Origin: Candidatus Hermodarchaeota archaeon
Lineage (GTDB): Archaea; Asgardarchaeota; Lokiarchaeia; Sigyniarchaeales; SOKP01
Assembly (NCBI GenBank): GCA_048885925.1
Contig: JBHLLG010000002.1
Location: forward strand, 77,569 to 141,568
Direction of reading: 5' to 3'
Length of the DNA stretch: 64,000 bases
Part shown: in pieces, positions 1-64,000 of the stretch
How positions within the stretch are numbered: position 1 is the stretch's first letter
Layout: the number at the start of each line of letters is the position of its first letter
The notes under the pieces: generated by a model
Databases searched by the model: none
What the model saw: the letters and a program-made list of their open reading frames with translations, nothing else
Told to the model about the DNA's origin: nothing
Translations under genes and position numbers: made by a program

Positions 1-158
1 AAACAGAAATAAAAACCGCTGGAGGCTTATCCAAATTATTTTTTCATTGTAAAGGTATTTCAATCGAAGATGTAGAATCTCTCCTTGAAAAAGTCTGTAT
101 TGATTCCAAACTACCAGAATCAGTAAGAATTGCTCATTTAATTGGGAAAATTTTCTAA
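1..158 (+). CDS. DUF99/UPF0215 family (endonuclease V-like) protein, 3' end only
   Basis: Frame 3 is open from the window edge to TAA at 156-158 and reads ...LEKVCIDSKLPESVRIAHLIGKIF*; the LPE.vR.AHLI C-terminal motif is typical of DUF99. Not in the ORF track. Confidence 0.7.
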   Translation, partial: TEIKTAGGLSKLFFHCKGISIEDVESLLEKVCIDSKLPESVRIAHLIGKIF

Positions 159-173
159 TATACAATTGTTCTA

Positions 174-644
174 TTAATCTGTTTCGACTTCATATTCTAG
201 GATTTCACGAATTCTATCACGTAAGTCAAATCTTATAGCAGACATTCCATATGTGGTAATCCCTAATTTTTTTTGAACTGTTTTTGCTTTTAAAGCACCA
301 GGAAGATCTTGTTTATTAGCTATAGCAATAATCTTGGTATTCATATATCGCGAAAACTTCTTATAAATCTCCTTAGTCTTTTCTATGTTATCTTCAGTCG
401 AATCGCATACCAAAACTGTTAATCCTGCTCCTCTTAAAAAATCCTGCCACATGAAATGATAACGTTCTTGTCCCCCAAAATCCCAAATATTAACCTTTTT
501 TCCATTAAGTTTAGAATTCTCAATCTCTAATCCTACTGTTGGTGTTGTTTCATTTGGTATTTCTCGTCCTTGAAGTAAAGATACTAATGATGATTTCCCA
601 ACACTGCTCAACCCTAAAAAACAAATTTTGGTTTTAGTCGAAAG
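174..644 (-). CDS. Arf/Rab-like small GTPase; N-terminus extended to a non-canonical start (CTT 644 or GTT 647)
   Basis: Motifs G1 GLSSVGKS, G2 PTVG, G3 DFGGQ, G4 NKQD, G5 SA. The track start (TTG 611) falls inside G1. The upstream in-frame sequence reads LSTKTKICFLG and is bounded by TGA at 654-656. Confidence 0.85.
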   Translation of the reverse strand, partial: LSTKTKICFLGLSSVGKSSLVSLLQGREIPNETTPTVGLEIENSKLNGKKVNIWDFGGQERYHFMWQDFLRGAGLTVLVCDSTEDNIEKTKEIYKKFSRYMNTKIIAIANKQDLPGALKAKTVQKKLGITTYGMSAIRFDLRDRIREILEYEVETD

Positions 645-902
645 AACCTCAAATCAACCTTTTCTAAATAAACCTTTTTATGTAGAAAAGGCAAATAAAG
701 CTTCAAAAAAGAAAATAATATTCGTATATCATGGGAATATTCCAATAGAATTTAATAATAGTTGAATTTTAAATTTAAAATTTAAAAAAAAAATTCTAAT
801 TTGAACATAAAAATCCTAATTAGATTAACTTTATAAACTATTTTAAAAAAATAATCAAATTAAAATAAGAATATAAGAAAAAATTTCTAAAATAGAGTTT
901 TT

Positions 903-2195
903 TTATGATCCAGTCTCAATTTCTTTGACTATACCTACTGCTACGGTTCTGCCCATATCTCGTACAGCAAATCGACCCATTTCTGGAAATGCTTCATACT
1001 TTTCGAGACACATTTTCTTGATAGGTATTAACTCCACAAGAGCAGATTCATTTTTCTTGAGAAACTTTGGTGAATCCTCAATCACGGCACCAGTCTTTTG
1101 ATCCATCTTTTTAAGCAAGCTGGAAAATTTAGCAGCAACTTGTGCTGTATGAGCATGAATTACAGGAGTATAACCTTGTGCAATCGCAGTAGGATGCCAA
1201 ATTACTATAATCTGCCCAGTCCATTTACCATTTGGGTTGATTACAGTTGGTGGGTCGCTTGGATGGCCAAGACAATCGCCACGGCTAGCATCTGCCATTG
1301 TAATACCTCTAATACTGAATCCTACGTTGTCTCCGGGAATAGCTTGTGGAATTTCTTCATGATGCATTTCTATAGATCGTACTTCTCCTTGGAAACCAGT
1401 GGGCATTATAATAATCTTATCTCCTTTCTTTAAAATTCCAGTTTCTACTCTACCAACAGGAACGACTCCAGTTCCTTTGATTCTATAAGAGTCCTGGATA
1501 GGGAGTCTTAACGGTTTGCCAGTAGGTTTCTCAGGAAGAACAAATTGATCAATTGCATCAATCAACGTTGGACCATCATACCATGGCATTTTGTCGCTTT
1601 TCTTTGAGAGATTTTGCATCTGCATACCTGAACAGGGAACAAAAGGCACATCCTTGAGCTTGAAACCAATATTTTTTAGAAGATCTCCGACAGCTTCTTT
1701 AACTTCATTATATCTTGCCTCAGAATAATCATACACATCAGCTTTATTAACTGCTACAACAATTTGTTTTACGCCTAAAGTTTGAGCCAGATATGCATGT
1801 TCCCGAGTCTGCCCATTAGCGGCGATTCCAACCTCCATCTCACCTTTCTTACCGGAAACAACTAAGATTGCTGCGTCAGCCTGGCTTGCGCCGGTTATCA
1901 TGTTCTTAACAAAATCCGCGTGGCCTGGTGCATCGATTATTGTGAAGTATTTTGATTTAGTTTCAAATTTTCGAAATGCAAGATCGATAGTGATACCTCG
2001 TTGTCTTTCTTCTTTTAATCTATCAAAAACAAAGGCATATGACCATGATTCTCGATCGTATTCTTTCGCAAGTTTTTCTAACTCACGAGCTTCTCTGTCT
2101 GTTACAGCGCCAGTTTCGATTAGTAAAGCACCCATCATGGTACTTTTACCGTGGTCAATGTGCCCTATTATCACAAGATTTAAATGCTCTTTCAT
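903..2195 (-). CDS. tuf: Translation elongation factor EF-1 alpha
   Basis: GHIDHGKST, ERQRGITID, DAPGH, NKAD, GRFAVRDMG motifs; ATG at 2195. Confidence 0.98.
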   Translation of the reverse strand: MKEHLNLVIIGHIDHGKSTMMGALLIETGAVTDREARELEKLAKEYDRESWSYAFVFDRLKEERQRGITIDLAFRKFETKSKYFTIIDAPGHADFVKNMITGASQADAAILVVSGKKGEMEVGIAANGQTREHAYLAQTLGVKQIVVAVNKADVYDYSEARYNEVKEAVGDLLKNIGFKLKDVPFVPCSGMQMQNLSKKSDKMPWYDGPTLIDAIDQFVLPEKPTGKPLRLPIQDSYRIKGTGVVPVGRVETGILKKGDKIIIMPTGFQGEVRSIEMHHEEIPQAIPGDNVGFSIRGITMADASRGDCLGHPSDPPTVINPNGKWTGQIIVIWHPTAIAQGYTPVIHAHTAQVAAKFSSLLKKMDQKTGAVIEDSPKFLKKNESALVELIPIKKMCLEKYEAFPEMGRFAVRDMGRTVAVGIVKEIETGS

Positions 2196-2387
2196 CAATT
2201 TTCATCAATTTCCTTTATTTTTAATTTGTAATGTTTATAAATATTTAATATCAATAATAATTATTTTTATTAGATGTTAATTTTAAATGTTGTTGAATTT
2301 ATATTTTTTACTATATTTAAGCGTAATTATCTTGTATAAATAAGTATCGTTATAAATTTGTGGAAGATTATCTGAGATGCCTTATCT

Positions 2388-2403
2388 AACTTCAAGTGAA
2401 GTT
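2388..2403. promoter_or_regulatory. Palindrome AACTTCA-AG-TGAAGTT between divergent tuf and aor; candidate operator
   Basis: Perfect 7-bp inverted repeat with a 2-nt spacer in an AT-rich intergenic region. Confidence 0.3.
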
Positions 2404-2573
2404 CAACATTTTAAACTATATATTGGTCAAAATCATAAATTGTAATATTCTAGATAAAAAAGTAGTAAAAACGCAATATTTAGAATAAAGAATTTAGAAT
2501 CAAATAAGAAATATAAATGAGATGAAATTTAGCATTATAACAATCAGAATTATTTAAAGATTAAGGTTTTTAT

Positions 2574-4439
2574 ATGGTAAATGGCTATACTGGCAATATT
2601 CTTAGGGTAAATTTGACAGAAGAAAAAATCTCAATTGAAAATCCTGATGAAATTTTTTACCGACGTTATATTGGTGGTGAAGGTTTTGTTGCTTATTATC
2701 TTCTTAAAGAGTTAGAGCCTAAAATAGACCCCCTTAGTCCTAAGAATAAGTTAATTTTTGCTAATGGTCCCTTGACTGGATTTGCGATCCCTGGTACAGG
2801 TCGAAATAGTGTAGGTGCTAAATCGCCTTTAACAGGTGGATTTGGTGAAGCAGAAGTTGGAGGACATTGGGGCGCAGAGTTGAAACACGCTGGATTTGAT
2901 GCGATAATATTTGAGGGTAAAGCAGAGAATCCAGTTTATCTTTGGGTTCACGATGGAGAAGCTGAGATAAAGGATGCAACTTATCTTTGGGGTAAAATTA
3001 CTGGCGAAGCAGAAGAACTTATTAAGAAAGAACTGGATGATAAATTTATTCGTGTAGCTCAAATTGGTCCAGGAGGAGAACGTTTAGTTCGTTATGCGTG
3101 TGTTATTAATGATTTAAGAAATGCTGCGGGGCGTGGGGGAATGGGTGCTGTAATGGGATCTAAAAATCTAAAAGCTGTGGTAGTTAGAGGACATAAAAGA
3201 CTTGAAGTAAAAGATAAAAAAAAAATGAGGAGACTAATAAAGGAGTATTATGATGTAGCGTATAAGCCATATGCAAGTTATTTTGAGCATGGTACAGGAG
3301 GAGGAATGATGGAGAGGTTTGCAGAATCAGGAAATCTTCCGATAAGAAATTTTAGAGATGGTAATTTTTTGGGGGCCAAATCGTTAGATCCAAGTATTAC
3401 GAAAGAAGAAATAAACCTTAAGATGAATGCTTGTTATGCATGTTCGCTTCGATGTAAGAAAGTTGTAGAAATTAGAGAACCATGGAATGTTGATCCTATG
3501 TATGGTGGTCCTGAATATGAATCTATAGCTGCTTTTGGATCAAATTGCGGAATAGATGATATGAAAGCTGTTTGTAAAGCAAATGAGCTATGTAATAAAT
3601 ATTCATTAGATACTATATCTACTGGAGTTTCCATTGGGTTTGGGATGGAATGTTATGAGAATGGAATTTTGTCTGATAAAGATACTAATGGAATAAAATT
3701 AAATTTCGGAAATGCTGAAGCTATGATCCAAATGGTTGAAATGATTGCTAAGCGTGAAGGTTTAGGTGATATTTTAGCTGAGGGTGTAAGAAGGGCAGCT
3801 GAAAAGATTAAAAATGGATCCGAAGAATTTGCAATGCATGTTAAAGGACAGGAGATTCCTATGCATGAACCTCGCTTAAAAAAAGGATTGGGGGTTGGTT
3901 ATACAATTTCACCTACGGGTGCGGAACATATGGCAAACATGCATGATACATCTTTTGCAAGTGAAAGAGCAATAGGCACTCATAGTGCTATAGGTATTTT
4001 GGAACCTCTTGAGCCAGATGATCTAAGTGCAAAAAAAATTCGCATTTTAACTTATTTTACTAATTGGCAAAATTTATCCAATGCATTATTGATATGTTAC
4101 TTTTTACCTTGGGATTATGTTGATATTCCAGAAATGGTTAGAGCTGTAACAGGATGGTATACTTCAGCGTGGGAATTAATGAAAGTAGGTGAGAGAATTA
4201 CAACTATGGCAAGAGTTTTTAATATAAGAGAGGGATTTACAGATAAAGATGATTGGTTGCCTAAAAGATTTTTCAAGCCGACTACTTCAGGAGCTCTTGT
4301 AGACACTCAAATTAATTCAGAAGAATTAAAATATGCAATCAATATATATTATAAAATGATGGGCTGGAGTGATAAGGGTGTACCCACAAAAGTTAAGTTA
4401 GAAGAATTAGATATAAATTGGCTTTCTAAATACCTCTGA
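2574..4439 (+). CDS. aor: Tungsten-containing aldehyde:ferredoxin oxidoreductase family protein
   Basis: GYTGNILRVNLT N-terminus, KSPLTGG, GRGGMGAVMGSKNLKA, CxxCxxxC 4Fe-4S motif, GPEYE, LDTIS. Confidence 0.95.
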   Translation: MVNGYTGNILRVNLTEEKISIENPDEIFYRRYIGGEGFVAYYLLKELEPKIDPLSPKNKLIFANGPLTGFAIPGTGRNSVGAKSPLTGGFGEAEVGGHWGAELKHAGFDAIIFEGKAENPVYLWVHDGEAEIKDATYLWGKITGEAEELIKKELDDKFIRVAQIGPGGERLVRYACVINDLRNAAGRGGMGAVMGSKNLKAVVVRGHKRLEVKDKKKMRRLIKEYYDVAYKPYASYFEHGTGGGMMERFAESGNLPIRNFRDGNFLGAKSLDPSITKEEINLKMNACYACSLRCKKVVEIREPWNVDPMYGGPEYESIAAFGSNCGIDDMKAVCKANELCNKYSLDTISTGVSIGFGMECYENGILSDKDTNGIKLNFGNAEAMIQMVEMIAKREGLGDILAEGVRRAAEKIKNGSEEFAMHVKGQEIPMHEPRLKKGLGVGYTISPTGAEHMANMHDTSFASERAIGTHSAIGILEPLEPDDLSAKKIRILTYFTNWQNLSNALLICYFLPWDYVDIPEMVRAVTGWYTSAWELMKVGERITTMARVFNIREGFTDKDDWLPKRFFKPTTSGALVDTQINSEELKYAINIYYKMMGWSDKGVPTKVKLEELDINWLSKYL

Positions 4440-4491
4440 ATTACGAATTTTCTTAAATAAAGCACAATATTTTTCTTATTTATTATTTTTT

Positions 4492-4944
4492 TTATGTTTC
4501 CAAATTAGAGAAATATTCCCCTTTTAAATCATAAAATAATTCTTCCCTATTTTCTCTTATCAATTGAAAGATTTCATCCATTTCTGTCTTAAAATTGTAA
4601 ATATTTCCTAAAGAATCAGAGATCTCTTCTATAGCTTTATCACTTTTAAATTTTTGAAATACTAATTCAAGATCATAAATATTGACGGAAGTCTCTTTAA
4701 AAAAGTCTAAAAGATGGTGCAAATAAAGCGCTTTAATATAACTTTTCTTAAGTTTATTTTTTTCATTAAAATATTTTAATTGTTGAACAAAGATGCTATC
4801 ATTATTTTTTTCAAAATCTATGATATTATCTCTATAAAATGTCCAATTAAAACCATAATCTAAAGCAATATTTACAATATTTGCTACATCTTCATTAATA
4901 CCCGCTTTTTTCGCCCATTTGATATGAATTAACCAATTGGGAAT
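4492..4944 (-). CDS. Hypothetical protein of 150 aa (xPNWLIHIKWA...LHHLLD, possibly metal-binding); probable ATT start
   Basis: The frame is open from ATT at 4944 (in-frame TGA two codons upstream) to the stop at 4492; the track shows only the last 76 aa. SD-like AAAAGTGA lies 6 nt before the ATT. Confidence 0.7.
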   Translation of the reverse strand: MPNWLIHIKWAKKAGINEDVANIVNIALDYGFNWTFYRDNIIDFEKNNDSIFVQQLKYFNEKNKLKKSYIKALYLHHLLDFFKETSVNIYDLELVFQKFKSDKAIEEISDSLGNIYNFKTEMDEIFQLIRENREELFYDLKGEYFSNLET

Positions 4945-5064
4945 TTTTAATCACTTTTCATTTATGTATTTTATTTTAAGATAAAAAAAAATAAAAAATC
5001 ATAGAATATTAAATTAAATTAAGAAATAAAAAAAAAAATAATTAATACCCGAGTTATCAATACC

Positions 5065-5883
5065 ATGGTAAAGAGCAAAACAAAATTCCCAAGAGAAGGA
5101 GAGTTTGTTATTGCTAAAGTAACAGAGATACAAGATCAGTATGTGTACGTAGATTTAATTGATTATGAAGGTTTGGAGTCAGAACAATGCGCAAAAGGTA
5201 TGATACATGTATCAGAAATAAGTTCACGCTGGATTAAAAATATTCGCAATTATGTTCGAGTTGCTCAAAGAATTGTTCTAAGAGTATTGAGAGTAGATCC
5301 AATTAAAGGTCACATTGACCTATCATTAAGGCGAGTCAACTCTGCTCAAAGAGAGATTCGCCTTAAGGAATGGAAATATGCTTTAAAATTAGAAAATTTA
5401 CTACAATTCCTTCTAGACACAGAAGTTATTGATATGACTCTTGATGAAGCATACAATTTAATAGGCTTTCCTGTCTTAGAAGAATTTGATTCTTATCAAG
5501 AAGCAATTGAAAGTCTGAAAGAGAATGGAGAAGAAATACTCGCTGATTTAGAAATATCAGATGATATCATAAGTGTTTTTTTGAAAATAATAGATGAAAA
5601 TGTAAAAATTTCAACGGTAAGTATTAGCGGTAAAATTAAATTAACATTCAATTCAGCAAATGGGATAGATCAAATAAAAGAATCATTAATAGAAGCGTCC
5701 AAAGTAATCAAACCGAAAAAAACAAGAAATATTGCTATTCATTATATTGCAGCACCCTTTTATAGGTTAGAGGTAGTTTCAAAAGATTATTTAGATGCCG
5801 AAAACATTTTAGCAGATGCATTAGAAATAATTGAACATAAAGCTCAAAAATATGGTGGAACTTATGAATTTATTCGAGATTAA
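5065..5883 (+). CDS. eif2a: Translation initiation factor 2 alpha subunit
   Basis: FPREGE S1 domain, SEISSRWIKNIR, GHIDLSLRRV, AAPFYRL. Confidence 0.96.
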   Translation: MVKSKTKFPREGEFVIAKVTEIQDQYVYVDLIDYEGLESEQCAKGMIHVSEISSRWIKNIRNYVRVAQRIVLRVLRVDPIKGHIDLSLRRVNSAQREIRLKEWKYALKLENLLQFLLDTEVIDMTLDEAYNLIGFPVLEEFDSYQEAIESLKENGEEILADLEISDDIISVFLKIIDENVKISTVSISGKIKLTFNSANGIDQIKESLIEASKVIKPKKTRNIAIHYIAAPFYRLEVVSKDYLDAENILADALEIIEHKAQKYGGTYEFIRD

Positions 5884-5907
5884 TATATTAAATAAAAAGT
5901 TATAAAA

Positions 5908-6099
5908 ATGACTAAATACCTTCAAAAATGTAAAGAATGTAATAGATATAGTTTATATAAACCCGATTTGAAATGTCGCTATTGCGGTGGACAATTAATA
6001 AACCCAAAACCTCCTAAATTTTCTTTAACAGATAAATACGCGAAATATCGATTACAATATTTTAAAGAAGAATTTGATAAGAAGGTTAAAAAAGACTAG
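5908..6099 (+). CDS. nop10: H/ACA RNP protein Nop10
   Basis: CxxC..CxxCGG, PPKFSLTDKYAKYR; directly downstream of eIF2alpha. Confidence 0.93.
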   Translation: MTKYLQKCKECNRYSLYKPDLKCRYCGGQLINPKPPKFSLTDKYAKYRLQYFKEEFDKKVKKD

Positions 6100-6761
6100 G
6101 AGATATCAATTTTTTCAGCAAATTTTTCCATAATAAGGATATTTGCGTTTTGTTGAGGTAAATTCGCAATATCTTCTTTTTCGAAAGGTCCATAATTTAT
6201 AAGATCAATACCTACTAAAGGAGGGGTATTTTTCAAAAATCTAATTGGTATATAACTAATCTTTTCTTTCTTAATTTTAACCTCAGGCTTAGAAATCACA
6301 GATAATTGTTCCTTACTTGAACTTGGAATATCATCAGCAGAGGATTTTATATCAACTGTACTTTTAATTATTTCTTCAAATAGTTCTTGATCCTCTTCAT
6401 ACAATGAAACAGCCTTTACTTTCTGATATCCTTTGATAGAACTTACAATATTTTGATATAGCAATTTTTCAGTTTCGAGAAGATTATCTAAATTGATTTC
6501 CTCAAGAGCTAATGCGGAATTTATTATTTTAATTTCCCGAATCTTCAAAAAATCATTAAATAAAAAATTCAAGTTATCCTTATATACTCGGATTATACTT
6601 TCCTTTAATTCATTCTTATCATTTTCCTGATAATCATTAATAAAATTACAAGAAGTCTTATATTCCTTAAAGAGTTTTTGAGTTAACTCAGTTAATTCTG
6701 GATTTTGGAATTCTTTAAGCCAATGTTCATAAAGTTTCTCATATTCTTTTGGTAAATCCAT
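6096..6761 (-). CDS. GINS complex subunit Gins51 (Gins15)
   Basis: LKIREIKII A-domain and C-terminal B-domain PPLVGIDLINYGPFEKEDIANLP; follows priS. Confidence 0.88.
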   Translation of the reverse strand: MDLPKEYEKLYEHWLKEFQNPELTELTQKLFKEYKTSCNFINDYQENDKNELKESIIRVYKDNLNFLFNDFLKIREIKIINSALALEEINLDNLLETEKLLYQNIVSSIKGYQKVKAVSLYEEDQELFEEIIKSTVDIKSSADDIPSSSKEQLSVISKPEVKIKKEKISYIPIRFLKNTPPLVGIDLINYGPFEKEDIANLPQQNANILIMEKFAEKIDIS

Positions 6762-6821
6762 AAATATCGAATTTGTAATTTAATATATTAAAAAAGTGTT
6801 CTTAAGTTTAAATTTTTTAAC

Positions 6822-8099
6822 TTATATGGTTTTAGCAACTTCTTTACACAATAAAAACACCGCAAAATGGTGAGGGACTTCTATTTTTTGTCCCTTTTTG
6901 TAAGGTCCATAAGTTTCACCCTTAATTTTTGTTATAGGAACTAAATTTTCAATGATTTCTAACTTTTGAGAGACTTCTTTTTCACTTTGAAATACAATGG
7001 GATCTAAAAGTGCATTCCCCTCATCTAAGGGATGAAAATTATCAAGATCATCGGGAAAAAGTTCTTGAACTTTAAAACCCGTTTTCCCATGTAACGAACC
7101 TGGATATCTAATAAGTCTGTGAATATCAATTGTAACTGGCTCATCAATTTTGGCACCAATTTCACTAATAATTCCATTTAAGAATAAAGACCAGTTTTTA
7201 ATTCCAAAACCTTCTACGTTCCATACATTATAGTTATTTTGTGAGATAGATTGTAAAAAGTCATCCTTAGAATTTAAAAAACTCTTAATTGTATCTGTTT
7301 TCAATCCAAACTTAGTTAATATTGATCGGATTTTATCATCTGGATATTTTTGTAAAAGTTCAATAATTTGATTCATAATTTTTTGAGACCATCCAATATT
7401 GTTTTCCAATAAACCGTAAATCACATTATTGAATTGTCTTAATCCTAAAATTTCAAGAGAAATATTACTTCCCGATACATAGCTAGCAATTTCTCTCCTT
7501 TCTTCACCCGTTAGAGTTCTCACGTCTTCATTTTCTATTTTTAAATGGTACCCACGATGTCCTGAAAATGCAATTTTCATCTGTTCTAAAGAAATTCCAA
7601 AATCCGGAATTAAAAACTTGTAAATTAATTTCATTAATTGATTTTTTGCAATTCCTAAACAATCCTCGCAAATCCAAGTTAATGATTTAAGTTTTAAACT
7701 TTTGCAACTTGGACACTTTTTTACCATTCCTGTACCTGATTCACCACAGTCTACACAATTCCAAAGATCATGTTCATTTTTACAAGGAGTATAAAAGTGG
7801 TCTACATCAATATCAAATATGAGATCACAACCTTGATATTCTTTATTGCTCATATCTGGATTATCTGGTTGTAGATAAATAGATCCACTTGAATAAATAT
7901 GCTTAGGTCCTTCATTAATCAAATATTTTTTCAGATTATCAGGATCTTTAAAACTGATATGTCTTTTCATAATTGTTTGCTTATCCCAAGGAATAAAACC
8001 GAATTCTCGTTTATTGAATAAATTTACTGAAGTAATTTCTGTTCTTTTTTCTTTATAATATGCTTGAAATAACTTTTTTAAATAAGATATATTACTCAT
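6822..8099 (-). CDS. priS: DNA primase small (catalytic) subunit
   Basis: REFGF, DLIFDIDVD, FSGHRGYH, IDEPVTIDIHRLIRYPGSLH; zinc-knuckle insertion; likely ATG at 8099. Confidence 0.95.
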   Translation of the reverse strand: MSNISYLKKLFQAYYKEKRTEITSVNLFNKREFGFIPWDKQTIMKRHISFKDPDNLKKYLINEGPKHIYSSGSIYLQPDNPDMSNKEYQGCDLIFDIDVDHFYTPCKNEHDLWNCVDCGESGTGMVKKCPSCKSLKLKSLTWICEDCLGIAKNQLMKLIYKFLIPDFGISLEQMKIAFSGHRGYHLKIENEDVRTLTGEERREIASYVSGSNISLEILGLRQFNNVIYGLLENNIGWSQKIMNQIIELLQKYPDDKIRSILTKFGLKTDTIKSFLNSKDDFLQSISQNNYNVWNVEGFGIKNWSLFLNGIISEIGAKIDEPVTIDIHRLIRYPGSLHGKTGFKVQELFPDDLDNFHPLDEGNALLDPIVFQSEKEVSQKLEIIENLVPITKIKGETYGPYKKGQKIEVPHHFAVFLLCKEVAKTI

Positions 8100-9285
8100 T
8101 TTCATTTTCTGATTTTTCATTTGTGTAATTCTTCCATTTTGAAGCTCTATATTGTTTTATTCTAGTATACGCTAAAGGATGAGCTAATTTTTTTCTTTCA
8201 CTAGGTTCCTTTGCACCATAGCCTATTAAGCACAATTCATCTTTATAATTCCCTGCCAGACATAAATTTAATGTTTTTAGCGATAAACATTTGTAGGGAG
8301 TGTACTTTTTCTTTTTAGCGAAATTGACTTGGTAGGAAGTTTTTTCTCTATCAAAATCTGGGAGTGTTGAAAACACATTTACAACCTTTTCTTCAGGATA
8401 ATCAAGAGCAAGTAAAAACCAGACTATAAAGAGTCTTTCATTATGAATTAAATTCTGACCTTCTTGCGCTTTTCTTAGAATTCCTTTAACACACGGTGGA
8501 AAAAGTGCAAAAAGATCATCCTCCTTCTCAAAATCAAGATTAAATACATATTCAAATTCTTCTTTACGTTCAGCCCATGCATTTGAAATTATATCAAATA
8601 CTTCTTTAAAATCTTTTATTTTTAAGATATTTTGTAAAAGTGCATTTAATGAAGCCTTATCATCTACTTCTTTGAGAAGGAATCTATTTCTTACATATTC
8701 TTGGATAAGTCTAATTAGTCTTTTATTTTGAATGAATACATATCCCTCTGAAAGAGAATTATGAACTAACTTCCTATAATCATCTCTTAAGTTTGCCGCA
8801 AGTTTCAAATAATCAACAAAATGAATTGTAAAATTTGTTTTAAGATTTTGATGCTGATCCTTTAAGATTATTTTACCATAATTAATAGGTATATTATAAT
8901 ATCTTATTTTTAATCCTAAATCTTGACATATATTATAAAGGGTTGAATCGTTTTTCTCATCAATCAATTCATCATAAGTTATTTTTGAATAAAGATTTGC
9001 TATTCTATTAGTAATCATTTGATTATCTAAAACATAAAGAAAGATATTTAAAAGTAAATAAACGTAAATATTTAGATTATCAGTTTTGTAATCAGTTATT
9101 CCCTCTAAATTATCAAATGCAGCTTTAAATAGATTTAAAATTCGTTCTTTGAGTTCACTACCAAAATCTTCAGAAAACGTTTCAAATGCAAACTCAACTG
9201 GGTCCTTTAAAGCAATTTCAGAATAATAGTCTTTTAAAGATGGGAGCCATGGATATTTTTTTAATAAATCAAAAGTACTACTCAT
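8092..9285 (-). CDS. priL: DNA primase large subunit
   Basis: KYPWL N-terminus, FPPCV, HNERL, PDFDREKTSYQV, Fe-S cysteines; likely ATG at 9285. Confidence 0.93.
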   Translation of the reverse strand: MSSTFDLLKKYPWLPSLKDYYSEIALKDPVEFAFETFSEDFGSELKERILNLFKAAFDNLEGITDYKTDNLNIYVYLLLNIFLYVLDNQMITNRIANLYSKITYDELIDEKNDSTLYNICQDLGLKIRYYNIPINYGKIILKDQHQNLKTNFTIHFVDYLKLAANLRDDYRKLVHNSLSEGYVFIQNKRLIRLIQEYVRNRFLLKEVDDKASLNALLQNILKIKDFKEVFDIISNAWAERKEEFEYVFNLDFEKEDDLFALFPPCVKGILRKAQEGQNLIHNERLFIVWFLLALDYPEEKVVNVFSTLPDFDREKTSYQVNFAKKKKYTPYKCLSLKTLNLCLAGNYKDELCLIGYGAKEPSERKKLAHPLAYTRIKQYRASKWKNYTNEKSENENE

Positions 9286-9440
9286 TACCTGTAAACTTTC
9301 TCTTTTTAAAGCTATTTTAACTAATTTGAATATAATGATGGAACAATTCATTAATAAATTAAGAGTAAATCAATTTACTAATAATTTTAATAAATCTATT
9401 AACAAACTAATAAATAATAAATAGTTAGAGAAGGATAGAA

Positions 9441-10244
9441 CTAAAATTCATCCATATCATCTTCATCTTCAAATTCGGCTTCTTCTACTCTTGGAGCTAA
9501 GAAGTAGCTTAATTCTCCACCCTCAAGAAGATTAAAAATCATCTTTAAAGGATGATCTGTTTTTAATGATATTTCTAATTTTTCAGTAATAGATGCTATC
9601 TTCAAAATCGCCTTTAAAAAAGTTAATGAATATGCTCCACTACTAGATTCACTAATATCATGCTCAATTAAATCATCATCACTCAAGCTATATTCCATTT
9701 CACCTATTTGACCTGTGGAATTAAATAAAAGACCTTGTCCTGCTGTTGCATTTATATTAAGGATTTCAGAATATATTTCAGCGTCTTTTATTGCTTCAAC
9801 TAAAAATTCTGGTTCAAGTACCCATTTCGCTGGATATTCAATTCTTAATAAATTGTCCATCGGGATTTCTTCAATATCAATATCTAATAATGCTAAGCTA
9901 AATGTGCGCGAACGCGACATACCTTCTCGTTGCATCTTAATTTTTATTTTTTGATCAGATTCATTGAAATCGATTTCAACTGAATCATTGGCAGCACTTC
10001 TTTTTAAAATTTTATCTAGATCATCTAAATTTAATCCAACTTTGGATTCTTTATCGCATTGGTAATCGTCAAAATTTTCCTTCTTAATTGATAGTTTAAG
10101 TAAACAAATTCTTGAGGGATCCATAGCACTTATAGTAAATTCTTTAGGAGTAACTCGGAATTCTGTTTCATCAATGATACTCGCAAGGGTTTCGACAATT
10201 CCTTTTAAAATCCGACTATTTTCTAATTTTAATGTAAAACTCAT
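9441..10244 (-). CDS. pcn: DNA polymerase sliding clamp PCNA
   Basis: AMDPSRICL, YFLAPRVE, acidic C-terminal tail. Confidence 0.96.
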   Translation of the reverse strand: MSFTLKLENSRILKGIVETLASIIDETEFRVTPKEFTISAMDPSRICLLKLSIKKENFDDYQCDKESKVGLNLDDLDKILKRSAANDSVEIDFNESDQKIKIKMQREGMSRSRTFSLALLDIDIEEIPMDNLLRIEYPAKWVLEPEFLVEAIKDAEIYSEILNINATAGQGLLFNSTGQIGEMEYSLSDDDLIEHDISESSSGAYSLTFLKAILKIASITEKLEISLKTDHPLKMIFNLLEGGELSYFLAPRVEEAEFEDEDDMDEF

Positions 10245-10427
10245 AATCTTTCAGTATATTTATTCCATTATAATTAAGATAATATAGTTTGATTCGCATT
10301 ATTAATAATGTTTGATATTAGTATTTTAATAATGCCAATTTTAGATATTAAATTAATTATTTATACTTATCTTAAATTTTCAAACTTGTATTTATTAAGT
10401 AATTATATGATTTTTATTTAAAAAAAA

Positions 10428-10748
10428 ATGTCTCTTCAGTATGCCAAAAAAAGAATAATTAAGGATATTGCTCTTGACGATGAGCGAATTCAAGTTACTG
10501 GATATATAAAAAATAAAATTGATGATAATCATATTATTTTAAATGATAAAACTGGAGAAATAAACGTGAATATTAAGAGTGTAGAGAATTTTAACTTTAA
10601 AGTAAATGATCTGATTAATGTAATAGGAGATCTTGAATTCCAATCTTCCGGAGAAAAATTAATTAATGCTGATATTGTTCAAGATATGAATAAATTGAAT
10701 TTCGAATATTATCAAAAAATATATCAGCTTAAAAAAGAATTAGAGTGA
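10428..10748 (+). CDS. Single OB-fold protein, RPA14/RPA3-like
   Basis: IKDI..DDERIQVTG..LNDKTG..INVIG..ADIVQDM followed by a C-terminal helix; resembles Thermococcales RPA14. Confidence 0.7.
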   Translation: MSLQYAKKRIIKDIALDDERIQVTGYIKNKIDDNHIILNDKTGEINVNIKSVENFNFKVNDLINVIGDLEFQSSGEKLINADIVQDMNKLNFEYYQKIYQLKKELE

Positions 10749-10778
10749 ATTTAATAACTTATATTCCTTCAGAGGATT

Positions 10779-11147
10779 TTACTCATCTAAAAATCTTTGT
10801 ATTTCAATTGTATATCCATTAGGATCTTTACAGAAGAAGTGATAAATATTAAATTTTTGATTGATTTTTGGCTTTTCTGGAATATCTAACCCCAAATTAA
10901 TCAATTTGCCATAAACCTTGTCAACATCTTCCGTAACGAAGGTAATAATTGGACTTTTATCATTATGAATAACTGATATATGTTTGCAGAATCCTATTTT
11001 ACTTTGTTCATTAATGTTAAAAATTAAACAGACTCCTTGATCTTTATATACTGTTAAACCTAAATAATTTTGATAAAAATTTGATGTCATATTTAGATCT
11101 TTCGTCCCTAAAAAAGTAATAAATTCCTTATATCGCATAAAACTCAT
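10779..11147 (-). CDS. VOC/glyoxalase family protein
   Basis: FY...LGL, ITFVTEDVD, FFCKDPNGYTIEIQ. Confidence 0.88.
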   Translation of the reverse strand: MSFMRYKEFITFLGTKDLNMTSNFYQNYLGLTVYKDQGVCLIFNINEQSKIGFCKHISVIHNDKSPIITFVTEDVDKVYGKLINLGLDIPEKPKINQKFNIYHFFCKDPNGYTIEIQRFLDE

Positions 11148-11269
11148 TCTTAGTAATTATTTATATTCATTAAATCATAATTTTATTTTCATTTATAGAT
11201 AAGATAAAACTTATTAAATATTAATATTTTTTAAGATTATCTTTACTGATGTAGAACAATGCAATCAAT

Positions 11270-11605
11270 ATGGTCGAATTTTGCCCCGAATGTTCTAACC
11301 TTTTACGCAAGAGAATCGAAAACAATCATTCATTTTTAGTATGTAAGTGTGGTTATCAAAAAGAACTCAATCCTAATAATAATGAGATTGAAATTAATAT
11401 TAAAAAGAAAAAAAAGGCTTTAGAAAAGAATTTATTAGTTATTTCTGAAGATGACAAAATTCTAGTACATCCAATAACTAAGAAAGATTGTCCTAAATGT
11501 GGCAATCTTGAAGCAGAAACCTGGCAAGTTCAAATAAGGAGTTCTGATGAACCAGCTACTCATTTTTTTAGATGTACTGAGTGTAAAAACACTTGGCGCG
11601 AGTAA
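11270..11605 (+). CDS. tfs: Transcription factor S (TFS/RpoM)
   Basis: Two zinc ribbons; QIRSSDEPATHFFRC with the catalytic DE retained. Confidence 0.93.
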   Translation: MVEFCPECSNLLRKRIENNHSFLVCKCGYQKELNPNNNEIEINIKKKKKALEKNLLVISEDDKILVHPITKKDCPKCGNLEAETWQVQIRSSDEPATHFFRCTECKNTWRE

Positions 11606-11655
11606 TTAAGTAATTTAGAAAGTAAGATCATATTACTCAGGTATAATTGAATTAG

Positions 11656-11675
11656 CGTGAAAGAACAGTTTCACG
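11656..11675. terminator. Hairpin CGTGAAA-N6-TTTCACG between convergent tfs and rps27e
   Basis: Perfect 7-bp inverted repeat with outer TTGAAT/ATTCAA arms, in a convergent intergenic gap. Confidence 0.35.
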
Positions 11676-11717
11676 AAGAATTTTATTCAATATTTTTTGA
11701 TTTCAGAAAGAATATCC

Positions 11718-11924
11718 TTAAGAAAGAACTTCTAAAATTTTAGTAAGAATTCTAGCTTTACCCCCTGTGGATTGAAGCAATAATTTTCCACAAACTAAAC
11801 ATTCTACATCAGTGGCGGAACAACCAAAAATAATCTGTTGATTACCACAATTTAAACACTTTACACGCAAAAATCTACTTTTTGGCTGTGGAATAAGTTC
11901 TTTTTCTTTTCGCTTATGTACCAT
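11718..11924 (-). CDS. rps27e: 30S ribosomal protein S27e
   Basis: [29 protein letters not shown]. Confidence 0.97.
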
Positions 11925-11939
11925 AGATACTCACTTTTT

Positions 11940-12221
11940 TTATACTTCAGTAATTTCAAGTCTTTTTACACGATAGGATTTTGCATACTGTTTTTTATTG
12001 CATTCAGAACATTCTAACACTGGGGTTGATTTCTTATTAATCTTGGCATTAGCATGAAAAATTTCTTTCGGAAAAGAGCCGTAACCCCTTTTATGTCTCT
12101 CTAACCGACGTCTTCCATGGTTTAGAGCTCTTTCTTTCCCTTTTTTATATAAAGAGACATTATGAATTGTATGAGCGCGGCAATAAGGGCAGTATCTTCG
12201 TATTGTGCGGGGATATTTCAT
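11940..12221 (-). CDS. rpl44e: 50S ribosomal protein L44e
   Basis: MKYPRTIRRYCPYCRAHTIH, GYG, C..CNK. Confidence 0.96.
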   Translation of the reverse strand: MKYPRTIRRYCPYCRAHTIHNVSLYKKGKERALNHGRRRLERHKRGYGSFPKEIFHANAKINKKSTPVLECSECNKKQYAKSYRVKRLEITEV

Positions 12222-12380
12222 TTTAATTTACCAATCTTATCTAATTACTAAAGGTAATTATTTATAAATTTTAAATTTTATTAGTTCTGTTATTTCTTTT
12301 TGAATAGGGATTATTTAATAAAAAATAATTTAAATCTTATTTGCATAATGTTAATAACAACAAATTGATTGAGAATTGAA

Positions 12381-13298
12381 ATGTTCAAAGAGAAAATTAG
12401 GGAAGGTATAATAAGTGCAAAGCAATTTGATAGAGAAGATATTGAATATATTTTGAAGAAGGGTAAAGAAATGATAGAAATAAAGAATTCAAATCTTCTT
12501 CAAGGAAAAATCTTAGCTACATTATTTTTTGAACCATCTACTCGAACCCGTCTTAGCTTTGAATCTGCTATGTATAGATTAGGAGGAAACGTGATTGGAT
12601 TTCACTCTGGAGATGTATCTTCCATAAAAAAAGGTGAAAGTATTGCAGATACGATAAGAACTGTAGAAAATTATAGCGATTGTATCGTCATGAGACATTC
12701 ACTTGAAGGAGCGGCAAAAATGGCATCAAAATTTGCTAAAATTCCTATTATTAATGCTGGGTCTGGAAGTGGAGAGCATCCAACTCAGGGATTATTGGAT
12801 TTATTAACCATTACAGAAGAAATTGGATCTTTAGACGGTTTGAATATAGGAATAATGGGTGATCTAAAATATGGCAGAACTGTCCATTCACTTTCAATTT
12901 TATTGTCTCTATTTGATGTAAATCTATATTTTATAAGTCCCGAAAGTCTAAAAATGAGAAACCGAGATATGGATTTTTTACAACAACGGCAAGTTAAATA
13001 TAAAGAGATTAAAAGTTATAGAAAAATATTGGACATTTTAGATGTTCTTTATATGACACGAATCCAAAAAGAAAGATTTGTTGATCTTGAAGAATATGAG
13101 AAGGTAAAAGATTTTTATGTGTTTCGAGAAGATGATCTCGAAAATACAAAAGATAATTTCAGATTATTGCATCCTCTTCCTCGAGTTACAGAAATTTCTC
13201 CAAATGTTGATGGTTCAGAAAAAGCAATTTACTTTAAACAGACACATTATGGTATTCCTATGAGGAAAGCACTCTTAGCAGAATTAATGTTAGACTAA
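12381..13298 (+). CDS. pyrB: Aspartate carbamoyltransferase catalytic subunit
   Basis: FFEPSTRTRLSF, EHPTQ, GDLKYGRTVHS, HPLPR. Confidence 0.97.
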   Translation: MFKEKIREGIISAKQFDREDIEYILKKGKEMIEIKNSNLLQGKILATLFFEPSTRTRLSFESAMYRLGGNVIGFHSGDVSSIKKGESIADTIRTVENYSDCIVMRHSLEGAAKMASKFAKIPIINAGSGSGEHPTQGLLDLLTITEEIGSLDGLNIGIMGDLKYGRTVHSLSILLSLFDVNLYFISPESLKMRNRDMDFLQQRQVKYKEIKSYRKILDILDVLYMTRIQKERFVDLEEYEKVKDFYVFREDDLENTKDNFRLLHPLPRVTEISPNVDGSEKAIYFKQTHYGIPMRKALLAELMLD

Positions 13299-13332
13299 TT
13301 TGTTATATGTTTATTTTATTTTTGTTTTATTA

Positions 13333-15318
13333 TTAAAACAAACAATCTTTTAGAGAAATCGCACTGATTTTAGAATCAAATAAGTTATTCAATAATTCCG
13401 GTAATGAATTTTCATTAGTATTCATTTTTCCAGTGAAAATAACTCCTTTATTAATGACTTCTTGAAATTTTTTAAATAACAAGATCCTTTTATCAAGAGA
13501 AAGACTTGATTCATTTCTTATTAGTTCAGAGGAAAATCCATTTAATTTTTGGTTGTAGGGTATAGTTTCATTATAACATGTATCATTTAAATAAGAGTCG
13601 TTATGGGGTTGGTTCAGAATAAAATAGTTATTATCAACTTCATTTCGCTCTTCAATAAGGTCTCTCATTAATGACAGGATTCTTAGAGCAAAAGTTTCGC
13701 TGGATTTTGTTCTATCAAGTTCAATTCCGCAATGGTTTAATATTGCTTCATTTAAGCCAAAAAAGCTAATAGATTTTAAGGCATTTTTAAATAAATTTTT
13801 TTGAGGTATATTGAAAATTCGTGTGGTTATAGTGTTCCATGAATCAAGAGCTTTTAATTTCTTCTGTACTAATCTTTCTTTATGTTTAAACAAATCGAAT
13901 ACAGAATTTATTTTATCTTGAATTAGTTCCAAAAATAACCCGTCATTTTGTTTTGCGTTTACAGAAATCGTATATAAATTTATCAAGATCTTATCTAGAA
14001 CAATTGTATCTTCGTTGCGATTATCTATTTGAGTAATAATGGAATTGAATAGATTCGAATAGTCTTTTTCATATATAATTAAATTATTACCCTTTAACCC
14101 CGAGATAAATTTACTGATAGATTCACTACTTAATTCTGAAGAAAAATATTTAGAATATTCAAAAAGAAGTAGCGGTCTTATAAGATCTGGGTTGAAATTA
14201 TTCATTGAATTAAGAAATTGTTTATCAATTTCATTTTGAATTGATAAATTTTCAATTAATTTTCCATTATAAGTAAAATCTAATGATAAATGAGTTTTAC
14301 CATCGTTAATTCGATTATTAAACCGGAGAATTTGAGTAGTTAATAAATCCAAACTAAATGAACTAATTTTAGGTAATTGTAAATAGAAGAGAAATTGACA
14401 ATTAAAATCACCTAAAAGTAAATCTTCAGTATAAAATTGCTTTAATTGATATAAAATATTACTAAAATTAGTAATTAAATTGATTCCATCTTTACGTCTT
14501 TCTATTATTTTAGGTTTCATTGACATCTTTTTAAAGAAATAATCAATTAGTGTTTTAGCATTTACATATAAACCAGTTGGTCTTAAGCTCCAATAATTAA
14601 GATTAAGTAAAGCAATTTCACCCGATAGATATAAGTCAGCAAGATTTTTTGGTAGAAGATTTAAAAGTAAAAATTGTTCAGAAACATCCGAACCTAATTT
14701 TTTAATAAAATCTTCAGGAGCCAGTTCATTATTCTTAGAATTAAAAAGTTGAAATGCCTCGAATGGAGGTGTTCCTAAACGGGTTAATTTATGTCTAACT
14801 TCCTCTAGACCATTTTCTAACAAAATTGCGTTTATGTATTCGCGCATTAATGGTGCTGTCATGTAATCTATATTTGTCTTAGAAAGACGTTCTTCTACTT
14901 CATGTGCGATTTGTTTAGCTAAATAACGCTCTAATTCACCCTCTCTTATTAAATATTCTTCAATTTTGCTTGAATCAAATACTTCTTTTGAATATTTTGA
15001 TGTTCGGATTATTTTAATTTTATTTTGCTTATTTAAAATCTGCTCAATTGATAAAATTTTATCAATAATTTGCTCTCCTAATAAAGATATTGAATATCCT
15101 TCTTCAGAGGATTGAATTAATTTACTTCTTTTTAAGATTTTTAAATGGAATGATAAATTAACAGAAGTTAGGTTATTATCTAATATATCTTTCTGAAGTT
15201 TTGAAAAAGGTATTGGTACTTGAGCGTTTTTTAATTTTCTTAAAATCTCAATCCTAACCTTTTGACCTATTGTTTTTAATTGTTTTTCTAGAATTGTTTG
15301 TTTTTTGTCGGTATCCAA
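13333..15318 (-). CDS. ArsR-type wHTH + ATP-cone + degenerate class III ribonucleotide reductase (NrdD-like) fusion
   Basis: N-terminal RIEILRKL..LSFHLKILK wHTH; ATP cone IIRTSK..FDSSKI..TAPLMREYIN..TRLG; NrdD-like SISFFGLNEA..CG..LRILSLM. No C-terminal zinc ribbon or glycyl-radical loop. Confidence 0.75.
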   Translation of the reverse strand: MDTDKKQTILEKQLKTIGQKVRIEILRKLKNAQVPIPFSKLQKDILDNNLTSVNLSFHLKILKRSKLIQSSEEGYSISLLGEQIIDKILSIEQILNKQNKIKIIRTSKYSKEVFDSSKIEEYLIREGELERYLAKQIAHEVEERLSKTNIDYMTAPLMREYINAILLENGLEEVRHKLTRLGTPPFEAFQLFNSKNNELAPEDFIKKLGSDVSEQFLLLNLLPKNLADLYLSGEIALLNLNYWSLRPTGLYVNAKTLIDYFFKKMSMKPKIIERRKDGINLITNFSNILYQLKQFYTEDLLLGDFNCQFLFYLQLPKISSFSLDLLTTQILRFNNRINDGKTHLSLDFTYNGKLIENLSIQNEIDKQFLNSMNNFNPDLIRPLLLFEYSKYFSSELSSESISKFISGLKGNNLIIYEKDYSNLFNSIITQIDNRNEDTIVLDKILINLYTISVNAKQNDGLFLELIQDKINSVFDLFKHKERLVQKKLKALDSWNTITTRIFNIPQKNLFKNALKSISFFGLNEAILNHCGIELDRTKSSETFALRILSLMRDLIEERNEVDNNYFILNQPHNDSYLNDTCYNETIPYNQKLNGFSSELIRNESSLSLDKRILLFKKFQEVINKGVIFTGKMNTNENSLPELLNNLFDSKISAISLKDCLF

Positions 15319-15345
15319 TTTTCTTATTGCCTTAATAATCTTTCA

Positions 15346-15553
15346 TTAAATCTGCTTAACTAAATAATAAGTTTAACAGTTATATAAAAATTTAGCAATT
15401 TTCTAAATTTTAAATGGATTTAGATAATATGTAGGTGATATGAAACTTTTCTTTAAGAAAGATAATCTTGTAAGTAAATCAATTTTATTCATAAAAAACT
15501 TAACTTCTTCAGTTAATAATGTCGCATTATTTAAAATATAAAGATTGGACTCC
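15346..15553. repeat. Duplicated upstream region, copy 1 (copy 2 at 18028-18235)
   Basis: About 208 bp, highly similar and colinear with 18028-18235 (offset 2682). Confidence 0.9.
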
Positions 15554-15556
15554 AAT
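15544..15556. promoter_or_regulatory. Palindromic operator-like motif ATTGGACTCCAAT
   Basis: The same motif occurs at 17173-17189 (perfect), 18224-18235 and 17996-18007 (partial). Confidence 0.55.
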
Positions 15557-15634
15557 TTTGTTATATTTCATTTAAATGGGTTAAAAGTTGTAATTAAAAA
15601 TTCGAAAAATCTAACAAAAAAGGTGAAAACTATT

Positions 15635-17128
15635 ATGGTAAAGAGAAAACAATTTACTGAATTAGTTTTAGTAGAAACAGATAAAGAGATTTTAGAGGAA
15701 AGGGGCAAAAATCTTTTCCAAATAGATTTCTTAAAGGCAGCAATGATATTTTTAGTTATATTTGATCATATGGTAGCATGGGGGGTAAAAGATCAGATGG
15801 GTGTTACCTTATGGGAAAGGATCTCAATTCCGGTCTTTTTAGTGATAATGGGATTTAATATGGGACTTTCTTTTCAAAGAAGAGGAGTTTCCAAGTTAAA
15901 GGAATTATACTCCTGGAGTTATTTTAAAAGTAAAATTTTACGATATATCGTACCATTTCTTGTATTATATGGATTTTCTACGATAATTGGACTAAGTTTT
16001 TATCAATTTAATATTACAGCGATGTACCATGGACAATATTATCCAGAACATGGATTTATTCAATTATTTACCGGAATTTTACCATTTTGGGGTGCTGGAA
16101 ATTGGTTTATTCCTGTAATTCTCGGTTCAATAGTAATATTCCCATTACTATATTGGGCATTTACTAAGAAACCAATCCTAACATTAATTCTTTGTTTTGC
16201 TGTTGAGATCATAATGCAATTAATTGTATTTTTCGTAATAGGACAAATTACAACTTGGGAAGAAGCGCATATTGTTAATTTATTTATGACAAGTTTTCCA
16301 TTCTATCTATCTGCTATAGGATTAGGTCTGTGGTTTTCATTTAATCGTAAGCCTTTTTCAAGACGTAACTTGTTTATCTGGATTTTATTTCCAATTAGTT
16401 TAACATATATGATATTCTACCAATTCTTCGATTTTCGATTCCGAATCGGGGATGTTCCACTATTCAGAGGAGATTACCTTTTCTTAATATTTCCATACTC
16501 AACAGTATTATTTCTATTAGTAATGATGATATTACCTCAGAAGTCAGACAACAAATTTTCACGAGCAATTTCATTAATAGGAAAGTCAACATATCATATA
16601 TTACTTACTCAAATGTTGGGTTACGGAATAATTTTTATGTGGAGAAATACAACTTTTCTTATAGATGTTGGATTCACATTTTTGGAGGCATTGCTCTTAA
16701 TATTTGCTTGGATGATATTTATCCCTTTCGGTATTCTATGGTATAAAATTGATCAAGAAACAAATTTAATTAAGCGTTTGTTATACTATGTAAATTTCTT
16801 CTTAGTTTATGGCGGTTTAGTACATTTCATCTTTATTTACATTTATTATATATTGCATCCAACCTTTAATGCGTGGATACCAATCACTTTGATTGTTATG
16901 CTTATTTATGGGGCTGCAGGACTAATCATTAAATTTTTTGTGAAAAAACCAATTAAAACGACTACTCTGGCTATTTGGACATCATTTTTAGTATATAATT
17001 TCTTTATTTCAGTACTATACATTGAAATTCTCCCTCCTACTGAGTATTTGGTACAAAATATTTCCACAGGTACATTCCTCATCTTCGCAATAATAGGTAC
17101 AGTTTTAGATTATACTCTTAGGAAATAA
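15635..17128 (+). CDS. Acyltransferase-3 (OafA/YrhL-like) membrane O-acyltransferase, paralog 1
   Basis: QIDFLKA.MIFLVIFDH, IPVFLVIMG, GNWF, IGKSTYHILLTQ. SD AGGTGA precedes ATG 15635; the track start at 15545 is too long. Confidence 0.85.
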   Translation: MVKRKQFTELVLVETDKEILEERGKNLFQIDFLKAAMIFLVIFDHMVAWGVKDQMGVTLWERISIPVFLVIMGFNMGLSFQRRGVSKLKELYSWSYFKSKILRYIVPFLVLYGFSTIIGLSFYQFNITAMYHGQYYPEHGFIQLFTGILPFWGAGNWFIPVILGSIVIFPLLYWAFTKKPILTLILCFAVEIIMQLIVFFVIGQITTWEEAHIVNLFMTSFPFYLSAIGLGLWFSFNRKPFSRRNLFIWILFPISLTYMIFYQFFDFRFRIGDVPLFRGDYLFLIFPYSTVLFLLVMMILPQKSDNKFSRAISLIGKSTYHILLTQMLGYGIIFMWRNTTFLIDVGFTFLEALLLIFAWMIFIPFGILWYKIDQETNLIKRLLYYVNFFLVYGGLVHFIFIYIYYILHPTFNAWIPITLIVMLIYGAAGLIIKFFVKKPIKTTTLAIWTSFLVYNFFISVLYIEILPPTEYLVQNISTGTFLIFAIIGTVLDYTLRK

Positions 17129-17172
17129 ATCTTTTTTTTTTTTATTATTTAGTTTTAATTAAACGAAATGAA

Positions 17173-17189
17173 AAATTGGACTCCAATTT
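17173..17189. promoter_or_regulatory. Perfect palindrome AAATTGGA-C-TCCAATTT just upstream of a TATA-like element
   Basis: 8-bp arms; followed by TTTAATATATAAA and the gene starting at 17264. Confidence 0.6.
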
Positions 17190-17263
17190 AGTTTAATATA
17201 TAAATAATAATATTATTTTTTAACATTAGATTTATTTTTAAATATAAAATAAGAGGTTGTTTT

Positions 17264-17935
17264 ATGCCTTTAAATGAAATTAGAAAGAAGCTCAGTATAG
17301 GGACTACTGGATTATGGATTATTTTTGGGATTGTTACCATTGTAATGATAGCTCTTTTGGTAGGCGAAGTTTTTGGACCTTATGATTATTGGATTTCAAT
17401 AATTGCTATTGGAGTTGTACTAATATTAGCAATTGCTGCTACTATTGTTGATTTAAGTTCTAAAAGGAAAGGAAAAGTAGGCATTATAGGAATATGGACT
17501 ATTTTTGGAATGACTTTTATTGTTTTTGCTGCTCTAATCATAGGAGAAGTTTTTGGACCCGATGATTTTTGGATTCCTATAATCCCTGTTGGTACTTTAC
17601 TGATTCTAGCGATTATCGCCACAATTTATGAATATATATCTGGAGATGTAAGATTTTGTCCTATATGCGGAAAAAGATTTGAGAAAAAATGGGATTTTTG
17701 TCAAGAATGTGGTTCAAGAGTTCTTATGAATTGCCCATCATGTGGTACAAAAATAAAAGGGAATCCGAAATTTTGCGTCAAATGTGGAATAAATTTAAGT
17801 GAAATTGAAGTAATTCAAACTTCTTCTCCTAGTTTTAAATTTAAAAGAGAAGGATATACAAAATTATGTAGGCAATGTGGAGCACCAGCTAAACCTGATG
17901 CTAAATACTGCGTATATTGTGGTGCTTCTCAATAA
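17264..17935 (+). CDS. Membrane protein with internal 2-TM tandem repeat and three C-terminal zinc ribbons
   Basis: GLWIIFG..GEVFGP.DYWI..LILAI.ATI occurs twice; CxxCG...CxxCG occurs three times. Confidence 0.8.
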   Translation: MPLNEIRKKLSIGTTGLWIIFGIVTIVMIALLVGEVFGPYDYWISIIAIGVVLILAIAATIVDLSSKRKGKVGIIGIWTIFGMTFIVFAALIIGEVFGPDDFWIPIIPVGTLLILAIIATIYEYISGDVRFCPICGKRFEKKWDFCQECGSRVLMNCPSCGTKIKGNPKFCVKCGINLSEIEVIQTSSPSFKFKREGYTKLCRQCGAPAKPDAKYCVYCGASQ

Positions 17936-18027
17936 TTTTTTTTACTTTTACGAATTAAAGTTATAGCATTTTAAACTGAACTTTATTGTCAATAAAAATT
18001 GGACTACTTTATAATTTACTTCTTTCT

Positions 18028-18235
18028 TTAAATCTGCTTAACTAAATAATATGGTTCACAATTATATAAAAATTTAGGAATATTCCAAGTAATCAATGGA
18101 TTTAGGTAATATGTAGGTGATATGAAACTTTTTTTTAAGAAAGATAATCTTATAAGTAAATCAATTTTATTCATATAAAATTTAACTTCTTTAGTTAATG
18201 ATGTCCCATTATTTAAGATATAAAAATTGGACTCC
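18028..18235. repeat. Duplicated upstream region, copy 2
   Basis: Colinear with 15346-15553. Confidence 0.9.
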
Positions 18236-18316
18236 TTATTTATTATAATTCTTTTTTTTTGCAATAATATTATCTTAATGTTTCTTAAAGAATTTAAATA
18301 AAAAAGTGAAACTTAA

Positions 18317-19783
18317 ATGAAAGATAGAAAAACAGATACAAAAGTAGTTTTAGTAGAAACTGAAAAAGATTTCCTAGAAGAAAGTAGAGAGAGATTCTTC
18401 CAAGTAGATGTTCTAAAAGCAATTATGATCTTTTTAGTCATATTCGATCATATGGTATCCTGGGAAGTAAAAAGAGAGATAGGTGTGTCCTTATGGGAAA
18501 GGATCTCAATTCCGGTCTTTTTAGTAATAATGGGCTTTAATATGGGGATTTCATTTCAAAAAAAAGGAGTCCAATCATTAAAAGAATTATATTCTTGGAG
18601 CTACTTTAAAAGTAAGATTTTACGGTATATTTTACCATTTCTAGTTTTGTATGCAGCTTCAACGTTTATAGGCTTATTTATGTACGGATTTGATCTCTCA
18701 GCAATGTATCATGGACAAAATTACCCAGATCGTGGCTTTATACTCTTATTTATAGGATTTTTGCCATTTTGGGGCCCTGGAAATTGGTTTCTTCCAGTAA
18801 TTTTTGGATCTATCTTAATATTTCCTTTATTATATTGGGCATTTACAAAGAAACCAATCCTAACATTAATTCTTTGTTTCGCTGTTGAGATCATAATGCA
18901 ATTGATTGTATTTTTCGTTATAGGACAAATTACAACTTGGGAAGAAGCGCATTATTACAATTTATTCGCGACCAGCGTTTTATTCTATCTATCTGCTATA
19001 GGATTAGGTCTGTGGTTTTCATTTAATCGTAAGCCTTTTTCAAGACGTAACTTGTTTATCTGGATTTTATTTCCAATTAGTTTAACATATATGATATTCT
19101 ACCAATTCTTCGATTTTCGATTCCGAATCGGGGATGTTCCACTATTCAGAGGAGATTACCTTTTCTTAATATTTCCATATTCTGCGTTTTTATTTCTACT
19201 GGCAATGAGATTTTTACCTCAAAAGTCTGAAGGGGGAATTTCTCGAGCGATATCTTTAATTGGAAAATCAACATACCATATTTTACTTACACAAATATTA
19301 GGTTACGGTATGATCTATGCTTTTTGGGGCACTCATTATGGTATTACTGCTGGTTTTGGACCTGAAAAAATAATAGACATGATTGTACTCTGGATCTTTT
19401 TCATCTCATTTGGAATTTTATGGTATAAAATAGATCAAAATAAAGACTTACGACGACGCGCCTTATATTATATCAACTTTTTTATAGTATTTGCATCACT
19501 CTTGCTTTTAACTTTCTGGGTTCAAGAATTTTGGGTACCAATACCTCTTTTGATAATTATTATTTATGCTATTGTAGCTTTAATCACCAAGTTTATCATT
19601 AAAAAACCGCTTCAAACAGGGAGTCTTAGTTTATGGACTATATTTTTAATGATGGCCTTTATAATGATGATTCTTCAAGTAGAAATATTTCAACCGAAAA
19701 GAGTTTGGATTACCTTCATTCCAATTGCGATTACTCTCTCTCTTGCGATTGTTGGGACTTATTTAGATTATAAACTAAGTTAA
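18317..19783 (+). CDS. Acyltransferase-3 family membrane O-acyltransferase, paralog 2
   Basis: Same motifs as paralog 1; SD AAAAGTGA 7 nt before ATG. Confidence 0.85.
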   Translation: MKDRKTDTKVVLVETEKDFLEESRERFFQVDVLKAIMIFLVIFDHMVSWEVKREIGVSLWERISIPVFLVIMGFNMGISFQKKGVQSLKELYSWSYFKSKILRYILPFLVLYAASTFIGLFMYGFDLSAMYHGQNYPDRGFILLFIGFLPFWGPGNWFLPVIFGSILIFPLLYWAFTKKPILTLILCFAVEIIMQLIVFFVIGQITTWEEAHYYNLFATSVLFYLSAIGLGLWFSFNRKPFSRRNLFIWILFPISLTYMIFYQFFDFRFRIGDVPLFRGDYLFLIFPYSAFLFLLAMRFLPQKSEGGISRAISLIGKSTYHILLTQILGYGMIYAFWGTHYGITAGFGPEKIIDMIVLWIFFISFGILWYKIDQNKDLRRRALYYINFFIVFASLLLLTFWVQEFWVPIPLLIIIIYAIVALITKFIIKKPLQTGSLSLWTIFLMMAFIMMILQVEIFQPKRVWITFIPIAITLSLAIVGTYLDYKLS

Positions 19784-19894
19784 ATAATAATATTATTTTT
19801 TTCTCCTTCTTATATTTAGACTATAATTTTACCAAAAGTTTTTTTAAATTACTTTTAAAAGTCCCAATAGTTTATTTTTTTAATATTTGTGTAA

Positions 19895-20047
19895 TTAATT
19901 GATTAAATAATAAGATTTCTTCTTTGACTCGTTAATTTTAATTTCTTTAACAATTTCTTTGAATGCCTTTTTATAATAATCTTTTGGACTCATTTCCTGC
20001 ATTTTTTCATTTTTCGTTAACCATTTTCGCCTTTTTAGAGGTTCCAT
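19895..20047 (-). CDS. Small basic hypothetical protein (50 aa)
   Basis: MEPLKRRKWLTKNEKMQEMSPKDYYKKAFKEIVKEIKINESKKKSYYLIN*, with GGAG upstream of the ATG; below the track length cutoff. Confidence 0.55.
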   Translation of the reverse strand: MEPLKRRKWLTKNEKMQEMSPKDYYKKAFKEIVKEIKINESKKKSYYLIN

Positions 20048-20307
20048 ACTTAGCTATCTCCATAAGTAAATTATTAAAAATCAAAAAGAATCTTAAGAAA
20101 TTATATAGTTATATCCCAATATTCCATTATTCTTGAGTAATACTTAAAAGAAAATGGTATATTTTTGAACTATTCACTCTTTCAAATAGGATTTATATAA
20201 AATATAGAAATATAATCCTACTATTTTTTTGAAAATTTTTTTTAAAATCAATGATTTAAGTAATTGATTTTATATAAAAAGTGGTTCATTGAACATTTTC
20301 GAAATAT

Positions 20308-20931
20308 TTATCTTGCAGAGACTGCTATTCTTTCAATTTCATCTTTACGTTTTACTGCTCTCGAATCTTGACTGTTCTTCGAGGCTAATATTAATTCCTG
20401 AGCCAGATTGTCTTCGAATTCTTTCTCATTAGAATGAGACCTAGCGCCAATTGCTTGAACAAGATACTTTATACCTAAGTCAACTCTGCGTTGTGGAGCG
20501 ATATCTACAGCTGAAGCATAACTAATGCCTCCCATCGCGATTTTTGTTGTCTCTTCACGAGGTGCTGAATTAATTATCGCATCGATTAGAACTTGAATGG
20601 GATTTTGATTAGTAATGAGCTCGATTAATGTAAATGCATTTTCTAAACTCTTAGTTAACTTACCTTTTTTCCCAGAATTAGAAGAACTTTTATGACCTTT
20701 AATTTTACTGCCAATAAATCCAGGAGATAATAATCTATTTGTAAATCTTTCTATTATTGATACTTTTGAAGATTTCCAAAATCTTTTATGTTCATGTCTT
20801 CCAGAAGAATAAGGAACTATAATAGGCTTTAAATTAATATAATTCTCAAGGGTTATATCATCTATATTAACATCTGAAAAAGACCACTTATTAAAGAGTT
20901 TGATGTCTTTCTTGGTTTTACTCATATTCAT
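20308..20931 (-). CDS. rps7: 30S ribosomal protein S7
   Basis: KLFNKWS, NPIQVL..AI.NSAPREE, AVDIAPQRRVD, ERIAVSAR. Confidence 0.97.
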   Translation of the reverse strand: MNMSKTKKDIKLFNKWSFSDVNIDDITLENYINLKPIIVPYSSGRHEHKRFWKSSKVSIIERFTNRLLSPGFIGSKIKGHKSSSNSGKKGKLTKSLENAFTLIELITNQNPIQVLIDAIINSAPREETTKIAMGGISYASAVDIAPQRRVDLGIKYLVQAIGARSHSNEKEFEDNLAQELILASKNSQDSRAVKRKDEIERIAVSAR

Positions 20932-20943
20932 TTCCTTCTATTA

Positions 20944-21372
20944 TTATCGTAATGGTTTCTCTTTTTTTCCACTAAGTAATGCATCAAGACTTACTCCATT
21001 AACTTTTACTACTTTATAACGAACTCCGGGAAGGTCACCAACAGATCGTCCTTTTGCTCCTCCAATCCCTTCAACGATAACTCTATCATGCTCTTCTATA
21101 AAATTAAGAGCTCCATCTCCAGGCAAGAATGCCGTGACTCCTTTTCCATTTTTCTTTAATTGAACACGAACACACTTCCGAATAGCAGAGTTAGGTTGCT
21201 TACTCTCTCTACCAACTTTTTGAAGTACAATTCCAAGAGCTTGAGGACTTCCTTCAAGAGGATCAACCTTCTTTTTCAATTGAAGTTTCCTTCTTTTATA
21301 TTTGGTTTTTGACCATCGAAATTTCTTTCGGGTGGTTTGAAGTTTTCGAGCCGCATATAGTCCTTTTGGCAC
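20944..21372 (-). CDS. rps12: 30S ribosomal protein S12
   Basis: [25 protein letters not shown]; GTG start. Confidence 0.98.
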
Positions 21373-21469
21373 TTTTATACACCAAAATTAAATTATTTAT
21401 AATGTGAAAAAATACATCTTTAAACTTAAAATTTATGGAAAGAATTTAATTCTATTATATTGTAGTAAT

Positions 21470-22726
21470 TTATTCTACTCGTAGATCAAGACTCTTTATA
21501 GCATTATAACAAATATCTATAACTCCATTTAGGTTTTCAGCGCTACACAATTCAGGAGTATCCTTTTTCGAATGGATATATTTTGAATCTTTATTTGATA
21601 AAAAACAACTTACCTGAAAATCTTTCTTTTCAGCTTTTTTTGTGAAGGCACGAAAAGATAAATGATCACTTCCAGATCCGAATGCCATCTTTGGACTATC
21701 AGAATTGATTTTTTGTTGCATATCTGAGGCTTTTAAAACATCATTTAAATTTTTGTTTAATTTCTTTTTCTTAAGTAATCCAGTCTCATCAATTAAACCT
21801 ATATATGTACCCACCATATCAACGTTAATATTGTATGATTTGTTTAAGTCATAATCGTAATCTATTTCTTCTAAATGTTTAGAACAAAAGTGCTTTGAGC
21901 CCCATATCCCCATTTCTTCTGCCCCACACCATAAAAAGATTACATCTGTTCTTTCAAGAGGATTTTTCTTTACTAATTTAGCTAATTCTAATAAAATTGC
22001 TGTCCCTGAAGCATTATCTATCGACCCAATAGATTCATTTGTTTTTCTATTAAAAAAAGTAATAAAGAGTTCACTCATAATGATAATTCCAACAATAAAG
22101 GATATTGTTCTTATTAATAAGTATACAAACTCGATGGAAATTGCTGTAAATAAAATAACAATTGACCAAATGGAGAGAATAATGTTTATTAGAAAATAAG
22201 AAAGAAGAAGGAAAAGAATTGAAAGAAGTAAAGGTTTCATCATTTTTGTTGGAAAAAGACTTGAAACAGAATCATAATGAGCTGAAAAAATGATAACTGG
22301 CCTCTTAGGATATAAATCTTTTGCTTGTATGGTGGTGTAAAGATTTTTTGATTCTCTTTTCTTACCAATATATAAAATCTTGGATTGATCAAACAGAAAC
22401 TTTCCTCCGGATAACAGAATTACAATGAATAACCCATCAAGAGGAAGGATTATCCATGTAAAGAGAGGATTTAATAATAAAATTTGACAAATGAGAATGA
22501 AGGTAAAAAACCATAAAAATAGTAATTTCCTTAATTTTGTTGTTGTTGTAGTCCATTTAAAAGATTCTATGATGGGTTGAATATTCTGTTTATCTAATTC
22601 TTTGATGATATAATTAATTGCTTTAGTTTCGCCTTCAGTTGCAGCATACCTTTTAAATGCTAACGTTTTCACGTGGTTAATAGCAGCATTTTCATCATAC
22701 AATTTCAAATCAGAAATATATCTCAC
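21470..22726 (-). CDS. M28 family zinc peptidase with transmembrane insertions
   Basis: SAHYDS, GSIDNASG, GAEEMG, SDH, IHSKKD motifs; the start may be ATT at 22717. Confidence 0.88.
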   Translation of the reverse strand: MRYISDLKLYDENAAINHVKTLAFKRYAATEGETKAINYIIKELDKQNIQPIIESFKWTTTTTKLRKLLFLWFFTFILICQILLLNPLFTWIILPLDGLFIVILLSGGKFLFDQSKILYIGKKRESKNLYTTIQAKDLYPKRPVIIFSAHYDSVSSLFPTKMMKPLLLSILFLLLSYFLINIILSIWSIVILFTAISIEFVYLLIRTISFIVGIIIMSELFITFFNRKTNESIGSIDNASGTAILLELAKLVKKNPLERTDVIFLWCGAEEMGIWGSKHFCSKHLEEIDYDYDLNKSYNINVDMVGTYIGLIDETGLLKKKKLNKNLNDVLKASDMQQKINSDSPKMAFGSGSDHLSFRAFTKKAEKKDFQVSCFLSNKDSKYIHSKKDTPELCSAENLNGVIDICYNAIKSLDLRVE

Positions 22727-22784
22727 TTTAATAGTAAATTTTTTTTATAAAATTGATAATTGTTAATAAGGATATCAATGAAAA

Positions 22785-23261
22785 TTAGATATTTTTAGTG
22801 TTGATTATAACGTTGTCTACTTCAAAATATCTTAAAACCAATTCTTTAATCTTTCTTATCATTGAACCATCTTTACCGATAGCTTTTCCTCGATCTTGAG
22901 GACGCACAGTAATAATAACGGTCTTTCTTTGATTTTTACTTTCTTTAATCTCTATATTTTGAACTTTTATTAAATTTTTAGTTGTTTGTAAGATATTTTG
23001 GATAAATTTATTTAAATCTTCAGAAAAAGCTATTACATCGATTTTTTTCTGAAGTTTTGACTTTAAATCTTTAACATGTTCACCAGCTTTTCCAATCGCT
23101 TTTCCAACATCTTCTTCTTTTACTAGAAATATAATGATTTCTGACCCATTCTCAGGAGATTTAAAGATTAAACAGTCTTTTATGATAGCACCAGAAATGT
23201 TGTTAAATAGAGAAATAAGTTCCATTGCTTCCCGATCAATTTTAATATTCTTTTTTAACAT
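22785..23261 (-). CDS. nusA: Archaeal NusA (KH domains)
   Basis: VGKAIGKAG and DRGKAIGKDG KH motifs; follows rpl30e. Confidence 0.95.
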   Translation of the reverse strand: MLKKNIKIDREAMELISLFNNISGAIIKDCLIFKSPENGSEIIIFLVKEEDVGKAIGKAGEHVKDLKSKLQKKIDVIAFSEDLNKFIQNILQTTKNLIKVQNIEIKESKNQRKTVIITVRPQDRGKAIGKDGSMIRKIKELVLRYFEVDNVIINTKNI

Positions 23262-23288
23262 TTAAAAAACTAGCTAATTGTAATTGGG

Positions 23289-23663
23289 TTATTTAGTTTT
23301 TAATTTTATTAAATCAGAATCTCCAAAATCAAAAACTCCTATAACAGAAATCATATAAGGTTTAGCACACGCTAATCCTAAATCCCAGCTTGATCCTTTG
23401 TATTTATAGATAAAGACTTTATCTTTCAAAAGAGAATTATAGTGATTTAATTGATTTATCAATTCTAATGGACAATTTTTGCTTACAATGAGCATTTTAA
23501 AGGGATTTTTTCCTCTTAAATTTTTTAATACTTGGTTTTTGCCATAAATTATTTTACCCGTCTTATAAGCAACTTTGATATTTGTGTCAACATCAAATTC
23601 TTTGACTTTTTTTCTGCTCAGATCAACTTTTTCAATGGTATCTTTACTTGTTCTTTTCCCCAT
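23289..23663 (-). CDS. rpl30e: 50S ribosomal protein L30e
   Basis: KTGKIIYG, SKNCP, GSSWDLGLACAKPY, GDSDL. Confidence 0.95.
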   Translation of the reverse strand: MGKRTSKDTIEKVDLSRKKVKEFDVDTNIKVAYKTGKIIYGKNQVLKNLRGKNPFKMLIVSKNCPLELINQLNHYNSLLKDKVFIYKYKGSSWDLGLACAKPYMISVIGVFDFGDSDLIKLKTK

Positions 23664-23764
23664 AATAAAATCATACGTAATCTATATAATAAGTAATAAG
23701 AATGATACTTTTTTAATATTATTTAGCTAATGTGTGTTTTTTCTTTATAATTAAAAGTTTTCGT

Positions 23765-27921
<4,157 letters not shown>

Positions 27922-27938
27922 TAATCTAAAACCTCCAT

Positions 27939-28069
27939 TCATATATTATAAAAATTGATTAATATCATAAAGTAAAAAGACATAGTCATGAAAAAAGTAT
28001 AACTCATAAACTAAATACCTCCAAAGTGAAAACCTCAACAAAAAAACATGAAGAATAAATGTAATTCAT
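27939..28069 (-). other. Two ATGA-coupled leader ORFs upstream of rpoA1 (28004-28069, 21 aa; 27939-28007, 22 aa)
   Basis: MNYIYSSCFFVEVFTLEVFSL* and MSYTFFMTMSFYFMILINFYNI*. Each is preceded by GAGG/GGAGGT and each stop overlaps the next ATG. Confidence 0.4.
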
Positions 28070-28272
28070 AGGAGAAAACATCCTCTATAATGGTTATAAA
28101 ATGCCATATTTAAAAAATAAGGTAACGAGTCTTCCACTGTACGTTAATAAAGATAACAAATATTAAAAATTTTACTGTTTTGGGCATTTTAAATTTTCGA
28201 ATAGATTTAAATACATAAATTTTCTCTTTTTATTTTAAATATACTTTACCATTAAACACGAGATTAGTAAAA

Positions 28273-29775
28273 ATGAAATCTTATCAAAAAGGTAGAATTA
28301 TAACAATAACTTTTGGAACGATATTGATTTTAGGTTTGATTAGCTTTAATGCAAAAGCACAGGACGGACCACCGGCTCCTGAAGATGCATTTAATGGTCA
28401 TACATTTGATGAAAACTATTGGGATACGGATGTTTTTAACAATTCTATCTGGGATCATCCAGAAGTAAGACCAGAAGTTTCATGGCAAGATAATACTTGG
28501 AATGTGAAATGGATTAAAGAAGGGAATTTTGAAATGGGTATGTTGGCTTTTATTGATAAAGTACATGAAGAAAATGGTGAAACTGTGAAATATACTACTC
28601 CTGCACAGATGTGGTGGCAACATGCGTATTTAAATGGTTCAGAGATATATATTGCTTCAATGCATTGTGCGTGGTTTGGATTTGCAGATAAAAATAATAA
28701 TGATGCTTATGATGATGGAGAAGAAATAACTCCTTTCTTTTATATGGGATCAAATAGTACAGAATTAAGGGATACAGTTAAAATCCATTCAAACCCAAAA
28801 ACAACAGCAACACCTTTACAACGATCTGAGAGTGGATCTATAGTTACTTATACATGGGGTTATAATTACTCTGATATAGTTTTTTTTGTTCCAAAAGTTG
28901 AACATTTTGCGGCATATCCAGGTTCTGGTTTTGAATGGGGTTTTAATTATTCAGATCCAGGCAGTTATATTAATGGTTCTAATGTAATAGGGAATCAGAC
29001 TTATGTATATTATGAATATACATTGGAAGTGGATACTGATTTAGGTATTGCAACATTATATCAAAATTATGAAACAGGGAAATTTGGAGTTTTGATGAAT
29101 GCAACAGCTAAAGGTGGCCCATGGGTAGAAGTTCATCCAGGGGATGATGGATATATGCCAGAGTACTGGGCAATGTGTCTAGGAACTTGGGCTTTTATAT
29201 GGGCGGAACAAGATCCATTGCTGACGGATCTTGAAGTTGGAGAGATTAATGCTACATGCCATAAAACCGGTTTAACTACAGTTGAGACGAAATTAGGAGG
29301 TACTCATGCTTTCGACTTTAAATTCGAACAAAAACCTACTTATAATTTAAAACACTTGAATGGAACCGATTTAGGAGAAAGAGATGCTCTTTATGAATGT
29401 TTAGACGTTAATAATGACTCAGAGTTTATTGATTTTGTTTCTGGTATGCTTCCTTTAGTTGGAGAGTTTGGACGCTTAATTTCCTGCTATGCTATTAATC
29501 AAACAAATCGATTTGTTGGAGGTATCCCATTTGATGATGTATGGGATGATTTCGAACCAAATAAAACAGCTGCTTTCTTTATTACATGTTATCCTGATTA
29601 TGGTGAAGGCCAAGGGGGAGAATTAAAACATGATCCCGTTTTTACTGCCTATTTCGAGGTTGCCGAAGAAAAACCATTAATTCCAGGATTTCAAATAGAG
29701 ATTCTTACAATAGCGTTAACCATTGGAATTATAACAGTTATATTTTTAAGGAAGAAATCAGGGAAAGTGACATAA
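28273..29775 (+). CDS. Secreted/cell-surface protein with C-terminal IPGF + TM + basic tail (Loki-CTERM/PGF-CTERM-like)
   Basis: N-terminal signal peptide (AKA-QD), many NxS/T sequons, DKNNNDAYDDGE Ca-binding-like motif, HDP motif, IPGFQIEILTIALTIGIITVIFLRKK. Confidence 0.8.
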   Translation: MKSYQKGRIITITFGTILILGLISFNAKAQDGPPAPEDAFNGHTFDENYWDTDVFNNSIWDHPEVRPEVSWQDNTWNVKWIKEGNFEMGMLAFIDKVHEENGETVKYTTPAQMWWQHAYLNGSEIYIASMHCAWFGFADKNNNDAYDDGEEITPFFYMGSNSTELRDTVKIHSNPKTTATPLQRSESGSIVTYTWGYNYSDIVFFVPKVEHFAAYPGSGFEWGFNYSDPGSYINGSNVIGNQTYVYYEYTLEVDTDLGIATLYQNYETGKFGVLMNATAKGGPWVEVHPGDDGYMPEYWAMCLGTWAFIWAEQDPLLTDLEVGEINATCHKTGLTTVETKLGGTHAFDFKFEQKPTYNLKHLNGTDLGERDALYECLDVNNDSEFIDFVSGMLPLVGEFGRLISCYAINQTNRFVGGIPFDDVWDDFEPNKTAAFFITCYPDYGEGQGGELKHDPVFTAYFEVAEEKPLIPGFQIEILTIALTIGIITVIFLRKKSGKVT

Positions 29776-29892
29776 AAAATATATAACTGTATAATAAATC
29801 TATTTTATTTTCTTTTTTTTTAACAGAACTGTTGTTTATTTAGATGGATTTTTAAAAGAATTTAATTTATTGCTATATTTAACTAATTAATA

Positions 29893-30501
29893 ATGAAAAT
29901 AATTGAATTTTTTAGAAGTAGAATTATTCTATTTATTATCCAAGTTCTACTTCTAAGCCTTTTAATTTACAGTATAGGCTACAAATATGATATTAGTTTT
30001 GATGTGGAAACTTCAAAAGAACAGAAATTGATAATTCAGTTCTTAGCAGACTATATTTTTTTTGATAATATATTTGGTTTATTTTTTATATATTTATGTT
30101 GGATTATAGTATCATTAATTCCTATTTTTGTTTATTTTGATTTCAAAAAAGCATATTCAATGAACATAATGACTTATTTCTTTATAAACTTCTTTACCTA
30201 CACTTTTTTATATCATTATTCAAACAATTATTTTCATGTTCATTTTCTTTTTCATTTTTTACAAACAATTCTACTTGGGATTACGATTGTTGGACTTTCA
30301 ATTGGACTGTCTTTGATATTAAAAAAACTTACTAAGATTAAAGTAAAGGGTCAAATCGAGGATTTATCCATTTTAGCAAGTAGAGCTAAAATAAAATGTC
30401 CAAAGTGTGGAACAGAATTTGAATCAATCCCAAAATTTTGTTATAAATGCAATTCAGAACTTTTTATAAAACTCGAGGAAAAAAATACAAATGGAAAATA
30501 G
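29893..30501 (+). CDS. Membrane protein with C-terminal zinc ribbon
   Basis: About 4 hydrophobic helices, CPKCG...CYKCN. Confidence 0.75.
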   Translation: MKIIEFFRSRIILFIIQVLLLSLLIYSIGYKYDISFDVETSKEQKLIIQFLADYIFFDNIFGLFFIYLCWIIVSLIPIFVYFDFKKAYSMNIMTYFFINFFTYTFLYHYSNNYFHVHFLFHFLQTILLGITIVGLSIGLSLILKKLTKIKVKGQIEDLSILASRAKIKCPKCGTEFESIPKFCYKCNSELFIKLEEKNTNGK

Positions 30502-31945
30502 TAGAAATTCATTAGAGAAACTATTCAAACCAAAAAATGTTGCCATTTTTCAAGTAAATCAAAGGATTTCTTTTTTTGTTGAAGGATTTATCAGACAAGG
30601 TTTTGATTTAGAAAAATTATATTTAATTTCGACGAAAGAAAAAGAGATCCTAGGTGTAAGATGTTATAATACAATTGAAGATATTCCAGAAGGTACAATT
30701 GATCTACTAATTTTAGCTGTAAGGAGAGAATTGCTTATAGAATCGATAGAATACATTTTGTCAATTAAGAAAGTAAGATTTATTCATATATTTACAGCAG
30801 GAACTGGGGAATTTGATGATTTGGGTATAAAAATTGAACGAGAGTTAAAGAAATTATTAGATAATTATAAATATACAAGAGCAATAGGTCCAAATTGTAT
30901 GGGATTATATAGTCCTCGTGGAAAAGCCGCTTATTACTCCTCTTTTCCTGTAGAGGGTGGAAATATTGGATTAATTTTCCAATCTGGAGATTTGCATTCT
31001 AAAATGATTAAATTTGGATCAAGAAAACATAATCTTAGATTTTCAATTGGAATCAGTATTGGAAATTGCATAGATATTCAGGTTTCAGAAATTTTAGAAT
31101 ATCTTAATGAAGATATTGAAACTGATGTAATTTGTGTTTATTTTGAAGGTATTTCGCTATTGCATAAATATGAAGGTAAAAAATTATTAAATGTTCTAAG
31201 AAATATGAAAAAACCAGTATTATTTATGAGAGGTGGAAAAACCTTAAGAGGTCAAAAAGCTGTTTTAACACATACTGGAGCATTAGCAACTAAAAGTGAT
31301 ATTTGGCAAGCTATTTATAAACAAACAACGATAATTGAAGTTCCACCTTCCTTGGAAGAATTAATAGATTATGCCTATCTTTTTTCTAAATATATTTCTC
31401 GATTTCATACAGTAAACAAAGATATAATCTTCCCTAAAACCAAAAGAGCATTAATAGTTCTATGGTCTGGTGGTTTTGGCATTTTAGCTACAGACACCTT
31501 AACAGAGTTGGGAATTGAATTACCTCTTTTTGAAGGTGAAAAATTAGAAAAATTAAACAAAATCTTTCCAATAAGAGTAGGAACTTTATCAAATCCATTT
31601 GACATTCCTTGGATAACTCATAGGAGAGAGGTTGTTGATATATGTAAATCTGCCATTAATGAAAATATTGACTTAATAATAATCGAAACTGATACTTGGA
31701 GGGATATGGAAAGTGAACGTTTTAAAAGCTATTATAATAATTTGAATGAACTGAGAGATTATATTGAATCATTAAATAAAATATTCATTATTATTTTACA
31801 TCAATATCCTAGCGAATCATTAGAAAAATTTCATCAGAAATTAATTAACGATAATTTTATTGTATATCCTACAATTGAAGTTGCTGCAAAAGCCTTTTTG
31901 AAATTATACGAATTTGGTAGGAAACTAGAAAGACTAAACTCCTAA
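30491..31945 (+). CDS. Acyl-CoA synthetase (NDP-forming) alpha-subunit-like CoA-binding protein
   Basis: LFKPKNVA, IGPNCMG, QSG, SIGN..D, THTGALA phospho-His, SGG, NPFD. Confidence 0.88.
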   Translation: MENSRNSLEKLFKPKNVAIFQVNQRISFFVEGFIRQGFDLEKLYLISTKEKEILGVRCYNTIEDIPEGTIDLLILAVRRELLIESIEYILSIKKVRFIHIFTAGTGEFDDLGIKIERELKKLLDNYKYTRAIGPNCMGLYSPRGKAAYYSSFPVEGGNIGLIFQSGDLHSKMIKFGSRKHNLRFSIGISIGNCIDIQVSEILEYLNEDIETDVICVYFEGISLLHKYEGKKLLNVLRNMKKPVLFMRGGKTLRGQKAVLTHTGALATKSDIWQAIYKQTTIIEVPPSLEELIDYAYLFSKYISRFHTVNKDIIFPKTKRALIVLWSGGFGILATDTLTELGIELPLFEGEKLEKLNKIFPIRVGTLSNPFDIPWITHRREVVDICKSAINENIDLIIIETDTWRDMESERFKSYYNNLNELRDYIESLNKIFIIILHQYPSESLEKFHQKLINDNFIVYPTIEVAAKAFLKLYEFGRKLERLNS

Positions 31946-32032
31946 TAAAATTAAAGAAGATCCAGATTAATTCTCAAATCTAATTAGATAATAATACGAA
32001 ACAATTTATGTCTTATTTAATTTAATTATGCA

Positions 32033-33010
32033 ATGCTAGGAGAACTTATCGCAATATCAGCAGTTCTTACTTTTGTTAGCTCAAATGTCATTTTTCGAAA
32101 AACAGAATATGAAGTTAGTCCAACTTATATCAATTTCTTTCGAACAGGTATAGGTACTTTAACTTTTATTTTATTAATATTGTTTTTTAATCTATTAGAT
32201 ATTGTTTTCATGATACCCTGGGAGTTATGGATATTTTTGATTTTTAGTTTTATTTTTGGACAAGTAATAGGAGATACAGCTTATTTTACAGCTCAAAAAG
32301 AATTAGGAACTACGATAGCTCTTGCTATTTCTATGACCTTTCCTCTATTTACTTTTATTTTATCTCTTATTTTTCTCAATCGGCCATTTAAATTTAATTT
32401 GATTTTGTCTCTCCTTCTAATAGGATTTGGAATAACAATTATAGGGAAATCTAAGACAAAATCTGAGAATTTTGAATATGAAAAAGATTCTGGCTTTACA
32501 AAGTCGATTAAAGTTAGAATTCAAGGTATAGTCAGAGCAGATTTTATTAAAGCTGCATTTTTTTGCCTTATAGCATCTCTTGGATGGGCAATTGGTGCCG
32601 TAATGATTGATTTTGCAACAGTTCAAATAGATCAAATTACTCACACAGAGGAATTAAGTTCTGTTATTGGAAATGCAATAAGATTTCCATTTGCATTATT
32701 AATACTAAGTTCAATGGTTTGGAGAGAAAAAAGAATGAAAAAACGGAATGACAATACTATTAATCAAAAGATATCTCTCCGTACATGGATTTTATTAATA
32801 ACTGCTTCGATTATAGGTACTTCATTAGGTGCTTATTTGTATACTGAGTCTGTACATCTAGCAGGAGCAAACATTGTAGCTTTAATTGCAAGTACAGCCC
32901 CATTATTTGCACTTCCCTTAACTTACTTTATAAATAAAGAAAGAATTACAAAATTAGGATTTGTAGGAGTAATTTTAACTGTGCTTGGAATTATTGTTAT
33001 CTTAATTTAA
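32033..33010 (+). CDS. EamA/DMT family transporter
   Basis: 10 TM helices in two repeats, GDTAYF, PLF..L.....E.IT. Confidence 0.9.
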   Translation: MLGELIAISAVLTFVSSNVIFRKTEYEVSPTYINFFRTGIGTLTFILLILFFNLLDIVFMIPWELWIFLIFSFIFGQVIGDTAYFTAQKELGTTIALAISMTFPLFTFILSLIFLNRPFKFNLILSLLLIGFGITIIGKSKTKSENFEYEKDSGFTKSIKVRIQGIVRADFIKAAFFCLIASLGWAIGAVMIDFATVQIDQITHTEELSSVIGNAIRFPFALLILSSMVWREKRMKKRNDNTINQKISLRTWILLITASIIGTSLGAYLYTESVHLAGANIVALIASTAPLFALPLTYFINKERITKLGFVGVILTVLGIIVILI

Positions 33011-33024
33011 GAAAAAAACTAATT

Positions 33025-34104
33025 CTATTCATAATATTGTTCGAATAATTTCAATTCATCTGAAATTCTTTTTAATTTAGCTAATTCCTCTTCAGTTGGG
33101 GGTTGTTCTTCATAAATGTCATATAACTTCAACTTTAGGTTTCTCCTAACTTGTTTTTCTAATTTGTTTATTTTTTGTTTTGTAGCAAAATACTTTATCA
33201 TCTTAAACTTTAATTTTGTTAAGGAATTCTCCCATTCCCTCGTAAATTCGCCATTTTGAATTTCTTTTAAGATCTGTATCATTTTAGGTCTGAGTGGAAG
33301 TTTCCTAAATCTTATACCTCGACTCATTGCGCCATATTGGCTAGTTTGAGAATGAAAATCCACTTGCTTAATTAAACCAACGTCTGCCATCTTTTTATAA
33401 GTATATGCCATTTCATTACTCATATACATCTCAATGAGAACAGCTTCGGGAGGATATCCCGCATCAACTAAAGTATAAATACTTGATAATAAAACCCTTC
33501 CAAACGCAGGTCCAAACGCTTGTTCATTAAACAAATCTAATTCTGCTTCTTGTTTGAAGGTTAACATTATTGCACCTTTTTTTAATGTACCAATTCCTTT
33601 AGCTAAGGCGAGTAAAATTTCCTTAGCTTGTCCAGAAATGTCTTGTTCAATTGCTATAAAACTAAAAAATCCTTTATTATTAAGAAAATTCTCTCTCACA
33701 CCAACTCCAATCATTCTAGGTGCAAGTAATAAAACGTCTATTTCTTTAGGTGGCTTTAATAGATTAAAGCCAATGTTATACCCACTAGCAAATACAAGCG
33801 TTGATCCCGATTTAAGGTTTGGTTTGATTTTTTCTTCGAAAATTTTGTTCATTATCTCATCTGGAAGTAAAATGAAGATGATATCAGACTCCTGAGTTGC
33901 CTTTTCAATCGAAAATGTTGAAAATTTATCATTTATTGCAATATTTTTAAATTCATCTTCTATATTGCCAATTATTACATTTAACCCAGAATCTCTCAGA
34001 TTAAGGGCTTGTGCTCTTCCTTGATTTCCATAACCAATTATACTAATTGTTTTTTTATATAAAATTGAAAGATCTCCATCTTTTTCAAGAAAAATACTTA
34101 CCAT
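33025..34104 (-). CDS. ilvC: Ketol-acid reductoisomerase
   Basis: IIGYGNQGRAQALNLRDSG, LLPDE, EAELDLFNEQ, SQTSQYG. Confidence 0.93.
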   Translation of the reverse strand: MVSIFLEKDGDLSILYKKTISIIGYGNQGRAQALNLRDSGLNVIIGNIEDEFKNIAINDKFSTFSIEKATQESDIIFILLPDEIMNKIFEEKIKPNLKSGSTLVFASGYNIGFNLLKPPKEIDVLLLAPRMIGVGVRENFLNNKGFFSFIAIEQDISGQAKEILLALAKGIGTLKKGAIMLTFKQEAELDLFNEQAFGPAFGRVLLSSIYTLVDAGYPPEAVLIEMYMSNEMAYTYKKMADVGLIKQVDFHSQTSQYGAMSRGIRFRKLPLRPKMIQILKEIQNGEFTREWENSLTKLKFKMIKYFATKQKINKLEKQVRRNLKLKLYDIYEEQPPTEEELAKLKRISDELKLFEQYYE

Positions 34105-34177
34105 AATTAATATTCCCAGAAGAATATTTTATGTGATAAAAATAGGAGATCTCTTAAAAAATAGTCGATTTAGCGTT

Positions 34178-34786
34178 TTATGGCAATTTGTCGTAATCTA
34201 ATTTGTTTTTATCCAATATTTTAATAACGAGCTCTCTAAAAATTCTTTCGATGTTAATATTATCTTTCGAAGATGTTCGAAGGAAGTTTTGCTCCTGATG
34301 TCTTTCCATAAATCTATTAATAACTAAATCATCAACCCTAGTTTTCTCATCTGCCGTCTTAACAAGATCACTTTTAGCTCCGATAAACATTCTGGGAGTT
34401 GAATCTTGATTATAATCAAAAAGTTTTTCATACCACCAATCTAATCTCAATAGAGTCTGAAGATCAACAAGATTAAAAACCATGAAAATTCCATTTGCAC
34501 CATTAATGTAGTATGGAAATAATTTTTTGAATTGTTCTCTTCCTCCAAAATCCCAGATACTAATCCGAACAAAAGTATTTCCCCCATCAACAATAATAGG
34601 AAGATCTTTTGTATAAAATTCAATTCCTAAAGTTTCCTTTGTATTTACATCAAATGTGTTAAAACACAATCTTTTGGCAATACACGTTTTTCCAACTCTT
34701 TCCTGTCCCAAAATGCATATTTTGAAGATATAAATGGGTTTAACCTTTTGATTCACCTCATTAAGAGGAGTTATTTGGTCGGCCAT
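34178..34786 (-). CDS. Rab-like small GTPase
   Basis: FKICILGQERVGKT, TLGIEF, IWDFGGRE, AKSD, TSSK. Confidence 0.9.
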   Translation of the reverse strand: MADQITPLNEVNQKVKPIYIFKICILGQERVGKTCIAKRLCFNTFDVNTKETLGIEFYTKDLPIIVDGGNTFVRISIWDFGGREQFKKLFPYYINGANGIFMVFNLVDLQTLLRLDWWYEKLFDYNQDSTPRMFIGAKSDLVKTADEKTRVDDLVINRFMERHQEQNFLRTSSKDNINIERIFRELVIKILDKNKLDYDKLP

Positions 34787-34950
34787 GAGTATGATAGGGT
34801 ATTATATAAATATAAAAATCTAAACTTAATAATTAAAAATAAAAGCTCTGATTTATAAGTTTTGAACATATCAAAATAAATCGTTGTTAAATTGGTTATG
34901 TGCAAAAAAGATTTATTTCAAGACTACCGCTCTAAAGTGACTTAAGATTA

Positions 34951-36021
34951 TTAAAAACCGATATTATTAGAAAAAGATCTTAAAATTAAATTTCCCTTGG
35001 ATATAATTTCTACATAAGAAGGTTGCATATGTTGCCAAGCACCGTCATTTATTATTTCAACTCGTTGATTATTGATATTTCCATAGGAGACTCCTTTATG
35101 GTGAGAATGTCCATATATAACATGTTTTATTTTTGAAAAAGGATAATGATCATCTTCTAAGAATTTTTTAATTTCACGAAAGTAGTAATCAGGTTTACTA
35201 GCACGCTCCCATTTTTTCAATACCCGCATGTTTGATTTAATTATATTAAATTCTAAGATATTTAATTCTGAAAAAAGTGTATCCATTGATTCTATTGGCA
35301 TATTTTTTAAATTAGCTAATTCTTGTTTCATCTGTTTGAATGTTATTGGCTTAACTTTCCGACCATTCTTAATTATTTCATTCCAAAAATAATCGTAAGT
35401 TTCTTTTACTTCAAATTTATTAGAGGAAATTAAAGATTTCCAAATTTGACCTACAAAAAAACGATATATCTCACTATCATATTGGAATCCATGAAGCATA
35501 AAGCATTCATAATCCTTATCTAGATTAAGACCCTTAATTTCTACTTTATTAACAGGTGTATTTTCAATTTGATCCCGTGTATTGTACATTAAGAGCATGT
35601 CCTTATCATTTTTTTTCTTTAAGATTAGATACTGAAAGAATAAATCTCCATTAAAAAGTTCCTTGAAATCACTATTTCTAAATTTGCGTAAGAATTTTTC
35701 TTTTCTACGAACAAATTTTTCATCATAATCTCCAGTAACGGGAATTTCATGGTTTCCAAGAACATAAATAATAGTTATTTTTTTTTTAATCTCAAGTAAA
35801 AGTGTAAAAATTTCTCGGGCTTTATCCCTTGCCATAATAGATTCTGGAATATCAGTGCATAAATCAATAAAATCTCCTAAAATTATCAATTTCTGTAGAT
35901 CATTCCCGAACTTTCCATTAAGGATATTTTTTAAAAATTGAATAAATAAATCCCTTTCACAGTCTAAGGAACCTAAATGAATATCTGATACTACCAAAAT
36001 TTTAGGTTTAGTTTCACCCAT
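34951..36021 (-). CDS. Calcineurin-like metallophosphoesterase (LpxH-like)
   Basis: SDIHLG, LGDFID, GNHE, HG, GHSH, NDGAW. Confidence 0.88.
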   Translation of the reverse strand: MGETKPKILVVSDIHLGSLDCERDLFIQFLKNILNGKFGNDLQKLIILGDFIDLCTDIPESIMARDKAREIFTLLLEIKKKITIIYVLGNHEIPVTGDYDEKFVRRKEKFLRKFRNSDFKELFNGDLFFQYLILKKKNDKDMLLMYNTRDQIENTPVNKVEIKGLNLDKDYECFMLHGFQYDSEIYRFFVGQIWKSLISSNKFEVKETYDYFWNEIIKNGRKVKPITFKQMKQELANLKNMPIESMDTLFSELNILEFNIIKSNMRVLKKWERASKPDYYFREIKKFLEDDHYPFSKIKHVIYGHSHHKGVSYGNINNQRVEIINDGAWQHMQPSYVEIISKGNLILRSFSNNIGF

Positions 36022-36523
36022 CCTTTAAATCTCCGATTTTATCTATGATTTTTTGATCTAATTTAAATAATATGTAGTAGGATTAATAAGGAGAATCCCT
36101 ATTTCTTAAATTTATGTTTAGAAGATTTGATTTAAAGAAATAATATTCAAAAGATTATAAAAGTTGTTTCAAAGTTGCTTTAGCGTAGACATTTAGAATG
36201 ATTGATACCTAAATCTTTTATCTCCTATAATTTTTTCTAAGAATTGGAAAATAATATTCCCCCAATATTAACAATGCTTCATATTGATCAAATACAATTG
36301 CATCATTTGAAATCAAAAATTGATCATTTCTAAGTAATCGAATTCACTAATAAAAAATTTGTTATTTATTTTTATCATTTTTTTTTGTCGACCGAATTTG
36401 ATTGATCAGATTTATCGGATTATCTATGATCAACCAACATATTTAAATATAAGAAATACTAATTAAAATTTAAATACAATTTAAAAAAAATCTTAAAAAT
36501 TAAATTAGTGGAGGAATAATAAA

Positions 36524-36730
36524 ATGGCCGCATTTGCATGGAGCCCTTTAAGAGCTCTAATGAAAAAAGCCGGAGCAGAAATCGTAAGTCGAGCTGCAGT
36601 TGATAAATTGATGGATTATTTAGAAGAATATGCTAAAGGTTTAACTGGTTGCGCTCTTGACATTGCTAAACACTCTGGCAGAAAAAAAGTTACCGCAGCT
36701 GACATGAAAATTGCTATTGGTTTAGTATAA
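36524..36730 (+). CDS. Archaeal histone (HMf-like)
   Basis: SPLRALMKKAGAEIVS..A...L..YLEE..A.HSGRKKVTAADM; SD GGAGG; TATA-like TTTAAATA near 36442. Confidence 0.95.
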   Translation: MAAFAWSPLRALMKKAGAEIVSRAAVDKLMDYLEEYAKGLTGCALDIAKHSGRKKVTAADMKIAIGLV

Positions 36731-36981
36731 GCAATTTTAATGTTACCTTTCATTGAAAAAATCAAAAATTTTTTTTTCTTTTATAAATATTTCATTAGGA
36801 CAATCAGTTTAGATAGATCTTATTTGAAATTCTTAATTCTAATACTTTATTTCTATATCATTACAATGTTTATATCTAATTTGTCATTCATATCCTTAAT
36901 TTTAGGTATGATCTATTATTTGATTTTTTATCTAGCAAAGGATCAAACATGATTAAGATCAAATGGATTTAACCTCAAAAC

Positions 36982-37809
36982 TTAACTTGATTTTTTATAA
37001 AGACCAATAAATATAATAAAGAATATGATTATATCTATCGACTCCGCTGTGATGACGAATAAAGGAGACTCGCCTACAATAAATTGTATTACCGGTCTTA
37101 AAATGGATGTGATTAAATAGAAACCAAATCCAATCATGAGGATAAAAGTGTTAACTTGAGATAAGCGTTGATTTCTCCACGCAAAATTAAACAACCACAC
37201 AATCGCGATCAAAGATGGAAGAATTGTTATTGGATATATGATGGGAGAATTTTCTATAGTTAGAACAAATATATCGACAATTATTTCAATAGCAACAATT
37301 ATTATTAAAATCCAGGTTCTAACCGTATTGAGAGTGTTTTCGTTACTCAGTTTTTTGAACCTTTGCCTTAAGGAGAGTGAAAATAAAATCATAAAAATAC
37401 TAAGAGACATCATTGGGAGGAGATTCAAGATTGCGATAAGATATCGAGTTTTCATAACAAGGAGCAGTAATTCTTGATCTAACTTAAAATAACTAAAATC
37501 AATGAATAAGTCTATTAATTTTCCAAAAATAAGTAGTAAGAAAAAGATACCGAACAGAAAAGGGATATCTGAGAAATATTGTTTTTCTTGTTTAAACCAT
37601 CTATAGAAGGTATAGATTGCCATTAAAGAAACAAGAAACACACGAATCCCTATAGTTATGACAATTATTAAGGTCCCTTCGTGGGTTTGGTAGGTTTCAA
37701 CTAAAATAGCCCAATTAAAAATATATAGAAACGAGATAGCAATGATTCCAATTATAACACTACATACCAATAAAGGTAAAACGATTACTCTAATTTTTTG
37801 AAAAGTCAT
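36982..37809 (-). CDS. Multi-pass membrane protein of unknown function
   Basis: 275-aa ORF with about 8 hydrophobic helices; SD AGGTGA. Confidence 0.75.
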   Translation of the reverse strand: MTFQKIRVIVLPLLVCSVIIGIIAISFLYIFNWAILVETYQTHEGTLIIVITIGIRVFLVSLMAIYTFYRWFKQEKQYFSDIPFLFGIFFLLLIFGKLIDLFIDFSYFKLDQELLLLVMKTRYLIAILNLLPMMSLSIFMILFSLSLRQRFKKLSNENTLNTVRTWILIIIVAIEIIVDIFVLTIENSPIIYPITILPSLIAIVWLFNFAWRNQRLSQVNTFILMIGFGFYLITSILRPVIQFIVGESPLFVITAESIDIIIFFIIFIGLYKKSS

Positions 37810-37993
37810 AAATTCTATTTTTCACCTAACTATAAAAATTAAAATTTTTTTCAGGAGAAATAGAATTTAATTTCATTTTTTGTTTGATATATTTAACAGA
37901 AGATATATTGTCTGAGATATATTCTTAATTTTAAATAATAGTTTAATAAATTATTTGCATAGTATATTTTTTTAAACAAGGTGAAAATGGAGG

Positions 37994-38545
37994 ATGTTTT
38001 TTGAGAGATTAAAAAAATCTCCAAAAAATAGATTTGTGATTTTAATAGTGATTTTTGGTCTGGTAATTGTGCTAATCGTTTACTTTTTAATATTCATGCC
38101 AATTGAGGGTTCAGTTCCAACTTATGGGATTTTAGACTATGAATTTGCATGGACTCAAAGTAGGGTTGAGAATATTCTATCAGTTTGGGGTGTTGAAGGG
38201 ATAAATAAACAATCTTTGGCAATATATTGGGACTTCATATATATAGTTGGTTATGTTTCTTTAGCTCTTGGATTAATAATACTTATATTAAGGATATCTG
38301 AGGAAAAAATCCAAAAAATTGGATTTTATTTTACACTAACACCTTTCCTAACGGGATTATTTGATATAATTGAGAACATAAATTTATTGATAATGCTTAG
38401 TGATCCAATATCAATCTCAAATTTTAATCCATTTATCGCGTCGTTAAGTGCATTAATAAAGTTTAGTTTCTTGTTTGCTGCGATTGCTTATTTCTTAGTA
38501 GCTTTAACTATTGCTATTTTCAAAAAATTTAAACAGAGGGAATAA
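37994..38545 (+). CDS. Membrane protein of unknown function (about 4 TM)
   Basis: EFAW, DFIYI..Y, FDIIEN motifs of a conserved membrane family. Confidence 0.75.
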   Translation: MFFERLKKSPKNRFVILIVIFGLVIVLIVYFLIFMPIEGSVPTYGILDYEFAWTQSRVENILSVWGVEGINKQSLAIYWDFIYIVGYVSLALGLIILILRISEEKIQKIGFYFTLTPFLTGLFDIIENINLLIMLSDPISISNFNPFIASLSALIKFSFLFAAIAYFLVALTIAIFKKFKQRE

Positions 38546-38571
38546 ATAACTCTCCTTTTATTTTTATAATT

Positions 38572-39060
38572 TTAGAGAGATCTCTGCATCCAAATTATAT
38601 CAAAAGTCCGTCCAAACTTTTTAGCAATATTTTTAAATCTTCCACATTCAATAAAACCATGTTTTTTATGGAAATTTAGGCTTTGCTCATTTAAAGAGGA
38701 TAAATGAATAAAAAGTAAACGGACTCCATTTTCATTGGCATATTCAATTAATTTATTTAATAACCTTGTACCAAAACCTTTATTAGTATATTCTGGTTTA
38801 ATAAAATAGCTTATTTGTCCTGTATGCATGAAATTATCATAAGGTAAATAATTTTTTATAAATGCAAAACCACTTATTTTCTTTTCAATTTCTAAAACGA
38901 CAAATGATAAACATTCTTGACGTAATTGACTGATAAAATTAATTTTAACTTCTTTTTCAGAGTAAGCAGCAAAACCATTTAAAATATAATTATTATAAAT
39001 TGAAAGAACATCGTTTAAGTCTGAATTTTTAACTTTCCTAATTCGAAATTCAAAAGCCAT
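38572..39060 (-). CDS. GNAT N-acetyltransferase (YncA/Pat-like)
   Basis: IYNNYI, KGFGTRLL, NEQSLNFHKKHGF..CGRF...KFG..DIIWMQ. Confidence 0.9.
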   Translation of the reverse strand: MAFEFRIRKVKNSDLNDVLSIYNNYILNGFAAYSEKEVKINFISQLRQECLSFVVLEIEKKISGFAFIKNYLPYDNFMHTGQISYFIKPEYTNKGFGTRLLNKLIEYANENGVRLLFIHLSSLNEQSLNFHKKHGFIECGRFKNIAKKFGRTFDIIWMQRSL

Positions 39061-39135
39061 AATAAAATATTAAATAAATTAATTTTTTGAAGTTTTACAT
39101 TTTAAATAAAATAGAATTAAAAAAATGAAATATAT

Positions 39136-39208
39136 AATCCTAAGACCTTTGCATGGTTGTCCTTAAGCATCTCGTTTTTTCATACTTAATTCATTCTTAA
39201 TTAGGATT
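39136..39208 (-). promoter_or_regulatory. Eukaryote-like SECIS element in the 3' UTR of the Prx-like selenoprotein
   Basis: mRNA after the stop: GA AUGAA UUAAGUAU GAAAAAACGAG AUGCUUAA GGAC. This gives an AUGAN/NGAN core, an 8-bp helix and an A-rich apical loop (39159-39194). Outer helix AAUCCUAA (39201-39208) pairs with UUAGGAUU (39136-39143). Confidence 0.8.
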
Positions 39209-39724
39209 TTTGATATATTTATCAATTAGGAGTAACATCGCACTTACTGAAGGTCTGTCTGTTTTATCTCTTCCTATGTATTTCCATACAATTGTCCCAT
39301 TTTTATCTATTAAAAATTTGCTCGGTACAGCTTGTTTTACTTTAAGTTTTCCCCAACCTTCTGCAAACCAATACACATTATAATCCTTAGCTATTTTAGC
39401 TCCACGGTCTGAAATCATATCTACTGGAAATTTATTTTCTTCTTTAAACTTTCTTAGTAATCCAATTGTGTCGCTTGCAATTGAAATAACTTTAACATTT
39501 CTTTTTTCAAACTCATGAAATTTTTTCGTTAAATTCTCTAGTTCTTCTTTTCAATAACTTCACCAAGTACCACGAAAAAAAACAATCAATACTGCATTAT
39601 GATTTTGAATGAGATTAGATAAATTAACTGGATTACTAAATATATCTACTGTATTTATCAAAGGTGCTTGAGTATGCAATGATAATCCCCTGGGTCTCAT
39701 TTCTTCTTCTTTCTTTAAAGCCAT
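39197..39724 (-). CDS. Peroxiredoxin-like (AhpC/TSA, thioredoxin fold) selenoprotein with a UxxU motif, 175 aa
   Basis: ATG 39724 with SD GAGGT. The frame reads ...VLIVFFRGTW-TGA-SY-TGA-KEELENL..VKVISIASD..FPVDMISD..PSKFLIDKNGTIVWKYIG..DRPS. The TGA codons (39560-39562, 39551-39553) occupy both Cys positions of the F.RG.WCP.C motif. The track shows only the last 73 aa. Confidence 0.92.
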
Positions 39725-39976
39725 TTGGTTATTACCTCAAAACTAATTACACTACAATTTTTCTTACAAATATTGATAAAAATTATAATTTTAAAGATAT
39801 GTTTTTCGAAAGATGATAAGAGTAATTTAAAATGTTAGGTTTTTCTAATAAAATCAAGAAATAAAATAGAAATAGCAGTTCTTTCATTAGATGATTATCA
39901 AGATTCTAAAAAATACTGCCAAAATTCAGAAATTGTAAAAATTGTAAATAAAAAGTGACATAAAAATGTAATAATA

Positions 39977-40501
39977 TTAAGTTCCGAATTTTTCAAAAAG
40001 AACTTCTGTCAAAACTTCAAATGCTTTTTCTACGTTTTCTCCAGTTTTGGAAGATAGTTCTACAAAAGAAGCTAAATTATACTTTCTTGCAGCTAATATC
40101 CCATCATCTCGAGGAACAGCTCGAAACTCATATAAATCCAATTTAGAGCCAATCAACATTATAGGGATGTCACCGGAATGTTCTCTAATTACTTGAGTCC
40201 AATCGGGTAAGTGATCTAATGAGGTTTGATTAGTGATATCATATAAGAAGAATGCTCCATTTGCCCCTTTACTATATTGTGAAAGTAGAAATCGAAACCT
40301 TTCTTCTCCACCAAAATCCCAAATCTGTAATTTTACTTTTTTATCTTTAAAATAAGTGGTCTTAGAATAAAAATCAACACCTATAGTCAATTTGAGGTCT
40401 TCCATGAAGTATCCTGAAATATATCTCATTGTAAGGGATGTTTTACCCACTGATGCATCACCTAACATCATGATTTTAAAAGTATAATCGTAATCTGTCA
40501 T
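39977..40501 (-). CDS. Rab-like small GTPase
   Basis: YDYTFKIMMLGDASVGKT, TIGVDF, KLQIWDFGGEERFR, SKLD, SSKTGENVE. Confidence 0.93.
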   Translation of the reverse strand: MTDYDYTFKIMMLGDASVGKTSLTMRYISGYFMEDLKLTIGVDFYSKTTYFKDKKVKLQIWDFGGEERFRFLLSQYSKGANGAFFLYDITNQTSLDHLPDWTQVIREHSGDIPIMLIGSKLDLYEFRAVPRDDGILAARKYNLASFVELSSKTGENVEKAFEVLTEVLFEKFGT

Positions 40502-40637
40502 TACTTTCAACAGTAAAGGTATTTTAAGGACTTTCTTCGAGTTTTAAAAATAAATTTTAAAATTATTCTAGTAATATACCCAATATTAATTAATTTTTAT
40601 CTATTTTAAAATTATTATTTTCCAAAAAACACAAAAA

Positions 40638-41279
40638 TCATATCAACAAAAGGAGAATATTAAAAAAAGAATGAGCGATGGAACATGGGATTAGTGATTC
40701 GCCAAAATACGTAAAAATAAGAGAAAGAACTAATCCAAATACAAAATAATATCCAAAAAAAGTTATTATAGTTGTTAAAGGGACTAGAAACGGAGGAACA
40801 TGATAAAGGGTAAAAAGTATAGAGGATATAATAATTGAATAAGCTATTTTCAATTTGGTTTTAATTTTTTTTATAAGAAATCCTCTGAAAAAAGCTTCTT
40901 CACAAGGTCCGACAACGATCAATTGTAAAATTACTAAAGTAATTAGTTGGATGAAATTAGGGCGAATTGGAGTTGTGTTGATGACTCCTTCTTGGCCTTG
41001 TTCAACAAATTCATACCCAAATATATTGTTTATCACAACATCTCTAAAAAAAATGATAATATAATTACTTAAAAAGAAAAATAAAATTCCAAAGCTCAAT
41101 CCAGATATTATTTTAATAAATAAGTCTTCATTTTTCTCAAAACCCATATCCTTTAAAGTCATTGTGAAAGATTTCTTCTCCAATTTGCTAACTATTAACG
41201 CGGGGGTAATAATAAATAAAATTTCTAATAATGTTAATCCAATTAATATCCAAGGATTTTCTCCTAATTGTACAACCAT
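40638..41279 (-). CDS. CPBP (CAAX/Abi) intramembrane glutamic protease
   Basis: EEAFFRG, FTLYH and HSFFN motifs all intact. Confidence 0.9.
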   Translation of the reverse strand: MVVQLGENPWILIGLTLLEILFIITPALIVSKLEKKSFTMTLKDMGFEKNEDLFIKIISGLSFGILFFFLSNYIIIFFRDVVINNIFGYEFVEQGQEGVINTTPIRPNFIQLITLVILQLIVVGPCEEAFFRGFLIKKIKTKLKIAYSIIISSILFTLYHVPPFLVPLTTIITFFGYYFVFGLVLSLIFTYFGESLIPCSIAHSFFNILLLLI

Positions 41280-41372
41280 TTTTATTTTAATGTTATTTTC
41301 AAATAATACTCATAAATCAAAAAATTAAATATCTCATGTTTATTATTATTAATTCTATTATTTGTATTTTTA

Positions 41373-42653
41373 ATGACGATAAGGGATAGATTGACAAAAT
41401 CTGAAGAAAAAATCTATACTATTCTTAATGATGATGATTTAGTCTTTAATAATTTGGGTCTTACAAAAGAACAGCTTCTTTTAAAAGAACTAAGAAATAT
41501 CGCTAAAGAATACATGGAAGTTGAAAAATTAAAAAAATCCTTTATAAAAGTTATCTTAAATAACCTTGATAATTTAAATTTTTCAGAATTTATTGATTTT
41601 CCCAAATTTTACATTAAAGAAAAGTTTTTAAAAAAAAAAGTATCTTCCTCAAACATACAGGGATTAAATGTTGTTAGTGTTGATGGGAGTTCAGTTACTA
41701 AGAAATATATGAATATTGATTTTTCATTTTTAAAAACTATTGCTGTTAAATATTACTTTAAAAAAAACAATGCAGCCAAAATTATTTATTATCCTGATCT
41801 AAATGGTTTCAATAATTACCTTGTACAAGCAAATTTTCTCAATCAAGATGAGAATGCTGTAGAAACTAAAATCTCAATCGATATGAATTTTATGGAAATT
41901 AATTTATTAAATAACATGATAAGGAAATCCTCTGAGATTGAAATGATAATAATTGATGGATCGATTGTTATTATGCCGATAAATTTATTATTTTCCAAAG
42001 ATCCCGAAATTTCAAGAAAATACGATAAACTTTTAAAGGAATATCATGAATTATATTCAAGTTGTAGAGAAAAAGGAATATTATTAATTGGATCAATCAA
42101 AGATACGAGATCAGCTGCGTTATCACATCTATTAAGTGATTCTATACAATTATTAAAACCTAGTCATTCAAAGTTAACTGATTTTATAAAAATGAATTAT
42201 CATACAGCAATAGAATTTTTCTCAGATATTGACTTATTTAATCGATTATTAAAAAAATATGAGAGAAGTTGTATTTTCAATTGTAAGAGAGAAATTGACA
42301 AAATTAGAGATACTGGAATCAAAAAAGAAATCCCCTACTATTTTCCTCTATCATTTTATGCATTCTATATAAAAACAGCACACTATGATACACCTTGTAG
42401 AATAGAATTCTTCATGGATGAGAGCCACTCTTTAAGAAATGCCTCAGAGAAAGCAGACTTAATTTCTTCCATATTATTGCCTATGTCAAGTTTAAATGAA
42501 CATTATGGTTTACCAATTCCTCAAATTGAGGCTCATAAAAGAGCTACTTTTAAACCAAAAGAAGTGGATTTATTATTAAATAATTTAACAAGAACATTAA
42601 GCATAAATGGTATTGAATTATTAGAGAAAAGAAGAAATAGAAGACCTTTCTAA
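41373..42653 (+). CDS. nurA: NurA family 5'-3' nuclease
   Basis: SVDGSS, MEI, IIDGSI, GSIKD, YGLPIPQIEAHKRA. Confidence 0.85.
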   Translation: MTIRDRLTKSEEKIYTILNDDDLVFNNLGLTKEQLLLKELRNIAKEYMEVEKLKKSFIKVILNNLDNLNFSEFIDFPKFYIKEKFLKKKVSSSNIQGLNVVSVDGSSVTKKYMNIDFSFLKTIAVKYYFKKNNAAKIIYYPDLNGFNNYLVQANFLNQDENAVETKISIDMNFMEINLLNNMIRKSSEIEMIIIDGSIVIMPINLLFSKDPEISRKYDKLLKEYHELYSSCREKGILLIGSIKDTRSAALSHLLSDSIQLLKPSHSKLTDFIKMNYHTAIEFFSDIDLFNRLLKKYERSCIFNCKREIDKIRDTGIKKEIPYYFPLSFYAFYIKTAHYDTPCRIEFFMDESHSLRNASEKADLISSILLPMSSLNEHYGLPIPQIEAHKRATFKPKEVDLLLNNLTRTLSINGIELLEKRRNRRPF

Positions 42654-43345
42654 TGAATACTATATTTAAGTCTATTTAAAATAATATCTTCAAAAAAGAT
42701 ATGCTTTTTTTCCACTACTTCATTTCTGTATCCAAGATTTCTAATATTTCTATAAAAATCTAATAAATTAGTTCTACTTGATGTAATAACATAGATGTAA
42801 TGTTTAGCTTTCAAATCTAGATAATATTTAGCAGAATTGAGAAATTTAATTAGAATTTCATATCCTTTTATTCCTCCATTCCAACTGTAATCAATTTTCA
42901 TTTTGTTATTATTTTTCTTAATAAGATCTGATGATGGTAAATATGGAGGATTGAACACAATTATGTTAAAAGAATGTTTTAAACTTTCTGGAAATGAATT
43001 AAACAAATCTGAACACAAAAATTCTATTTGATTATCAATATTATTTCGTTTTTCATTTAATTTCGCACATTTTATTGCATCTTCTAGTATATCAGAGGCA
43101 TATATCTTTGGATTAAAATTTATATTGTCTTTTTTAATTAATTGTAAAAAGATAGCTATTATTCCTGTTCCAGTACCTAAATCTAAAATTTTCTTAATTT
43201 CAGTTAATTTGATTCCATCAAAATACATTTGATTAATATTTTGTTTAAAATAGTCAATTAATAAATATGTGTCATCAGAAGGAGCGTAAACATTTTCAAA
43301 ATCATAATCAATTACTGGATCGGGTAAAAGAGAAATTATTATCAC
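42650..43345 (-). CDS. HemK2/PrmC-type glutamine methyltransferase
   Basis: VYAPSDDTYLL, LDLGTGTG, NPPYLP, WNGG; the start may be ATT at 43336. Confidence 0.92.
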   Translation of the reverse strand: MIIISLLPDPVIDYDFENVYAPSDDTYLLIDYFKQNINQMYFDGIKLTEIKKILDLGTGTGIIAIFLQLIKKDNINFNPKIYASDILEDAIKCAKLNEKRNNIDNQIEFLCSDLFNSFPESLKHSFNIIVFNPPYLPSSDLIKKNNNKMKIDYSWNGGIKGYEILIKFLNSAKYYLDLKAKHYIYVITSSRTNLLDFYRNIRNLGYRNEVVEKKHIFFEDIILNRLKYSIH

Positions 43346-43350
43346 TTTTT

Positions 43351-44199
43351 CTAATTTTTATCTCTTGAATAAAAAAGCTTGCTAATTTCAATGAACTCTT
43401 CTATTTTAAACTCAAATATTTTTTTATTTTGATAATTGTTTCCCTGTAGAATCATAAGAATTTCTTCTTTAGTATATTGATTATCTTTTAAAGTTTTGAA
43501 AAAAGTATTAATAGCATTTCCAATATTTTGATTTTTATATGGCATTATTCCAGCAATAAATTTTAAAAAGTAGTCTTTTGAATCTTTATCTAATAGAAAG
43601 GGATCAATTGTCTCTTTCGGTTTCAATTTAACAAGAGATAATTCGATTTTGGGAGAGGGGAAAAAGCACATTTCTGAGATATTTGATTTTGAAACGGGGT
43701 TCATAAATGCATTAACACTTAGACCAATTCTTGAAAAATTTTTATAATTTTTTGGGAGAAAGATACGATTAGCAATACTCTTTTCAATTAATAATGTTCC
43801 TTCTGGGGGTTTTTCTTTAAAGAATATTTTATGTAATATTGGACCTGTTATTTTATATGGAATATTTGAAACTATTTTATTGTGAAATGGGATATCAATT
43901 TCAAGTACATCTCCATTTATAATCTCAAGATTATTAAAAGTAGAGAATTTTTGACATAAGTACGAATATAAGCGATTATCAATTTCAATTGCATAGAGTT
44001 TATTAACTAATTTTATTAATTGTTCTGTTAAAGCCCCTAATCCAGGTCCAATCTCTAAAATTATATCACTTTTAGAAATTTCTGATAATAAGATAATTTT
44101 ATTGACTATATTTTTATCAATTAAAAAATTCTGACCTAATTGCTTATTAGGCTTAATTTCTAATTGCTTTAAAATTAGTTGAACTTCTCTTCTATTCAT
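43351..44199 (-). CDS. rsmA: 16S rRNA dimethyladenosine transferase KsgA/Dim1
   Basis: LGQNFL, LEIGPGLGALT, EID, SNIPY, FFPSPK. Confidence 0.95.
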   Translation of the reverse strand: MNRREVQLILKQLEIKPNKQLGQNFLIDKNIVNKIILLSEISKSDIILEIGPGLGALTEQLIKLVNKLYAIEIDNRLYSYLCQKFSTFNNLEIINGDVLEIDIPFHNKIVSNIPYKITGPILHKIFFKEKPPEGTLLIEKSIANRIFLPKNYKNFSRIGLSVNAFMNPVSKSNISEMCFFPSPKIELSLVKLKPKETIDPFLLDKDSKDYFLKFIAGIMPYKNQNIGNAINTFFKTLKDNQYTKEEILMILQGNNYQNKKIFEFKIEEFIEISKLFYSRDKN

Positions 44200-44204
44200 T
44201 GGAT

Positions 44205-44849
44205 TTATTCATATTTTTGAGTTTTACTAAAAATGTAATATTTTTCTTCTCTTTGAAGTTCCTTTATAATTCTTTGTGCAATCACTTTAGTAGGATGAGA
44301 GATGCTAGTTCTATCAGCAATATTTTGAAATGAATCGAATTTCTTTTTTTCCCTTTCATTAAGAATTTCCCACATATGTTTCTGTCCTATTCCAGGCAAT
44401 AATTTCAAAGCATGCATTCGTGGAGTAATTGAAGTAGAATTATTAAAAAATCTTATAAACTCTTCTTCATATTTCAAGACTTCCTTTTCGAGAATTGGTT
44501 GAATAAGTGCTTTTGAGGTACTAGTTAGATCATCATAATTAATTTTTTTGAGGACTTCTTTTAATTTATCTTCTTTTAAGAATTCTTCATATGTTTTTTG
44601 TTCTTGAACTTTTAGATTAGAATTTTTGTTTACTTTAACTTCATAAAGAACAAAATCCGGAAAAGTAAGAACTTGTGCTATTGGAGTTTTTGCCCAACTA
44701 GGTTTATCTTCTTCTACATGTCCATGGATTAATATATCTAATATAACGACTTCCCGAAATTTTTTTATGAATTGCTTTTTTTTCCTTGGACCATTTCGAT
44801 AATTCCTTCTGCGTGGAGGACCTCTGTATCGATCTCTTCTTTCCGTCAT
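44205..44849 (-). CDS. DUF655 nucleic-acid-binding OB/HhH protein with Arg-rich N-terminus
   Basis: FFNNS.SIT.RMH.L.LLPGIG.KHMWEIL; sits in the rpoF-DUF655-ksgA cluster. Confidence 0.9.
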   Translation of the reverse strand: MTERRDRYRGPPRRRNYRNGPRKKKQFIKKFREVVILDILIHGHVEEDKPSWAKTPIAQVLTFPDFVLYEVKVNKNSNLKVQEQKTYEEFLKEDKLKEVLKKINYDDLTSTSKALIQPILEKEVLKYEEEFIRFFNNSTSITPRMHALKLLPGIGQKHMWEILNEREKKKFDSFQNIADRTSISHPTKVIAQRIIKELQREEKYYIFSKTQKYE

Positions 44850-45016
44850 TACTATTTAACTTATTTTTTACTTTTCCGATTACCATTTCAAATTTTTTAT
44901 TATTATAAAATACTAATTTAAGGGAGATTGTTCATTAGAATTTAAAAAATATAGACTTATAAATTCTTCGCATTTTAGAAAGAACTATCAAATTTTCATA
45001 ATTAAAATTGTTAAGT

Positions 45017-45382
45017 TCACGAGGTTTTAAGTTCTTCTATTTGACTTAAAATTTCTTGTAATTGATTATCTGTTAAAGTTTTACCGGTAAAACTTTTTTC
45101 TAATATCATTCGCAATTCATAAACGGTTTTTGGAAAAACATTCACAATGTTAATTGCATAGATTTCTTCAATGTTATAAGTATCCATTAAAAATTTCTTT
45201 ATTTTATTCGCTACTTTTGCATCACATTTCGCGAACTTATTTACATAGTTATATGTTATTTCTTGGAAATGAGACATTCCTTCTTCGGCATCAATTTCCA
45301 ACATTTGATCTTTTACATATTCCATTATTTCCTTTACTTCAGGAATAGAAACAGTTTTTTCGTCTATTTTTCTTCCAGACAT
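45017..45382 (-). CDS. rpoF: RNA polymerase subunit F (Rpo4)
   Basis: VSIPEVKEI, YVNKFAK, IVNVFPKTVYELR; conserved gene context. Confidence 0.9.
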   Translation of the reverse strand: MSGRKIDEKTVSIPEVKEIMEYVKDQMLEIDAEEGMSHFQEITYNYVNKFAKCDAKVANKIKKFLMDTYNIEEIYAINIVNVFPKTVYELRMILEKSFTGKTLTDNQLQEILSQIEELKTS

Positions 45383-45406
45383 TATAAATCATACAATTAA
45401 TGTTAA

Positions 45407-45712
45407 TTATTTTATAGAAACAGAATTTAATTTAAGGTGCTCCTTTCCAATTATTAAAGTTTTTTTAGAATTACCTAATTTTACTTCTACTAAATAACAT
45501 CGACCTCTCTGACCTATAACTGTACCAGTTCGTCCATGATATCTTGAATGGGGCATTCCTCGACTATGTTGAGAAGAATCAGTAATGATATCGACCTTAT
45601 CATTAATCTCATAATCAATTAAATATTTTTCAACAGAACCTAAGCCTCTATCACGAATATTTTTCCTATGTTTATGTCTGGTTTTCTTGCGATATCCCTT
45701 ATGTAGAGTAAT
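45407..45712 (-). CDS. rpl21e: 50S ribosomal protein L21e with non-canonical ATT start (missing from ORF track)
   Basis: xTLHKGYRKKTRHKHRK..RG....L..Y...DKVDI....H.RGMPHSRYHGRTGTVIGQRGRCY.VEV..G...KTLII..EHL, between pus10 and rpoF. No in-frame ATG/GTG/TTG upstream of the conserved N-terminus. SD AGGTGG 6 nt before the ATT. Confidence 0.95.
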   Translation of the reverse strand: MTLHKGYRKKTRHKHRKNIRDRGLGSVEKYLIDYEINDKVDIITDSSQHSRGMPHSRYHGRTGTVIGQRGRCYLVEVKLGNSKKTLIIGKEHLKLNSVSIK

Positions 45713-45804
45713 TTTAAGCCACCTTATAATTATATTAGTAGAAATATGAATTATTGTTTATTTATTTTTTGATTTTAGGGGATTTAGATTAGGTATATTT
45801 TATT

Positions 45805-47163
45805 TTAAAGTACTATTTCAATAACGTCTAATTCTATGCATTTTAAGGGAATTTTGAAAATTTCTGAGAAAGAAGGAGAAGTACGCCCATTATCACCATT
45901 TATAAGTTCTTTTATATAAGTACCACCTTGAGTTTCGATTTTAAATTCGAATAAATTTGATTTAATTAATTTCCCTTCGATTCTGTAAACGACCTTTTCT
46001 CTGACTTTATCAGTTCGACGATGAGACACTCTATATGGTGTTCTTTGAAAGATTTCTTGATTTTCGAATAATTTTTTCAAATCACTTACTTTTTGTTCAA
46101 AATTTTCTTTAGAAATCTTTCTATCAGTTTTTACGATGGCTTTATAGGTCTTTTTTGTTATTTTCGCTTCACTTTTAAGTTTGATTACTTCTTTCTTATC
46201 ACTATATCTTAAATTTTGAATCTTTACTTTCTTTTTACTACTCTTGTTAACATTTTTTTCTATGGTTTTTAAATCCAAATTTCGAATTTTTGGATTTCTT
46301 AATTCCAGAATAAAAGGTCTTCCTGATCCTAACATTCTCACATCAATGTCTTCTCTTCCTGCACCATGAAACTTTGAATCAATCGCTTTTGATTCTTTTA
46401 TAAACTCTGGATTTATTAGATCTTCTACACTTTCTAAATATTGTCTTCCTGAAAAGTTACATAACTCACAACCCTTTCCCAGACAACTATTACAATACCA
46501 ATGAGTTTGAGGTATTCCTCTTATGAGTTTATTATATCTTCCATAGATAAAAAGTGATTTTAAAGTTAATTCAATCTCAAATTTATCAAAATCCAAAAAG
46601 TATAAGATTAATACATCAGGTCGGTTGAATTCGGGACTCTTATTAAGAGTTTTCATTAAATTTTTCCCTATTATACGATTAAAATGACTTTTAAAAGATT
46701 CTGCTTCCAGAAGATTGAATTCTGTTTTAAACTTATCTTCGCGATTAATTATGTCGGAATCTGGCCTTGAACCAACCAAAAAACTAGTGAATTCGATCTC
46801 TTCGAGTAATTGCTCAGTTTTACGAATGAATTTTTCTAGATTTGAAAAAATTTCGTTGCATAAATAACAGACATCTTTTAAATCCTTGTTTATATAATTA
46901 AGTCCTTCATTACTTAAAACCCTTTGAGCTGGTGCATATTTTGCATTTTCTGCTAATAATTTCAAATTATTTAGTGCTTCTTTTTGTAGGAGTTCATTTT
47001 CATTCAAATACTTTCTATGATTCTCCATAGTTATTGTAAGTAATAAGGAATTACCTCTTTCATAGTTGGTGGTATTTGTTCCTAGGAGAGCAAACATTCT
47101 ACCTAGACAATGAAGACATATATAGTATTTTTGATAAATTTCTATAACTTTGTTAAAAATCAT
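45805..47163 (-). CDS. pus10: tRNA pseudouridine(54/55) synthase Pus10
   Basis: C..CLGRMFA, GRYNKL.RGIPQT.W, FHGAGREDIDVRMLGSGRPF, GGTYIKEL. Confidence 0.96.
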   Translation of the reverse strand: MIFNKVIEIYQKYYICLHCLGRMFALLGTNTTNYERGNSLLLTITMENHRKYLNENELLQKEALNNLKLLAENAKYAPAQRVLSNEGLNYINKDLKDVCYLCNEIFSNLEKFIRKTEQLLEEIEFTSFLVGSRPDSDIINREDKFKTEFNLLEAESFKSHFNRIIGKNLMKTLNKSPEFNRPDVLILYFLDFDKFEIELTLKSLFIYGRYNKLIRGIPQTHWYCNSCLGKGCELCNFSGRQYLESVEDLINPEFIKESKAIDSKFHGAGREDIDVRMLGSGRPFILELRNPKIRNLDLKTIEKNVNKSSKKKVKIQNLRYSDKKEVIKLKSEAKITKKTYKAIVKTDRKISKENFEQKVSDLKKLFENQEIFQRTPYRVSHRRTDKVREKVVYRIEGKLIKSNLFEFKIETQGGTYIKELINGDNGRTSPSFSEIFKIPLKCIELDVIEIVL

Positions 47164-47349
47164 TCTTATATATATTGAATAATAGATGATTTATTGAGTT
47201 TATTAAGAAAGTAAAGTGTTGTAAAAAAATTTTAAAATAAAAATTTATTTTTCTATATAATTTCAATTGATTTTACTCAAAAATAATTTCTCAGGTATTT
47301 GTACCATTTTTTATTTTGGTAGAGAAAATTAAATAAAAGAGAGATATAC

Positions 47350-47604
47350 ATGGCAAAAAAGAAACAAAATAGTTCTAAAATAGTATCTGGACATGTTAAA
47401 TGGTTTGATGCAAAAAAGGGTTATGGTTTTATCAGTGTCGAAGATCGTAATGACATTTTTGTCCATTTTTCAAATATAGATATGCAGGGCTTCCGGAAAC
47501 TAGATATGGGAGATGAAGTCGAATTTGAGATGAAAGAGTCCAAAGATAGAAAAGGTCCTGAAGCTTTAAAGGTAAAAGTTATCTCAAAAGACAGAAGATA
47601 TTAG
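47350..47604 (+). CDS. Cold-shock domain protein (CspA family)
   Basis: GHVKWFDAKKGYGFI, DIFVHFS, GPEA. Confidence 0.95.
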   Translation: MAKKKQNSSKIVSGHVKWFDAKKGYGFISVEDRNDIFVHFSNIDMQGFRKLDMGDEVEFEMKESKDRKGPEALKVKVISKDRRY

Positions 47605-47686
47605 ACTTATTTTCTAAAAATTGAGTTCATATTCTTTATTTCAGTTATAATTTTCATTAAAACTCTACTTTGGCACCATAAAAATT

Positions 47687-48724
47687 TTACGAAAGAAGAA
47701 TTTCAAACTGACAGACATTATCTCCCTTAATAAGAGTTTTTAATATATTGATTCTTACGGATTTTCCAAGAATTCCTTCCCAATATTGACGATACCAACC
47801 CGCACTACAATTACAAAAGGTAGGAGATATTTTTTCATTTAAAAAATTTTTTACCAAAGGACAATGACAATAATATTTTTTCTTTTCATCATCAGTAGTA
47901 GCTTTTTCATACCCTTCTTTGTTATAAGGAACTTTTTGTACAAAAATAGTATTACCTTTTCTTTTTTGCCCTTCATACCATGCAAAATCTTTATCCATTT
48001 CTCTAATTACTTCATCTATATCTTTATTTTTTTCGTAAATTGATTTCAATTTATCAATTCTTTTTTGTGAAAATACATGAGCACAACAAGATAAAATTTC
48101 GTATTTTTGATAATCATTTGCAATCTTGTCTAATTTATTTAAAACCTGCTTAATCCACTGAAATTTTTCATCTAATGTGGACTCTAACGTAAATAATTCA
48201 TCTCTACCTTTCATAATATTCATTCTTACGTCTTCATCAAGAACCCTCTCTAAATTAGTCGCTAATTTTTCATCCCATCCATGTAAAATTGCTTGAATTT
48301 CTATTTTATTATCATTTTGATTTTTTTCTTCAAATTTATCAAATATTAATCTTATCCAGCTTGTTCCTAATACACCATAGGTATGTAAATAATTAAATAA
48401 TTTTTGCGCACTTTTTCCTAATTCATTATATAGACCATAGTGATTAATAGACAAAACTTCTACTTCTTCAAGATATTTTTTATTAATTTTCAATTTCTCC
48501 GAATTTTTTGAAATTGGGAAACATATATCAATATCTTGACCACCTTCACTAAAAACACCATAATCTATTACAGCAATAGCGGGTTTAGAGACATAATTTT
48601 TATATTTTTGATATAAATCTTCCAATTTTGACGGAATGTCTTTTATCTCTCCTCGGAAATTACCATATAATACAAATTTTTTTTCAATTTTTTTGGATGA
48701 AATTCCTAATGCTTGAAGATCCAT
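47687..48724 (-). CDS. GyrI-like effector-binding domain fused to a Cys-rich V4R/DUF6144-like domain
   Basis: N-terminal DIDICFP..VLSINHYG.Y..L (GyrI-like); C-terminal CCA, YCHCP, FCNCSAGW, GDNVCQF. Confidence 0.7.
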   Translation of the reverse strand: MDLQALGISSKKIEKKFVLYGNFRGEIKDIPSKLEDLYQKYKNYVSKPAIAVIDYGVFSEGGQDIDICFPISKNSEKLKINKKYLEEVEVLSINHYGLYNELGKSAQKLFNYLHTYGVLGTSWIRLIFDKFEEKNQNDNKIEIQAILHGWDEKLATNLERVLDEDVRMNIMKGRDELFTLESTLDEKFQWIKQVLNKLDKIANDYQKYEILSCCAHVFSQKRIDKLKSIYEKNKDIDEVIREMDKDFAWYEGQKRKGNTIFVQKVPYNKEGYEKATTDDEKKKYYCHCPLVKNFLNEKISPTFCNCSAGWYRQYWEGILGKSVRINILKTLIKGDNVCQFEILLS

Positions 48725-48898
48725 TTTAAAATAATTTTATATTTTCCATATTTATGTTCTATTATATGTTTTTGATGAATATCATTTTTTATTTTAAATT
48801 TATTCAATTATTATTAATTTTATGAGATATTTTGAATCTTTAAATCTAATCTTTAATATTTTGAAACAATAAAAAAAAAGAAAGGAAGTTTTATTATA

Positions 48899-50260
48899 TT
48901 ATTTTTTCTCCCATTCAAAATCCAATCTAACATATTTCTTAGTATAGAAGTAAGAGAGGAGTAATATAACAGAAACAACTGGACCAAAAATGATTAATCC
49001 TATTGAATAGGAAAAATCTCCTGTAGGGTTTATATCAGGCAAAGAAAAGATAGTCCCTATAAAGAAAGCTCCAGCCGCTTGGAAAATGTTAAGTATTATT
49101 GAAGGAAATCCAGCATAGATCCCTGCTTTTAAATCTCCTGTTGATTTCTCATCATCTTCAGCTATATCTGCATAAACTATATATGGAAATAAATACCAAC
49201 CGGCTAAACTTGTTGCAACTAAAATTATAAATATTATTCCGATTATTAAGTAAGAATCCATTGGAATTAGGCTAAGGAATGTTATTGGAAGAGTAATTAC
49301 TGCTAAAAGAAAAACATATAATAATGTCTTTTTTTTACCTAATTTCTCTATTGATCTTCGCCACATATATAAAAAGATGAATATAGTCAAAAGTAAACAT
49401 GCTGCAGCAATAGCATAATCTACTAATCCTAGATTTAAGGCATCATTAAGATATTTCAACATTCCTGTACTTAACATCGACCAACCTAAACCTGAAATCC
49501 CTATCATTAAAACTATTAACATAAAGTTCTTATTTTTGATAATTGTCTTTAAATTTTCTCTCAAATTTGTATTAATTTTATAATGAGGCTCTGTAGGGAT
49601 TTTAAATGTAATATAATAAAACAATAGGACTATTAGAACTCCAAAGAATATTATGGGTATTAAAAAGTCAACGGGAATAGCGATATTTACATCTCCCGCT
49701 TCCTCTATATCATCTATATAACTAGTTAAAATAAGCATTGAAAAAATAGCCATAGTAGTATTACCAATCCAGTTAAAGTAATTCTGAAATTGAGAGGCCT
49801 CTGGCCTTTCATTTACGGGAAATATTTCTGCCATCCATGCTTGGTATGGAGTAGTTACAGAATAACTCATTCGAAACATAATTTCCCATATCAACATCCA
49901 CAGAAATAATGTCTTTTTATCTGTTAGATCAATAACTAAAGCGGGTAACAATAAAAAAATTGTGGAAATTGCTAATATAGGAGCAAAAATTATAAGATAT
50001 GGTTTTCTTCTGCCCCAACGTGTATATTTCGCATCACTTAGCCAACCAAACAGAAATTGACAGAGTGCTATAGTTAAATACCCCATCGCTATTGAAAATC
50101 CTGCTAGAAATGGCTCTAATCCATATCCGCTTGTATATAATGTGAGTAAAGCCCATCCTTCAATACCAAGTACTATTGAGGTACTTAATCTAGGAGAACC
50201 ATATAAGATTTTCCGGTTTTTGTTTGTTGTTTCTCTTCTAATTTGTTCAGTTTCACTCAT
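48899..50260 (-). CDS. MFS transporter, GPH/MelB-like
   Basis: FGWLSD..TRWGRRKPY, PYQA..AE, ADIAEDDE..TG...AGIY. Confidence 0.9.
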   Translation of the reverse strand: MSETEQIRRETTNKNRKILYGSPRLSTSIVLGIEGWALLTLYTSGYGLEPFLAGFSIAMGYLTIALCQFLFGWLSDAKYTRWGRRKPYLIIFAPILAISTIFLLLPALVIDLTDKKTLFLWMLIWEIMFRMSYSVTTPYQAWMAEIFPVNERPEASQFQNYFNWIGNTTMAIFSMLILTSYIDDIEEAGDVNIAIPVDFLIPIIFFGVLIVLLFYYITFKIPTEPHYKINTNLRENLKTIIKNKNFMLIVLMIGISGLGWSMLSTGMLKYLNDALNLGLVDYAIAAACLLLTIFIFLYMWRRSIEKLGKKKTLLYVFLLAVITLPITFLSLIPMDSYLIIGIIFIILVATSLAGWYLFPYIVYADIAEDDEKSTGDLKAGIYAGFPSIILNIFQAAGAFFIGTIFSLPDINPTGDFSYSIGLIIFGPVVSVILLLSYFYTKKYVRLDFEWEKK

Positions 50261-50419
50261 AATGATTCACAAATAAACTTTAATATTTTTTTATTTTTTA
50301 ACAGTTAAATTTGGATAAATATAGATTAGAAAATACACTATTTAAAGATTTATTTTAGTTAATAAGGATTAATAAGATGAGGTTAATTAAATAGCAAATA
50401 TTAAAATTTAATAGTTAGG

Positions 50420-51418
50420 TTAATCTTCTTGATCCCATCCAAGATCTTTTAAAACGGAACCTAATGCTTCAGATTCTTCTTCTAGTACAAATTCAGTTTC
50501 ATATTCAGATGCAGAAACCTCCGAATCAAAATCTGGTGGAGTTAATTCTTCAAATGACGGTAATTCATCAGAAGGTGTTAAATCTGCAACAGGTTCTTGA
50601 GTCTTGGGAATCATTTTAGGAACTTCTGAAATTTGCTCAGAAATAGGTTCATCTTCAATTTCCATTGGAGTATAATCATCAAGAGGTATAGGGGGAACTT
50701 CATCCTCATAAACTTTAAAATCAGATTGAATTTCGCTAGCTACACTTTTAGAGATCTGAGTAGTTTCAAATTCAGCAATTCCTTTTACTTCTTTATCAAT
50801 TCCAAGACCAACTGATTTTGGAATTGAAACAATCCCGCTTTCAGTTGTTGCTTCAAGCTCCTCAAATTCTTCATCTTCTTTTTCCCAATTATCCAAAAAA
50901 CCTAATAAATCATCTAGCGCTGCTTTGTCTTGTGCCATCGATGGTTTAATTTTAACACTAACTTCTTCTACCTTTTGCTTTTCAATCTTCTCAATTTCGG
51001 ATTCTTCAAGGGAAAGCATCATTTCTGTTTCTTTATCACCCGAAATAAGTCTATTCAATTTTCTTGCTAATACTCTTAGATATCCCAAATAATAACCAAT
51101 ATGATAAATCGCTCTAAGACCTCCAAAAACGATGTACTCTTCATTAATTGCCATTAGAATACTATAACCAGAAGTATTGTGTAAAACAATTTCTGTTAAA
51201 GCTCCGTGAACAGTGGCTTGATTCAACCTTAGTCCTAAATCAATTAAAGCCGTACTTGAAGCAGAAGTCGCATCAGCATCTAATTCTGAAGAAGTTGAGC
51301 TAGCGACTTTCATTCCTACACGAGATAATACAGCAAGATTTTCTAAATCAGTTTTATTTTCCTCTTCTCTTAAAACTAACATCATTTTATTACGAATATC
51401 TTCTGCTAATGAGGACAA
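50420..51418 (-). CDS. Roadblock/LC7 domain protein with long acidic disordered tail
   Basis: N-terminal AVLSRVGMKVAS..SA...AL.....L......GALTEIVLH...GYSILM; about 200-aa D/E/P-rich tail; TTG start with GGAGG. Confidence 0.8.
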   Translation of the reverse strand: MSSLAEDIRNKMMLVLREEENKTDLENLAVLSRVGMKVASSTSSELDADATSASSTALIDLGLRLNQATVHGALTEIVLHNTSGYSILMAINEEYIVFGGLRAIYHIGYYLGYLRVLARKLNRLISGDKETEMMLSLEESEIEKIEKQKVEEVSVKIKPSMAQDKAALDDLLGFLDNWEKEDEEFEELEATTESGIVSIPKSVGLGIDKEVKGIAEFETTQISKSVASEIQSDFKVYEDEVPPIPLDDYTPMEIEDEPISEQISEVPKMIPKTQEPVADLTPSDELPSFEELTPPDFDSEVSASEYETEFVLEEESEALGSVLKDLGWDQED

Positions 51419-51518
51419 TTACTTTCCCTCCTTGGTGAAATATCAATTTAAAAAAGTATTTTTTAGTTTAGATTTATGTATTAATAGAAAGTTCATTTTA
51501 ATATATTTTATTATTACT

Positions 51519-52229
51519 TTATTTTAAAAATTTCAATATATTTGATTGAGTTGGAATAGATTTTTCAAATTTTTCGAAAGAATAACCTGATATTTCTGTA
51601 ATCAAATCCATCATTTTGGTAATTACTTCTTCTGGAATTAAATTCTCTGTGTCAATCATAAAAACATTCCTTTTAGGTAATAGAAATTGTTTGTAATATG
51701 AAAGAATAGTTAGCAGGTAATCTTTATCTTCCTCATTCCATTCCCTTCTAATTTTATCTAGAGAACCTCTTTGAATAATTCTTTTCAAAATAGTATTTGG
51801 TTCAGCATATAAGTAAAAAATGCAATTTTCTTTCCAGTCAATAGAGTTATATGTGTCTAAAATAAGATTATAATCTTTTTCTTTTAAATTCAAGCTCTTT
51901 GAATATATTAAAACACACATTGGGGTTCGATCTAAAATTATTATTCTACCATTATATCTATTATCAAATTTTACAATATTTTGATTACGTTTTATAAGTT
52001 GTTGTAGAAAATGAAGCTCACTCCGAAAACCAATTTGTTTATTTGGAGATCCAAATGGAAAAGGTGGCTTTTTTACATATCTTTCAGGAAAGAATTTAAA
52101 TTTATTATTATCTTCGACTGATTTCTTAAATAGATTGAATATTGTAGTTTTTCCTACACCGTGAGCTCCAGCAAGGGAAATAACAATGTTATCTTTACTT
52201 CCTTTATTTCTATAAAAAGTTTTATTCAA
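51519..52229 (-). CDS. Deoxynucleoside/thymidylate kinase-like P-loop kinase
   Basis: GAHGVGKTT, ILDR, YLYA....ILKRI.QRG. Confidence 0.8.
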   Translation of the reverse strand: MNKTFYRNKGSKDNIVISLAGAHGVGKTTIFNLFKKSVEDNNKFKFFPERYVKKPPFPFGSPNKQIGFRSELHFLQQLIKRNQNIVKFDNRYNGRIIILDRTPMCVLIYSKSLNLKEKDYNLILDTYNSIDWKENCIFYLYAEPNTILKRIIQRGSLDKIRREWNEEDKDYLLTILSYYKQFLLPKRNVFMIDTENLIPEEVITKMMDLITEISGYSFEKFEKSIPTQSNILKFLK

Positions 52230-52356
52230 TCTAATTTACTCCATATTAACAAAAATATATCGTATAGAAATAATAAAAGCTTTTTTAACTCTAGGGAGAT
52301 TATTGATTTTTCTTATTATTAAAATTTTATATTTAGGTGGTAATGAATAATTGAGA

Positions 52357-53421
52357 TTAAATAAAAATTAGTATCATTATAACAATGTTATAAGAAATAT
52401 TTGCTGTAATAGTACTGAATATATTTCGATTCGATACTTCAAAAACAACACCTAATATTGTAAATACGATAAAATTTAAAAAGAAAAAACTTACTCCCAT
52501 TGGAAATGAAAATAATAGCATAATAAGGGAGTATGCTAAGGCAACTATAAGAATTACATAGATATCATTTTTAAATTTTTGTTTTAATGTATGGTGTAAA
52601 ACTCCTCTAAACACAATTTCAGAAGAAATTACCCCAGTACAAAGTAAAACCGTTAATAGTATAATCCACAATATATCGGCATTTAAAATAATCTGATTCT
52701 GCTCTTCAATACTTGCTTCTATGTTAAAAAAATCTAAACCAGCATCAGAAATGAATTGGAGAAAAGAAGCATTTAAAAAATTTATCAAAACTAGAATTGT
52801 TGTGCCTAGAATTCCAATAATTATAGCAATTATAATTTTTTTTGAATTAAAATTAAAACCAAGTTTAGAAAAACTATGCTTTTTATTATAGATATACCAG
52901 ATTGGATACAATCCAAATACTAATTCAGGAATTTGACTTAAAAGGATTAATTGGATATTCATATCATAGTCATCAGAACCTAACTGGAACGATATAATAG
53001 TAAAGAGCAAAAAAAATACAATCACTAATATGTAAATACACGTTCCAAATACATTTATACCTTCTTTTAAATTCCAAGTATCTTTCTTTAGTAAAAATTT
53101 TTGTTCAAGCTCAAGCTTTTTACTTGTAAAAATTAGTCCCGGTTTCTTTTGAGCTAGAGCTTTTTTAACTTCAGATAATTTTTCTAATTCCGCATTACAT
53201 ATTGGACACTGATCTAAAATAGTTGAGGTTATGATAGATCCACAACTAGGACATTTTCTTGAAATATCTAACTTTTGAGCAGTCATAATTTTCGGTGTCT
53301 TTTTTGTTGGTTCAATCTTTAAGACTAATTTACCACATTTAGGACAATAAGCCTTATCTTCTTCAATTACAGACCCACAATAAACACAATATTTTATCTT
53401 TCTCTCAATATCTTTTGACAT
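52357..53421 (-). CDS. Double zinc ribbon + CPBP-like membrane domain (probably inactive protease)
   Basis: CVYCG..CPKCG and CPSCG..CPIC; SSEIVFRG in place of EExxxR, and both His motifs are missing (AYSLIM, TANISYN). Confidence 0.75.
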   Translation of the reverse strand: MSKDIERKIKYCVYCGSVIEEDKAYCPKCGKLVLKIEPTKKTPKIMTAQKLDISRKCPSCGSIITSTILDQCPICNAELEKLSEVKKALAQKKPGLIFTSKKLELEQKFLLKKDTWNLKEGINVFGTCIYILVIVFFLLFTIISFQLGSDDYDMNIQLILLSQIPELVFGLYPIWYIYNKKHSFSKLGFNFNSKKIIIAIIIGILGTTILVLINFLNASFLQFISDAGLDFFNIEASIEEQNQIILNADILWIILLTVLLCTGVISSEIVFRGVLHHTLKQKFKNDIYVILIVALAYSLIMLLFSFPMGVSFFFLNFIVFTILGVVFEVSNRNIFSTITANISYNIVIMILIFI

Positions 53422-53554
53422 AACTCTAATTCTAAATAAAGATCTTTTTCATAATAATTTTGTTAAATATATAAACTAAAAATTATATAATTTTTGCTTA
53501 CATATTATTCATTTAATTGAATATCAATATTGGTAATTGGAAAGAGAATTTGTA

Positions 53555-53932
53555 ATGTTAAAAAAAATTTTCAAGAATAGAATTAATGAAATATATGATA
53601 AATATAAAGATAAAAACACTTTAATTGCTGATGACATGGCTAACTTTTTAGGGTTGGAATCATTAGGTGTCTGGAAAGTTCGTGGAAACGGAGTTTTATT
53701 ACTTACACAAGAAGAATTGTTTTTTGGGATTTGGAAACCTAAAAAAGAACTAAGTATACCTGTCAAATCTATTAATGAGTTTACAAATCCTAAATCACAT
53801 TTATACAGGTCAGTATTTAAGCCTCTTTTAAAAGTAATATTTAGAAATGAAAATGGAGAAAAAGATTCGGCTGCATGGTATGTACGTAATTTAGAAAAAT
53901 GGAATGAAATTCTTAATGATTTAATAAATTAA
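53555..53932 (+). CDS. Hypothetical protein, probable PH-like fold
   Basis: ANFLG.ES.G..VRGNGVLLLT..ELFF...ELSIP...I..L.V.F......DSAAWYV....W. Confidence 0.65.
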   Translation: MLKKIFKNRINEIYDKYKDKNTLIADDMANFLGLESLGVWKVRGNGVLLLTQEELFFGIWKPKKELSIPVKSINEFTNPKSHLYRSVFKPLLKVIFRNENGEKDSAAWYVRNLEKWNEILNDLIN

Positions 53933-53934
53933 GG

Positions 53935-55155
53935 TTAATAATTGAATTTTTTCTTTTCAATATCTATTAACTCTCTTTCACTTTCTTGCTTGATTCTTTT
54001 AACAGGTTTAAACTCATCAAATGGTGTTTCACAGACCCAACACATATTTTCCAAACTACTTAATGCTTTTGAACATTTATTACAGTATAGAGCTTTACAT
54101 TCTGGACATATATATGTTATTCTACCAACTTCTCCTTTGCAGACTAAGCAAATTCCTTTTTCTTTCGAAATGGACACTTCTTCTTCAGTGATTTTTCGTG
54201 GTTTTGTAAATATTCCTAAAATATTAGATTTATCAACTTCGCTTTCTAAGGTGTCATCTAATAAAACTTGTTTTTTAATACTTGTTAAAATTTTATTCAA
54301 CATCAATAATAGAACAGTGACAAGTAGAAAGCCAAATATCAATTCTGTTAAAATAAATAAACTAAATTCAAAAACAATTAGTGCATATAAAAATAATATC
54401 ATGACAATACATATTAGACTTAAACATATTACCCCTATAGTAATCCAATAATGTTTTGCTTTAACTAAAAACTCTGATTTAATAACTATTGGAGACAGAG
54501 AAATTAAACCTCCTAGAATACAGAGAATAGGTGAAAGAGGTAAAAAAATTGCGATATTAAGAGTTCTTAAATCTCCATTAAAAAGGATTATACTTACACC
54601 AAATAAAATTAATCCAAACAATAAGAGAGAAGAGACTGCTTTGAATTCAAGGCTAGATATTCTCGTTAGATAAAAAAAGATAAACATCGTGGATATATTA
54701 CTGTATATAAATATTAAAAGCCAAGAATAGCCTGATAAGGAAGGTAAAAAAATTCTAAATAAAAGTAATCCAGATTGAATAATTGTAAGAAGGTATTTAG
54801 TCTGTTTCTGTATTAATTCAAAAGTGAAAAAAAATATTCCGAATCCAATAGAATATGCAATTTCTCCGAATACATAAATCATCATATGTTCTGGTGTAAA
54901 TCCTTGATCAAAATCAACATATAGTGCATTATTAATATAGGTTCCAGAATATGACAGACTAAATAAGTAAAAAGCCAAAAAATATAATGCATAGCCTATT
55001 ATATAACTTGTAAAACCATATAAAAAGATTTTTTCATCATGACGTTCCATGCGTTTGCCCTTAATAAGATATATAATACTACTAGCGAAAATTATTGTAA
55101 GTGCTACACCCCATAAGGTACGTTCTACAGGATCCCATCCCAGGACTTCTACCAC
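53935..55155 (-). CDS. Multi-TM protein with C-terminal RING-like C4C4 zinc finger (Lokiarchaeia-type)
   Basis: About 9 TM helices followed by KPRKITEEEVSISKEKGICLVCK..YICPEC..YC..C...ENMCWVC. Confidence 0.8.
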   Translation of the reverse strand: MVEVLGWDPVERTLWGVALTIIFASSIIYLIKGKRMERHDEKIFLYGFTSYIIGYALYFLAFYLFSLSYSGTYINNALYVDFDQGFTPEHMMIYVFGEIAYSIGFGIFFFTFELIQKQTKYLLTIIQSGLLLFRIFLPSLSGYSWLLIFIYSNISTMFIFFYLTRISSLEFKAVSSLLLFGLILFGVSIILFNGDLRTLNIAIFLPLSPILCILGGLISLSPIVIKSEFLVKAKHYWITIGVICLSLICIVMILFLYALIVFEFSLFILTELIFGFLLVTVLLLMLNKILTSIKKQVLLDDTLESEVDKSNILGIFTKPRKITEEEVSISKEKGICLVCKGEVGRITYICPECKALYCNKCSKALSSLENMCWVCETPFDEFKPVKRIKQESERELIDIEKKKFNY

Positions 55156-55156
55156 T

Positions 55157-56413
55157 TTAAATTACCTCTCTTTTATTTGATTTTTTAAGATTTTTTTTTG
55201 TTATATTAGATAGTTCCATAAGCAACAATCCATGATAATATGAAATGCTGTCAAAAGAACTTTCCCCTAAATCTATTTTTTCAGCATGAACTAAAGCCAT
55301 CTGAGCGTTAAGGGATGCTCTCATTAAAAGTTCAATACCTTTATATATTAAATTAGGACTCCATGTTCCATTTTGGGGATTGGACCACCAAACAGGGCAT
55401 GAATAGATTCCGCGATCATAAAAGTATCTGGCTGTATTATAGTAATTCTCAATTTCCCAATCAATTGTTAAATCTAAAGTGTCTATTAAATTCATTAAAT
55501 TATTCAAGCTTTTCATTATTTTCCAATAATATTTATGAACATTATTATCTGGATGGTCCCAAAGAGGATATGGAATATTAGCTTTAAGATCTTCATAAGT
55601 GGTGCTCCAACTTGACTCTCTTGGAACAATTTTTTTCTTTGCAAATGGAAAATATAAACCTAAATCAGAAATAAATGTTATGTTAATTTTGTCAGTTTCA
55701 TTTATTAATTCAAGGGTTTTACCTAAGAAGGTTTTTTCGTAATTTTTAATATGATATCCAAATGTTTCACCATCTAAAGCAGTTATAACATAGGTAGGAT
55801 TACTCTTATCTTTATCTTTATGTAACGTTATAATATCTTTTACAAAATCTTTTGCTTTAATACTCTTAAAAGCAATTTTATTGCTTAAAATATCGTCTCT
55901 AAAGAATAATTGAAGTCCGTTAGGAGACATATAGATTTTATCATAAGGCCATTCAATTGGACATGCTATTCCACTCATAATTACCCATTTATATCCTAAT
56001 TGGCGAATATATTTAGCAACTCCACCAGATATCGCCAATTCTGGAGGAAAAAAACCCTTTCTTTCCCAACGACCAAATTCTCTTTTATTTAATTCTTCAT
56101 TCATTTGAATTTGATGCTGAGCTTCTTTTTTGGGAATTAGAGGAAGAATAGGATGAAATTTTGCGGTACCAACAATTTCAATTTTACTTTCAGAAACCAA
56201 ATTTTTCAATAACTCCATAGTATCAGATAATCCAAATTCATAAAATAATTCAATAAGAACACCACTAATATTTAAACAAAATTTAGTATTTTCATTATCC
56301 TCAAATAAGGAAAATAATGGTTTATAACAATCCTTATTAATATTTCTTAAAACATTTAGATCTTGAGTGGGAGGTTGGTATATGTGAAGTAAAGGAGCCC
56401 AATAAGTAGTCAA
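55157..56413 (-). CDS. Glycoside hydrolase family 57 protein
   Basis: LHIYQP, HPILPLI, FFPPE nucleophile, ALDGETFG acid/base, SSW; TTG start with GGTGA. Confidence 0.92.
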   Translation of the reverse strand: MTTYWAPLLHIYQPPTQDLNVLRNINKDCYKPLFSLFEDNENTKFCLNISGVLIELFYEFGLSDTMELLKNLVSESKIEIVGTAKFHPILPLIPKKEAQHQIQMNEELNKREFGRWERKGFFPPELAISGGVAKYIRQLGYKWVIMSGIACPIEWPYDKIYMSPNGLQLFFRDDILSNKIAFKSIKAKDFVKDIITLHKDKDKSNPTYVITALDGETFGYHIKNYEKTFLGKTLELINETDKINITFISDLGLYFPFAKKKIVPRESSWSTTYEDLKANIPYPLWDHPDNNVHKYYWKIMKSLNNLMNLIDTLDLTIDWEIENYYNTARYFYDRGIYSCPVWWSNPQNGTWSPNLIYKGIELLMRASLNAQMALVHAEKIDLGESSFDSISYYHGLLLMELSNITKKNLKKSNKREVI

Positions 56414-56528
56414 GCCATTTTCACCAGTTATTTATAATTTACTTTGTATCTTTTATTAATAGTGTTTAAAAAATAGAATTATAAGCTTTATTTAATTTCT
56501 ATGATATCATAATTATTTGATATTTATA

Positions 56529-56903
56529 ATGAAACCTAAAGTATATATAATTTCTACTAATAAAAATACAGAAAATGATCTTATAGATGCTTTAAAGGCA
56601 CGTTTTAAATTGAATTAGATCGCATAAAAGGATCTATTTTAGTAATTAAAGAATACGCTATTAGTGAATTGAAAGAATATTTTGAAGACCGTAGTGACCG
56701 TGAGCAAATTAATATTTCTTATATTGAATGGTCATTTTGCTATGACTGAATTTTTAAAACCCTTTCGCAAAGCAACAAAAATATCTTTTAGACAACTTTC
56801 TACAATGTTTCAGCTTAGTTTTCCTAAAATTTTGACTGGTATGATTGCTGCAAAATTGCACAAATCAAATTTTAAAAGCGTAATTGAATTTAAGTCTACC
56901 TAA
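56529..56903 (+). pseudogene. Possible decayed gene remnant
   Basis: ATG 56529 gives MKPKVYIIS..KARFK; protein-like sequence continues in the -1 frame (IELDRIKGSILVIKEY..WSFCYD*) and then meets several stops. Confidence 0.3.
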
Positions 56904-56945
56904 TAGTTTTTTATTAAGCTCAAAATATAGATAAAAGCTAACGTT

Positions 56946-58061
56946 TTATTTTTCTATTATAGTTTCTTTTATTGCTGTGCCGAAATGAGTAGCTCCTGGT
57001 CCAATATGAACTAACACTTCATCACCTATTCTTATATCGACCACTGATTTAGCGTTCCCATTAGTATCAACTAATCGATTTGTTTCAGCATTTTGACAAA
57101 TACAGCTAATTGGAATTATTTTACCTTCTTTCAATACTTCTAATTCAAATCTAAGCATAGGTCTAGTTTCAATTTTAATTCTTCCAATAGTAACAACTCT
57201 TGCTACACCTTTATTTGAAACAGCTAAAACTTTTTTACCTCCCTTCAATTCGCTTAAATAATTTGTTTTATATACTTTTTCGGGATCATCATCAGGGACT
57301 AATATATAGGAAGAAACATCACCAGCGTTAACACGAAATGGTCTAGACGCTACGAATTCTGTCTCTATCGTTTCAGAATGAATTAAACAGAATCCAGCTG
57401 CTGTTGACCCTACTAAAAGTCCCTCTCCTATATTAAAGAGTGATGTAGTATCAATACATACTCTTTCAGCCTCAGAAATATTCTCAATCTTTACTATTTT
57501 TGCTCTAGTAAGTTTAATTTGAAAAGCATTATGGATTAAGTTTTTAATCTCAAGAATATCATCTAACTTCTTAACTGTTATAAGTAAACCATCCACACCA
57601 ATTTCTAATATTTTTAACATTAATTCAGCTTCCTTTATTGTGTCAACTGCGGCAATTAGTTCTGTATCATATGAATGCATTTCAGCAATAAGATTCTCAA
57701 AAGGAATTATTCTCCAATCTTTAGCAGAAACAATTATAAAATCTATCAAATTTTTTTTCGAAAGTTTAATTATATCTCTCTCATCTTCTTTGCTTTTCAA
57801 ATCAATAAAAATTCCAGCACTTTTATAAGGAAATCTCTTGCTTATTGAATTTTCCTCTAATTCTTTTTTATTATCATAAACCAAATATTTGGAAGGAATC
57901 TTAAAGTCTCTTGAATAAAGAATTACTCTATCAATTTTTTCAAATTCCTTAAAAGTTTCTTGAGAAACTAAAAAATTTAAAAAATTTTTATTAAAAGCCT
58001 CCTGAACTAATTCCTTGAAATTGTTACTTTTAATTTCGAAGTTTAATATCACTTTTTTCAT
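56946..58061 (-). CDS. aroB': 3-dehydroquinate synthase II (archaeal)
   Basis: DWRIIPFENLIA, LEIGVDG, RVCIDT, GEGLLVGS, RPFRVNAG, KIETRP, QNAET, HFG..I.E.I.EK. Confidence 0.95.
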   Translation of the reverse strand: MKKVILNFEIKSNNFKELVQEAFNKNFLNFLVSQETFKEFEKIDRVILYSRDFKIPSKYLVYDNKKELEENSISKRFPYKSAGIFIDLKSKEDERDIIKLSKKNLIDFIIVSAKDWRIIPFENLIAEMHSYDTELIAAVDTIKEAELMLKILEIGVDGLLITVKKLDDILEIKNLIHNAFQIKLTRAKIVKIENISEAERVCIDTTSLFNIGEGLLVGSTAAGFCLIHSETIETEFVASRPFRVNAGDVSSYILVPDDDPEKVYKTNYLSELKGGKKVLAVSNKGVARVVTIGRIKIETRPMLRFELEVLKEGKIIPISCICQNAETNRLVDTNGNAKSVVDIRIGDEVLVHIGPGATHFGTAIKETIIEK

Positions 58062-58195
58062 ATTTATTGGTCTACAAAACTTTTTTGATGTGAATTATTT
58101 TATTATATTATATCAAATATTATTAAATTTTTAAGTTAGAAAAATCATATAATTCATAAATCAGACAATAATAAAATTATGGAGTTGAACCGGTT

Positions 58196-58846
58196 ATCGG
58201 GTTAAAGAAAAAGTTATTTCCAAGAAAAAGCAAGGAAAAAGACGACCTTGTGGCTCGGGCTAAAGGACATATCCATAAATTAAATTTGATGAATAAAAAT
58301 TACACTAAACGTGCTGAAATAAGCAGAAAAAATGCAAAAATAGCTTTGAAGCGTGGTGAAAAAGATCGTGCTAAGAATTATCTAATACAATATAAAGCTT
58401 ACCAAGCAAAAGTGGATCGGGCTACTAATATTAGAGGAAAAATCGAACGTCAAATTCAAGCAATAGAAGAAGGAATGCTTATTTCACAAACAGGGGATGT
58501 GATGGAAGGTATAAGAGATGAATTAGAATTTATCGCAACAAAAGCATCACCTGTAAAAGTAGCTGAAATAGCTGAGGATTCTGAGGCTTATGTAGCAGAA
58601 ATTGAAGAGGCAGCAGATATTTTAGCGGGAGATCCCGAAATTGATTTAGCAATTGATGTAACCGAGGAATTGAATCAACTGGAGACAGAAATGTTGCTTG
58701 ATCAAGGAGGAAAAATGCCTGAAATTCCTTCAGATGACCTTCAATACATCCCTGAGTACGATCTTGAAGAAGAAGAAGCTGAAGTTAGTTCAAAGGAAAA
58801 ATTAAAAGATGAAATTGAGAAATTAAGGAAAGAATTAGAAGGATAA
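58196..58846 (+). CDS. ESCRT-III (Snf7 family, Vps20/32/60-like) protein; probable ATC start
   Basis: Basic N-terminal helices (AKIALKRGEKDRAKNYL), EELNQLE, acidic C-terminus ending in a MIM1-like helix (EIEKLRKEL). In-frame extension xGLKKKLFPRKSKEKDDL follows SD GGAGTTGA. Confidence 0.85.
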   Translation: MGLKKKLFPRKSKEKDDLVARAKGHIHKLNLMNKNYTKRAEISRKNAKIALKRGEKDRAKNYLIQYKAYQAKVDRATNIRGKIERQIQAIEEGMLISQTGDVMEGIRDELEFIATKASPVKVAEIAEDSEAYVAEIEEAADILAGDPEIDLAIDVTEELNQLETEMLLDQGGKMPEIPSDDLQYIPEYDLEEEEAEVSSKEKLKDEIEKLRKELEG

Positions 58847-58910
58847 CTAGTTAATACAAATAATTTTTACTTTTTAACAACATTTATTATTATAATTATA
58901 AAAATAATAA

Positions 58911-59930
58911 CTACTTTAATTCTTTTAAAGCTAAAACCATATTTTTCACTTTTCTTATTGCGATTTCATAACCCTCTTTTTCTCCAAAAGCTTTCAAAGG
59001 ATAAAAACCACAGTCAGGTTTGATTATTAAGTTTTCTGAACCATACTTCTCTATCCCTTTTTTAATATAATTCTTAAGGAACTCAACATTTTCAACATAA
59101 TCCTCAATTTGTTTATCAGGAAGAGGTACAATTTTAGATTCAACAGTTCCCATTGCTAGAAGTTTATTAGTTGTTTGAAGATGGTTTTTTTCAAAAATCT
59201 TGAAATTTTGCTCATTTGTATAAAATTCATGATCCAAAATTTTCACATTTGTTTTCAAAAGAAGGTCACGTAAATTGGGGCTGATTGTTCCACAAACGTG
59301 AAGAGATGAAAGACTTTTTATTCCCGATATTGCTTTATTGATAGTATCAATAATGAAATCTTCTGTATGGAACAAAATTTTCTTTCCCACTAGTAATCCA
59401 AGAATTGGTTCATCACAAGAAATTATATCAATACCCATGTTATTATAAGCAGTACATAATTGCTTTAAAATTTCAGCAAATTTATCAACAATCCAGTCTA
59501 CCATAACAGCTCTTGGTTCATCGAAAATAATTGGCTTTAAACCTCTAGCAAGATCATTTTTTAATATTATCTCGAAAGTTAAAGTAAAAGGTCCAGTTAA
59601 ACATGCTTTTGTACCTTTAATTGATTCTCTAAGTCCTAAATGGTTATTAAAATAATTATTAATGAATTCACCATATTCGAGAGCGATCAGTTTTTTTGGT
59701 AATTTGAAATCTCCATGCAAATAAAATTTATTATCCAATTCTTCTAATTGAGCGGTCTCTTTTGATAAAGGGAATAAGAATTGATAATTCATATCAATTA
59801 ATTGAGGATAACACGGATAATCAATGCCAATCTGAATTAAATCGGTAAAAATCTTCTCCATATTATGCTTGGTATTATTTAAGGGCCAACTTCCAACAAC
59901 TGTTGTATATGGAGCATCCTGTTTATCCAT
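58911..59930 (-). CDS. Core cobalamin-independent methionine synthase (MetE-like)
   Basis: TTVVGSWP, LTGPFTL, DEP, HVCG and PDCG zinc ligands. Confidence 0.8.
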   Translation of the reverse strand: MDKQDAPYTTVVGSWPLNNTKHNMEKIFTDLIQIGIDYPCYPQLIDMNYQFLFPLSKETAQLEELDNKFYLHGDFKLPKKLIALEYGEFINNYFNNHLGLRESIKGTKACLTGPFTLTFEIILKNDLARGLKPIIFDEPRAVMVDWIVDKFAEILKQLCTAYNNMGIDIISCDEPILGLLVGKKILFHTEDFIIDTINKAISGIKSLSSLHVCGTISPNLRDLLLKTNVKILDHEFYTNEQNFKIFEKNHLQTTNKLLAMGTVESKIVPLPDKQIEDYVENVEFLKNYIKKGIEKYGSENLIIKPDCGFYPLKAFGEKEGYEIAIRKVKNMVLALKELK

Positions 59931-60010
59931 AAGAAATAGAAGAATAAAAGTAATTTAAATATAAGATTAATAAAATATGCAAATTCAGCATAAAATTCAA
60001 TTAAATTATT

Positions 60011-62026
60011 TTATGTATAAAAACGTTTTTTATCAAAGTTTCTGCTAATATTCCTTATTTCTTCAACTTCCTGCAAACTATTTTGCAAATCTTGAATTTT
60101 TTTATCAATTAAATAAATTTCTTTTTGCAGATTCTTAAAGGTTTTAAAATAATCAACTTCAGATATAATTCCTTGGTCAAATTTAGCATCAAGTTTTTTT
60201 AATGTTTCCTTTAGACTATATTTTTCCTTTTCTAGTTCAAGCATTTTTTGATGTTTTTCTTTATCAAGTTTGAATAACTTTCGCTTGTATCTATAAGATT
60301 TATTTGGAACCATATTCTGCGAATCAAACAAATCAGATAAATGATTTCTATTATAATCTTGTAACATTGCATCGTTATTATAGAAATATTCATTTTCATT
60401 ATGGTTAACATTATTTATAATATTAGCCTGGTTTGGATTGTTGGGATTTAAAAGATGATTTAAATCATTATTAGAATTAACTCTCTGAGGATTATAATTT
60501 TGAAAGCGATTTTGATTAAGTGCATTCTGTAGATAGAAATTGTTATTAAAATTAGGGGGTTGGAGATTTCCAACAAAATATGGAGATTGATTTTGAAATA
60601 GTTGGGGATAAGGAGCAGTATTTATTTTTTGATAAACATTTGGATTTACAGGAAAATTAATAATATTTGGATAAAGTTTAGGTTGTTCCTTAAACCAAAA
60701 TTGATCATTATTTTGTGAATTGGTAAATTGAGTTGGTGTACCAGATGCAAAATTATGAATTTGATTAGTATGTATATTAAAATGAGGATTAAAATCTTTA
60801 TTATATTTGTTTAAGTTATCAAAGCTCTTATTGTATTGACATTTTATACTAAAAAACGAGTTAATACTTTCTTCAATGAAATTAATCAATTCATTTAAGT
60901 CAATATCAATTTGTTGAAGGTTTTTTGCAGTTCTTTCATCATAAATCGTAGTTTCATCAAAAGATCTTGCTAAAAGAATGTATTCTATAACTCTTGGAAC
61001 TGCTTTTGGTGGGAAAGTAAACTCATATTTTCCATAAGTAAATTCTATATAAAGTTTTTTGAAAATCTTACCTTTTTCTCTTATTTTTGTTAAATCACGA
61101 ACGGGAGCTTTAAAGATTAATTCCTTCTTCTTTTTGATAACACCAAACTCATGAACAAAGGAAAGATCGTAATTAGTTATGAACAATATTCCTTTATCTT
61201 TCTTGAATTTTTCTTGAGTATTCAATCCATTGGTTAATTTAGCAAAAATAGCATAAACAGGTTTCTCACCATCAGCTAGTCTTAATAGTTTCTTGTATTC
61301 ATTAAAATAATGGCTTATTTTTGTAATAAACACAAGATTTTTTTCAAAGTTTTCAAAACTATCATTAAATGTTTGTGAATTGTCTTTTATAAATTCCTCA
61401 ATTGCAACGTAGCTCCTTAAGAGATTTTCAAAAATCCCTTCAATAATAGTTATGTTTGAATTTGGTTGAGTGTAAATATCAAAGAAATATTCTTTATTTT
61501 GATTTAATTGATGAAAATAAATATTCGTTTTTTCAAATAAAGTATTTTGTATATAGAGAAATAATTTAAAAAGAGCTAATAAATCTGATTCCATTTTAGG
61601 AAAATGATAATATTTTTTGGGGGGATTTCTTAATTCTTTAATTTTATTTCGATATAAATGCAAATTATCAAGAATTTCTTTTAAAGGATTTATAAATAAA
61701 CGTGTGTTTTTAATTAATTCCAAAAAATTCTTTTCAAGTTCTTCTTTTTTCTCGTAAATATTAACAATTTGATGTGAATCACATTTAGGACAAGATTTTA
61801 AGCGTTGATTTACTTTATTTATGCTTTCTTCTCCACAATCCTTACAAACTTTCTTATTTTCAGATTTTGAACTTTCAATATTTTTAGACTTACATTCCTG
61901 ACAAATATAAAAATCTACTTTTTTTTCATGAAGGCATTCAGAACAACAACTAGAGCCACACTCTTCACAATAATAAGCTAATTTAACATATCTATGGCAA
62001 AAACGACAAACTTGTTCTGCTGACAT
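60011..62026 (-). CDS. Multidomain protein: Cys-rich zinc fingers, coiled coil, PH-like domain, N/Q/P-rich region, C-terminal steadiness box (Vps23/Tsg101 core-like)
   Basis: Multiple N-terminal CxxC pairs; GILFITNYDLSF (PH/GRAM-like); C-terminal EKYSLKETLKKLDAKFDQGIISEVDYFKTFKNLQKEIY resembles the Vps23 core; two genes from ESCRT-III. Confidence 0.7.
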   Translation of the reverse strand: MSAEQVCRFCHRYVKLAYYCEECGSSCCSECLHEKKVDFYICQECKSKNIESSKSENKKVCKDCGEESINKVNQRLKSCPKCDSHQIVNIYEKKEELEKNFLELIKNTRLFINPLKEILDNLHLYRNKIKELRNPPKKYYHFPKMESDLLALFKLFLYIQNTLFEKTNIYFHQLNQNKEYFFDIYTQPNSNITIIEGIFENLLRSYVAIEEFIKDNSQTFNDSFENFEKNLVFITKISHYFNEYKKLLRLADGEKPVYAIFAKLTNGLNTQEKFKKDKGILFITNYDLSFVHEFGVIKKKKELIFKAPVRDLTKIREKGKIFKKLYIEFTYGKYEFTFPPKAVPRVIEYILLARSFDETTIYDERTAKNLQQIDIDLNELINFIEESINSFFSIKCQYNKSFDNLNKYNKDFNPHFNIHTNQIHNFASGTPTQFTNSQNNDQFWFKEQPKLYPNIINFPVNPNVYQKINTAPYPQLFQNQSPYFVGNLQPPNFNNNFYLQNALNQNRFQNYNPQRVNSNNDLNHLLNPNNPNQANIINNVNHNENEYFYNNDAMLQDYNRNHLSDLFDSQNMVPNKSYRYKRKLFKLDKEKHQKMLELEKEKYSLKETLKKLDAKFDQGIISEVDYFKTFKNLQKEIYLIDKKIQDLQNSLQEVEEIRNISRNFDKKRFYT

Positions 62027-62185
62027 TTTTAATGCTGAAACCCAACCAAATGAAGTAAAAATTACCTTTAAAATCCCTTTATCAGAAGAATAAGAAATAT
62101 CAAAACATAAAAAAAGCTATATTATTCTCGTATCATGTAATATTTGGATATGATTGAGAAGAAAAATAAGGACACTAAAATGGTA

Positions 62186-62479
62186 TTATTTAATTATTAT
62201 TACTTTCTTACCTAAAGCTTGACCTGGAACTCCCGCTTTTTTAAAGTGGGCTCTTACAGCACCATTATTTCCATGTGCTCGAGTTATTACACCTTTTAAC
62301 TCCTTCCCTGAAGGAGTGTTCCATAATAATGTTCTCCCAATAAGCATATTAGCATCTTTTCTTGTTGTTATATTTGGAAAAACAACAATACAGTGTTTTT
62401 GATGAACTGTATGACGACCACGTTTATAGTTTGAAATTATACCTTCCATTCCGAGTATGTCTAATTTGTTTAATGACAT
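62186..62479 (-). CDS. rpl35ae: 50S ribosomal protein L35Ae
   Basis: G.I.NYKRG, LIGR, G.ITRAHGNNGAVRAHF...PGQALG. Confidence 0.95.
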   Translation of the reverse strand: MSLNKLDILGMEGIISNYKRGRHTVHQKHCIVVFPNITTRKDANMLIGRTLLWNTPSGKELKGVITRAHGNNGAVRAHFKKAGVPGQALGKKVIIIK

Positions 62480-62620
62480 TGGGAGGACCACTTTTATAAT
62501 TACATCATTTTATTATTTGAAAAATATTTCAAAACTATTAAGTTTTTTTAATTAGTTTTACATATTTTTGAAATGTTTTATTAATTCATTTATTTATTCT
62601 TGAAAGGGTAAGAAAAAGAT

Positions 62621-63787
62621 TTATTTTAATATTTCATAAGAATTATTCCATGCCTGTAAATTAAGTATTTTTAATTTTTCCATAAATTCATCTTCAGAAA
62701 TATTATCTTCTTCAAATATCAAATCATTAACACCGGAAAGGATAGAATTTTCAGAATTTTTAAGTTCAACTTTTTTGTTTATAGGTTTAGAACTTGAATG
62801 CTTAAGCCAAAACCAATCACGATCAATGTTAGGATATGGAGTTGGGTTGTAATATTTTTGACCTTCGATAGGAAAGACATAAGGTTTATAAATGCTAATA
62901 CATGGAAGTGTAGTTCCTGTAAACCAATGTATTGCTTTCTTTCCTGGTCTTAAATGAGAGATTTGAGAACCTGTTGATTCAAAACCACCGTGCATACATA
63001 TTCCTGCTTGATGTTCTCTTAAGAATTCCATCATTAATTCTGGAGTTAATTGACCTATATTCTTATTCAATAACATAGTTGCTTTTCCTTCTCTTGAATA
63101 AGGTGAAGGTATAGAGGAAATGAAGGAATCAGAAAAAGTCACAGCAAAGTCAAAATCATCATCATCTTTACAATATCCTTTTTCAATAGCATATTGAATC
63201 ATTCCTTTCTTTCTCTGTTCCCCTTTACCCCTAATAGTAAGATTATTTGAAATAGATCTTACATTCTTTACTTTTTCAATGATCCACCATTTATCAGCAG
63301 TTTCTAATACATAAGCTTCTTTAGGATCTGCTATTATAAATGAATTATGGTATATCCAACTCGGATCATCATAAGCACAACCACCACCTTGCCCATATTT
63401 TTCTAATAAGTCAATAATAATCTTAATTGCTTCCTTTACATTTTTTCCTCTTTCAAGACCTAATCTTGCTAAATCCATTCCTAATAATCCAAAACTTCTT
63501 AATGGTTCATGAGTATATACAGCTTCGTTTCCAATTACTACACCATACTCATTAGCACCCATTTCTGTCCCCCACATCCACCATGGTTGACTTAAAATCA
63601 CTGCTGCAGTTTCATAAACTTGAGGAATCTCAATAAATGTGCATTTTACTAAAATCCCTTTTGAATATCTTTTATGTGGGGAATAGGTTATTAATTGAAC
63701 CTCATTATAAGGACGATCTGAGTTTTTACCGAAGATTACGCTCTCATCAATCGTTGAATTCCCCAAGGCTACAAGAGAGTCACACAT
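62621..63787 (-). CDS. Peptidase C69 (secernin/dipeptidase) Ntn hydrolase
   Basis: MCD nucleophile, FGKNSDR, WMWG.EMGANEYGV.IGNEAV, LLGMDL.RLGLER. Confidence 0.93.
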   Translation of the reverse strand: MCDSLVALGNSTIDESVIFGKNSDRPYNEVQLITYSPHKRYSKGILVKCTFIEIPQVYETAAVILSQPWWMWGTEMGANEYGVVIGNEAVYTHEPLRSFGLLGMDLARLGLERGKNVKEAIKIIIDLLEKYGQGGGCAYDDPSWIYHNSFIIADPKEAYVLETADKWWIIEKVKNVRSISNNLTIRGKGEQRKKGMIQYAIEKGYCKDDDDFDFAVTFSDSFISSIPSPYSREGKATMLLNKNIGQLTPELMMEFLREHQAGICMHGGFESTGSQISHLRPGKKAIHWFTGTTLPCISIYKPYVFPIEGQKYYNPTPYPNIDRDWFWLKHSSSKPINKKVELKNSENSILSGVNDLIFEEDNISEDEFMEKLKILNLQAWNNSYEILK

Positions 63788-63832
63788 AATCCTACTTTTT
63801 TAATAAATTGTTAAAATAAATATAGTTGAAAT

Positions 63833-64000
63833 TCATTCTTTTTTGAGGTAATTTAAAGCGGTTAAGGCATAAATTTTGGTTACTTTCATTACATCTTCTA
63901 TATAGACAAATTCATCTTGAGCGTGATAATTATTTTCTCCCCTAAGAGGTCCAATTAAAATAGTCTCTATACCTTTTTCTCTAAAAATTTGAGCATCAGT
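63833..64000 (-). CDS. M20/ArgE-DapE family metallopeptidase, 3' end only
   Basis: TDAQIFREKGIETILIGP....HAQDEFV.IED.....KIY; stop TGA at 63833-63835. Confidence 0.85.
   Translation of the reverse strand, partial: TDAQIFREKGIETILIGPLRGENNYHAQDEFVYIEDVMKVTKIYALTALNYLKKE

Follow-up and report, generated by a model that had tools for sequence, protein, structure and literature searches.

Probable use of AUU, AUA and AUC as start codons behind strong Shine-Dalgarno motifs in a Lokiarchaeia-type Asgard family

Where does translation begin in genes whose conserved N-terminal sequence precedes every ATG, GTG or TTG in the frame? The question is raised by six genes in the window, a stretch of 64,000 nucleotides from an Asgard archaeal metagenome-assembled genome of 181 contigs, with a G+C content of 29% and an estimated contamination of 4.4%. 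A preliminary description proposed that start codons in this lineage are chosen by the position of the Shine-Dalgarno (SD) motif, with ATT, ATC, CTT or GTT used at four sites and a called GTG lying inside the SD at two more; all six sites read as claimed. Here we examine these sites in related genomes and across the whole genome. Canonical starts are ATG, GTG and TTG, and ATH stands for ATT, ATA and ATC. The SD motif GGAGGTGAT and a spacing of 4-9 nt were learned from unambiguous ATG genes, and canonical starts peak at a spacing of 6-7 nt. The 3' end of the 16S rRNA, read in one genome of the same genus, is GGATCACCTCC.

Six candidate start sites in the window

The coding region of ribosomal protein L21e (45407..45712, minus strand) yields 101 aa from ATT and matches Pfam Ribosomal_L21e with E=2.6e-29. 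Residues 1-59 of its stop-to-stop frame (45407-45733, minus strand) are devoid of ATG, GTG and TTG, and the first canonical codon comes no earlier than residue 60. The ATT (45710..45712) is residue 8, and profile positions 3-98 match residues 10-102 of the frame. It is preceded at a spacing of 6 by the SD AAGGTGG (45719..45725), of which AGGTG is retained in most orthologues. The aligned codon in 21 other genomes of the genus is ATA in 10, ATC in 5, ATT in 3, TTG in 2 and CTG in 1, never ATG; eight genomes of another family carry ATG (5) or TTG (3). When the ATT start is disallowed, the gene is too short for ORF-length cut-offs.

A hypothetical protein with the N-terminus x-PNWLIH (4492..4944, minus strand; 150 aa from ATT), for which no Pfam match was found, has orthologues in 19 of the 23 genomes of its genus and in three of four genomes of a second family. 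Its ATT (4942..4944) stands two codons past an in-frame TGA and 74 codons upstream of the next canonical codon, behind the SD AAGTGAT (4950..4956, spacing 6), which was read in the sequence and its orthologues. Among 16 other readable loci of the genus the aligned codon is ATT in 11 and ATA in 3, and the remaining 2 have ATC or ATA with one extra Ser codon; all three orthologues of the second family carry ATG there.

The ESCRT-III (Snf7) protein (58196..58846, plus strand) has 216 aa from the ATC at 58196..58198, and a GTG at 58250 lies 18 codons further on. The SD GGAGTTGA (58181..58188, plus strand, spacing 7) is common to the orthologues bearing ATC, ATA or GTG. The N-terminus GLKKKLFPRK is kept in 23 same-genus genomes, in which the aligned codon is ATG in 15, ATC in 5 (this genome included), GTG in 2 and ATA in 1. 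The Pfam Snf7 match covers residues 34-188.

The Arf/Ras-like small GTPase (174..647, minus strand; 157 aa; Pfam Arf/Roc/Ras match) occupies a frame that begins after the TGA at 656-654. No canonical codon occurs before residue 15, a TTG at 611 that falls within the P-loop GLSSVGKS, and position 1 of the Ras/Roc profile matches residue 9. Two starts had been suggested, CTT 644 and GTT 647; the CTT position varies among orthologues, and the GTT (645..647) is the most likely start, judging from the comparison of related sequences. Orthologues are present in 23 of 23 same-genus genomes, with GTT in 21, GTA in 1 and ATT in 1, always 1-5 codons past an in-frame stop (2 codons in 20 of 23). The third base of this GTT differs in 4% of genomes; the figure for codons 2-8 is 26%. 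The SD-like AAGGTTGAT (653..661, minus strand), 6 nt before the GTT, shows a column variation of 0-13% across the 23 genomes, compared with 13-57% farther upstream. In other species, public orthologues have the N-terminus M-V-L-S-T-K or M-E-V-L-S-T-K. GTT, which differs from GTG at one base and from ATG at two, is an exception to the single-mismatch rule described below; it is not enriched genome-wide at 5-7 nt behind strong SDs (2/197), so this start rests on the conservation of one gene.

In the two remaining genes the GTG called as the start belongs to the SD AAGTGA(T/G) itself; 5 nt past the motif comes an ATT in the same frame. The M28 peptidase (21470..22717, minus strand; Pfam Peptidase_M28) has its likely true start at the ATT 22715..22717, behind AAGTGAG (22722..22728), which contains the GTG 22726-22724 taken as the start by ORF finders. 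Of 28 family homologues, 21 have ATT at the aligned position, 4 have ATG and 3 another codon; one orthologue (L152) has GAC in place of the GTG, and in a paralogue (L171) a TAG separates the GTG from the ATT. The HemK/MTS-type methyltransferase (42650..43336, minus strand; Pfam MTS) likely starts at the ATT 43334..43336. Its SD AAGTGAT (43341..43347) begins 3 nt past the TAG of the upstream gene and holds the called GTG 43345. The aligned codon in 23 same-genus genomes is ATT in 11, ATA in 4, ATC in 1, ATG in 4 and other or misaligned in 3, and the upstream position is GTG in only 11 of the 23. The in-frame GTG may still serve as a second start of both genes in this genome. Genome-wide, 86 genes have a called GTG inside an SD; 5 nt further on, 23 of them have ATG, 11 TTG and 11 ATT.

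The conservation check suggested with the preliminary description was run on orthologues from about 22 sister genomes. At all six sites the SD is conserved and the aligned codon is ATT, ATA or ATC, or GTT in the small GTPase, with ATG in its place in some genomes of the same genus and of other families.

A signal bound to frame and spacing

For the genome-wide analysis we collected strong SDs within gene 5' regions without a nearby in-frame ATG, GTG or TTG. Past such an unused SD, the in-frame codon at 5-7 nt is ATH in 92 of 197 cases. Out of frame the count is 18 of 427 (Fisher p=3e-36), and for in-frame codons at 10-24 nt it is 119 of 1040. Comparing the same two distances codon by codon, ATT stands at 55/197 versus 59/1040 (p=8e-18), ATA at 30/197 versus 44/1040 (p=1e-7), ACG at 5/197 versus 4/1040 (p=0.007) and ATC at 7/197 versus 16/1040 (p=0.06); no enrichment of abundant non-cognate codons such as AAA or TTT was found at 5-7 nt. 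The ATH peak lies at spacings of 5-7, as for canonical starts, and at spacing 6 ATT accounts for 33 and ATA for 16 of 81 codons. Behind 4-nt SDs the ATH share is about 3%, near background; it climbs to about 40% behind SDs of at least 6 nt. Behind the latter the codons at 5-7 nt are ATG (41), ATT (23), ATA (18), TTG (15), GTG (4) and ATC (4). This dependence of the enrichment on frame, spacing and SD strength, together with the orthologue codons, supports the proposed SD-driven relaxation of start choice. TTG starts are indeed frequent, as had been stated; GTG, described in the same way, trails both ATT and ATA in the count of SD-led starts.

An estimated 90 or so genes (about 3% of the genome) appear to have SD-led ATH starts, a figure built on an ORF set specific to this analysis and on background subtraction, by a method that sees only starts led by an SD. 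Essential genes with ATH starts are those for L21e, uS10, L7Ae, TFB and aIF1. The preceding stop and the ATH are separated by a median of 2 codons. Between the ATH and the first canonical codon the median is 23.5, and this stretch reads as coding sequence, at 0.257 per codon versus 0.270 after canonical starts. The onset of the Pfam domain precedes the first canonical codon in 20 of 20 tested candidates, a biased sample because they were chosen by eye from 52; the domains reaching upstream include the TFB zinc ribbon, GTPase P-loops, SDR, ABC ATPase, L7Ae and IMPDH. What is observed directly of the ATH starts is their position, frame, spacing, conservation and domain completeness. In a comparison that drew on 400-800 kb from four other genomes, the signal is strong in the genome's own family, marginal in a sister family (10/46 versus 30/270, p=0.045) and not found in two other Asgard samples.

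A reassignment of ATH in the genetic code was considered and rejected: ATT and ATA are still among the commonest internal codons, and translations with Ile give normal Pfam matches.

How the starts may be read

We conclude that AUU, AUA and AUC are very probably genuine and common start codons in this Lokiarchaeia-type (Promethearchaeia) family, and that about 90 genes, the six flagged sites among them, start in this way. ACG, CUG and, in one gene, GUU would be rare starts alongside them; CTG is seen in rpl21e orthologues, and ACG is enriched genome-wide. Such starts would operate 5-7 nt (up to 9) past an extended SD complementary to GGAUCACCUCC at the 3' end of the 16S rRNA. The strong duplex would fix the P site, and the canonical initiator tRNA (CAU) would be admitted even where it mismatches the codon, mostly at the third base. 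We infer that ATH is decoded as Met by this tRNA, probably with lower initiation efficiency, and the likely cause would be AT-biased mutation together with a lowered stringency linked to the weak ATT start of aIF1.

It is very unlikely that these genes start instead at the first downstream ATG, GTG or TTG, the upstream frame and its ATH being chance features of AT-rich leaders. The genome is poor in G+C, ATT and ATA are frequent in leaders (5.7% and 4.2% of in-frame codons), and the Snf7 match of ESCRT-III needs none of the 18 extra residues. However, the enrichment is limited to one frame and one spacing, the extra codons vary like coding sequence and have coding codon usage, and sister genomes carry ATG at the aligned codon; downstream starts would also cost the GTPase its P-loop, TFB its zinc ribbon and L21e its profile from position 3 onward. 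That the ATH codons are miscalls of ATG, or mark decaying pseudogenes, has almost no probability left, even in an assembly of 181 contigs with some estimated contamination: the same codons, in intact frames, turn up again in over 20 species genomes that were assembled independently, and essential genes are affected. At the rpl21e ATT, where a miscall could have overturned the claim, contigs from 4 runs in 4 studies carry the same letters, with no alternative at 45710-45712. Among the runs listed as containing the locus there was no RNA run.

A somewhat less remote reading accepts the starts and ascribes them to elongator Ile-tRNA, admitted by a strong SD and giving an N-terminal Ile, or to initiation largely independent of the codon. 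All three Ile codons are used, the GTPase keeps its GTT, and the dependence on SD strength is extreme. We nevertheless consider it improbable, given that the enriched codons are only single-mismatch neighbours of AUG (ATT, ATA, ATC, ACG), to the exclusion of the most abundant codons; that ATH exchanges with ATG, TTG, CTG and GTG at orthologous positions, the classical initiator-tRNA set; and that the initiator tRNA gene is canonical (A1:U72, three G:C pairs, CAU anticodon).

Known systems, aIF1 and significance

AUU, AUA and AUC figure as start codons in NCBI table 11, and E. coli infC and pcnB are rare bacterial genes that use such codons. In S. aureus, according to the part of the literature available to us, four genes do so (infC, cvfC1, ccpN and citZ). 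The proposed starts share with these the single-mismatch neighbours of AUG and the dependence on SD strength, but bacterial genomes have only a few such genes compared with about 90 here, where SD-led starts at GTG are fewer than those at ATT or at ATA, ribosomal proteins and TFB are included, and the machinery consists of archaeal aIF1, aIF1A and aIF2, not IF3. The AT-rich genomes of mitochondria and Mollicutes also accept AUA, AUU and AUC starts (NCBI tables 2, 4 and 5). Their translation machinery is reduced, and mitochondria have a modified tRNA-Met and no SD, whereas here the SD appears essential and ATH stays an ordinary Ile codon inside genes.

The gene for aIF1 itself starts with ATT in 21 of 21 same-genus genomes. 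In all 9 genomes of genera g14 and g12 it has an Ile codon there and lacks a canonical alternative. Eight sister-family genomes have TTG, GTG or ATA, never ATG; among 16 other Asgard genomes, ATG is found in 13 and ATA in 2. The SD-to-start spacing is long (9-11 nt). Inspection of aIF1 residues, which had also been suggested, brought no interpretable change to light. The poor start context of eukaryotic eIF1 is tied to autoregulation, and by analogy with it and with the AUU/AUA start of infC, aIF1 may be a fidelity factor regulated through its own weak start. The resemblance lies in the conserved non-canonical start, and the long spacing is a difference. In archaea, destabilisation of complexes on non-AUG codons has been reported for aIF1 (PMC6237735). 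The literature searched yielded no paper on weak-start autoregulation of aIF1 in archaea. We infer a link from the non-canonical starts to aIF1/eIF1 stringency, as the preliminary description did. Considerably more tentative is the idea of a family-wide low-stringency regime in which AUU and AUA are standard behind long SDs, set and held by infC-like feedback on aIF1. If so, weak-start autoregulation of the start-codon proofreader would be convergent or ancestral across bacteria (IF3), archaea (aIF1) and eukaryotes (eIF1), and the approximately 90 genes, among them those for ribosomal proteins, TFB, ESCRT-III and small GTPases, would form a regulon whose output follows the level of aIF1.

With ATH starts behind strong SDs, standard gene callers limited to ATG, GTG and TTG would cut many protein N-termini in genomes that are searched for eukaryotic signature proteins, ESCRT-III, Arf/Ras GTPases and tubulins among them. 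The predicted mis-annotation of Asgard N-termini is visible in the GTPase orthologue: of its 120 best public predictions, 59 are missing some or all of the first strand and the P-loop. An ATT start has been noted in one Asgard tubulin, AtubA of the Kariarchaeaceae, whose deposited protein is too short according to its authors (PMC13394414) and was also lengthened by a second laboratory (PMC13371889), so that its N-terminus has been repaired manually twice. In the parts of these sources available to us, this is a single gene of the Heimdallarchaeia, termed rare, with no genome-wide or lineage-wide claim. Rare ATT and ATA starts are already known; their use on this scale by an archaeal lineage seems not to have been described before. 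Archaeal initiation employs the eukaryote-type factors aIF1, aIF1A and aIF2, and a lineage with relaxed third-base discrimination and a weak-start fidelity factor would be a natural comparative system for how start-codon stringency is set, and for its evolution towards the strict AUG rule of eukaryotes.

Codon use behind Shine-Dalgarno motifs

The source genome (G000; 3.9 Mb in 181 contigs, 29% G+C) contained no detectable 16S rRNA gene of its own and the anti-Shine-Dalgarno sequence was therefore taken from a genome of the same genus, in which the 16S 3' end reads GGATCACCTCC. The window spans 77569-141568 of contig C2. The reference set for the Shine-Dalgarno (SD) motif comprised 1366 genes with an ATG as the first start, at most 6 codons past the upstream stop. 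Pieces of GGAGGTGAT are 5-11× enriched upstream of these genes, and matches of 5 or more bases in a row are most frequent 4-9 nt ahead of the start, counted from the A of GGTGA, with 183 hits at the peak vs 14 at the control position. A review has taken SD motifs in the cultured Lokiarchaeon to be 'not prevalent' (PMC7531240).

The preliminary description proposed that SD position drives relaxed start selection in this lineage, and the genome-wide counts bear this out. Among 3183 ORF-genes, SDs with 5 or more matched bases in the 5' zone (strong SDs) were followed by an in-frame canonical codon (ATG, GTG or TTG) within 13 nt in 355 cases and were not in 208. For these 208, the in-frame codon at a spacing of 6 was ATT in 33/81 and ATA in 16/81, and at spacings of at least 9 ATT made up 1-8% (spacings with more than 30 codons). 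In frame at 5-7 nt vs 10-24 nt, ATT was found at 55/197 vs 59/1040 (p=8e-18), ATA at 30/197 vs 44/1040 (p=1e-7), ACG at 5/197 vs 4/1040 (p=0.007) and ATC at 7/197 vs 16/1040 (p=0.06); none of the abundant non-cognate codons was enriched between the same intervals. As a frame control on the same SDs, ATT, ATA and ATC (collectively ATH) occupied 92/197 positions in frame vs 18/427 out of frame (p=3e-36). ACG, a near-cognate at the second position, may be a rare extra start codon. A raw motif count made without ORF context, by comparison, had no discriminating power in the source genome (775 for SD, 5-7 nt and ATW vs 819 for 11-13 nt).

The ATH excess rises with SD strength. The in-frame codons at 5-7 nt behind SDs of at least 6 nt were ATG 41, TTG 15, GTG 4, ATT 23, ATA 18, ATC 4, ACG 4 and other 43; behind 5-nt SDs, ATG 98, TTG 31, GTG 5, ATT 38, ATA 18, ATC 4 and other 130; and behind 4-nt SDs, ATG 296, TTG 95, GTG 14, ATT 70, ATA 35, ATC 17 and other 691. 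After background subtraction the ATH share of SD-led starts is about 40%, 23% and 3%, respectively, and the same arithmetic gives about 90 putative ATH-start genes, a figure that depends on our own ORF set.

The 92 ATH candidates lie in 89 genes, at a median of 2 codons past the upstream stop and 23.5 codons ahead of the first canonical codon. Codon usage between the ATH and the canonical codon scores 0.257 per codon, on a par with 0.270 for true N-termini. Of the candidates, 52 gain at least 20 codons, and 20 of these were picked by eye for recognisable motifs and are thus a biased sample; in all 20 the Pfam match starts ahead of the first canonical codon (in two only marginally), and in 14 the first 22 residues include profile position 1-5. 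They include three small GTPases, an SDR, an ABC ATPase, a GPN-loop ATPase, IMPDH, AOR and L7Ae. Core information-processing genes also occur among the ATH-start candidates: transcription factor B (C79:3649, + strand, ATT), whose zinc ribbon at residues 22-61 lies upstream of the first canonical codon, only at residue 75; ribosomal protein uS10 on contig C1, with ATA here and in the same-genus genome G006 and ATG in the sister family; and L7Ae (C2:72, + strand), with ATT here and ATG in family f4. An orthologue look-up of the 89 candidate genes against sampled DNA returned mostly paralogues, leaving about 9 informative pairs.

Probable start sites in the window

Re-reading of the sequence at all six flagged sites agreed with the preliminary description. 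The frame of rpl21e (ATT 45712, - strand) has no ATG, GTG or TTG from the upstream stop to residue 60, because of which the gene is missing from the ORF list (at least 60 aa). The ATT stands at frame residue 8, and the Pfam L21e profile aligns from residue 10 over positions 3-98 of its 101. At the aligned start, 21 other genomes of the genus have ATA (10), ATC (5), ATT (3), TTG (2) or CTG (1) and never ATG, with AGGTG kept upstream in most of them; one further same-genus genome has ATG. Other genera of the family carry ATG 5 (one codon-shifted), TTG 1, GTG 1, ATA 2 and ATT 1, the eight genomes of sister family f2 carry ATG 5 and TTG 3, and outside the family the codon is canonical in 16/16 genomes. 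At 45710-45712 no alternative letter was seen in contigs from 4 runs in 4 studies, one run possibly being the source sample. None of the runs listed was an RNA run holding the rpl21e stretch. Among 51 close relatives from public data (L359-L420), a set that overlaps with these genomes, the start turns over among ATA 15, ATC 7, ATT 4, CTG 3 and TTG 19, with ATG in just 3. CTG stands at the aligned start behind AGGTGC in several same-genus genomes (loci L007, L373, L376 and L387).

In the small GTPase (GTT 647, - strand), the first canonical codon, TTG 611, falls within the P-loop, and position 1 of the Ras/Roc profile aligns six residues ahead of it. Across 23 genomes the aligned codon is GTT in 21, GTA in 1 and ATT in 1, preceded by the near-invariant AAGGTTGAT. 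Only 4% variation is seen at the third base of GTT, and codons 2-8 vary by 14/10/26% at positions 1/2/3, like the codons that follow (14/5/29%). Public orthologues from other species begin M-V-L-S-T-K, M-A-L-S-T-K or M-E-V-L-S-T-K. Judged from the sequence of this single gene, GTT would be the start. The codon is never GTG in the 23 genomes.

The PNWLIH gene has its probable start, ATT 4944 (- strand), two codons past a stop, and its next canonical codon comes 74 codons on. Its alignment, which left out one contig-edge locus and two fragments, had 17 readable loci with ATT in 12 (the source genome counted), ATA in 3 and a one-codon-shifted ATC or ATA in 2; three orthologues in family f4 have ATG. 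The ESCRT-III gene (ATC 58196, + strand) has its codon 7 nt after GGAGTTGA and a conserved N-terminus, GLKKKLFPRK, in 23 genomes. At the aligned start these genomes have ATG in 15, ATC in 5, ATA in 1 and GTG in 2.

For the hemK-like gene (ATT 43336, - strand) and the M28 peptidase gene (ATT 22717, - strand), the GTG called by the ORF finder indeed lies within AAGTGA(T/G), with an in-frame ATT 5 nt on. This arrangement is shared with a class of 86 genes whose first canonical codon is a GTG inside the SD; there the codon 5 nt on is ATG in 23, TTG in 11 and ATT in 11. The fourth codon of M28 in 28 family homologues is ATT in 21, ATG in 4 and other in 3, with the GTG absent at locus L152 and a TAG between GTG and ATT at L171. 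For the hemK-like gene in 23 genomes it is ATT in 11, ATA in 4, ATC in 1, ATG in 4 and other or misaligned in 3, and the GTG position holds GTG in only 11/23. Both genes may make dual use of GTG and ATT.

Elsewhere in the window, the EF-1alpha ORF (903-2198, - strand; protein MKEHLNLVIIGH...) was given a TTG start with ATG as the next codon (2193-2198); of the two, ATG 2195 is more likely to be the start.

Initiation factor aIF1 and initiator tRNA

The source genome has a single aIF1 (SUI1) gene, located outside the window (C24:8656-8973; locus L301:1426-1743). It has no ATG, GTG or TTG start, and an ATT lies two codons past an in-frame TGA TAA, behind AAGGTTGTGAT. This ATT is found in 21/21 readable same-genus genomes, and in 9/9 genomes of genera g14 and g12 an Ile codon stands there and no canonical codon is available. 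The eight genomes of sister family f2 have TTG 4, GTG 1, ATA 2, GTG or ATA 1 and ATG 0. In 16 other Asgard genomes we found ATG 13, GTG 1 and ATA 2, the ATA standing 6 nt behind AGGAGG in two distant families, f11 and f17. The codon is likewise ATG in f19 (G075) and in two genomes of f4. Some family genomes carry a second, ~62% identical aIF1-like copy (G023:C58, G007:C18, G083:C2 and G115:C23), one of which contains two in-frame TAA codons.

The conserved ATT looks like the infC-style weak-start control of a fidelity factor, and aIF1 is reported to make initiation complexes less stable on mRNA without AUG (PMC6237735). A tie between the weak aIF1 start and relaxed initiation is a tentative and rather doubtful proposal. 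In the aIF1 residues, differences from other Asgards, e.g. the segment past the basic loop and KAKK-CASGGT, are common to the source family and its sister family, LQGDHR is intact, and no difference could be interpreted as a change in stringency.

The initiator tRNA-Met gene (C24:31211-31314, - strand, outside the window) has a 25-nt intron at non-canonical position 40/41. The tRNA it encodes is canonical: A1:U72 is present, the anticodon stem carries three G:C pairs and the loop reads CUCAUAA. Aragorn without introns found just 12 tRNAs genome-wide and with introns gave a noisy list; a second tRNA-Met call, on C4, was not credible.

Spread in the family and consequences for annotation

Sampled DNA of four other genomes was counted likewise, as a description rather than a test given their small number and relatedness. 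ATH at 5-7 nt vs 10-24 nt was 10/24 vs 18/125 (p=0.004) in G006 (same genus; 400 kb, 30% G+C), 10/46 vs 30/270 (p=0.045) in G031 (sister family f2; 800 kb, 31% G+C), 3/59 vs 14/315 (not significant) in G032 (f4; 400 kb, 53% G+C) and 2/13 vs 12/85 (not significant) in G075 (f19; 400 kb, 42% G+C). Convincing single cases in G031 include an FtsX-type permease with ATA 6 nt after GAGGTGAT. The trait is therefore strong in the source family and weak in the equally AT-rich sister family, and it was undetected in the f4 and f19 samples.

The turnover at rpl21e, together with a GTPase GTT that is never GTG, points to a strong mutation bias towards AT or to selection that favours a weak start. The family may tolerate ATH starts because of mutation pressure towards AT, because its aIF1 level is lower or for some other reason.

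Starts at ATT, ATC and ATA are part of the prokaryotic code table and serve a handful of genes in bacteria, as a rule downstream of an extended SD (PMC13009471). For Asgard archaea the one mention found concerns a single gene, a Heimdallarchaeial tubulin with a 'rare ATT start codon' (PMC13394414; for the same tubulin see also PMC13371889), and full-text searches gave no genome-wide or lineage-wide report, paywalled papers and preprint supplements aside. Near-cognate starts as such are thus known already; their scale in this Asgard family, as read from genome sequences, appears to be new.

The consequence for annotation is N-terminal loss in public predictions of the GTPase orthologues. Among the best 120 of these, with lengths including 128, 134, 137, 142, 145, 147, 150, 154, 157-160 and 173 aa, 46 have no room for GxxxxGK(S/T) and 13 more lose the first strand.

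Follow-up and report, generated by a model that had tools for sequence, protein, structure and literature searches.

The hairpin that abuts the stop codon of a two-UGA gene in the window (the whole 64-kb stretch of DNA that was analyzed) is very probably the SECIS element of a Lokiarchaeal (Promethearchaeota) PrxL mRNA, of the lokiSECIS or type I kind, which would recruit the selenocysteine (Sec) machinery for both UGA codons. The direct evidence consists of the fit of the sequence, the conservation and covariation of the stem, the association with UGA-containing genes, and the genes of the machinery.

The PrxL gene and the element at its 3′ end

The gene lies on the minus strand. Translation with table 11 breaks its ORF into pieces, while reading TGA as Sec (U) restores one frame of 175 amino acids, with the redox box GTW-U-SY-U and no Cys elsewhere in the translation. 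In Pfam, the protein matched AhpC-TSA (88.6 bits) and Redoxin (72.4 bits), and in an alignment U55 and U58 corresponded to the CxxC cysteines of a bacterial homolog. Mariotti et al. (2016; PMC4989117) described in Lokiarchaea a Prx-like family, PrxL, whose redox box contains one or two Sec and which is otherwise free of Cys; judged by its predicted product, the window gene is a two-Sec Prx-like selenoprotein gene of the PrxL.1 type, as this type appears in their text. Upstream of PrxL, the minus strand carries as its next gene a 177-aa ORF (39977..40510) in which a small-GTPase P-loop, GDASVGKT, and a switch II sequence, DFGGEERF, were read by eye.

After the UAA codon of PrxL, the mRNA (minus strand) runs in the order GA, AUGA, AUUAAGUAU, GAAAAAACGAG, AUGCUUAAG, GA and C. 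The coordinates of these and other features are collected in Table 1. The original prediction had placed here, 2 nt after TAA, a hairpin AUGAA...GGAC with an inner helix of 8 bp including one G-U, together with an outer 8-bp helix that uses the last codons of the gene and encloses the stop codon. The mRNA reads exactly so. The inner helix (helix II, UUAAGUAU/AUGCUUAA) has 8 standard pairs, one of them U.G, and its arms extend to 9 nt with an A.G at the base; the outer helix (helix I, AAUCCUAA with UUAGGAUU) has 8 Watson–Crick pairs, encloses the stop codon and covaries among relatives. The UGA contained in the AUGA core is in frame with PrxL and constitutes a second stop. Both presumed Sec codons had been located about 360 nt away, and the measured distances from UGA55 and UGA58 to the AUGA core were 368 and 359 nt.

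RNAfold recovered helices I and II, plus a small third hairpin (helix III) located past the GA core and before the 3′ arm of helix I; this third hairpin, which is conserved, had been overlooked in the original prediction. The folding energy was unexceptional with respect to shuffled sequences (55 of 200 shuffles folded as well) and, because z was only -0.66, energy alone would not pick out the hairpin. Nor did curated SECIS models, to which the original prediction had looked for support, recognize it: at the gathering threshold, Rfam gave nothing in the whole 64-kb window and, at a loose threshold (E<=10) in 38900-39900, it gave no SECIS family and only three chance-level matches. This outcome is consistent with the published failure of standard SECIS tools on Loki and Asgard elements (PMC4989117, PMC11227280).

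Table 1. Coordinates of the PrxL gene, of the parts of its 3′ element and of the tRNA-Sec candidate.
Feature	Position	Strand	Basis or detail
Predicted PrxL-type (Prx-like thiol:disulfide oxidoreductase) selenoprotein gene (CDS 39724..39200; stop UAA 39199-39197)	39197..39724	-	translation, Pfam, alignment
Two putative Sec codons, UGA55 (39562-39560) and UGA58 (39553-39551)	39551..39562	-	translation
Helix I, 5′ arm AAUCCUAA; final CDS codons N173, P174 and part of N175	39201..39208	-	sequence, RNAfold
5′ junction U-UAA-GA-AUGA: stop codon, then SECIS core (GA spacer 39196-39195 between UAA and core; AUGA 39194-39191)	39191..39200	-	sequence, orthologs
Helix II, 8 pairs plus A39190.G39162, with 11-nt apical loop GAAAAAACGAG (5′ arm UUAAGUAU 39189-39182, preceded by A39190; loop 39181-39171; 3′ arm AUGCUUAA 39170-39163, followed by G39162)	39162..39190	-	sequence, RNAfold, covariation
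3′ core GA and conserved C (GAC)	39159..39161	-	GA 39161-39160, C39159
Helix III, mini-hairpin ACC-AUGCAAA-GGU, between GA core and helix I 3′ arm	39145..39157	-	RNAfold, RNAalifold
Helix I, 3′ arm UUAGGAUU, non-coding	39136..39143	-	sequence, RNAfold, covariation
Seven-U run just 3′ of the element	39119..39125	-	sequence reading
tRNA-Sec candidate, anticodon UCA	C8:83730-83804 (L048:1462-1585)	+	Rfam tRNA-Sec model and reading

Conservation, covariation and the three-helix form

Among 60 related genomes, a PrxL match at E<=1e-10 was found in 33, the window's own counted, and at least one in-frame TGA was present in each of the 47 related places listed. The 34 tblastn matches examined, in 30 loci, gave a set of 32 close genes in 28 loci from relatives within the genus, with 58–99% identity. 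The redox motif of these genes is UxxU in 7 and UxxC in 25, with the frame kept. In every case the element was found at the end of the CDS, and at most one of its 8 inner stem pairs was missing. The AUGA is invariant (32/32), and the 3′ core is GAC in 31 elements and AAC in the other one. The apical loop measures 11 nt in 25 elements and 12 nt in 7; its last two nucleotides are AG throughout, extended to GAG in 31 of the 32. The gap from stop codon to AUGA is 2 nt in 25 genes, 5 nt in one and 20 nt in another one, and in the remaining five the UGA of AUGA doubles as the stop codon. The core UGA is in frame in every PrxL gene; this reflects shared descent and hence is not independent evidence.

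The covariation that the original prediction had expected at the 3′ ends of orthologs was found. Changes on both sides occur in 7 of the 8 pairs of helix II in the 32 PrxL elements, although the aligned sequences are kin and such counts overstate the independent events. The cells of the 32-row alignment are paired to 93.4% in helix II and to 90.2% in helix I, where the pair 31-97 is CG in 26 sequences, UG in 3 and UA in 2, and where the CCU/AGG of the window is among the double changes. For the whole structure, 90.9% of the cells are paired, versus 27.7–56.6% when the partners are slid, and the covariation score is 0.338, versus 0.180 for shuffled alignments, with none of 500 shuffles reaching 0.338.

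Helix I was also analyzed in a mixed set formed by 23 non-PrxL elements and the window's element, in which the 3′ core is GAC in 23 of 24. The sequences of helix I differ widely in this set (ACCGAA/UUCGGU, ACCCCU/AGGGGU, AUAUCAA/UUGAUAU and others) and its pairing is kept, with both-side changes in 6 of the 8 pairs; the overall covariation is 0.519, versus 0.216 shuffled. Because the pairing persists across non-PrxL elements, the helix that encloses the stop codon is real and its support is independent of the coding constraint of PrxL.

Helix III is present, directly 3′ of the GAC core, in every element and has a conserved consensus, ACC-YUGCRAR-GGU. In the PrxL set, CC/GG is nearly invariant and the closing pair covaries, being AU in 21 elements, GU in 5, CG in 3 and UA in 1. 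The whole 3′ segment of the internal loop, GAC-N-ACC-YUGCRAR-GGU, is strongly conserved across families in the window's genus, and an element of another genus has the stem GGUC/GACU with the loop, UUGCAAA, unchanged. Because of the position of helix III, the element is modelled as a three-way junction composed of helix I, the 5′ junction with the stop codon and AUGA, helix II, GAC and helix III. The scope of this three-helix model is the window's genus plus the one element of another genus.

Distribution of the element, alternative readings and Sec machinery

A covariance model (R1) was constructed from 30 orthologous elements, with the window's copy and one truncated copy left out. In the 64-kb window it gave a single match (39130..39210, minus strand, 87.8 bits, E 2.9e-19) and, in the 3.9-Mb genome to which the window belongs, 5 matches at E<=1 among the best 150 of 4429 candidates. 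It also matched 13 of 13 Promethearchaeota loci gathered separately, some of which duplicate R1 training sequences, with 19 strong matches of 68–95 bits, the window's own counted. In five genomes of other genera (best 150 candidates each) there was one match, in one genome, and two of the five carry UGA-containing PrxL-like genes at which no element was found.

The genome of the window is a MAG of 3.9 Mb and 29% G+C, 95% complete, and its elements were located by means of R1 and two pattern scans. The first pattern scan returned 14 matches, 5 of them with the full architecture; the other 9, which lack it, were set aside as chance. As foreseen in the original prediction, other selenoprotein genes are followed by elements. 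These are three FlpD/MvhD-type (MvhD/VhuD) genes with 2 U each, according to Pfam; a gene for an HdrA-like flavo-iron-sulfur protein with 2 U; a VhuU-like 49-aa ORF with the motif DCULSCAAH, in which the stop is the core UGA and the 3′ core is AA, as published for VhuU; and a gene for a Sec-containing SelD (176.7 bits, one TGA), with a longer AUGA element 8 nt after the stop. In a relative, an ORF with a C-terminus resembling that SelD (L082, G013:C5) has an element 11 nt after the stop; it is a type I three-helix element scoring 51 bits with R1, whereas the SelD element of the window's genome is longer and type II-like.

R1 gave no match at the loci of Cys paralogs in the same genome (L002, L003) or of bacterial Cys homologs (L074-L077); direct reading of the redox motifs covered L002 and L074-L077. 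The expected contrast between UGA and Cys orthologs stands for the close relatives, as 32 of 32 UGA genes have the element and the six Cys loci searched gave no R1 match, but it does not extend to three more distant genes that contain UGA and show no recognizable element. One of these (L004, C90:5822-6214(-), in the window's genome) is a distant thioredoxin-fold/PrxL-like gene with one in-frame TGA. The other two (L032 and L033, in other genera) are distant PrxL-like genes, also with one in-frame TGA each, that read GHY-U-VPC. At these three genes, no SECIS was found within 260 nt downstream with R1 or with a looser pattern; either they use another type of element or they are not selenoprotein genes.

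These data bear on the view that the hairpin is a mere 3′-end structure, such as a stabilizer or a terminator helper, with the UGAs being read in some other way. Its position would suit this role, at the end of the transcript and just before the seven-U run, which likely is an archaeal oligo-U transcription stop as far as its sequence indicates; T-rich tracts occur 3′ of the element in most orthologs. The folding energy, not being exceptional, would suit it as well. However, the core AUGA...GAC with an A-rich, AG-ending loop recurs after unrelated UGA genes (PrxL, MvhD/VhuD, HdrA-like, VhuU-like), and it was not found after the Cys homologs tested. In addition, the R1 matches in the window's genome (5 at E<=1 among the best 150 of 4429 candidates) are far fewer than its genes, and a bacterial-type scan, which together with its sigma-70 promoter part is uninformative for an archaeon, found no intrinsic terminators. 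So, a mere 3′-end structure is considered very unlikely, and the SECIS reading is preferred.

That the TGAs do not encode Sec, but reflect a pseudogene, an assembly error or the use of TGA for another amino acid, has in its favor the bare presence of in-frame stops and nothing more, and its probability is taken to be minimal. In 32 genes from other genomes, the frame remains open and conserved before and after the TGAs, whose positions are invariably those of the redox-box Cys. Of the sampled words of the stretch, 87–93% recur in DNA contigs of three additional samples taken in the same study; no RNA run was among those listed as containing the stretch. Moreover, TGA is not generally reassigned, because it also terminates MvhD and VhuU genes and the five PrxL genes mentioned above.

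Finally, it is hardly conceivable that the hairpin is another kink-turn RNA overlapping the gene end, e.g., a C/D-box sRNA or an L7Ae-binding element: the best loose Rfam match was to a C/D-box snoRNA family (RF00526, 21.5 bits, E 0.7), but its score is far under the gathering score of 50 bits, the D box (consensus CUGA) and the C box (RUGAUGA) are absent from the element, and a place fixed so strictly with respect to the stop codon (32 of 32 genes) is unexpected for an sRNA gene.

Concerning the Sec machinery, SepSecS is present in the window's genome (478 bits, above the cut-off; C8:83884-85185) and 79 nt upstream of it there is a tRNA-Sec candidate. The latter displays the anticodon loop CUUCAAA, a long variable arm and a discriminator G followed by CCA; its score is 34.1 bits, versus an Rfam gathering score of 47 bits. 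ARAGORN called no tRNA at this locus and, in the whole genome, it gave only 12 tRNA lines and no SeC. A 9-bp acceptor is formed, with one mismatch, only when its 5′ strand is taken from about 40 nt upstream of the model match; on account of this displaced strand, the gene seems to carry an intron, which would sit elsewhere than the T-loop intron reported for Loki. About 6 kb from SepSecS and the tRNA candidate, on the opposite strand, there is an EFsec-like factor (region C8:76648-77568) that scored just below the bacterial selB cut-off (234.9 versus 242.25 bits), and a like placement has been reported for Loki. A search with TIGR03574 revealed no PSTK in this 95% complete genome (best score 26.6 bits), which may be due to a gap or to a divergent kinase.

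With the hairpin taken as a SECIS, its mode of action can be outlined. At the foot of the nine-position stem, the AUGA and GA strands would build a tandem G.A core resembling a kink-turn. By analogy with eukaryotic and archaeal 3′-UTR SECIS, this core could recruit, directly or via an adaptor, the Sec-specific elongation factor with Sec-tRNA(UCA), and the element would act on codons located about 360 nt upstream, so that both UGAs would be read as Sec. The UAA codon, which precedes the element by 2 nt, and the UGA within the core, also in frame, would be too close for recoding and would act as stops. Since helix I encloses the stop codon, the geometry suggests that, by the time a ribosome terminates on UAA, it would have unwound helix I and some of the core.

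With R1 at E<=0.01, the search of the genus gave 90 matches, spread over all 20 genomes with 3 to 10 in each. They comprise 5 in the window's genome, 21 at PrxL-type genes of the other 19 genomes and 64 remaining ones, of which 60 were inspected by reading the upstream frames by eye, the four weakest being left out; the Pfam scan of the genes with R1 matches covered the proteins of the window's genome. The 60 inspected elements follow MvhD/VhuD-type ORFs (24), small ORFs with one hydrophobic helix (17) or two (8), an ORF of about 300 aa (5), a SelD-like C-terminus (1) and unresolved frames (5).

The one-helix ORFs, of about 45–110 aa, combine a basic N-terminus and a hydrophobic helix with a linker rich in Gly and Asp; their single in-frame UGA often has a Cys nearby, and a full three-helix SECIS comes about 80–100 nt later in each case. 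The one in the window's genome (C11:36831-37073(+), equal to L037:1261-1503, with the element at C11:37071-37151) had no Pfam match, and its relatives are at L079-L081, L085, L086, L089-L092, L096, L097, L099, L100, L106, L110, L113 and L137. Some orthologous pairs keep frame and length past the UGA, e.g., L081/L091 and L079/L080, and four of the ORFs (L085, L086, L106, L113) end 1–2 codons past it. By their sequences, the one-helix ORFs are candidate new membrane-anchored selenoproteins. The two-helix membrane ORFs, of about 60–75 aa (L104, L107, L118, L122, L125, L126, L127, L130), have an in-frame UGA directly behind the first of their hydrophobic helices, in most cases as A-U-G or G-U-G, and their elements share the stem UUCCAAUAA/UUAUUGGAU; an ORF similar to this group, at L135, has no UGA.

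The candidate of about 300 aa (286/307 aa), a widespread and highly conserved Asgard protein, is found in the window's genome at C97:632-1552(-), equal to L038, with its element at C97:543-626(-), and has relatives at L112, L131, L132, L134, L136 and L138-L142. Its element is type II-like, with an 18–20-nt loop and a ministem, and lies 14–15 nt after the stop, as read in four of the six genomes. At E<=0.001, the database contains 387 relatives of this family. The 120 listed have 281–287 residues and start at MGFS, after the UGA, and the named ones are all 'hypothetical protein'. Before this annotated start, six genomes display GGAGG, which resembles a Shine-Dalgarno box, together with an ATA codon and a conserved peptide that includes one UGA (AT-U-N). 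This suggests that the annotation omits an N-terminal extension that contains Sec and begins, without AUG, at the conserved ATA. The seven Asgard selenoprotein families named in the text of PMC11227280 do not include the small membrane or the 300-aa ORF types, and no description of UGA ORFs of these types was found in a literature search. The small membrane ORFs and the 300-aa protein with in-frame UGA are unlisted selenoprotein candidates only.

Helix III and the covarying helix I provide a sharper, genus-wide structural model. Mariotti et al. did not find SBP2 in Loki, according to their text (PMC4989117), and helix III, with its loop YUGCRAR, could dock an archaeal SECIS-binding factor standing in for SBP2. 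Taken as a whole, the proposal that the SECIS of this genus is a three-way junction, that its helix III docks a factor replacing SBP2 and that the model, being very specific, exposes new selenoprotein candidates is a tentative one, which could well fail in one of its parts. The three-helix model could guide a first biochemical test of Asgard SECIS, directed at the binding protein and at the coupling between termination and SECIS unfolding, and it points to unannotated small membrane selenoprotein candidates that would escape homology-based surveys.

Comparison with known SECIS kinds

The original prediction had assigned the hairpin to a eukaryotic or Lokiarchaeal type rather than to a bacterial or Methanococcus one, and this assignment was borne out. 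A bacterial SECIS is a stable hairpin within the CDS, 16–37 nt after the UGA (PMC13188914), and no hairpin of this type was found after the PrxL UGAs (-6 kcal/mol, z -0.24). This result, together with the report of the papers that multi-Sec genes have one element each, agrees with the idea, also present in the original prediction, that a single element serves both UGAs.

Among Archaea, Sec has been shown by experiment in methanogens only, according to PMC9622424. The element and its genome resemble the Methanococcales/Methanopyrus system in the 3′-UTR site near the gene end and in the presence of SepSecS and of a putative tRNA-Sec for which a 9-bp acceptor can be drawn. However, the eaSECIS of those organisms is defined by a GAA_A bulge and, on top of it, a run of three G-C pairs (PMC11227280, PMC13188914), with a small loop, and the window's element has neither the bulge nor the run, its helix II containing one G-C pair.

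The likeness to eukaryotic SECIS comprises the AUGA/GA quartet, the unpaired As of the loop, the lower helix with an internal loop, the 3′-UTR position and, as a presumed property, the ability to serve several distant UGAs. The eukaryotic form has an AAR loop and a kink-turn bound by SBP2 or L30, of which the window shows the sequence motif. The helix II of eukaryotic SECIS is longer than the 8–9 pairs found in the window. Further differences are that Rfam SECIS_1 did not match at E<=10, that the element lies 2 nt after the stop codon and not far into a long UTR, and that the 3′ strand of its internal loop forms a hairpin.

The closest resemblance is to the elements described for this lineage. 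According to the text of PMC4989117, lokiSECIS consists of AUGA, a 9-bp stem, an 11-nt apical loop and GA (in rare cases AA), and adjoins the end of the CDS; the first positions of the loop prefer A and the last one is an ultraconserved G, mostly after A. The same text reports that lokiSECIS may overlap the CDS, with AUGA providing the stop codon in VhuU, and that UGAs too near the element act as stops. The window's element corresponds position by position to this description, given there for PrxL, VhuU and HdrA-VhuD; the ninth stem position is A.G in the window and, as far as that text goes, nothing else essential differs. Huang, Xiao and Zhang (2024; PMC11227280), whose survey covered over 400 genomes of Asgard archaea, counted prxL among five widespread selenoprotein families and described a type I eSECIS-like form as the major one for prxL, with a GA_[G/A]A core, an upper stem of 7–15 bp with at most 2 mismatches and a loop of 8–20 nt, features that are all present in the window's element. 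The shorter helix (8–9 pairs), singled out in the original prediction, the overlap with CDS or stop codon and the idea of a minimal distance are already in print in these two papers (PMC4989117, PMC11227280).

The element is of the published lokiSECIS or Asgard eSECIS-like type I kind, ordinary for its lineage and in print since 2016. Its recognition is a rediscovery, from raw sequence, of the published link between archaeal and eukaryotic Sec decoding, and adds no new kind. With respect to structural detail, the main text of PMC4989117 does not contain the words helix, lower stem, internal loop or three-way, nor does that text mention a lower helix or a 3′ mini-hairpin, whereas both are present in the window; the three-helix form, absent from it, may be new. 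Similarly, while the text of PMC11227280 reports no highly conserved nucleotides of the internal loop or lower stem across families, the 3′ segment of the internal loop is conserved in the window's genus.

Follow-up and report, generated by a model that had tools for sequence, protein, structure and literature searches.

Proteins with selenocysteine (Sec) at both positions of the redox box (UxxU) are rare, and the work on SelL, which has such a box, is reportedly that of Shchedrina et al. in 2007, as citing papers have it. To our knowledge, no archaeal UxxU protein has been biochemically characterised. SelL is found in aquatic animals and marine bacteria, where one SECIS element serves two UGA codons that are two codons apart (PMC2397514, PMC4989117), and a diselenide bond is reported for it in the available text of PMC2397514. 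A UxxU box was described in 2008 in the bacterial Prx-like 2 family (PMC2398784). For Loki genomes, the accessible main text of Mariotti et al. (2016) gives five selenoprotein families, PrxL among them, and distinguishes PrxL.1, in which Sec replaces both Cys of the redox box, from PrxL.2, which has one Sec (PMC4989117). According to the same text, PrxL has no other Cys and is likely to form a diselenide, and a parallel with SelL was proposed. Huang et al. (2024) report Prx-like selenoproteins in 43.2% of the Sec-using Asgard archaea (PMC11227280), and a table of a 2026 review, in its available part, has the entry 'Prx-like thiol:disulfide oxidoreductase, UxxC, UxxU, 1~2 Sec' (PMC13188914).

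Because Loki PrxL.1 was described in 2016, with both Cys replaced and a diselenide proposed (PMC4989117), the gene reported here, which a sequence-only reading of this DNA had called hidden, is a rediscovery: the type of protein is already known, and the gene is a further example of it, not a discovery. The architecture of its SECIS and the variation of tRNA-Sec introns are the parts that deserve specialist attention.

A PrxL-type gene with two in-frame UGA codons

We analysed a window of 64,000 nt (the whole stretch of DNA) with a G+C content of 28.4%. On its minus strand, where all features described below also lie, a frame of 175 sense codons runs from an ATG at 39724-39722 to a TAA at 39199-39197. 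This PrxL-type selenoprotein gene occupies 39197..39724 (-), and its orthologs share the start column. A GAGGT at 39734..39738 (-), 9 nt before the ATG, was recognised by eye as a putative Shine-Dalgarno-like motif. The sole internal stops of the frame are TGA codons 55 (39560..39562, -) and 58 (39551..39553, -), which lie in VFFRGTW-U-SY-U-KEEL and are read here as Sec at the first and second positions of the redox box, respectively. At the base composition of the window, the chance that 175 random codons contain neither TAA nor TAG is about 6e-6. Re-reading of the coordinates and the translation agrees with the sequence-only reading on the frame, its ATG and GAGGT, and its two TGA codons. 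The truncation to a 73-aa fragment that it expected from standard gene callers is also seen. Under table 11, the frame falls into a 54-aa piece (39560..39724) and an ATG-started 73-aa piece (39197..39418), the internal ATG of which is codon 103, and 85 of the 120 homologs among the database matches listed lack the redox box, most of them having 100-119 aa. The remaining 35 of these 120 span the box and were gene-called with TGA as W, because code 4 or 25 was chosen on short contigs and not because of the biology. In this genome, as in many public Promethearchaeota MAGs, the gene is present only as a truncated 'redoxin' of about 100-119 aa or as a WxxW mistranslation; a SECIS-aware annotation pass would restore it.

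We then investigated the homologs of this gene. A six-frame search of 60 relatives gave matches in 51. In six genomes of the same genus, the orthologs are 64-79% identical and have TGA at both codons, and most of the other matching relatives have one TGA. Across 34 close genes, a set from which two spurious pattern matches are excluded, the redox box reads FFRG.WU..[U/C]K, with TGA at its first position in all 34 and, at its second, TGA in seven (UxxU) and TGY, encoding Cys, in 27 (UxxC). Thus, the columns hold C or U, as the sequence-only reading had expected of homologs. A scan of named public MAGs with the single protein gave 13 archaeal loci (12 labelled Promethearchaeota/Promethearchaeia and one Odinarchaeota by the depositor), eight with UxxU and five with UxxC. 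Both TGA codons are identical in all seven UxxU orthologs. For these seven, the median dN/dS (Nei-Gojobori) amounts to 0.31 upstream of the first TGA (from 16 of 21 pairs, the other five being saturated) and to 0.09 downstream of the second (21 of 21 pairs); the values are rough because dS is near saturation. In three further samples of the same study, the contigs over this gene show 0 differences. A different study supplies a 344-nt contig that spans 39261-39604 and has seven differences, of which the five itemised ones lie outside both TGAs. These comparisons strongly support the translation of both UGA codons, 9 nt apart, with conservation continuing past them.

The gene order of an Rce1-like protease, a Ras-family GTPase, PrxL and a GNAT protein is conserved across the genus, and the UxxU form occupies the same slot between the Ras-family GTPase and GNAT genes as the UxxC form of the relatives. 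At 32 same-genus loci, the slot holds UxxC alone in 25 genomes, a UxxC-UxxU tandem in four (G007, G008, G020 and G034) and UxxU alone in three (this genome, G009 and G035). The neighbouring genes (GNAT acetyltransferase, Ras-family GTPase, Rce1-like protease and NurA) point to no redox partner.

The SECIS element and the Sec machinery

We found a SECIS element at the 3' end of the gene. It is absent from the sequence-only reading and is the strongest single evidence for two Sec residues. The whole region, delimited by comparison, spans 39136..39208 (-) and would consist of a closing helix (P1), a junction with the stop codon, an AUGA/GA core, an upper stem (P2) with an A-rich loop, and a third helix (P3). 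The AUGA of the core (39191..39194, -) lies 2 nt past the stop and is invariant in 32 of 32 aligned SECIS, and the GA on the 3' side (39160..39161, -) is GA in 31 of the 32 and AA in one. P2 (39162..39190, -) has a stem of nine positions (39190-39182 with 39170-39162) and an 11-nt apical loop, GAAAAAACGAG (39181-39171). It is drawn from covariation: in the alignment of 32, compensatory changes are found at eight of the nine stem pairs, 87.8% of the cells pair as against 30-54% with the partners slid, and 0 of 500 shuffles reach the observed covariation score. The element at 39194-39160 fits the published definition of lokiSECIS, namely AUGA, a 9-bp stem, an 11-nt loop starting with As and ending with AG, and then GA (PMC4989117, main text). 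Such an element lies 3' of 32 of the 34 close homologs; the two without a match belong to another family within the order. Relative to the stop, it lies at +2 in 25 genes, +5 in one, +20 in one and -4 in five, and in the last five the TGA stop of the gene is itself the TGA of the AUGA core. Past the SECIS, a T7 run at 39119..39125 (-), seen by eye, is a possible archaeal oligo-T terminator, and a T-rich tract is found at the same place in the aligned homologs.

The case for this SECIS rests on comparison; the 3' UTR folded alone is not significant (z = -1.53). Standard SECIS tools are reported to give no significant match on Loki genes (PMC4989117, main text), and in an Rfam search of the window no family, SECIS families included if any, reached its gathering score. 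ARAGORN found no tRNA in the window, and a scan for sigma-70 promoters and intrinsic terminators, which is ill-suited to archaea, gave nothing above shuffles. A strict SECIS pattern, searched on both strands of the 3.9-Mb genome, has five instances, each right after a UGA-containing frame. Apart from the PrxL gene, these frames are three VhuD/FrhD-like genes, each with two Sec, and an HdrA-like gene. Comparative evidence strongly supports a single 3' SECIS of Loki/eukaryote-like type, about 370 nt downstream of the first UGA, which would recode both UGA codons.

We then investigated the Sec machinery of the genome, the completeness of which is 95%. SepSecS is found with 478 bits (cut-off 225) and SelD with 176.7 bits, the latter having one in-frame TGA of its own (HGUSCK). 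A SelB/EFSec-like factor scores 235 bits, which is 7 below the curated, bacterial-trained cut-off and about 100 above any EF-Tu/EF1A model. Its gene lies about 6 kb upstream of the tRNA-Sec gene, on the opposite strand. The tRNA-Sec has the anticodon UCA, a 9-bp acceptor stem and an encoded GCCA end, and is located immediately upstream of SepSecS. The published Loki EFSec/tRNA-Sec arrangement is the same, as given in the main text of PMC4989117. For PSTK, there is only a 51-residue P-loop N-terminal fragment, interrupted by a 100-N scaffold gap. Model scores and gene context strongly support the presence, in this genome, of most of the archaeal Sec components, that is, SepSecS, a Sec-containing SelD, an EFSec-like factor and tRNA-Sec(UCA). 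These four components, which the sequence-only reading had proposed to look for, are present, and the fifth, PSTK, is confined to the fragment before the gap.

The Rfam score of the tRNA-Sec gene is low (34.1 bits, gathering score 47) because about 32 nt interrupt the D-arm. On the unspliced locus, ARAGORN calls no tRNA, and its whole-genome run contains no SeC line; tRNA-SeC(tca) is called only when the D-arm has been shortened in silico by about 31-37 nt. The introns of tRNA-Sec vary within the genus. Among 30 same-genus loci, 21 are without an insertion, six, this genome included, have a 30-33-nt insertion in the D-arm, two have both a D-arm insertion and a 30-nt T-loop insertion, and one is cut by a contig end. 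For the published Loki tRNA-Sec, the main text of PMC4989117 mentions a T-loop intron only, and the searchable text of PMC11227280 does not contain the word 'intron'.

Predicted fold and alternative readings

The read-through protein matches the Pfam families AhpC-TSA (4e-25, 88.6 bits, cut-off 26, residues 19-147) and Redoxin (4e-20, 72.4 bits, cut-off 26.6), and both matches span the two TGA codons. Its best solved relative by sequence is the BCP-type thiol peroxidase 2cx3 from Aeropyrum pernix (phmmer, 2.5e-16). The ResA-type CxxC oxidoreductase 4nmu is matched at 1e-8, and its CxxC aligns with U55/U58. Codon 55 stands at the first, nucleophilic position of this CxxC, and codon 58 aligns both with its second Cys and with the peroxidatic Cys of peroxiredoxins. 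In 51 homologs, invariance is confined to the two box positions, D85, D106 and P134. P134 aligns with the Pro of the 'P-x-x-F-L-I-D' stretch of ResA and is taken by us to be the thioredoxin cis-Pro. The translation holds no Cys outside the redox box, and neither a signal peptide nor a hydrophobic membrane anchor was seen in it by eye. The TlpA/ResA family models stay under their cut-offs (ResA 43.9 against 170 bits and DsbE 30.3 against 123 bits), while the CxxC and the cis-Pro do align. The best NCBIfam match is the 'SelL-related redox protein' (NF040769), with 62.9 bits against a cut-off of 120. Because the CxxC and the cis-Pro align, the peroxiredoxin residues are missing, and signal peptide, membrane anchor and further Cys are absent, the PrxL protein looks like a cytoplasmic oxidoreductase of the CxxC type, without the catalytic residues of peroxiredoxins.

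The conserved Arg of peroxiredoxins is catalytic. A true peroxiredoxin, in which Sec58 would be peroxidatic and Sec55 a helper, would agree with AhpC-TSA being the top Pfam family, with 2cx3 being the best solved relative, and with U58 lying at the peroxidatic Cys of 2cx3. In the same alignment, however, R51 stands at the peroxiredoxin Pro, U55 at the Thr/Ser and Q129 at the catalytic Arg, so that the active-site motif Pro-x3-Thr/Ser-x2-Cys (PMC4989117, main text) and the Arg are not found, and the family keeps the thioredoxin-type cis-Pro P134 instead. Every NCBIfam peroxiredoxin model is far under its cut-off (for example, PrxU with 32 against 270 bits), and PrxL is described as being without typical Prx features in the accessible text of PMC4989117. 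We therefore consider a true peroxiredoxin unlikely. The AhpC/TSA-like redox motif proposed by the sequence-only reading holds as a match to the AhpC-TSA family, but not as an AhpC peroxidatic site: the box is of the thioredoxin CxxC type, and the Prx Pro and Arg are not conserved.

Three other readings concern the UGA codons themselves. Since two stops lie close together in a metagenome-assembled genome and table 11 yields no full-length protein, they might be sequencing or assembly errors or the marks of a decaying pseudogene. This reading is refuted by the recurrence of both TGAs in six other genomes and in eight of the 13 named MAG loci, by the three identical other-sample contigs and the other-study contig that keeps both TGAs, by purifying selection on both sides of them, and by the conserved SECIS 3' of the gene; we regard its probability as negligible. 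Sequencing error and relaxed selection on the N-terminal half were also the points at which the sequence-only reading had said that it might fail, and the independent contigs and the dN/dS values, rough as they are, speak against both. Alternatively, a genome-wide code change or SECIS-independent read-through might have UGA read as Trp, Cys or Gly and not as Sec, as the W placed by public callers in 35 homologs would have it. This is very improbable: TGA is an ordinary stop in this genome, which ends 222 of the 1556 open frames of >=300 codons, and another in-frame stop follows <=20 codons away in 177 of these 222. Moreover, five close homologs terminate at a TGA themselves, the in-frame TGAs occupy redox positions equivalent to Cys and have a SECIS 3' of them, and the genome has Sec machinery. 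Finally, recoding might be inefficient, with the 54-residue N-terminal peptide or an internally started C-terminal fragment dominating and the full-length UxxU protein rare or absent, since two successive recoding events multiply any inefficiency and the ATG at codon 103 opens the 73-aa frame. However, neither fragment would hold a complete thioredoxin fold, and the strongest constraint (dN/dS 0.09) extends from the second UGA to the stop, including residues 59-102 upstream of the internal ATG. Moreover, three genomes, among them the present one, have no copy other than the UxxU gene in the syntenic slot. We thus hold a predominance of fragments to be quite improbable.

The reading that we prefer, with a probability of roughly 0.88, is that the gene encodes a cytoplasmic 175-residue protein of thioredoxin fold, belonging to the Asgard PrxL family in its two-Sec, PrxL.1-type form. 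The homologs, the SECIS and the Sec machinery all support the two-Sec UxxU Prx-like selenoprotein of Lokiarchaeota/Promethearchaeota that the sequence-only reading had put forward. In such a protein, Sec55 would replace the exposed nucleophilic Cys of the CxxC box and Sec58 the resolving Cys; with Sec at both the nucleophilic and the resolving positions, the protein would be expected to cycle between a diselenol and an intramolecular diselenide. Its predicted role is that of a low-potential thiol/selenol-disulfide (or sulfenate/peroxide) reductase, not of a classical peroxiredoxin. The PrxL family would be well suited to studying what an anaerobe gains from a diselenide redox centre.

SECIS architecture, locus history and known systems

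We then investigated the sequences flanking the SECIS core. The 5' strand of P1, AAUCCUAA (39201..39208, -), consists of codons 173-174 and two bases of codon 175, as predicted by RNAalifold from 31 homologs, and its 3' strand is UUAGGAUU (39136..39143, -), placed by RNAalifold and pairing counts. In the extended alignment, the final sense codons supply AAUCC[C/U]AA, and its pairing partner, UU[G/A]GGAUU, lies about 60 nt further 3'. In P1, 92.2% of the cells pair, and one pair changes from C-G to U-A in two genes, of which the window gene is one, and to U-G in three. P3 (39145..39157, -) is a predicted mini-hairpin of ACC, a 7-nt loop and GGU (ACC-N7-GGU), which separates the GA from the 3' strand of P1 and in which 92.7% of the cells pair. 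Both P1 and P3 were predicted unaided by RNAalifold from the 31 homologs.

The other four SECIS of the genome have the same three-helix layout, with unrelated helix sequences and equivalent 3' hairpins. That five SECIS of one genome share this layout bears on the relation between Asgard and eukaryotic SECIS. The layout is also found in 15 of 17 VhuD-type SECIS of the relatives, against a weak control in which 95 of 340 shuffled flanks also pass the loose criteria. When 52 other loci were searched with a covariance model built from the 31 close PrxL elements alone, 30 matches (E up to 1) were full-length; these lie behind other PrxL paralogs and VhuD-type genes. In the resulting alignment, which is fitted to the model and thereby favours the structure, compensatory changes occur at 21 of 21 pairs, and 90.3% of the cells pair as against 27-47% with the partners slid. 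By definition, a k-junction arises when a third helix enters the non-bulged strand of a k-turn (Wang et al. 2014, PMC4005666, available text), and the secondary-structure topology of the SECIS, consisting of predicted helices only, fits this definition.

For the history of the locus, a quick maximum-likelihood tree was made from 51 PrxL sequences with Sec coded as Cys. The seven UxxU genes of the slot form one clade (SH-aLRT 95) among the UxxC genes of the genus, and UxxU is also found in six more distant paralogs. Parsimony gives five changes between the UxxU and UxxC states, of which at least three are forced by well-supported branches; the deeper part of this tree, which has several long branches, is unsure.

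Two proposals are possible on these grounds, and we advance them tentatively, at somewhat less than even odds: that the Loki-type SECIS is a conserved, three-way, k-junction-like element and, separately, that UxxU arose or reverted several times from UxxC. In the former, the closing helix P1 would draw on the final sense codons of the selenoprotein ORF, the junction would enclose the stop codon (in five of the 34 homologs, the stop is the UGA of the AUGA core), and P3 would be a short third hairpin between the GA and the P1 3' strand. If this is true, the ribosome would, on terminating, have to unfold the same element by which the upstream UGAs were recoded, and this would account for a UGA at the 3' end being taken as a stop. 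The three-way SECIS would then be a structural intermediate between the archaeal and eukaryotic SECIS. The three-helix SECIS context, the shared syntenic slot and the repeated U/C switching at the second position are not found in the searchable main texts of PMC4989117 and PMC11227280. In the former, 'junction', 'lower stem' and 'internal loop' are absent and 'hairpin' occurs in the reference list only; the latter has a generic lower stem and internal loop without a 3' hairpin, and names the k-junction in a reference only. Our search found no title or abstract on SECIS as a three-way junction or k-junction, although PMC2746813 also contains SECIS together with one of these two terms, and the figures and supplements, which lie outside the texts searched, may already show the element.

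Among known RNA elements, the eukaryotic SECIS shares the AUGA...GA core, the A-rich apical loop and the lower helix with the Loki-type SECIS, but has a longer upper stem, that of the Loki type being 9 bp. The third helix opposite the bulged loop would be common to the k-junction and the predicted Loki-type structure. The k-turn has a 3-nt loop, whereas the 5' junction strand here is longer (about 6 nt plus AU).

Among known proteins, the BCP/PrxQ peroxiredoxins (2cx3) have the same fold and length, and U58 lies at their peroxidatic Cys, but their Pro, Thr/Ser and Arg are missing from the PrxL protein. The TlpA/ResA oxidoreductases (4nmu) share the fold, the length, the position of the CxxC and the cis-Pro; they differ in having a signal peptide or membrane anchor, neither of which is seen by eye here. 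SelL has in common with the PrxL gene a thioredoxin/Prx-like fold, a UxxU box and one SECIS for two UGAs. It belongs to a different lineage and has a different SECIS, whereas the PrxL protein is archaeal and falls under the NF040769 cut-off. The closest known system is Loki PrxL.1, whose Prx-like thioredoxin-fold domain, Sec at both box positions and lack of other Cys are all found here, as are the LokiSECIS near the stop, the UxxC sister form (PrxL.2 type) and the EFSec/tRNA-Sec arrangement of Loki PrxL. In fold, redox box, absence of other Cys and LokiSECIS, the gene has what marks the PrxL.1 type, and no defining feature differs between the two; one-to-one orthology with the published PrxL.1 is probable.

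SECIS element of the PrxL gene

The predicted fold and comparison with other SECIS elements delimit a three-helix SECIS region of the gene for the peroxiredoxin-like selenoprotein (PrxL) at window positions 39136-39208 on the minus strand. Other Loki-type SECIS elements of the same genome lie on contigs C5, C11, C23 and C31, and all five elements, including the one in the window, share a predicted layout consisting of a lower helix, an upper hairpin based on the AUGA/GA core and a small 3' hairpin. This common topology is k-junction-like. In PrxL genes, the lower helix is formed by the last sense codons. In five of the 34 close PrxL genes (loci L018, L023, L025, L026 and L027, all from relatives), the UGA of the SECIS core motif AUGA doubles as the stop codon of the gene.

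A sequence variant (T>C on the plus strand at window position 39187) was found on short contigs from three samples. It affects the 5' strand of the element's upper stem, where it converts an A-U pair to G-U. Because these contigs differ from the window at five positions across 37 nt, their source may be a strain related to this one or a SECIS paralog.

Genomic context and homologs of PrxL

PrxL is found in a kept gene order of an Rce1-like CAAX protease, a Ras-family small GTPase, PrxL and a GNAT acetyltransferase (window 38572-41279; loci L005-L032). The occupant of the PrxL slot varies by genome: a UxxC gene, a tandem of UxxC and UxxU genes, or UxxU alone.

Among the 120 matches listed from the public protein collection, 35 are full-length solely through TGA called as Trp (WxxW or WxxC). 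The remaining 85 have no redox box, are mostly 100-119 aa long and, if named at all, are called redoxin or peroxiredoxin.

The genome also encodes a distant second Prx-like selenoprotein, roughly 25% identical, whose only Sec lies in the motif LFRNINUPFCRWH (contig C90:5822-6214, minus strand; locus L065). The SECIS model derived from the PrxL elements reported no match in this locus at E-values up to 1.

PSTK and tRNA-Sec genes

A putative PSTK gene, broken by a 100-N scaffold gap, is present on contig C154 (locus L036:1277-1534, minus strand) as a 51-aa N-terminus with a P-loop. The tRNA-Sec (UCA) gene is located on contig C8:83691-83815 (locus L001:1462-1586, plus strand) and has an insertion of about 32 nt in the D-arm. 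Among 30 same-genus tRNA-Sec loci, 21 are without an insertion, six have a D-arm insertion, two carry an insertion in the T-loop as well as in the D-arm, and one is cut by a contig end. Loki tRNA-Sec, as far as the published description (PMC4989117) goes, has a T-loop intron only.
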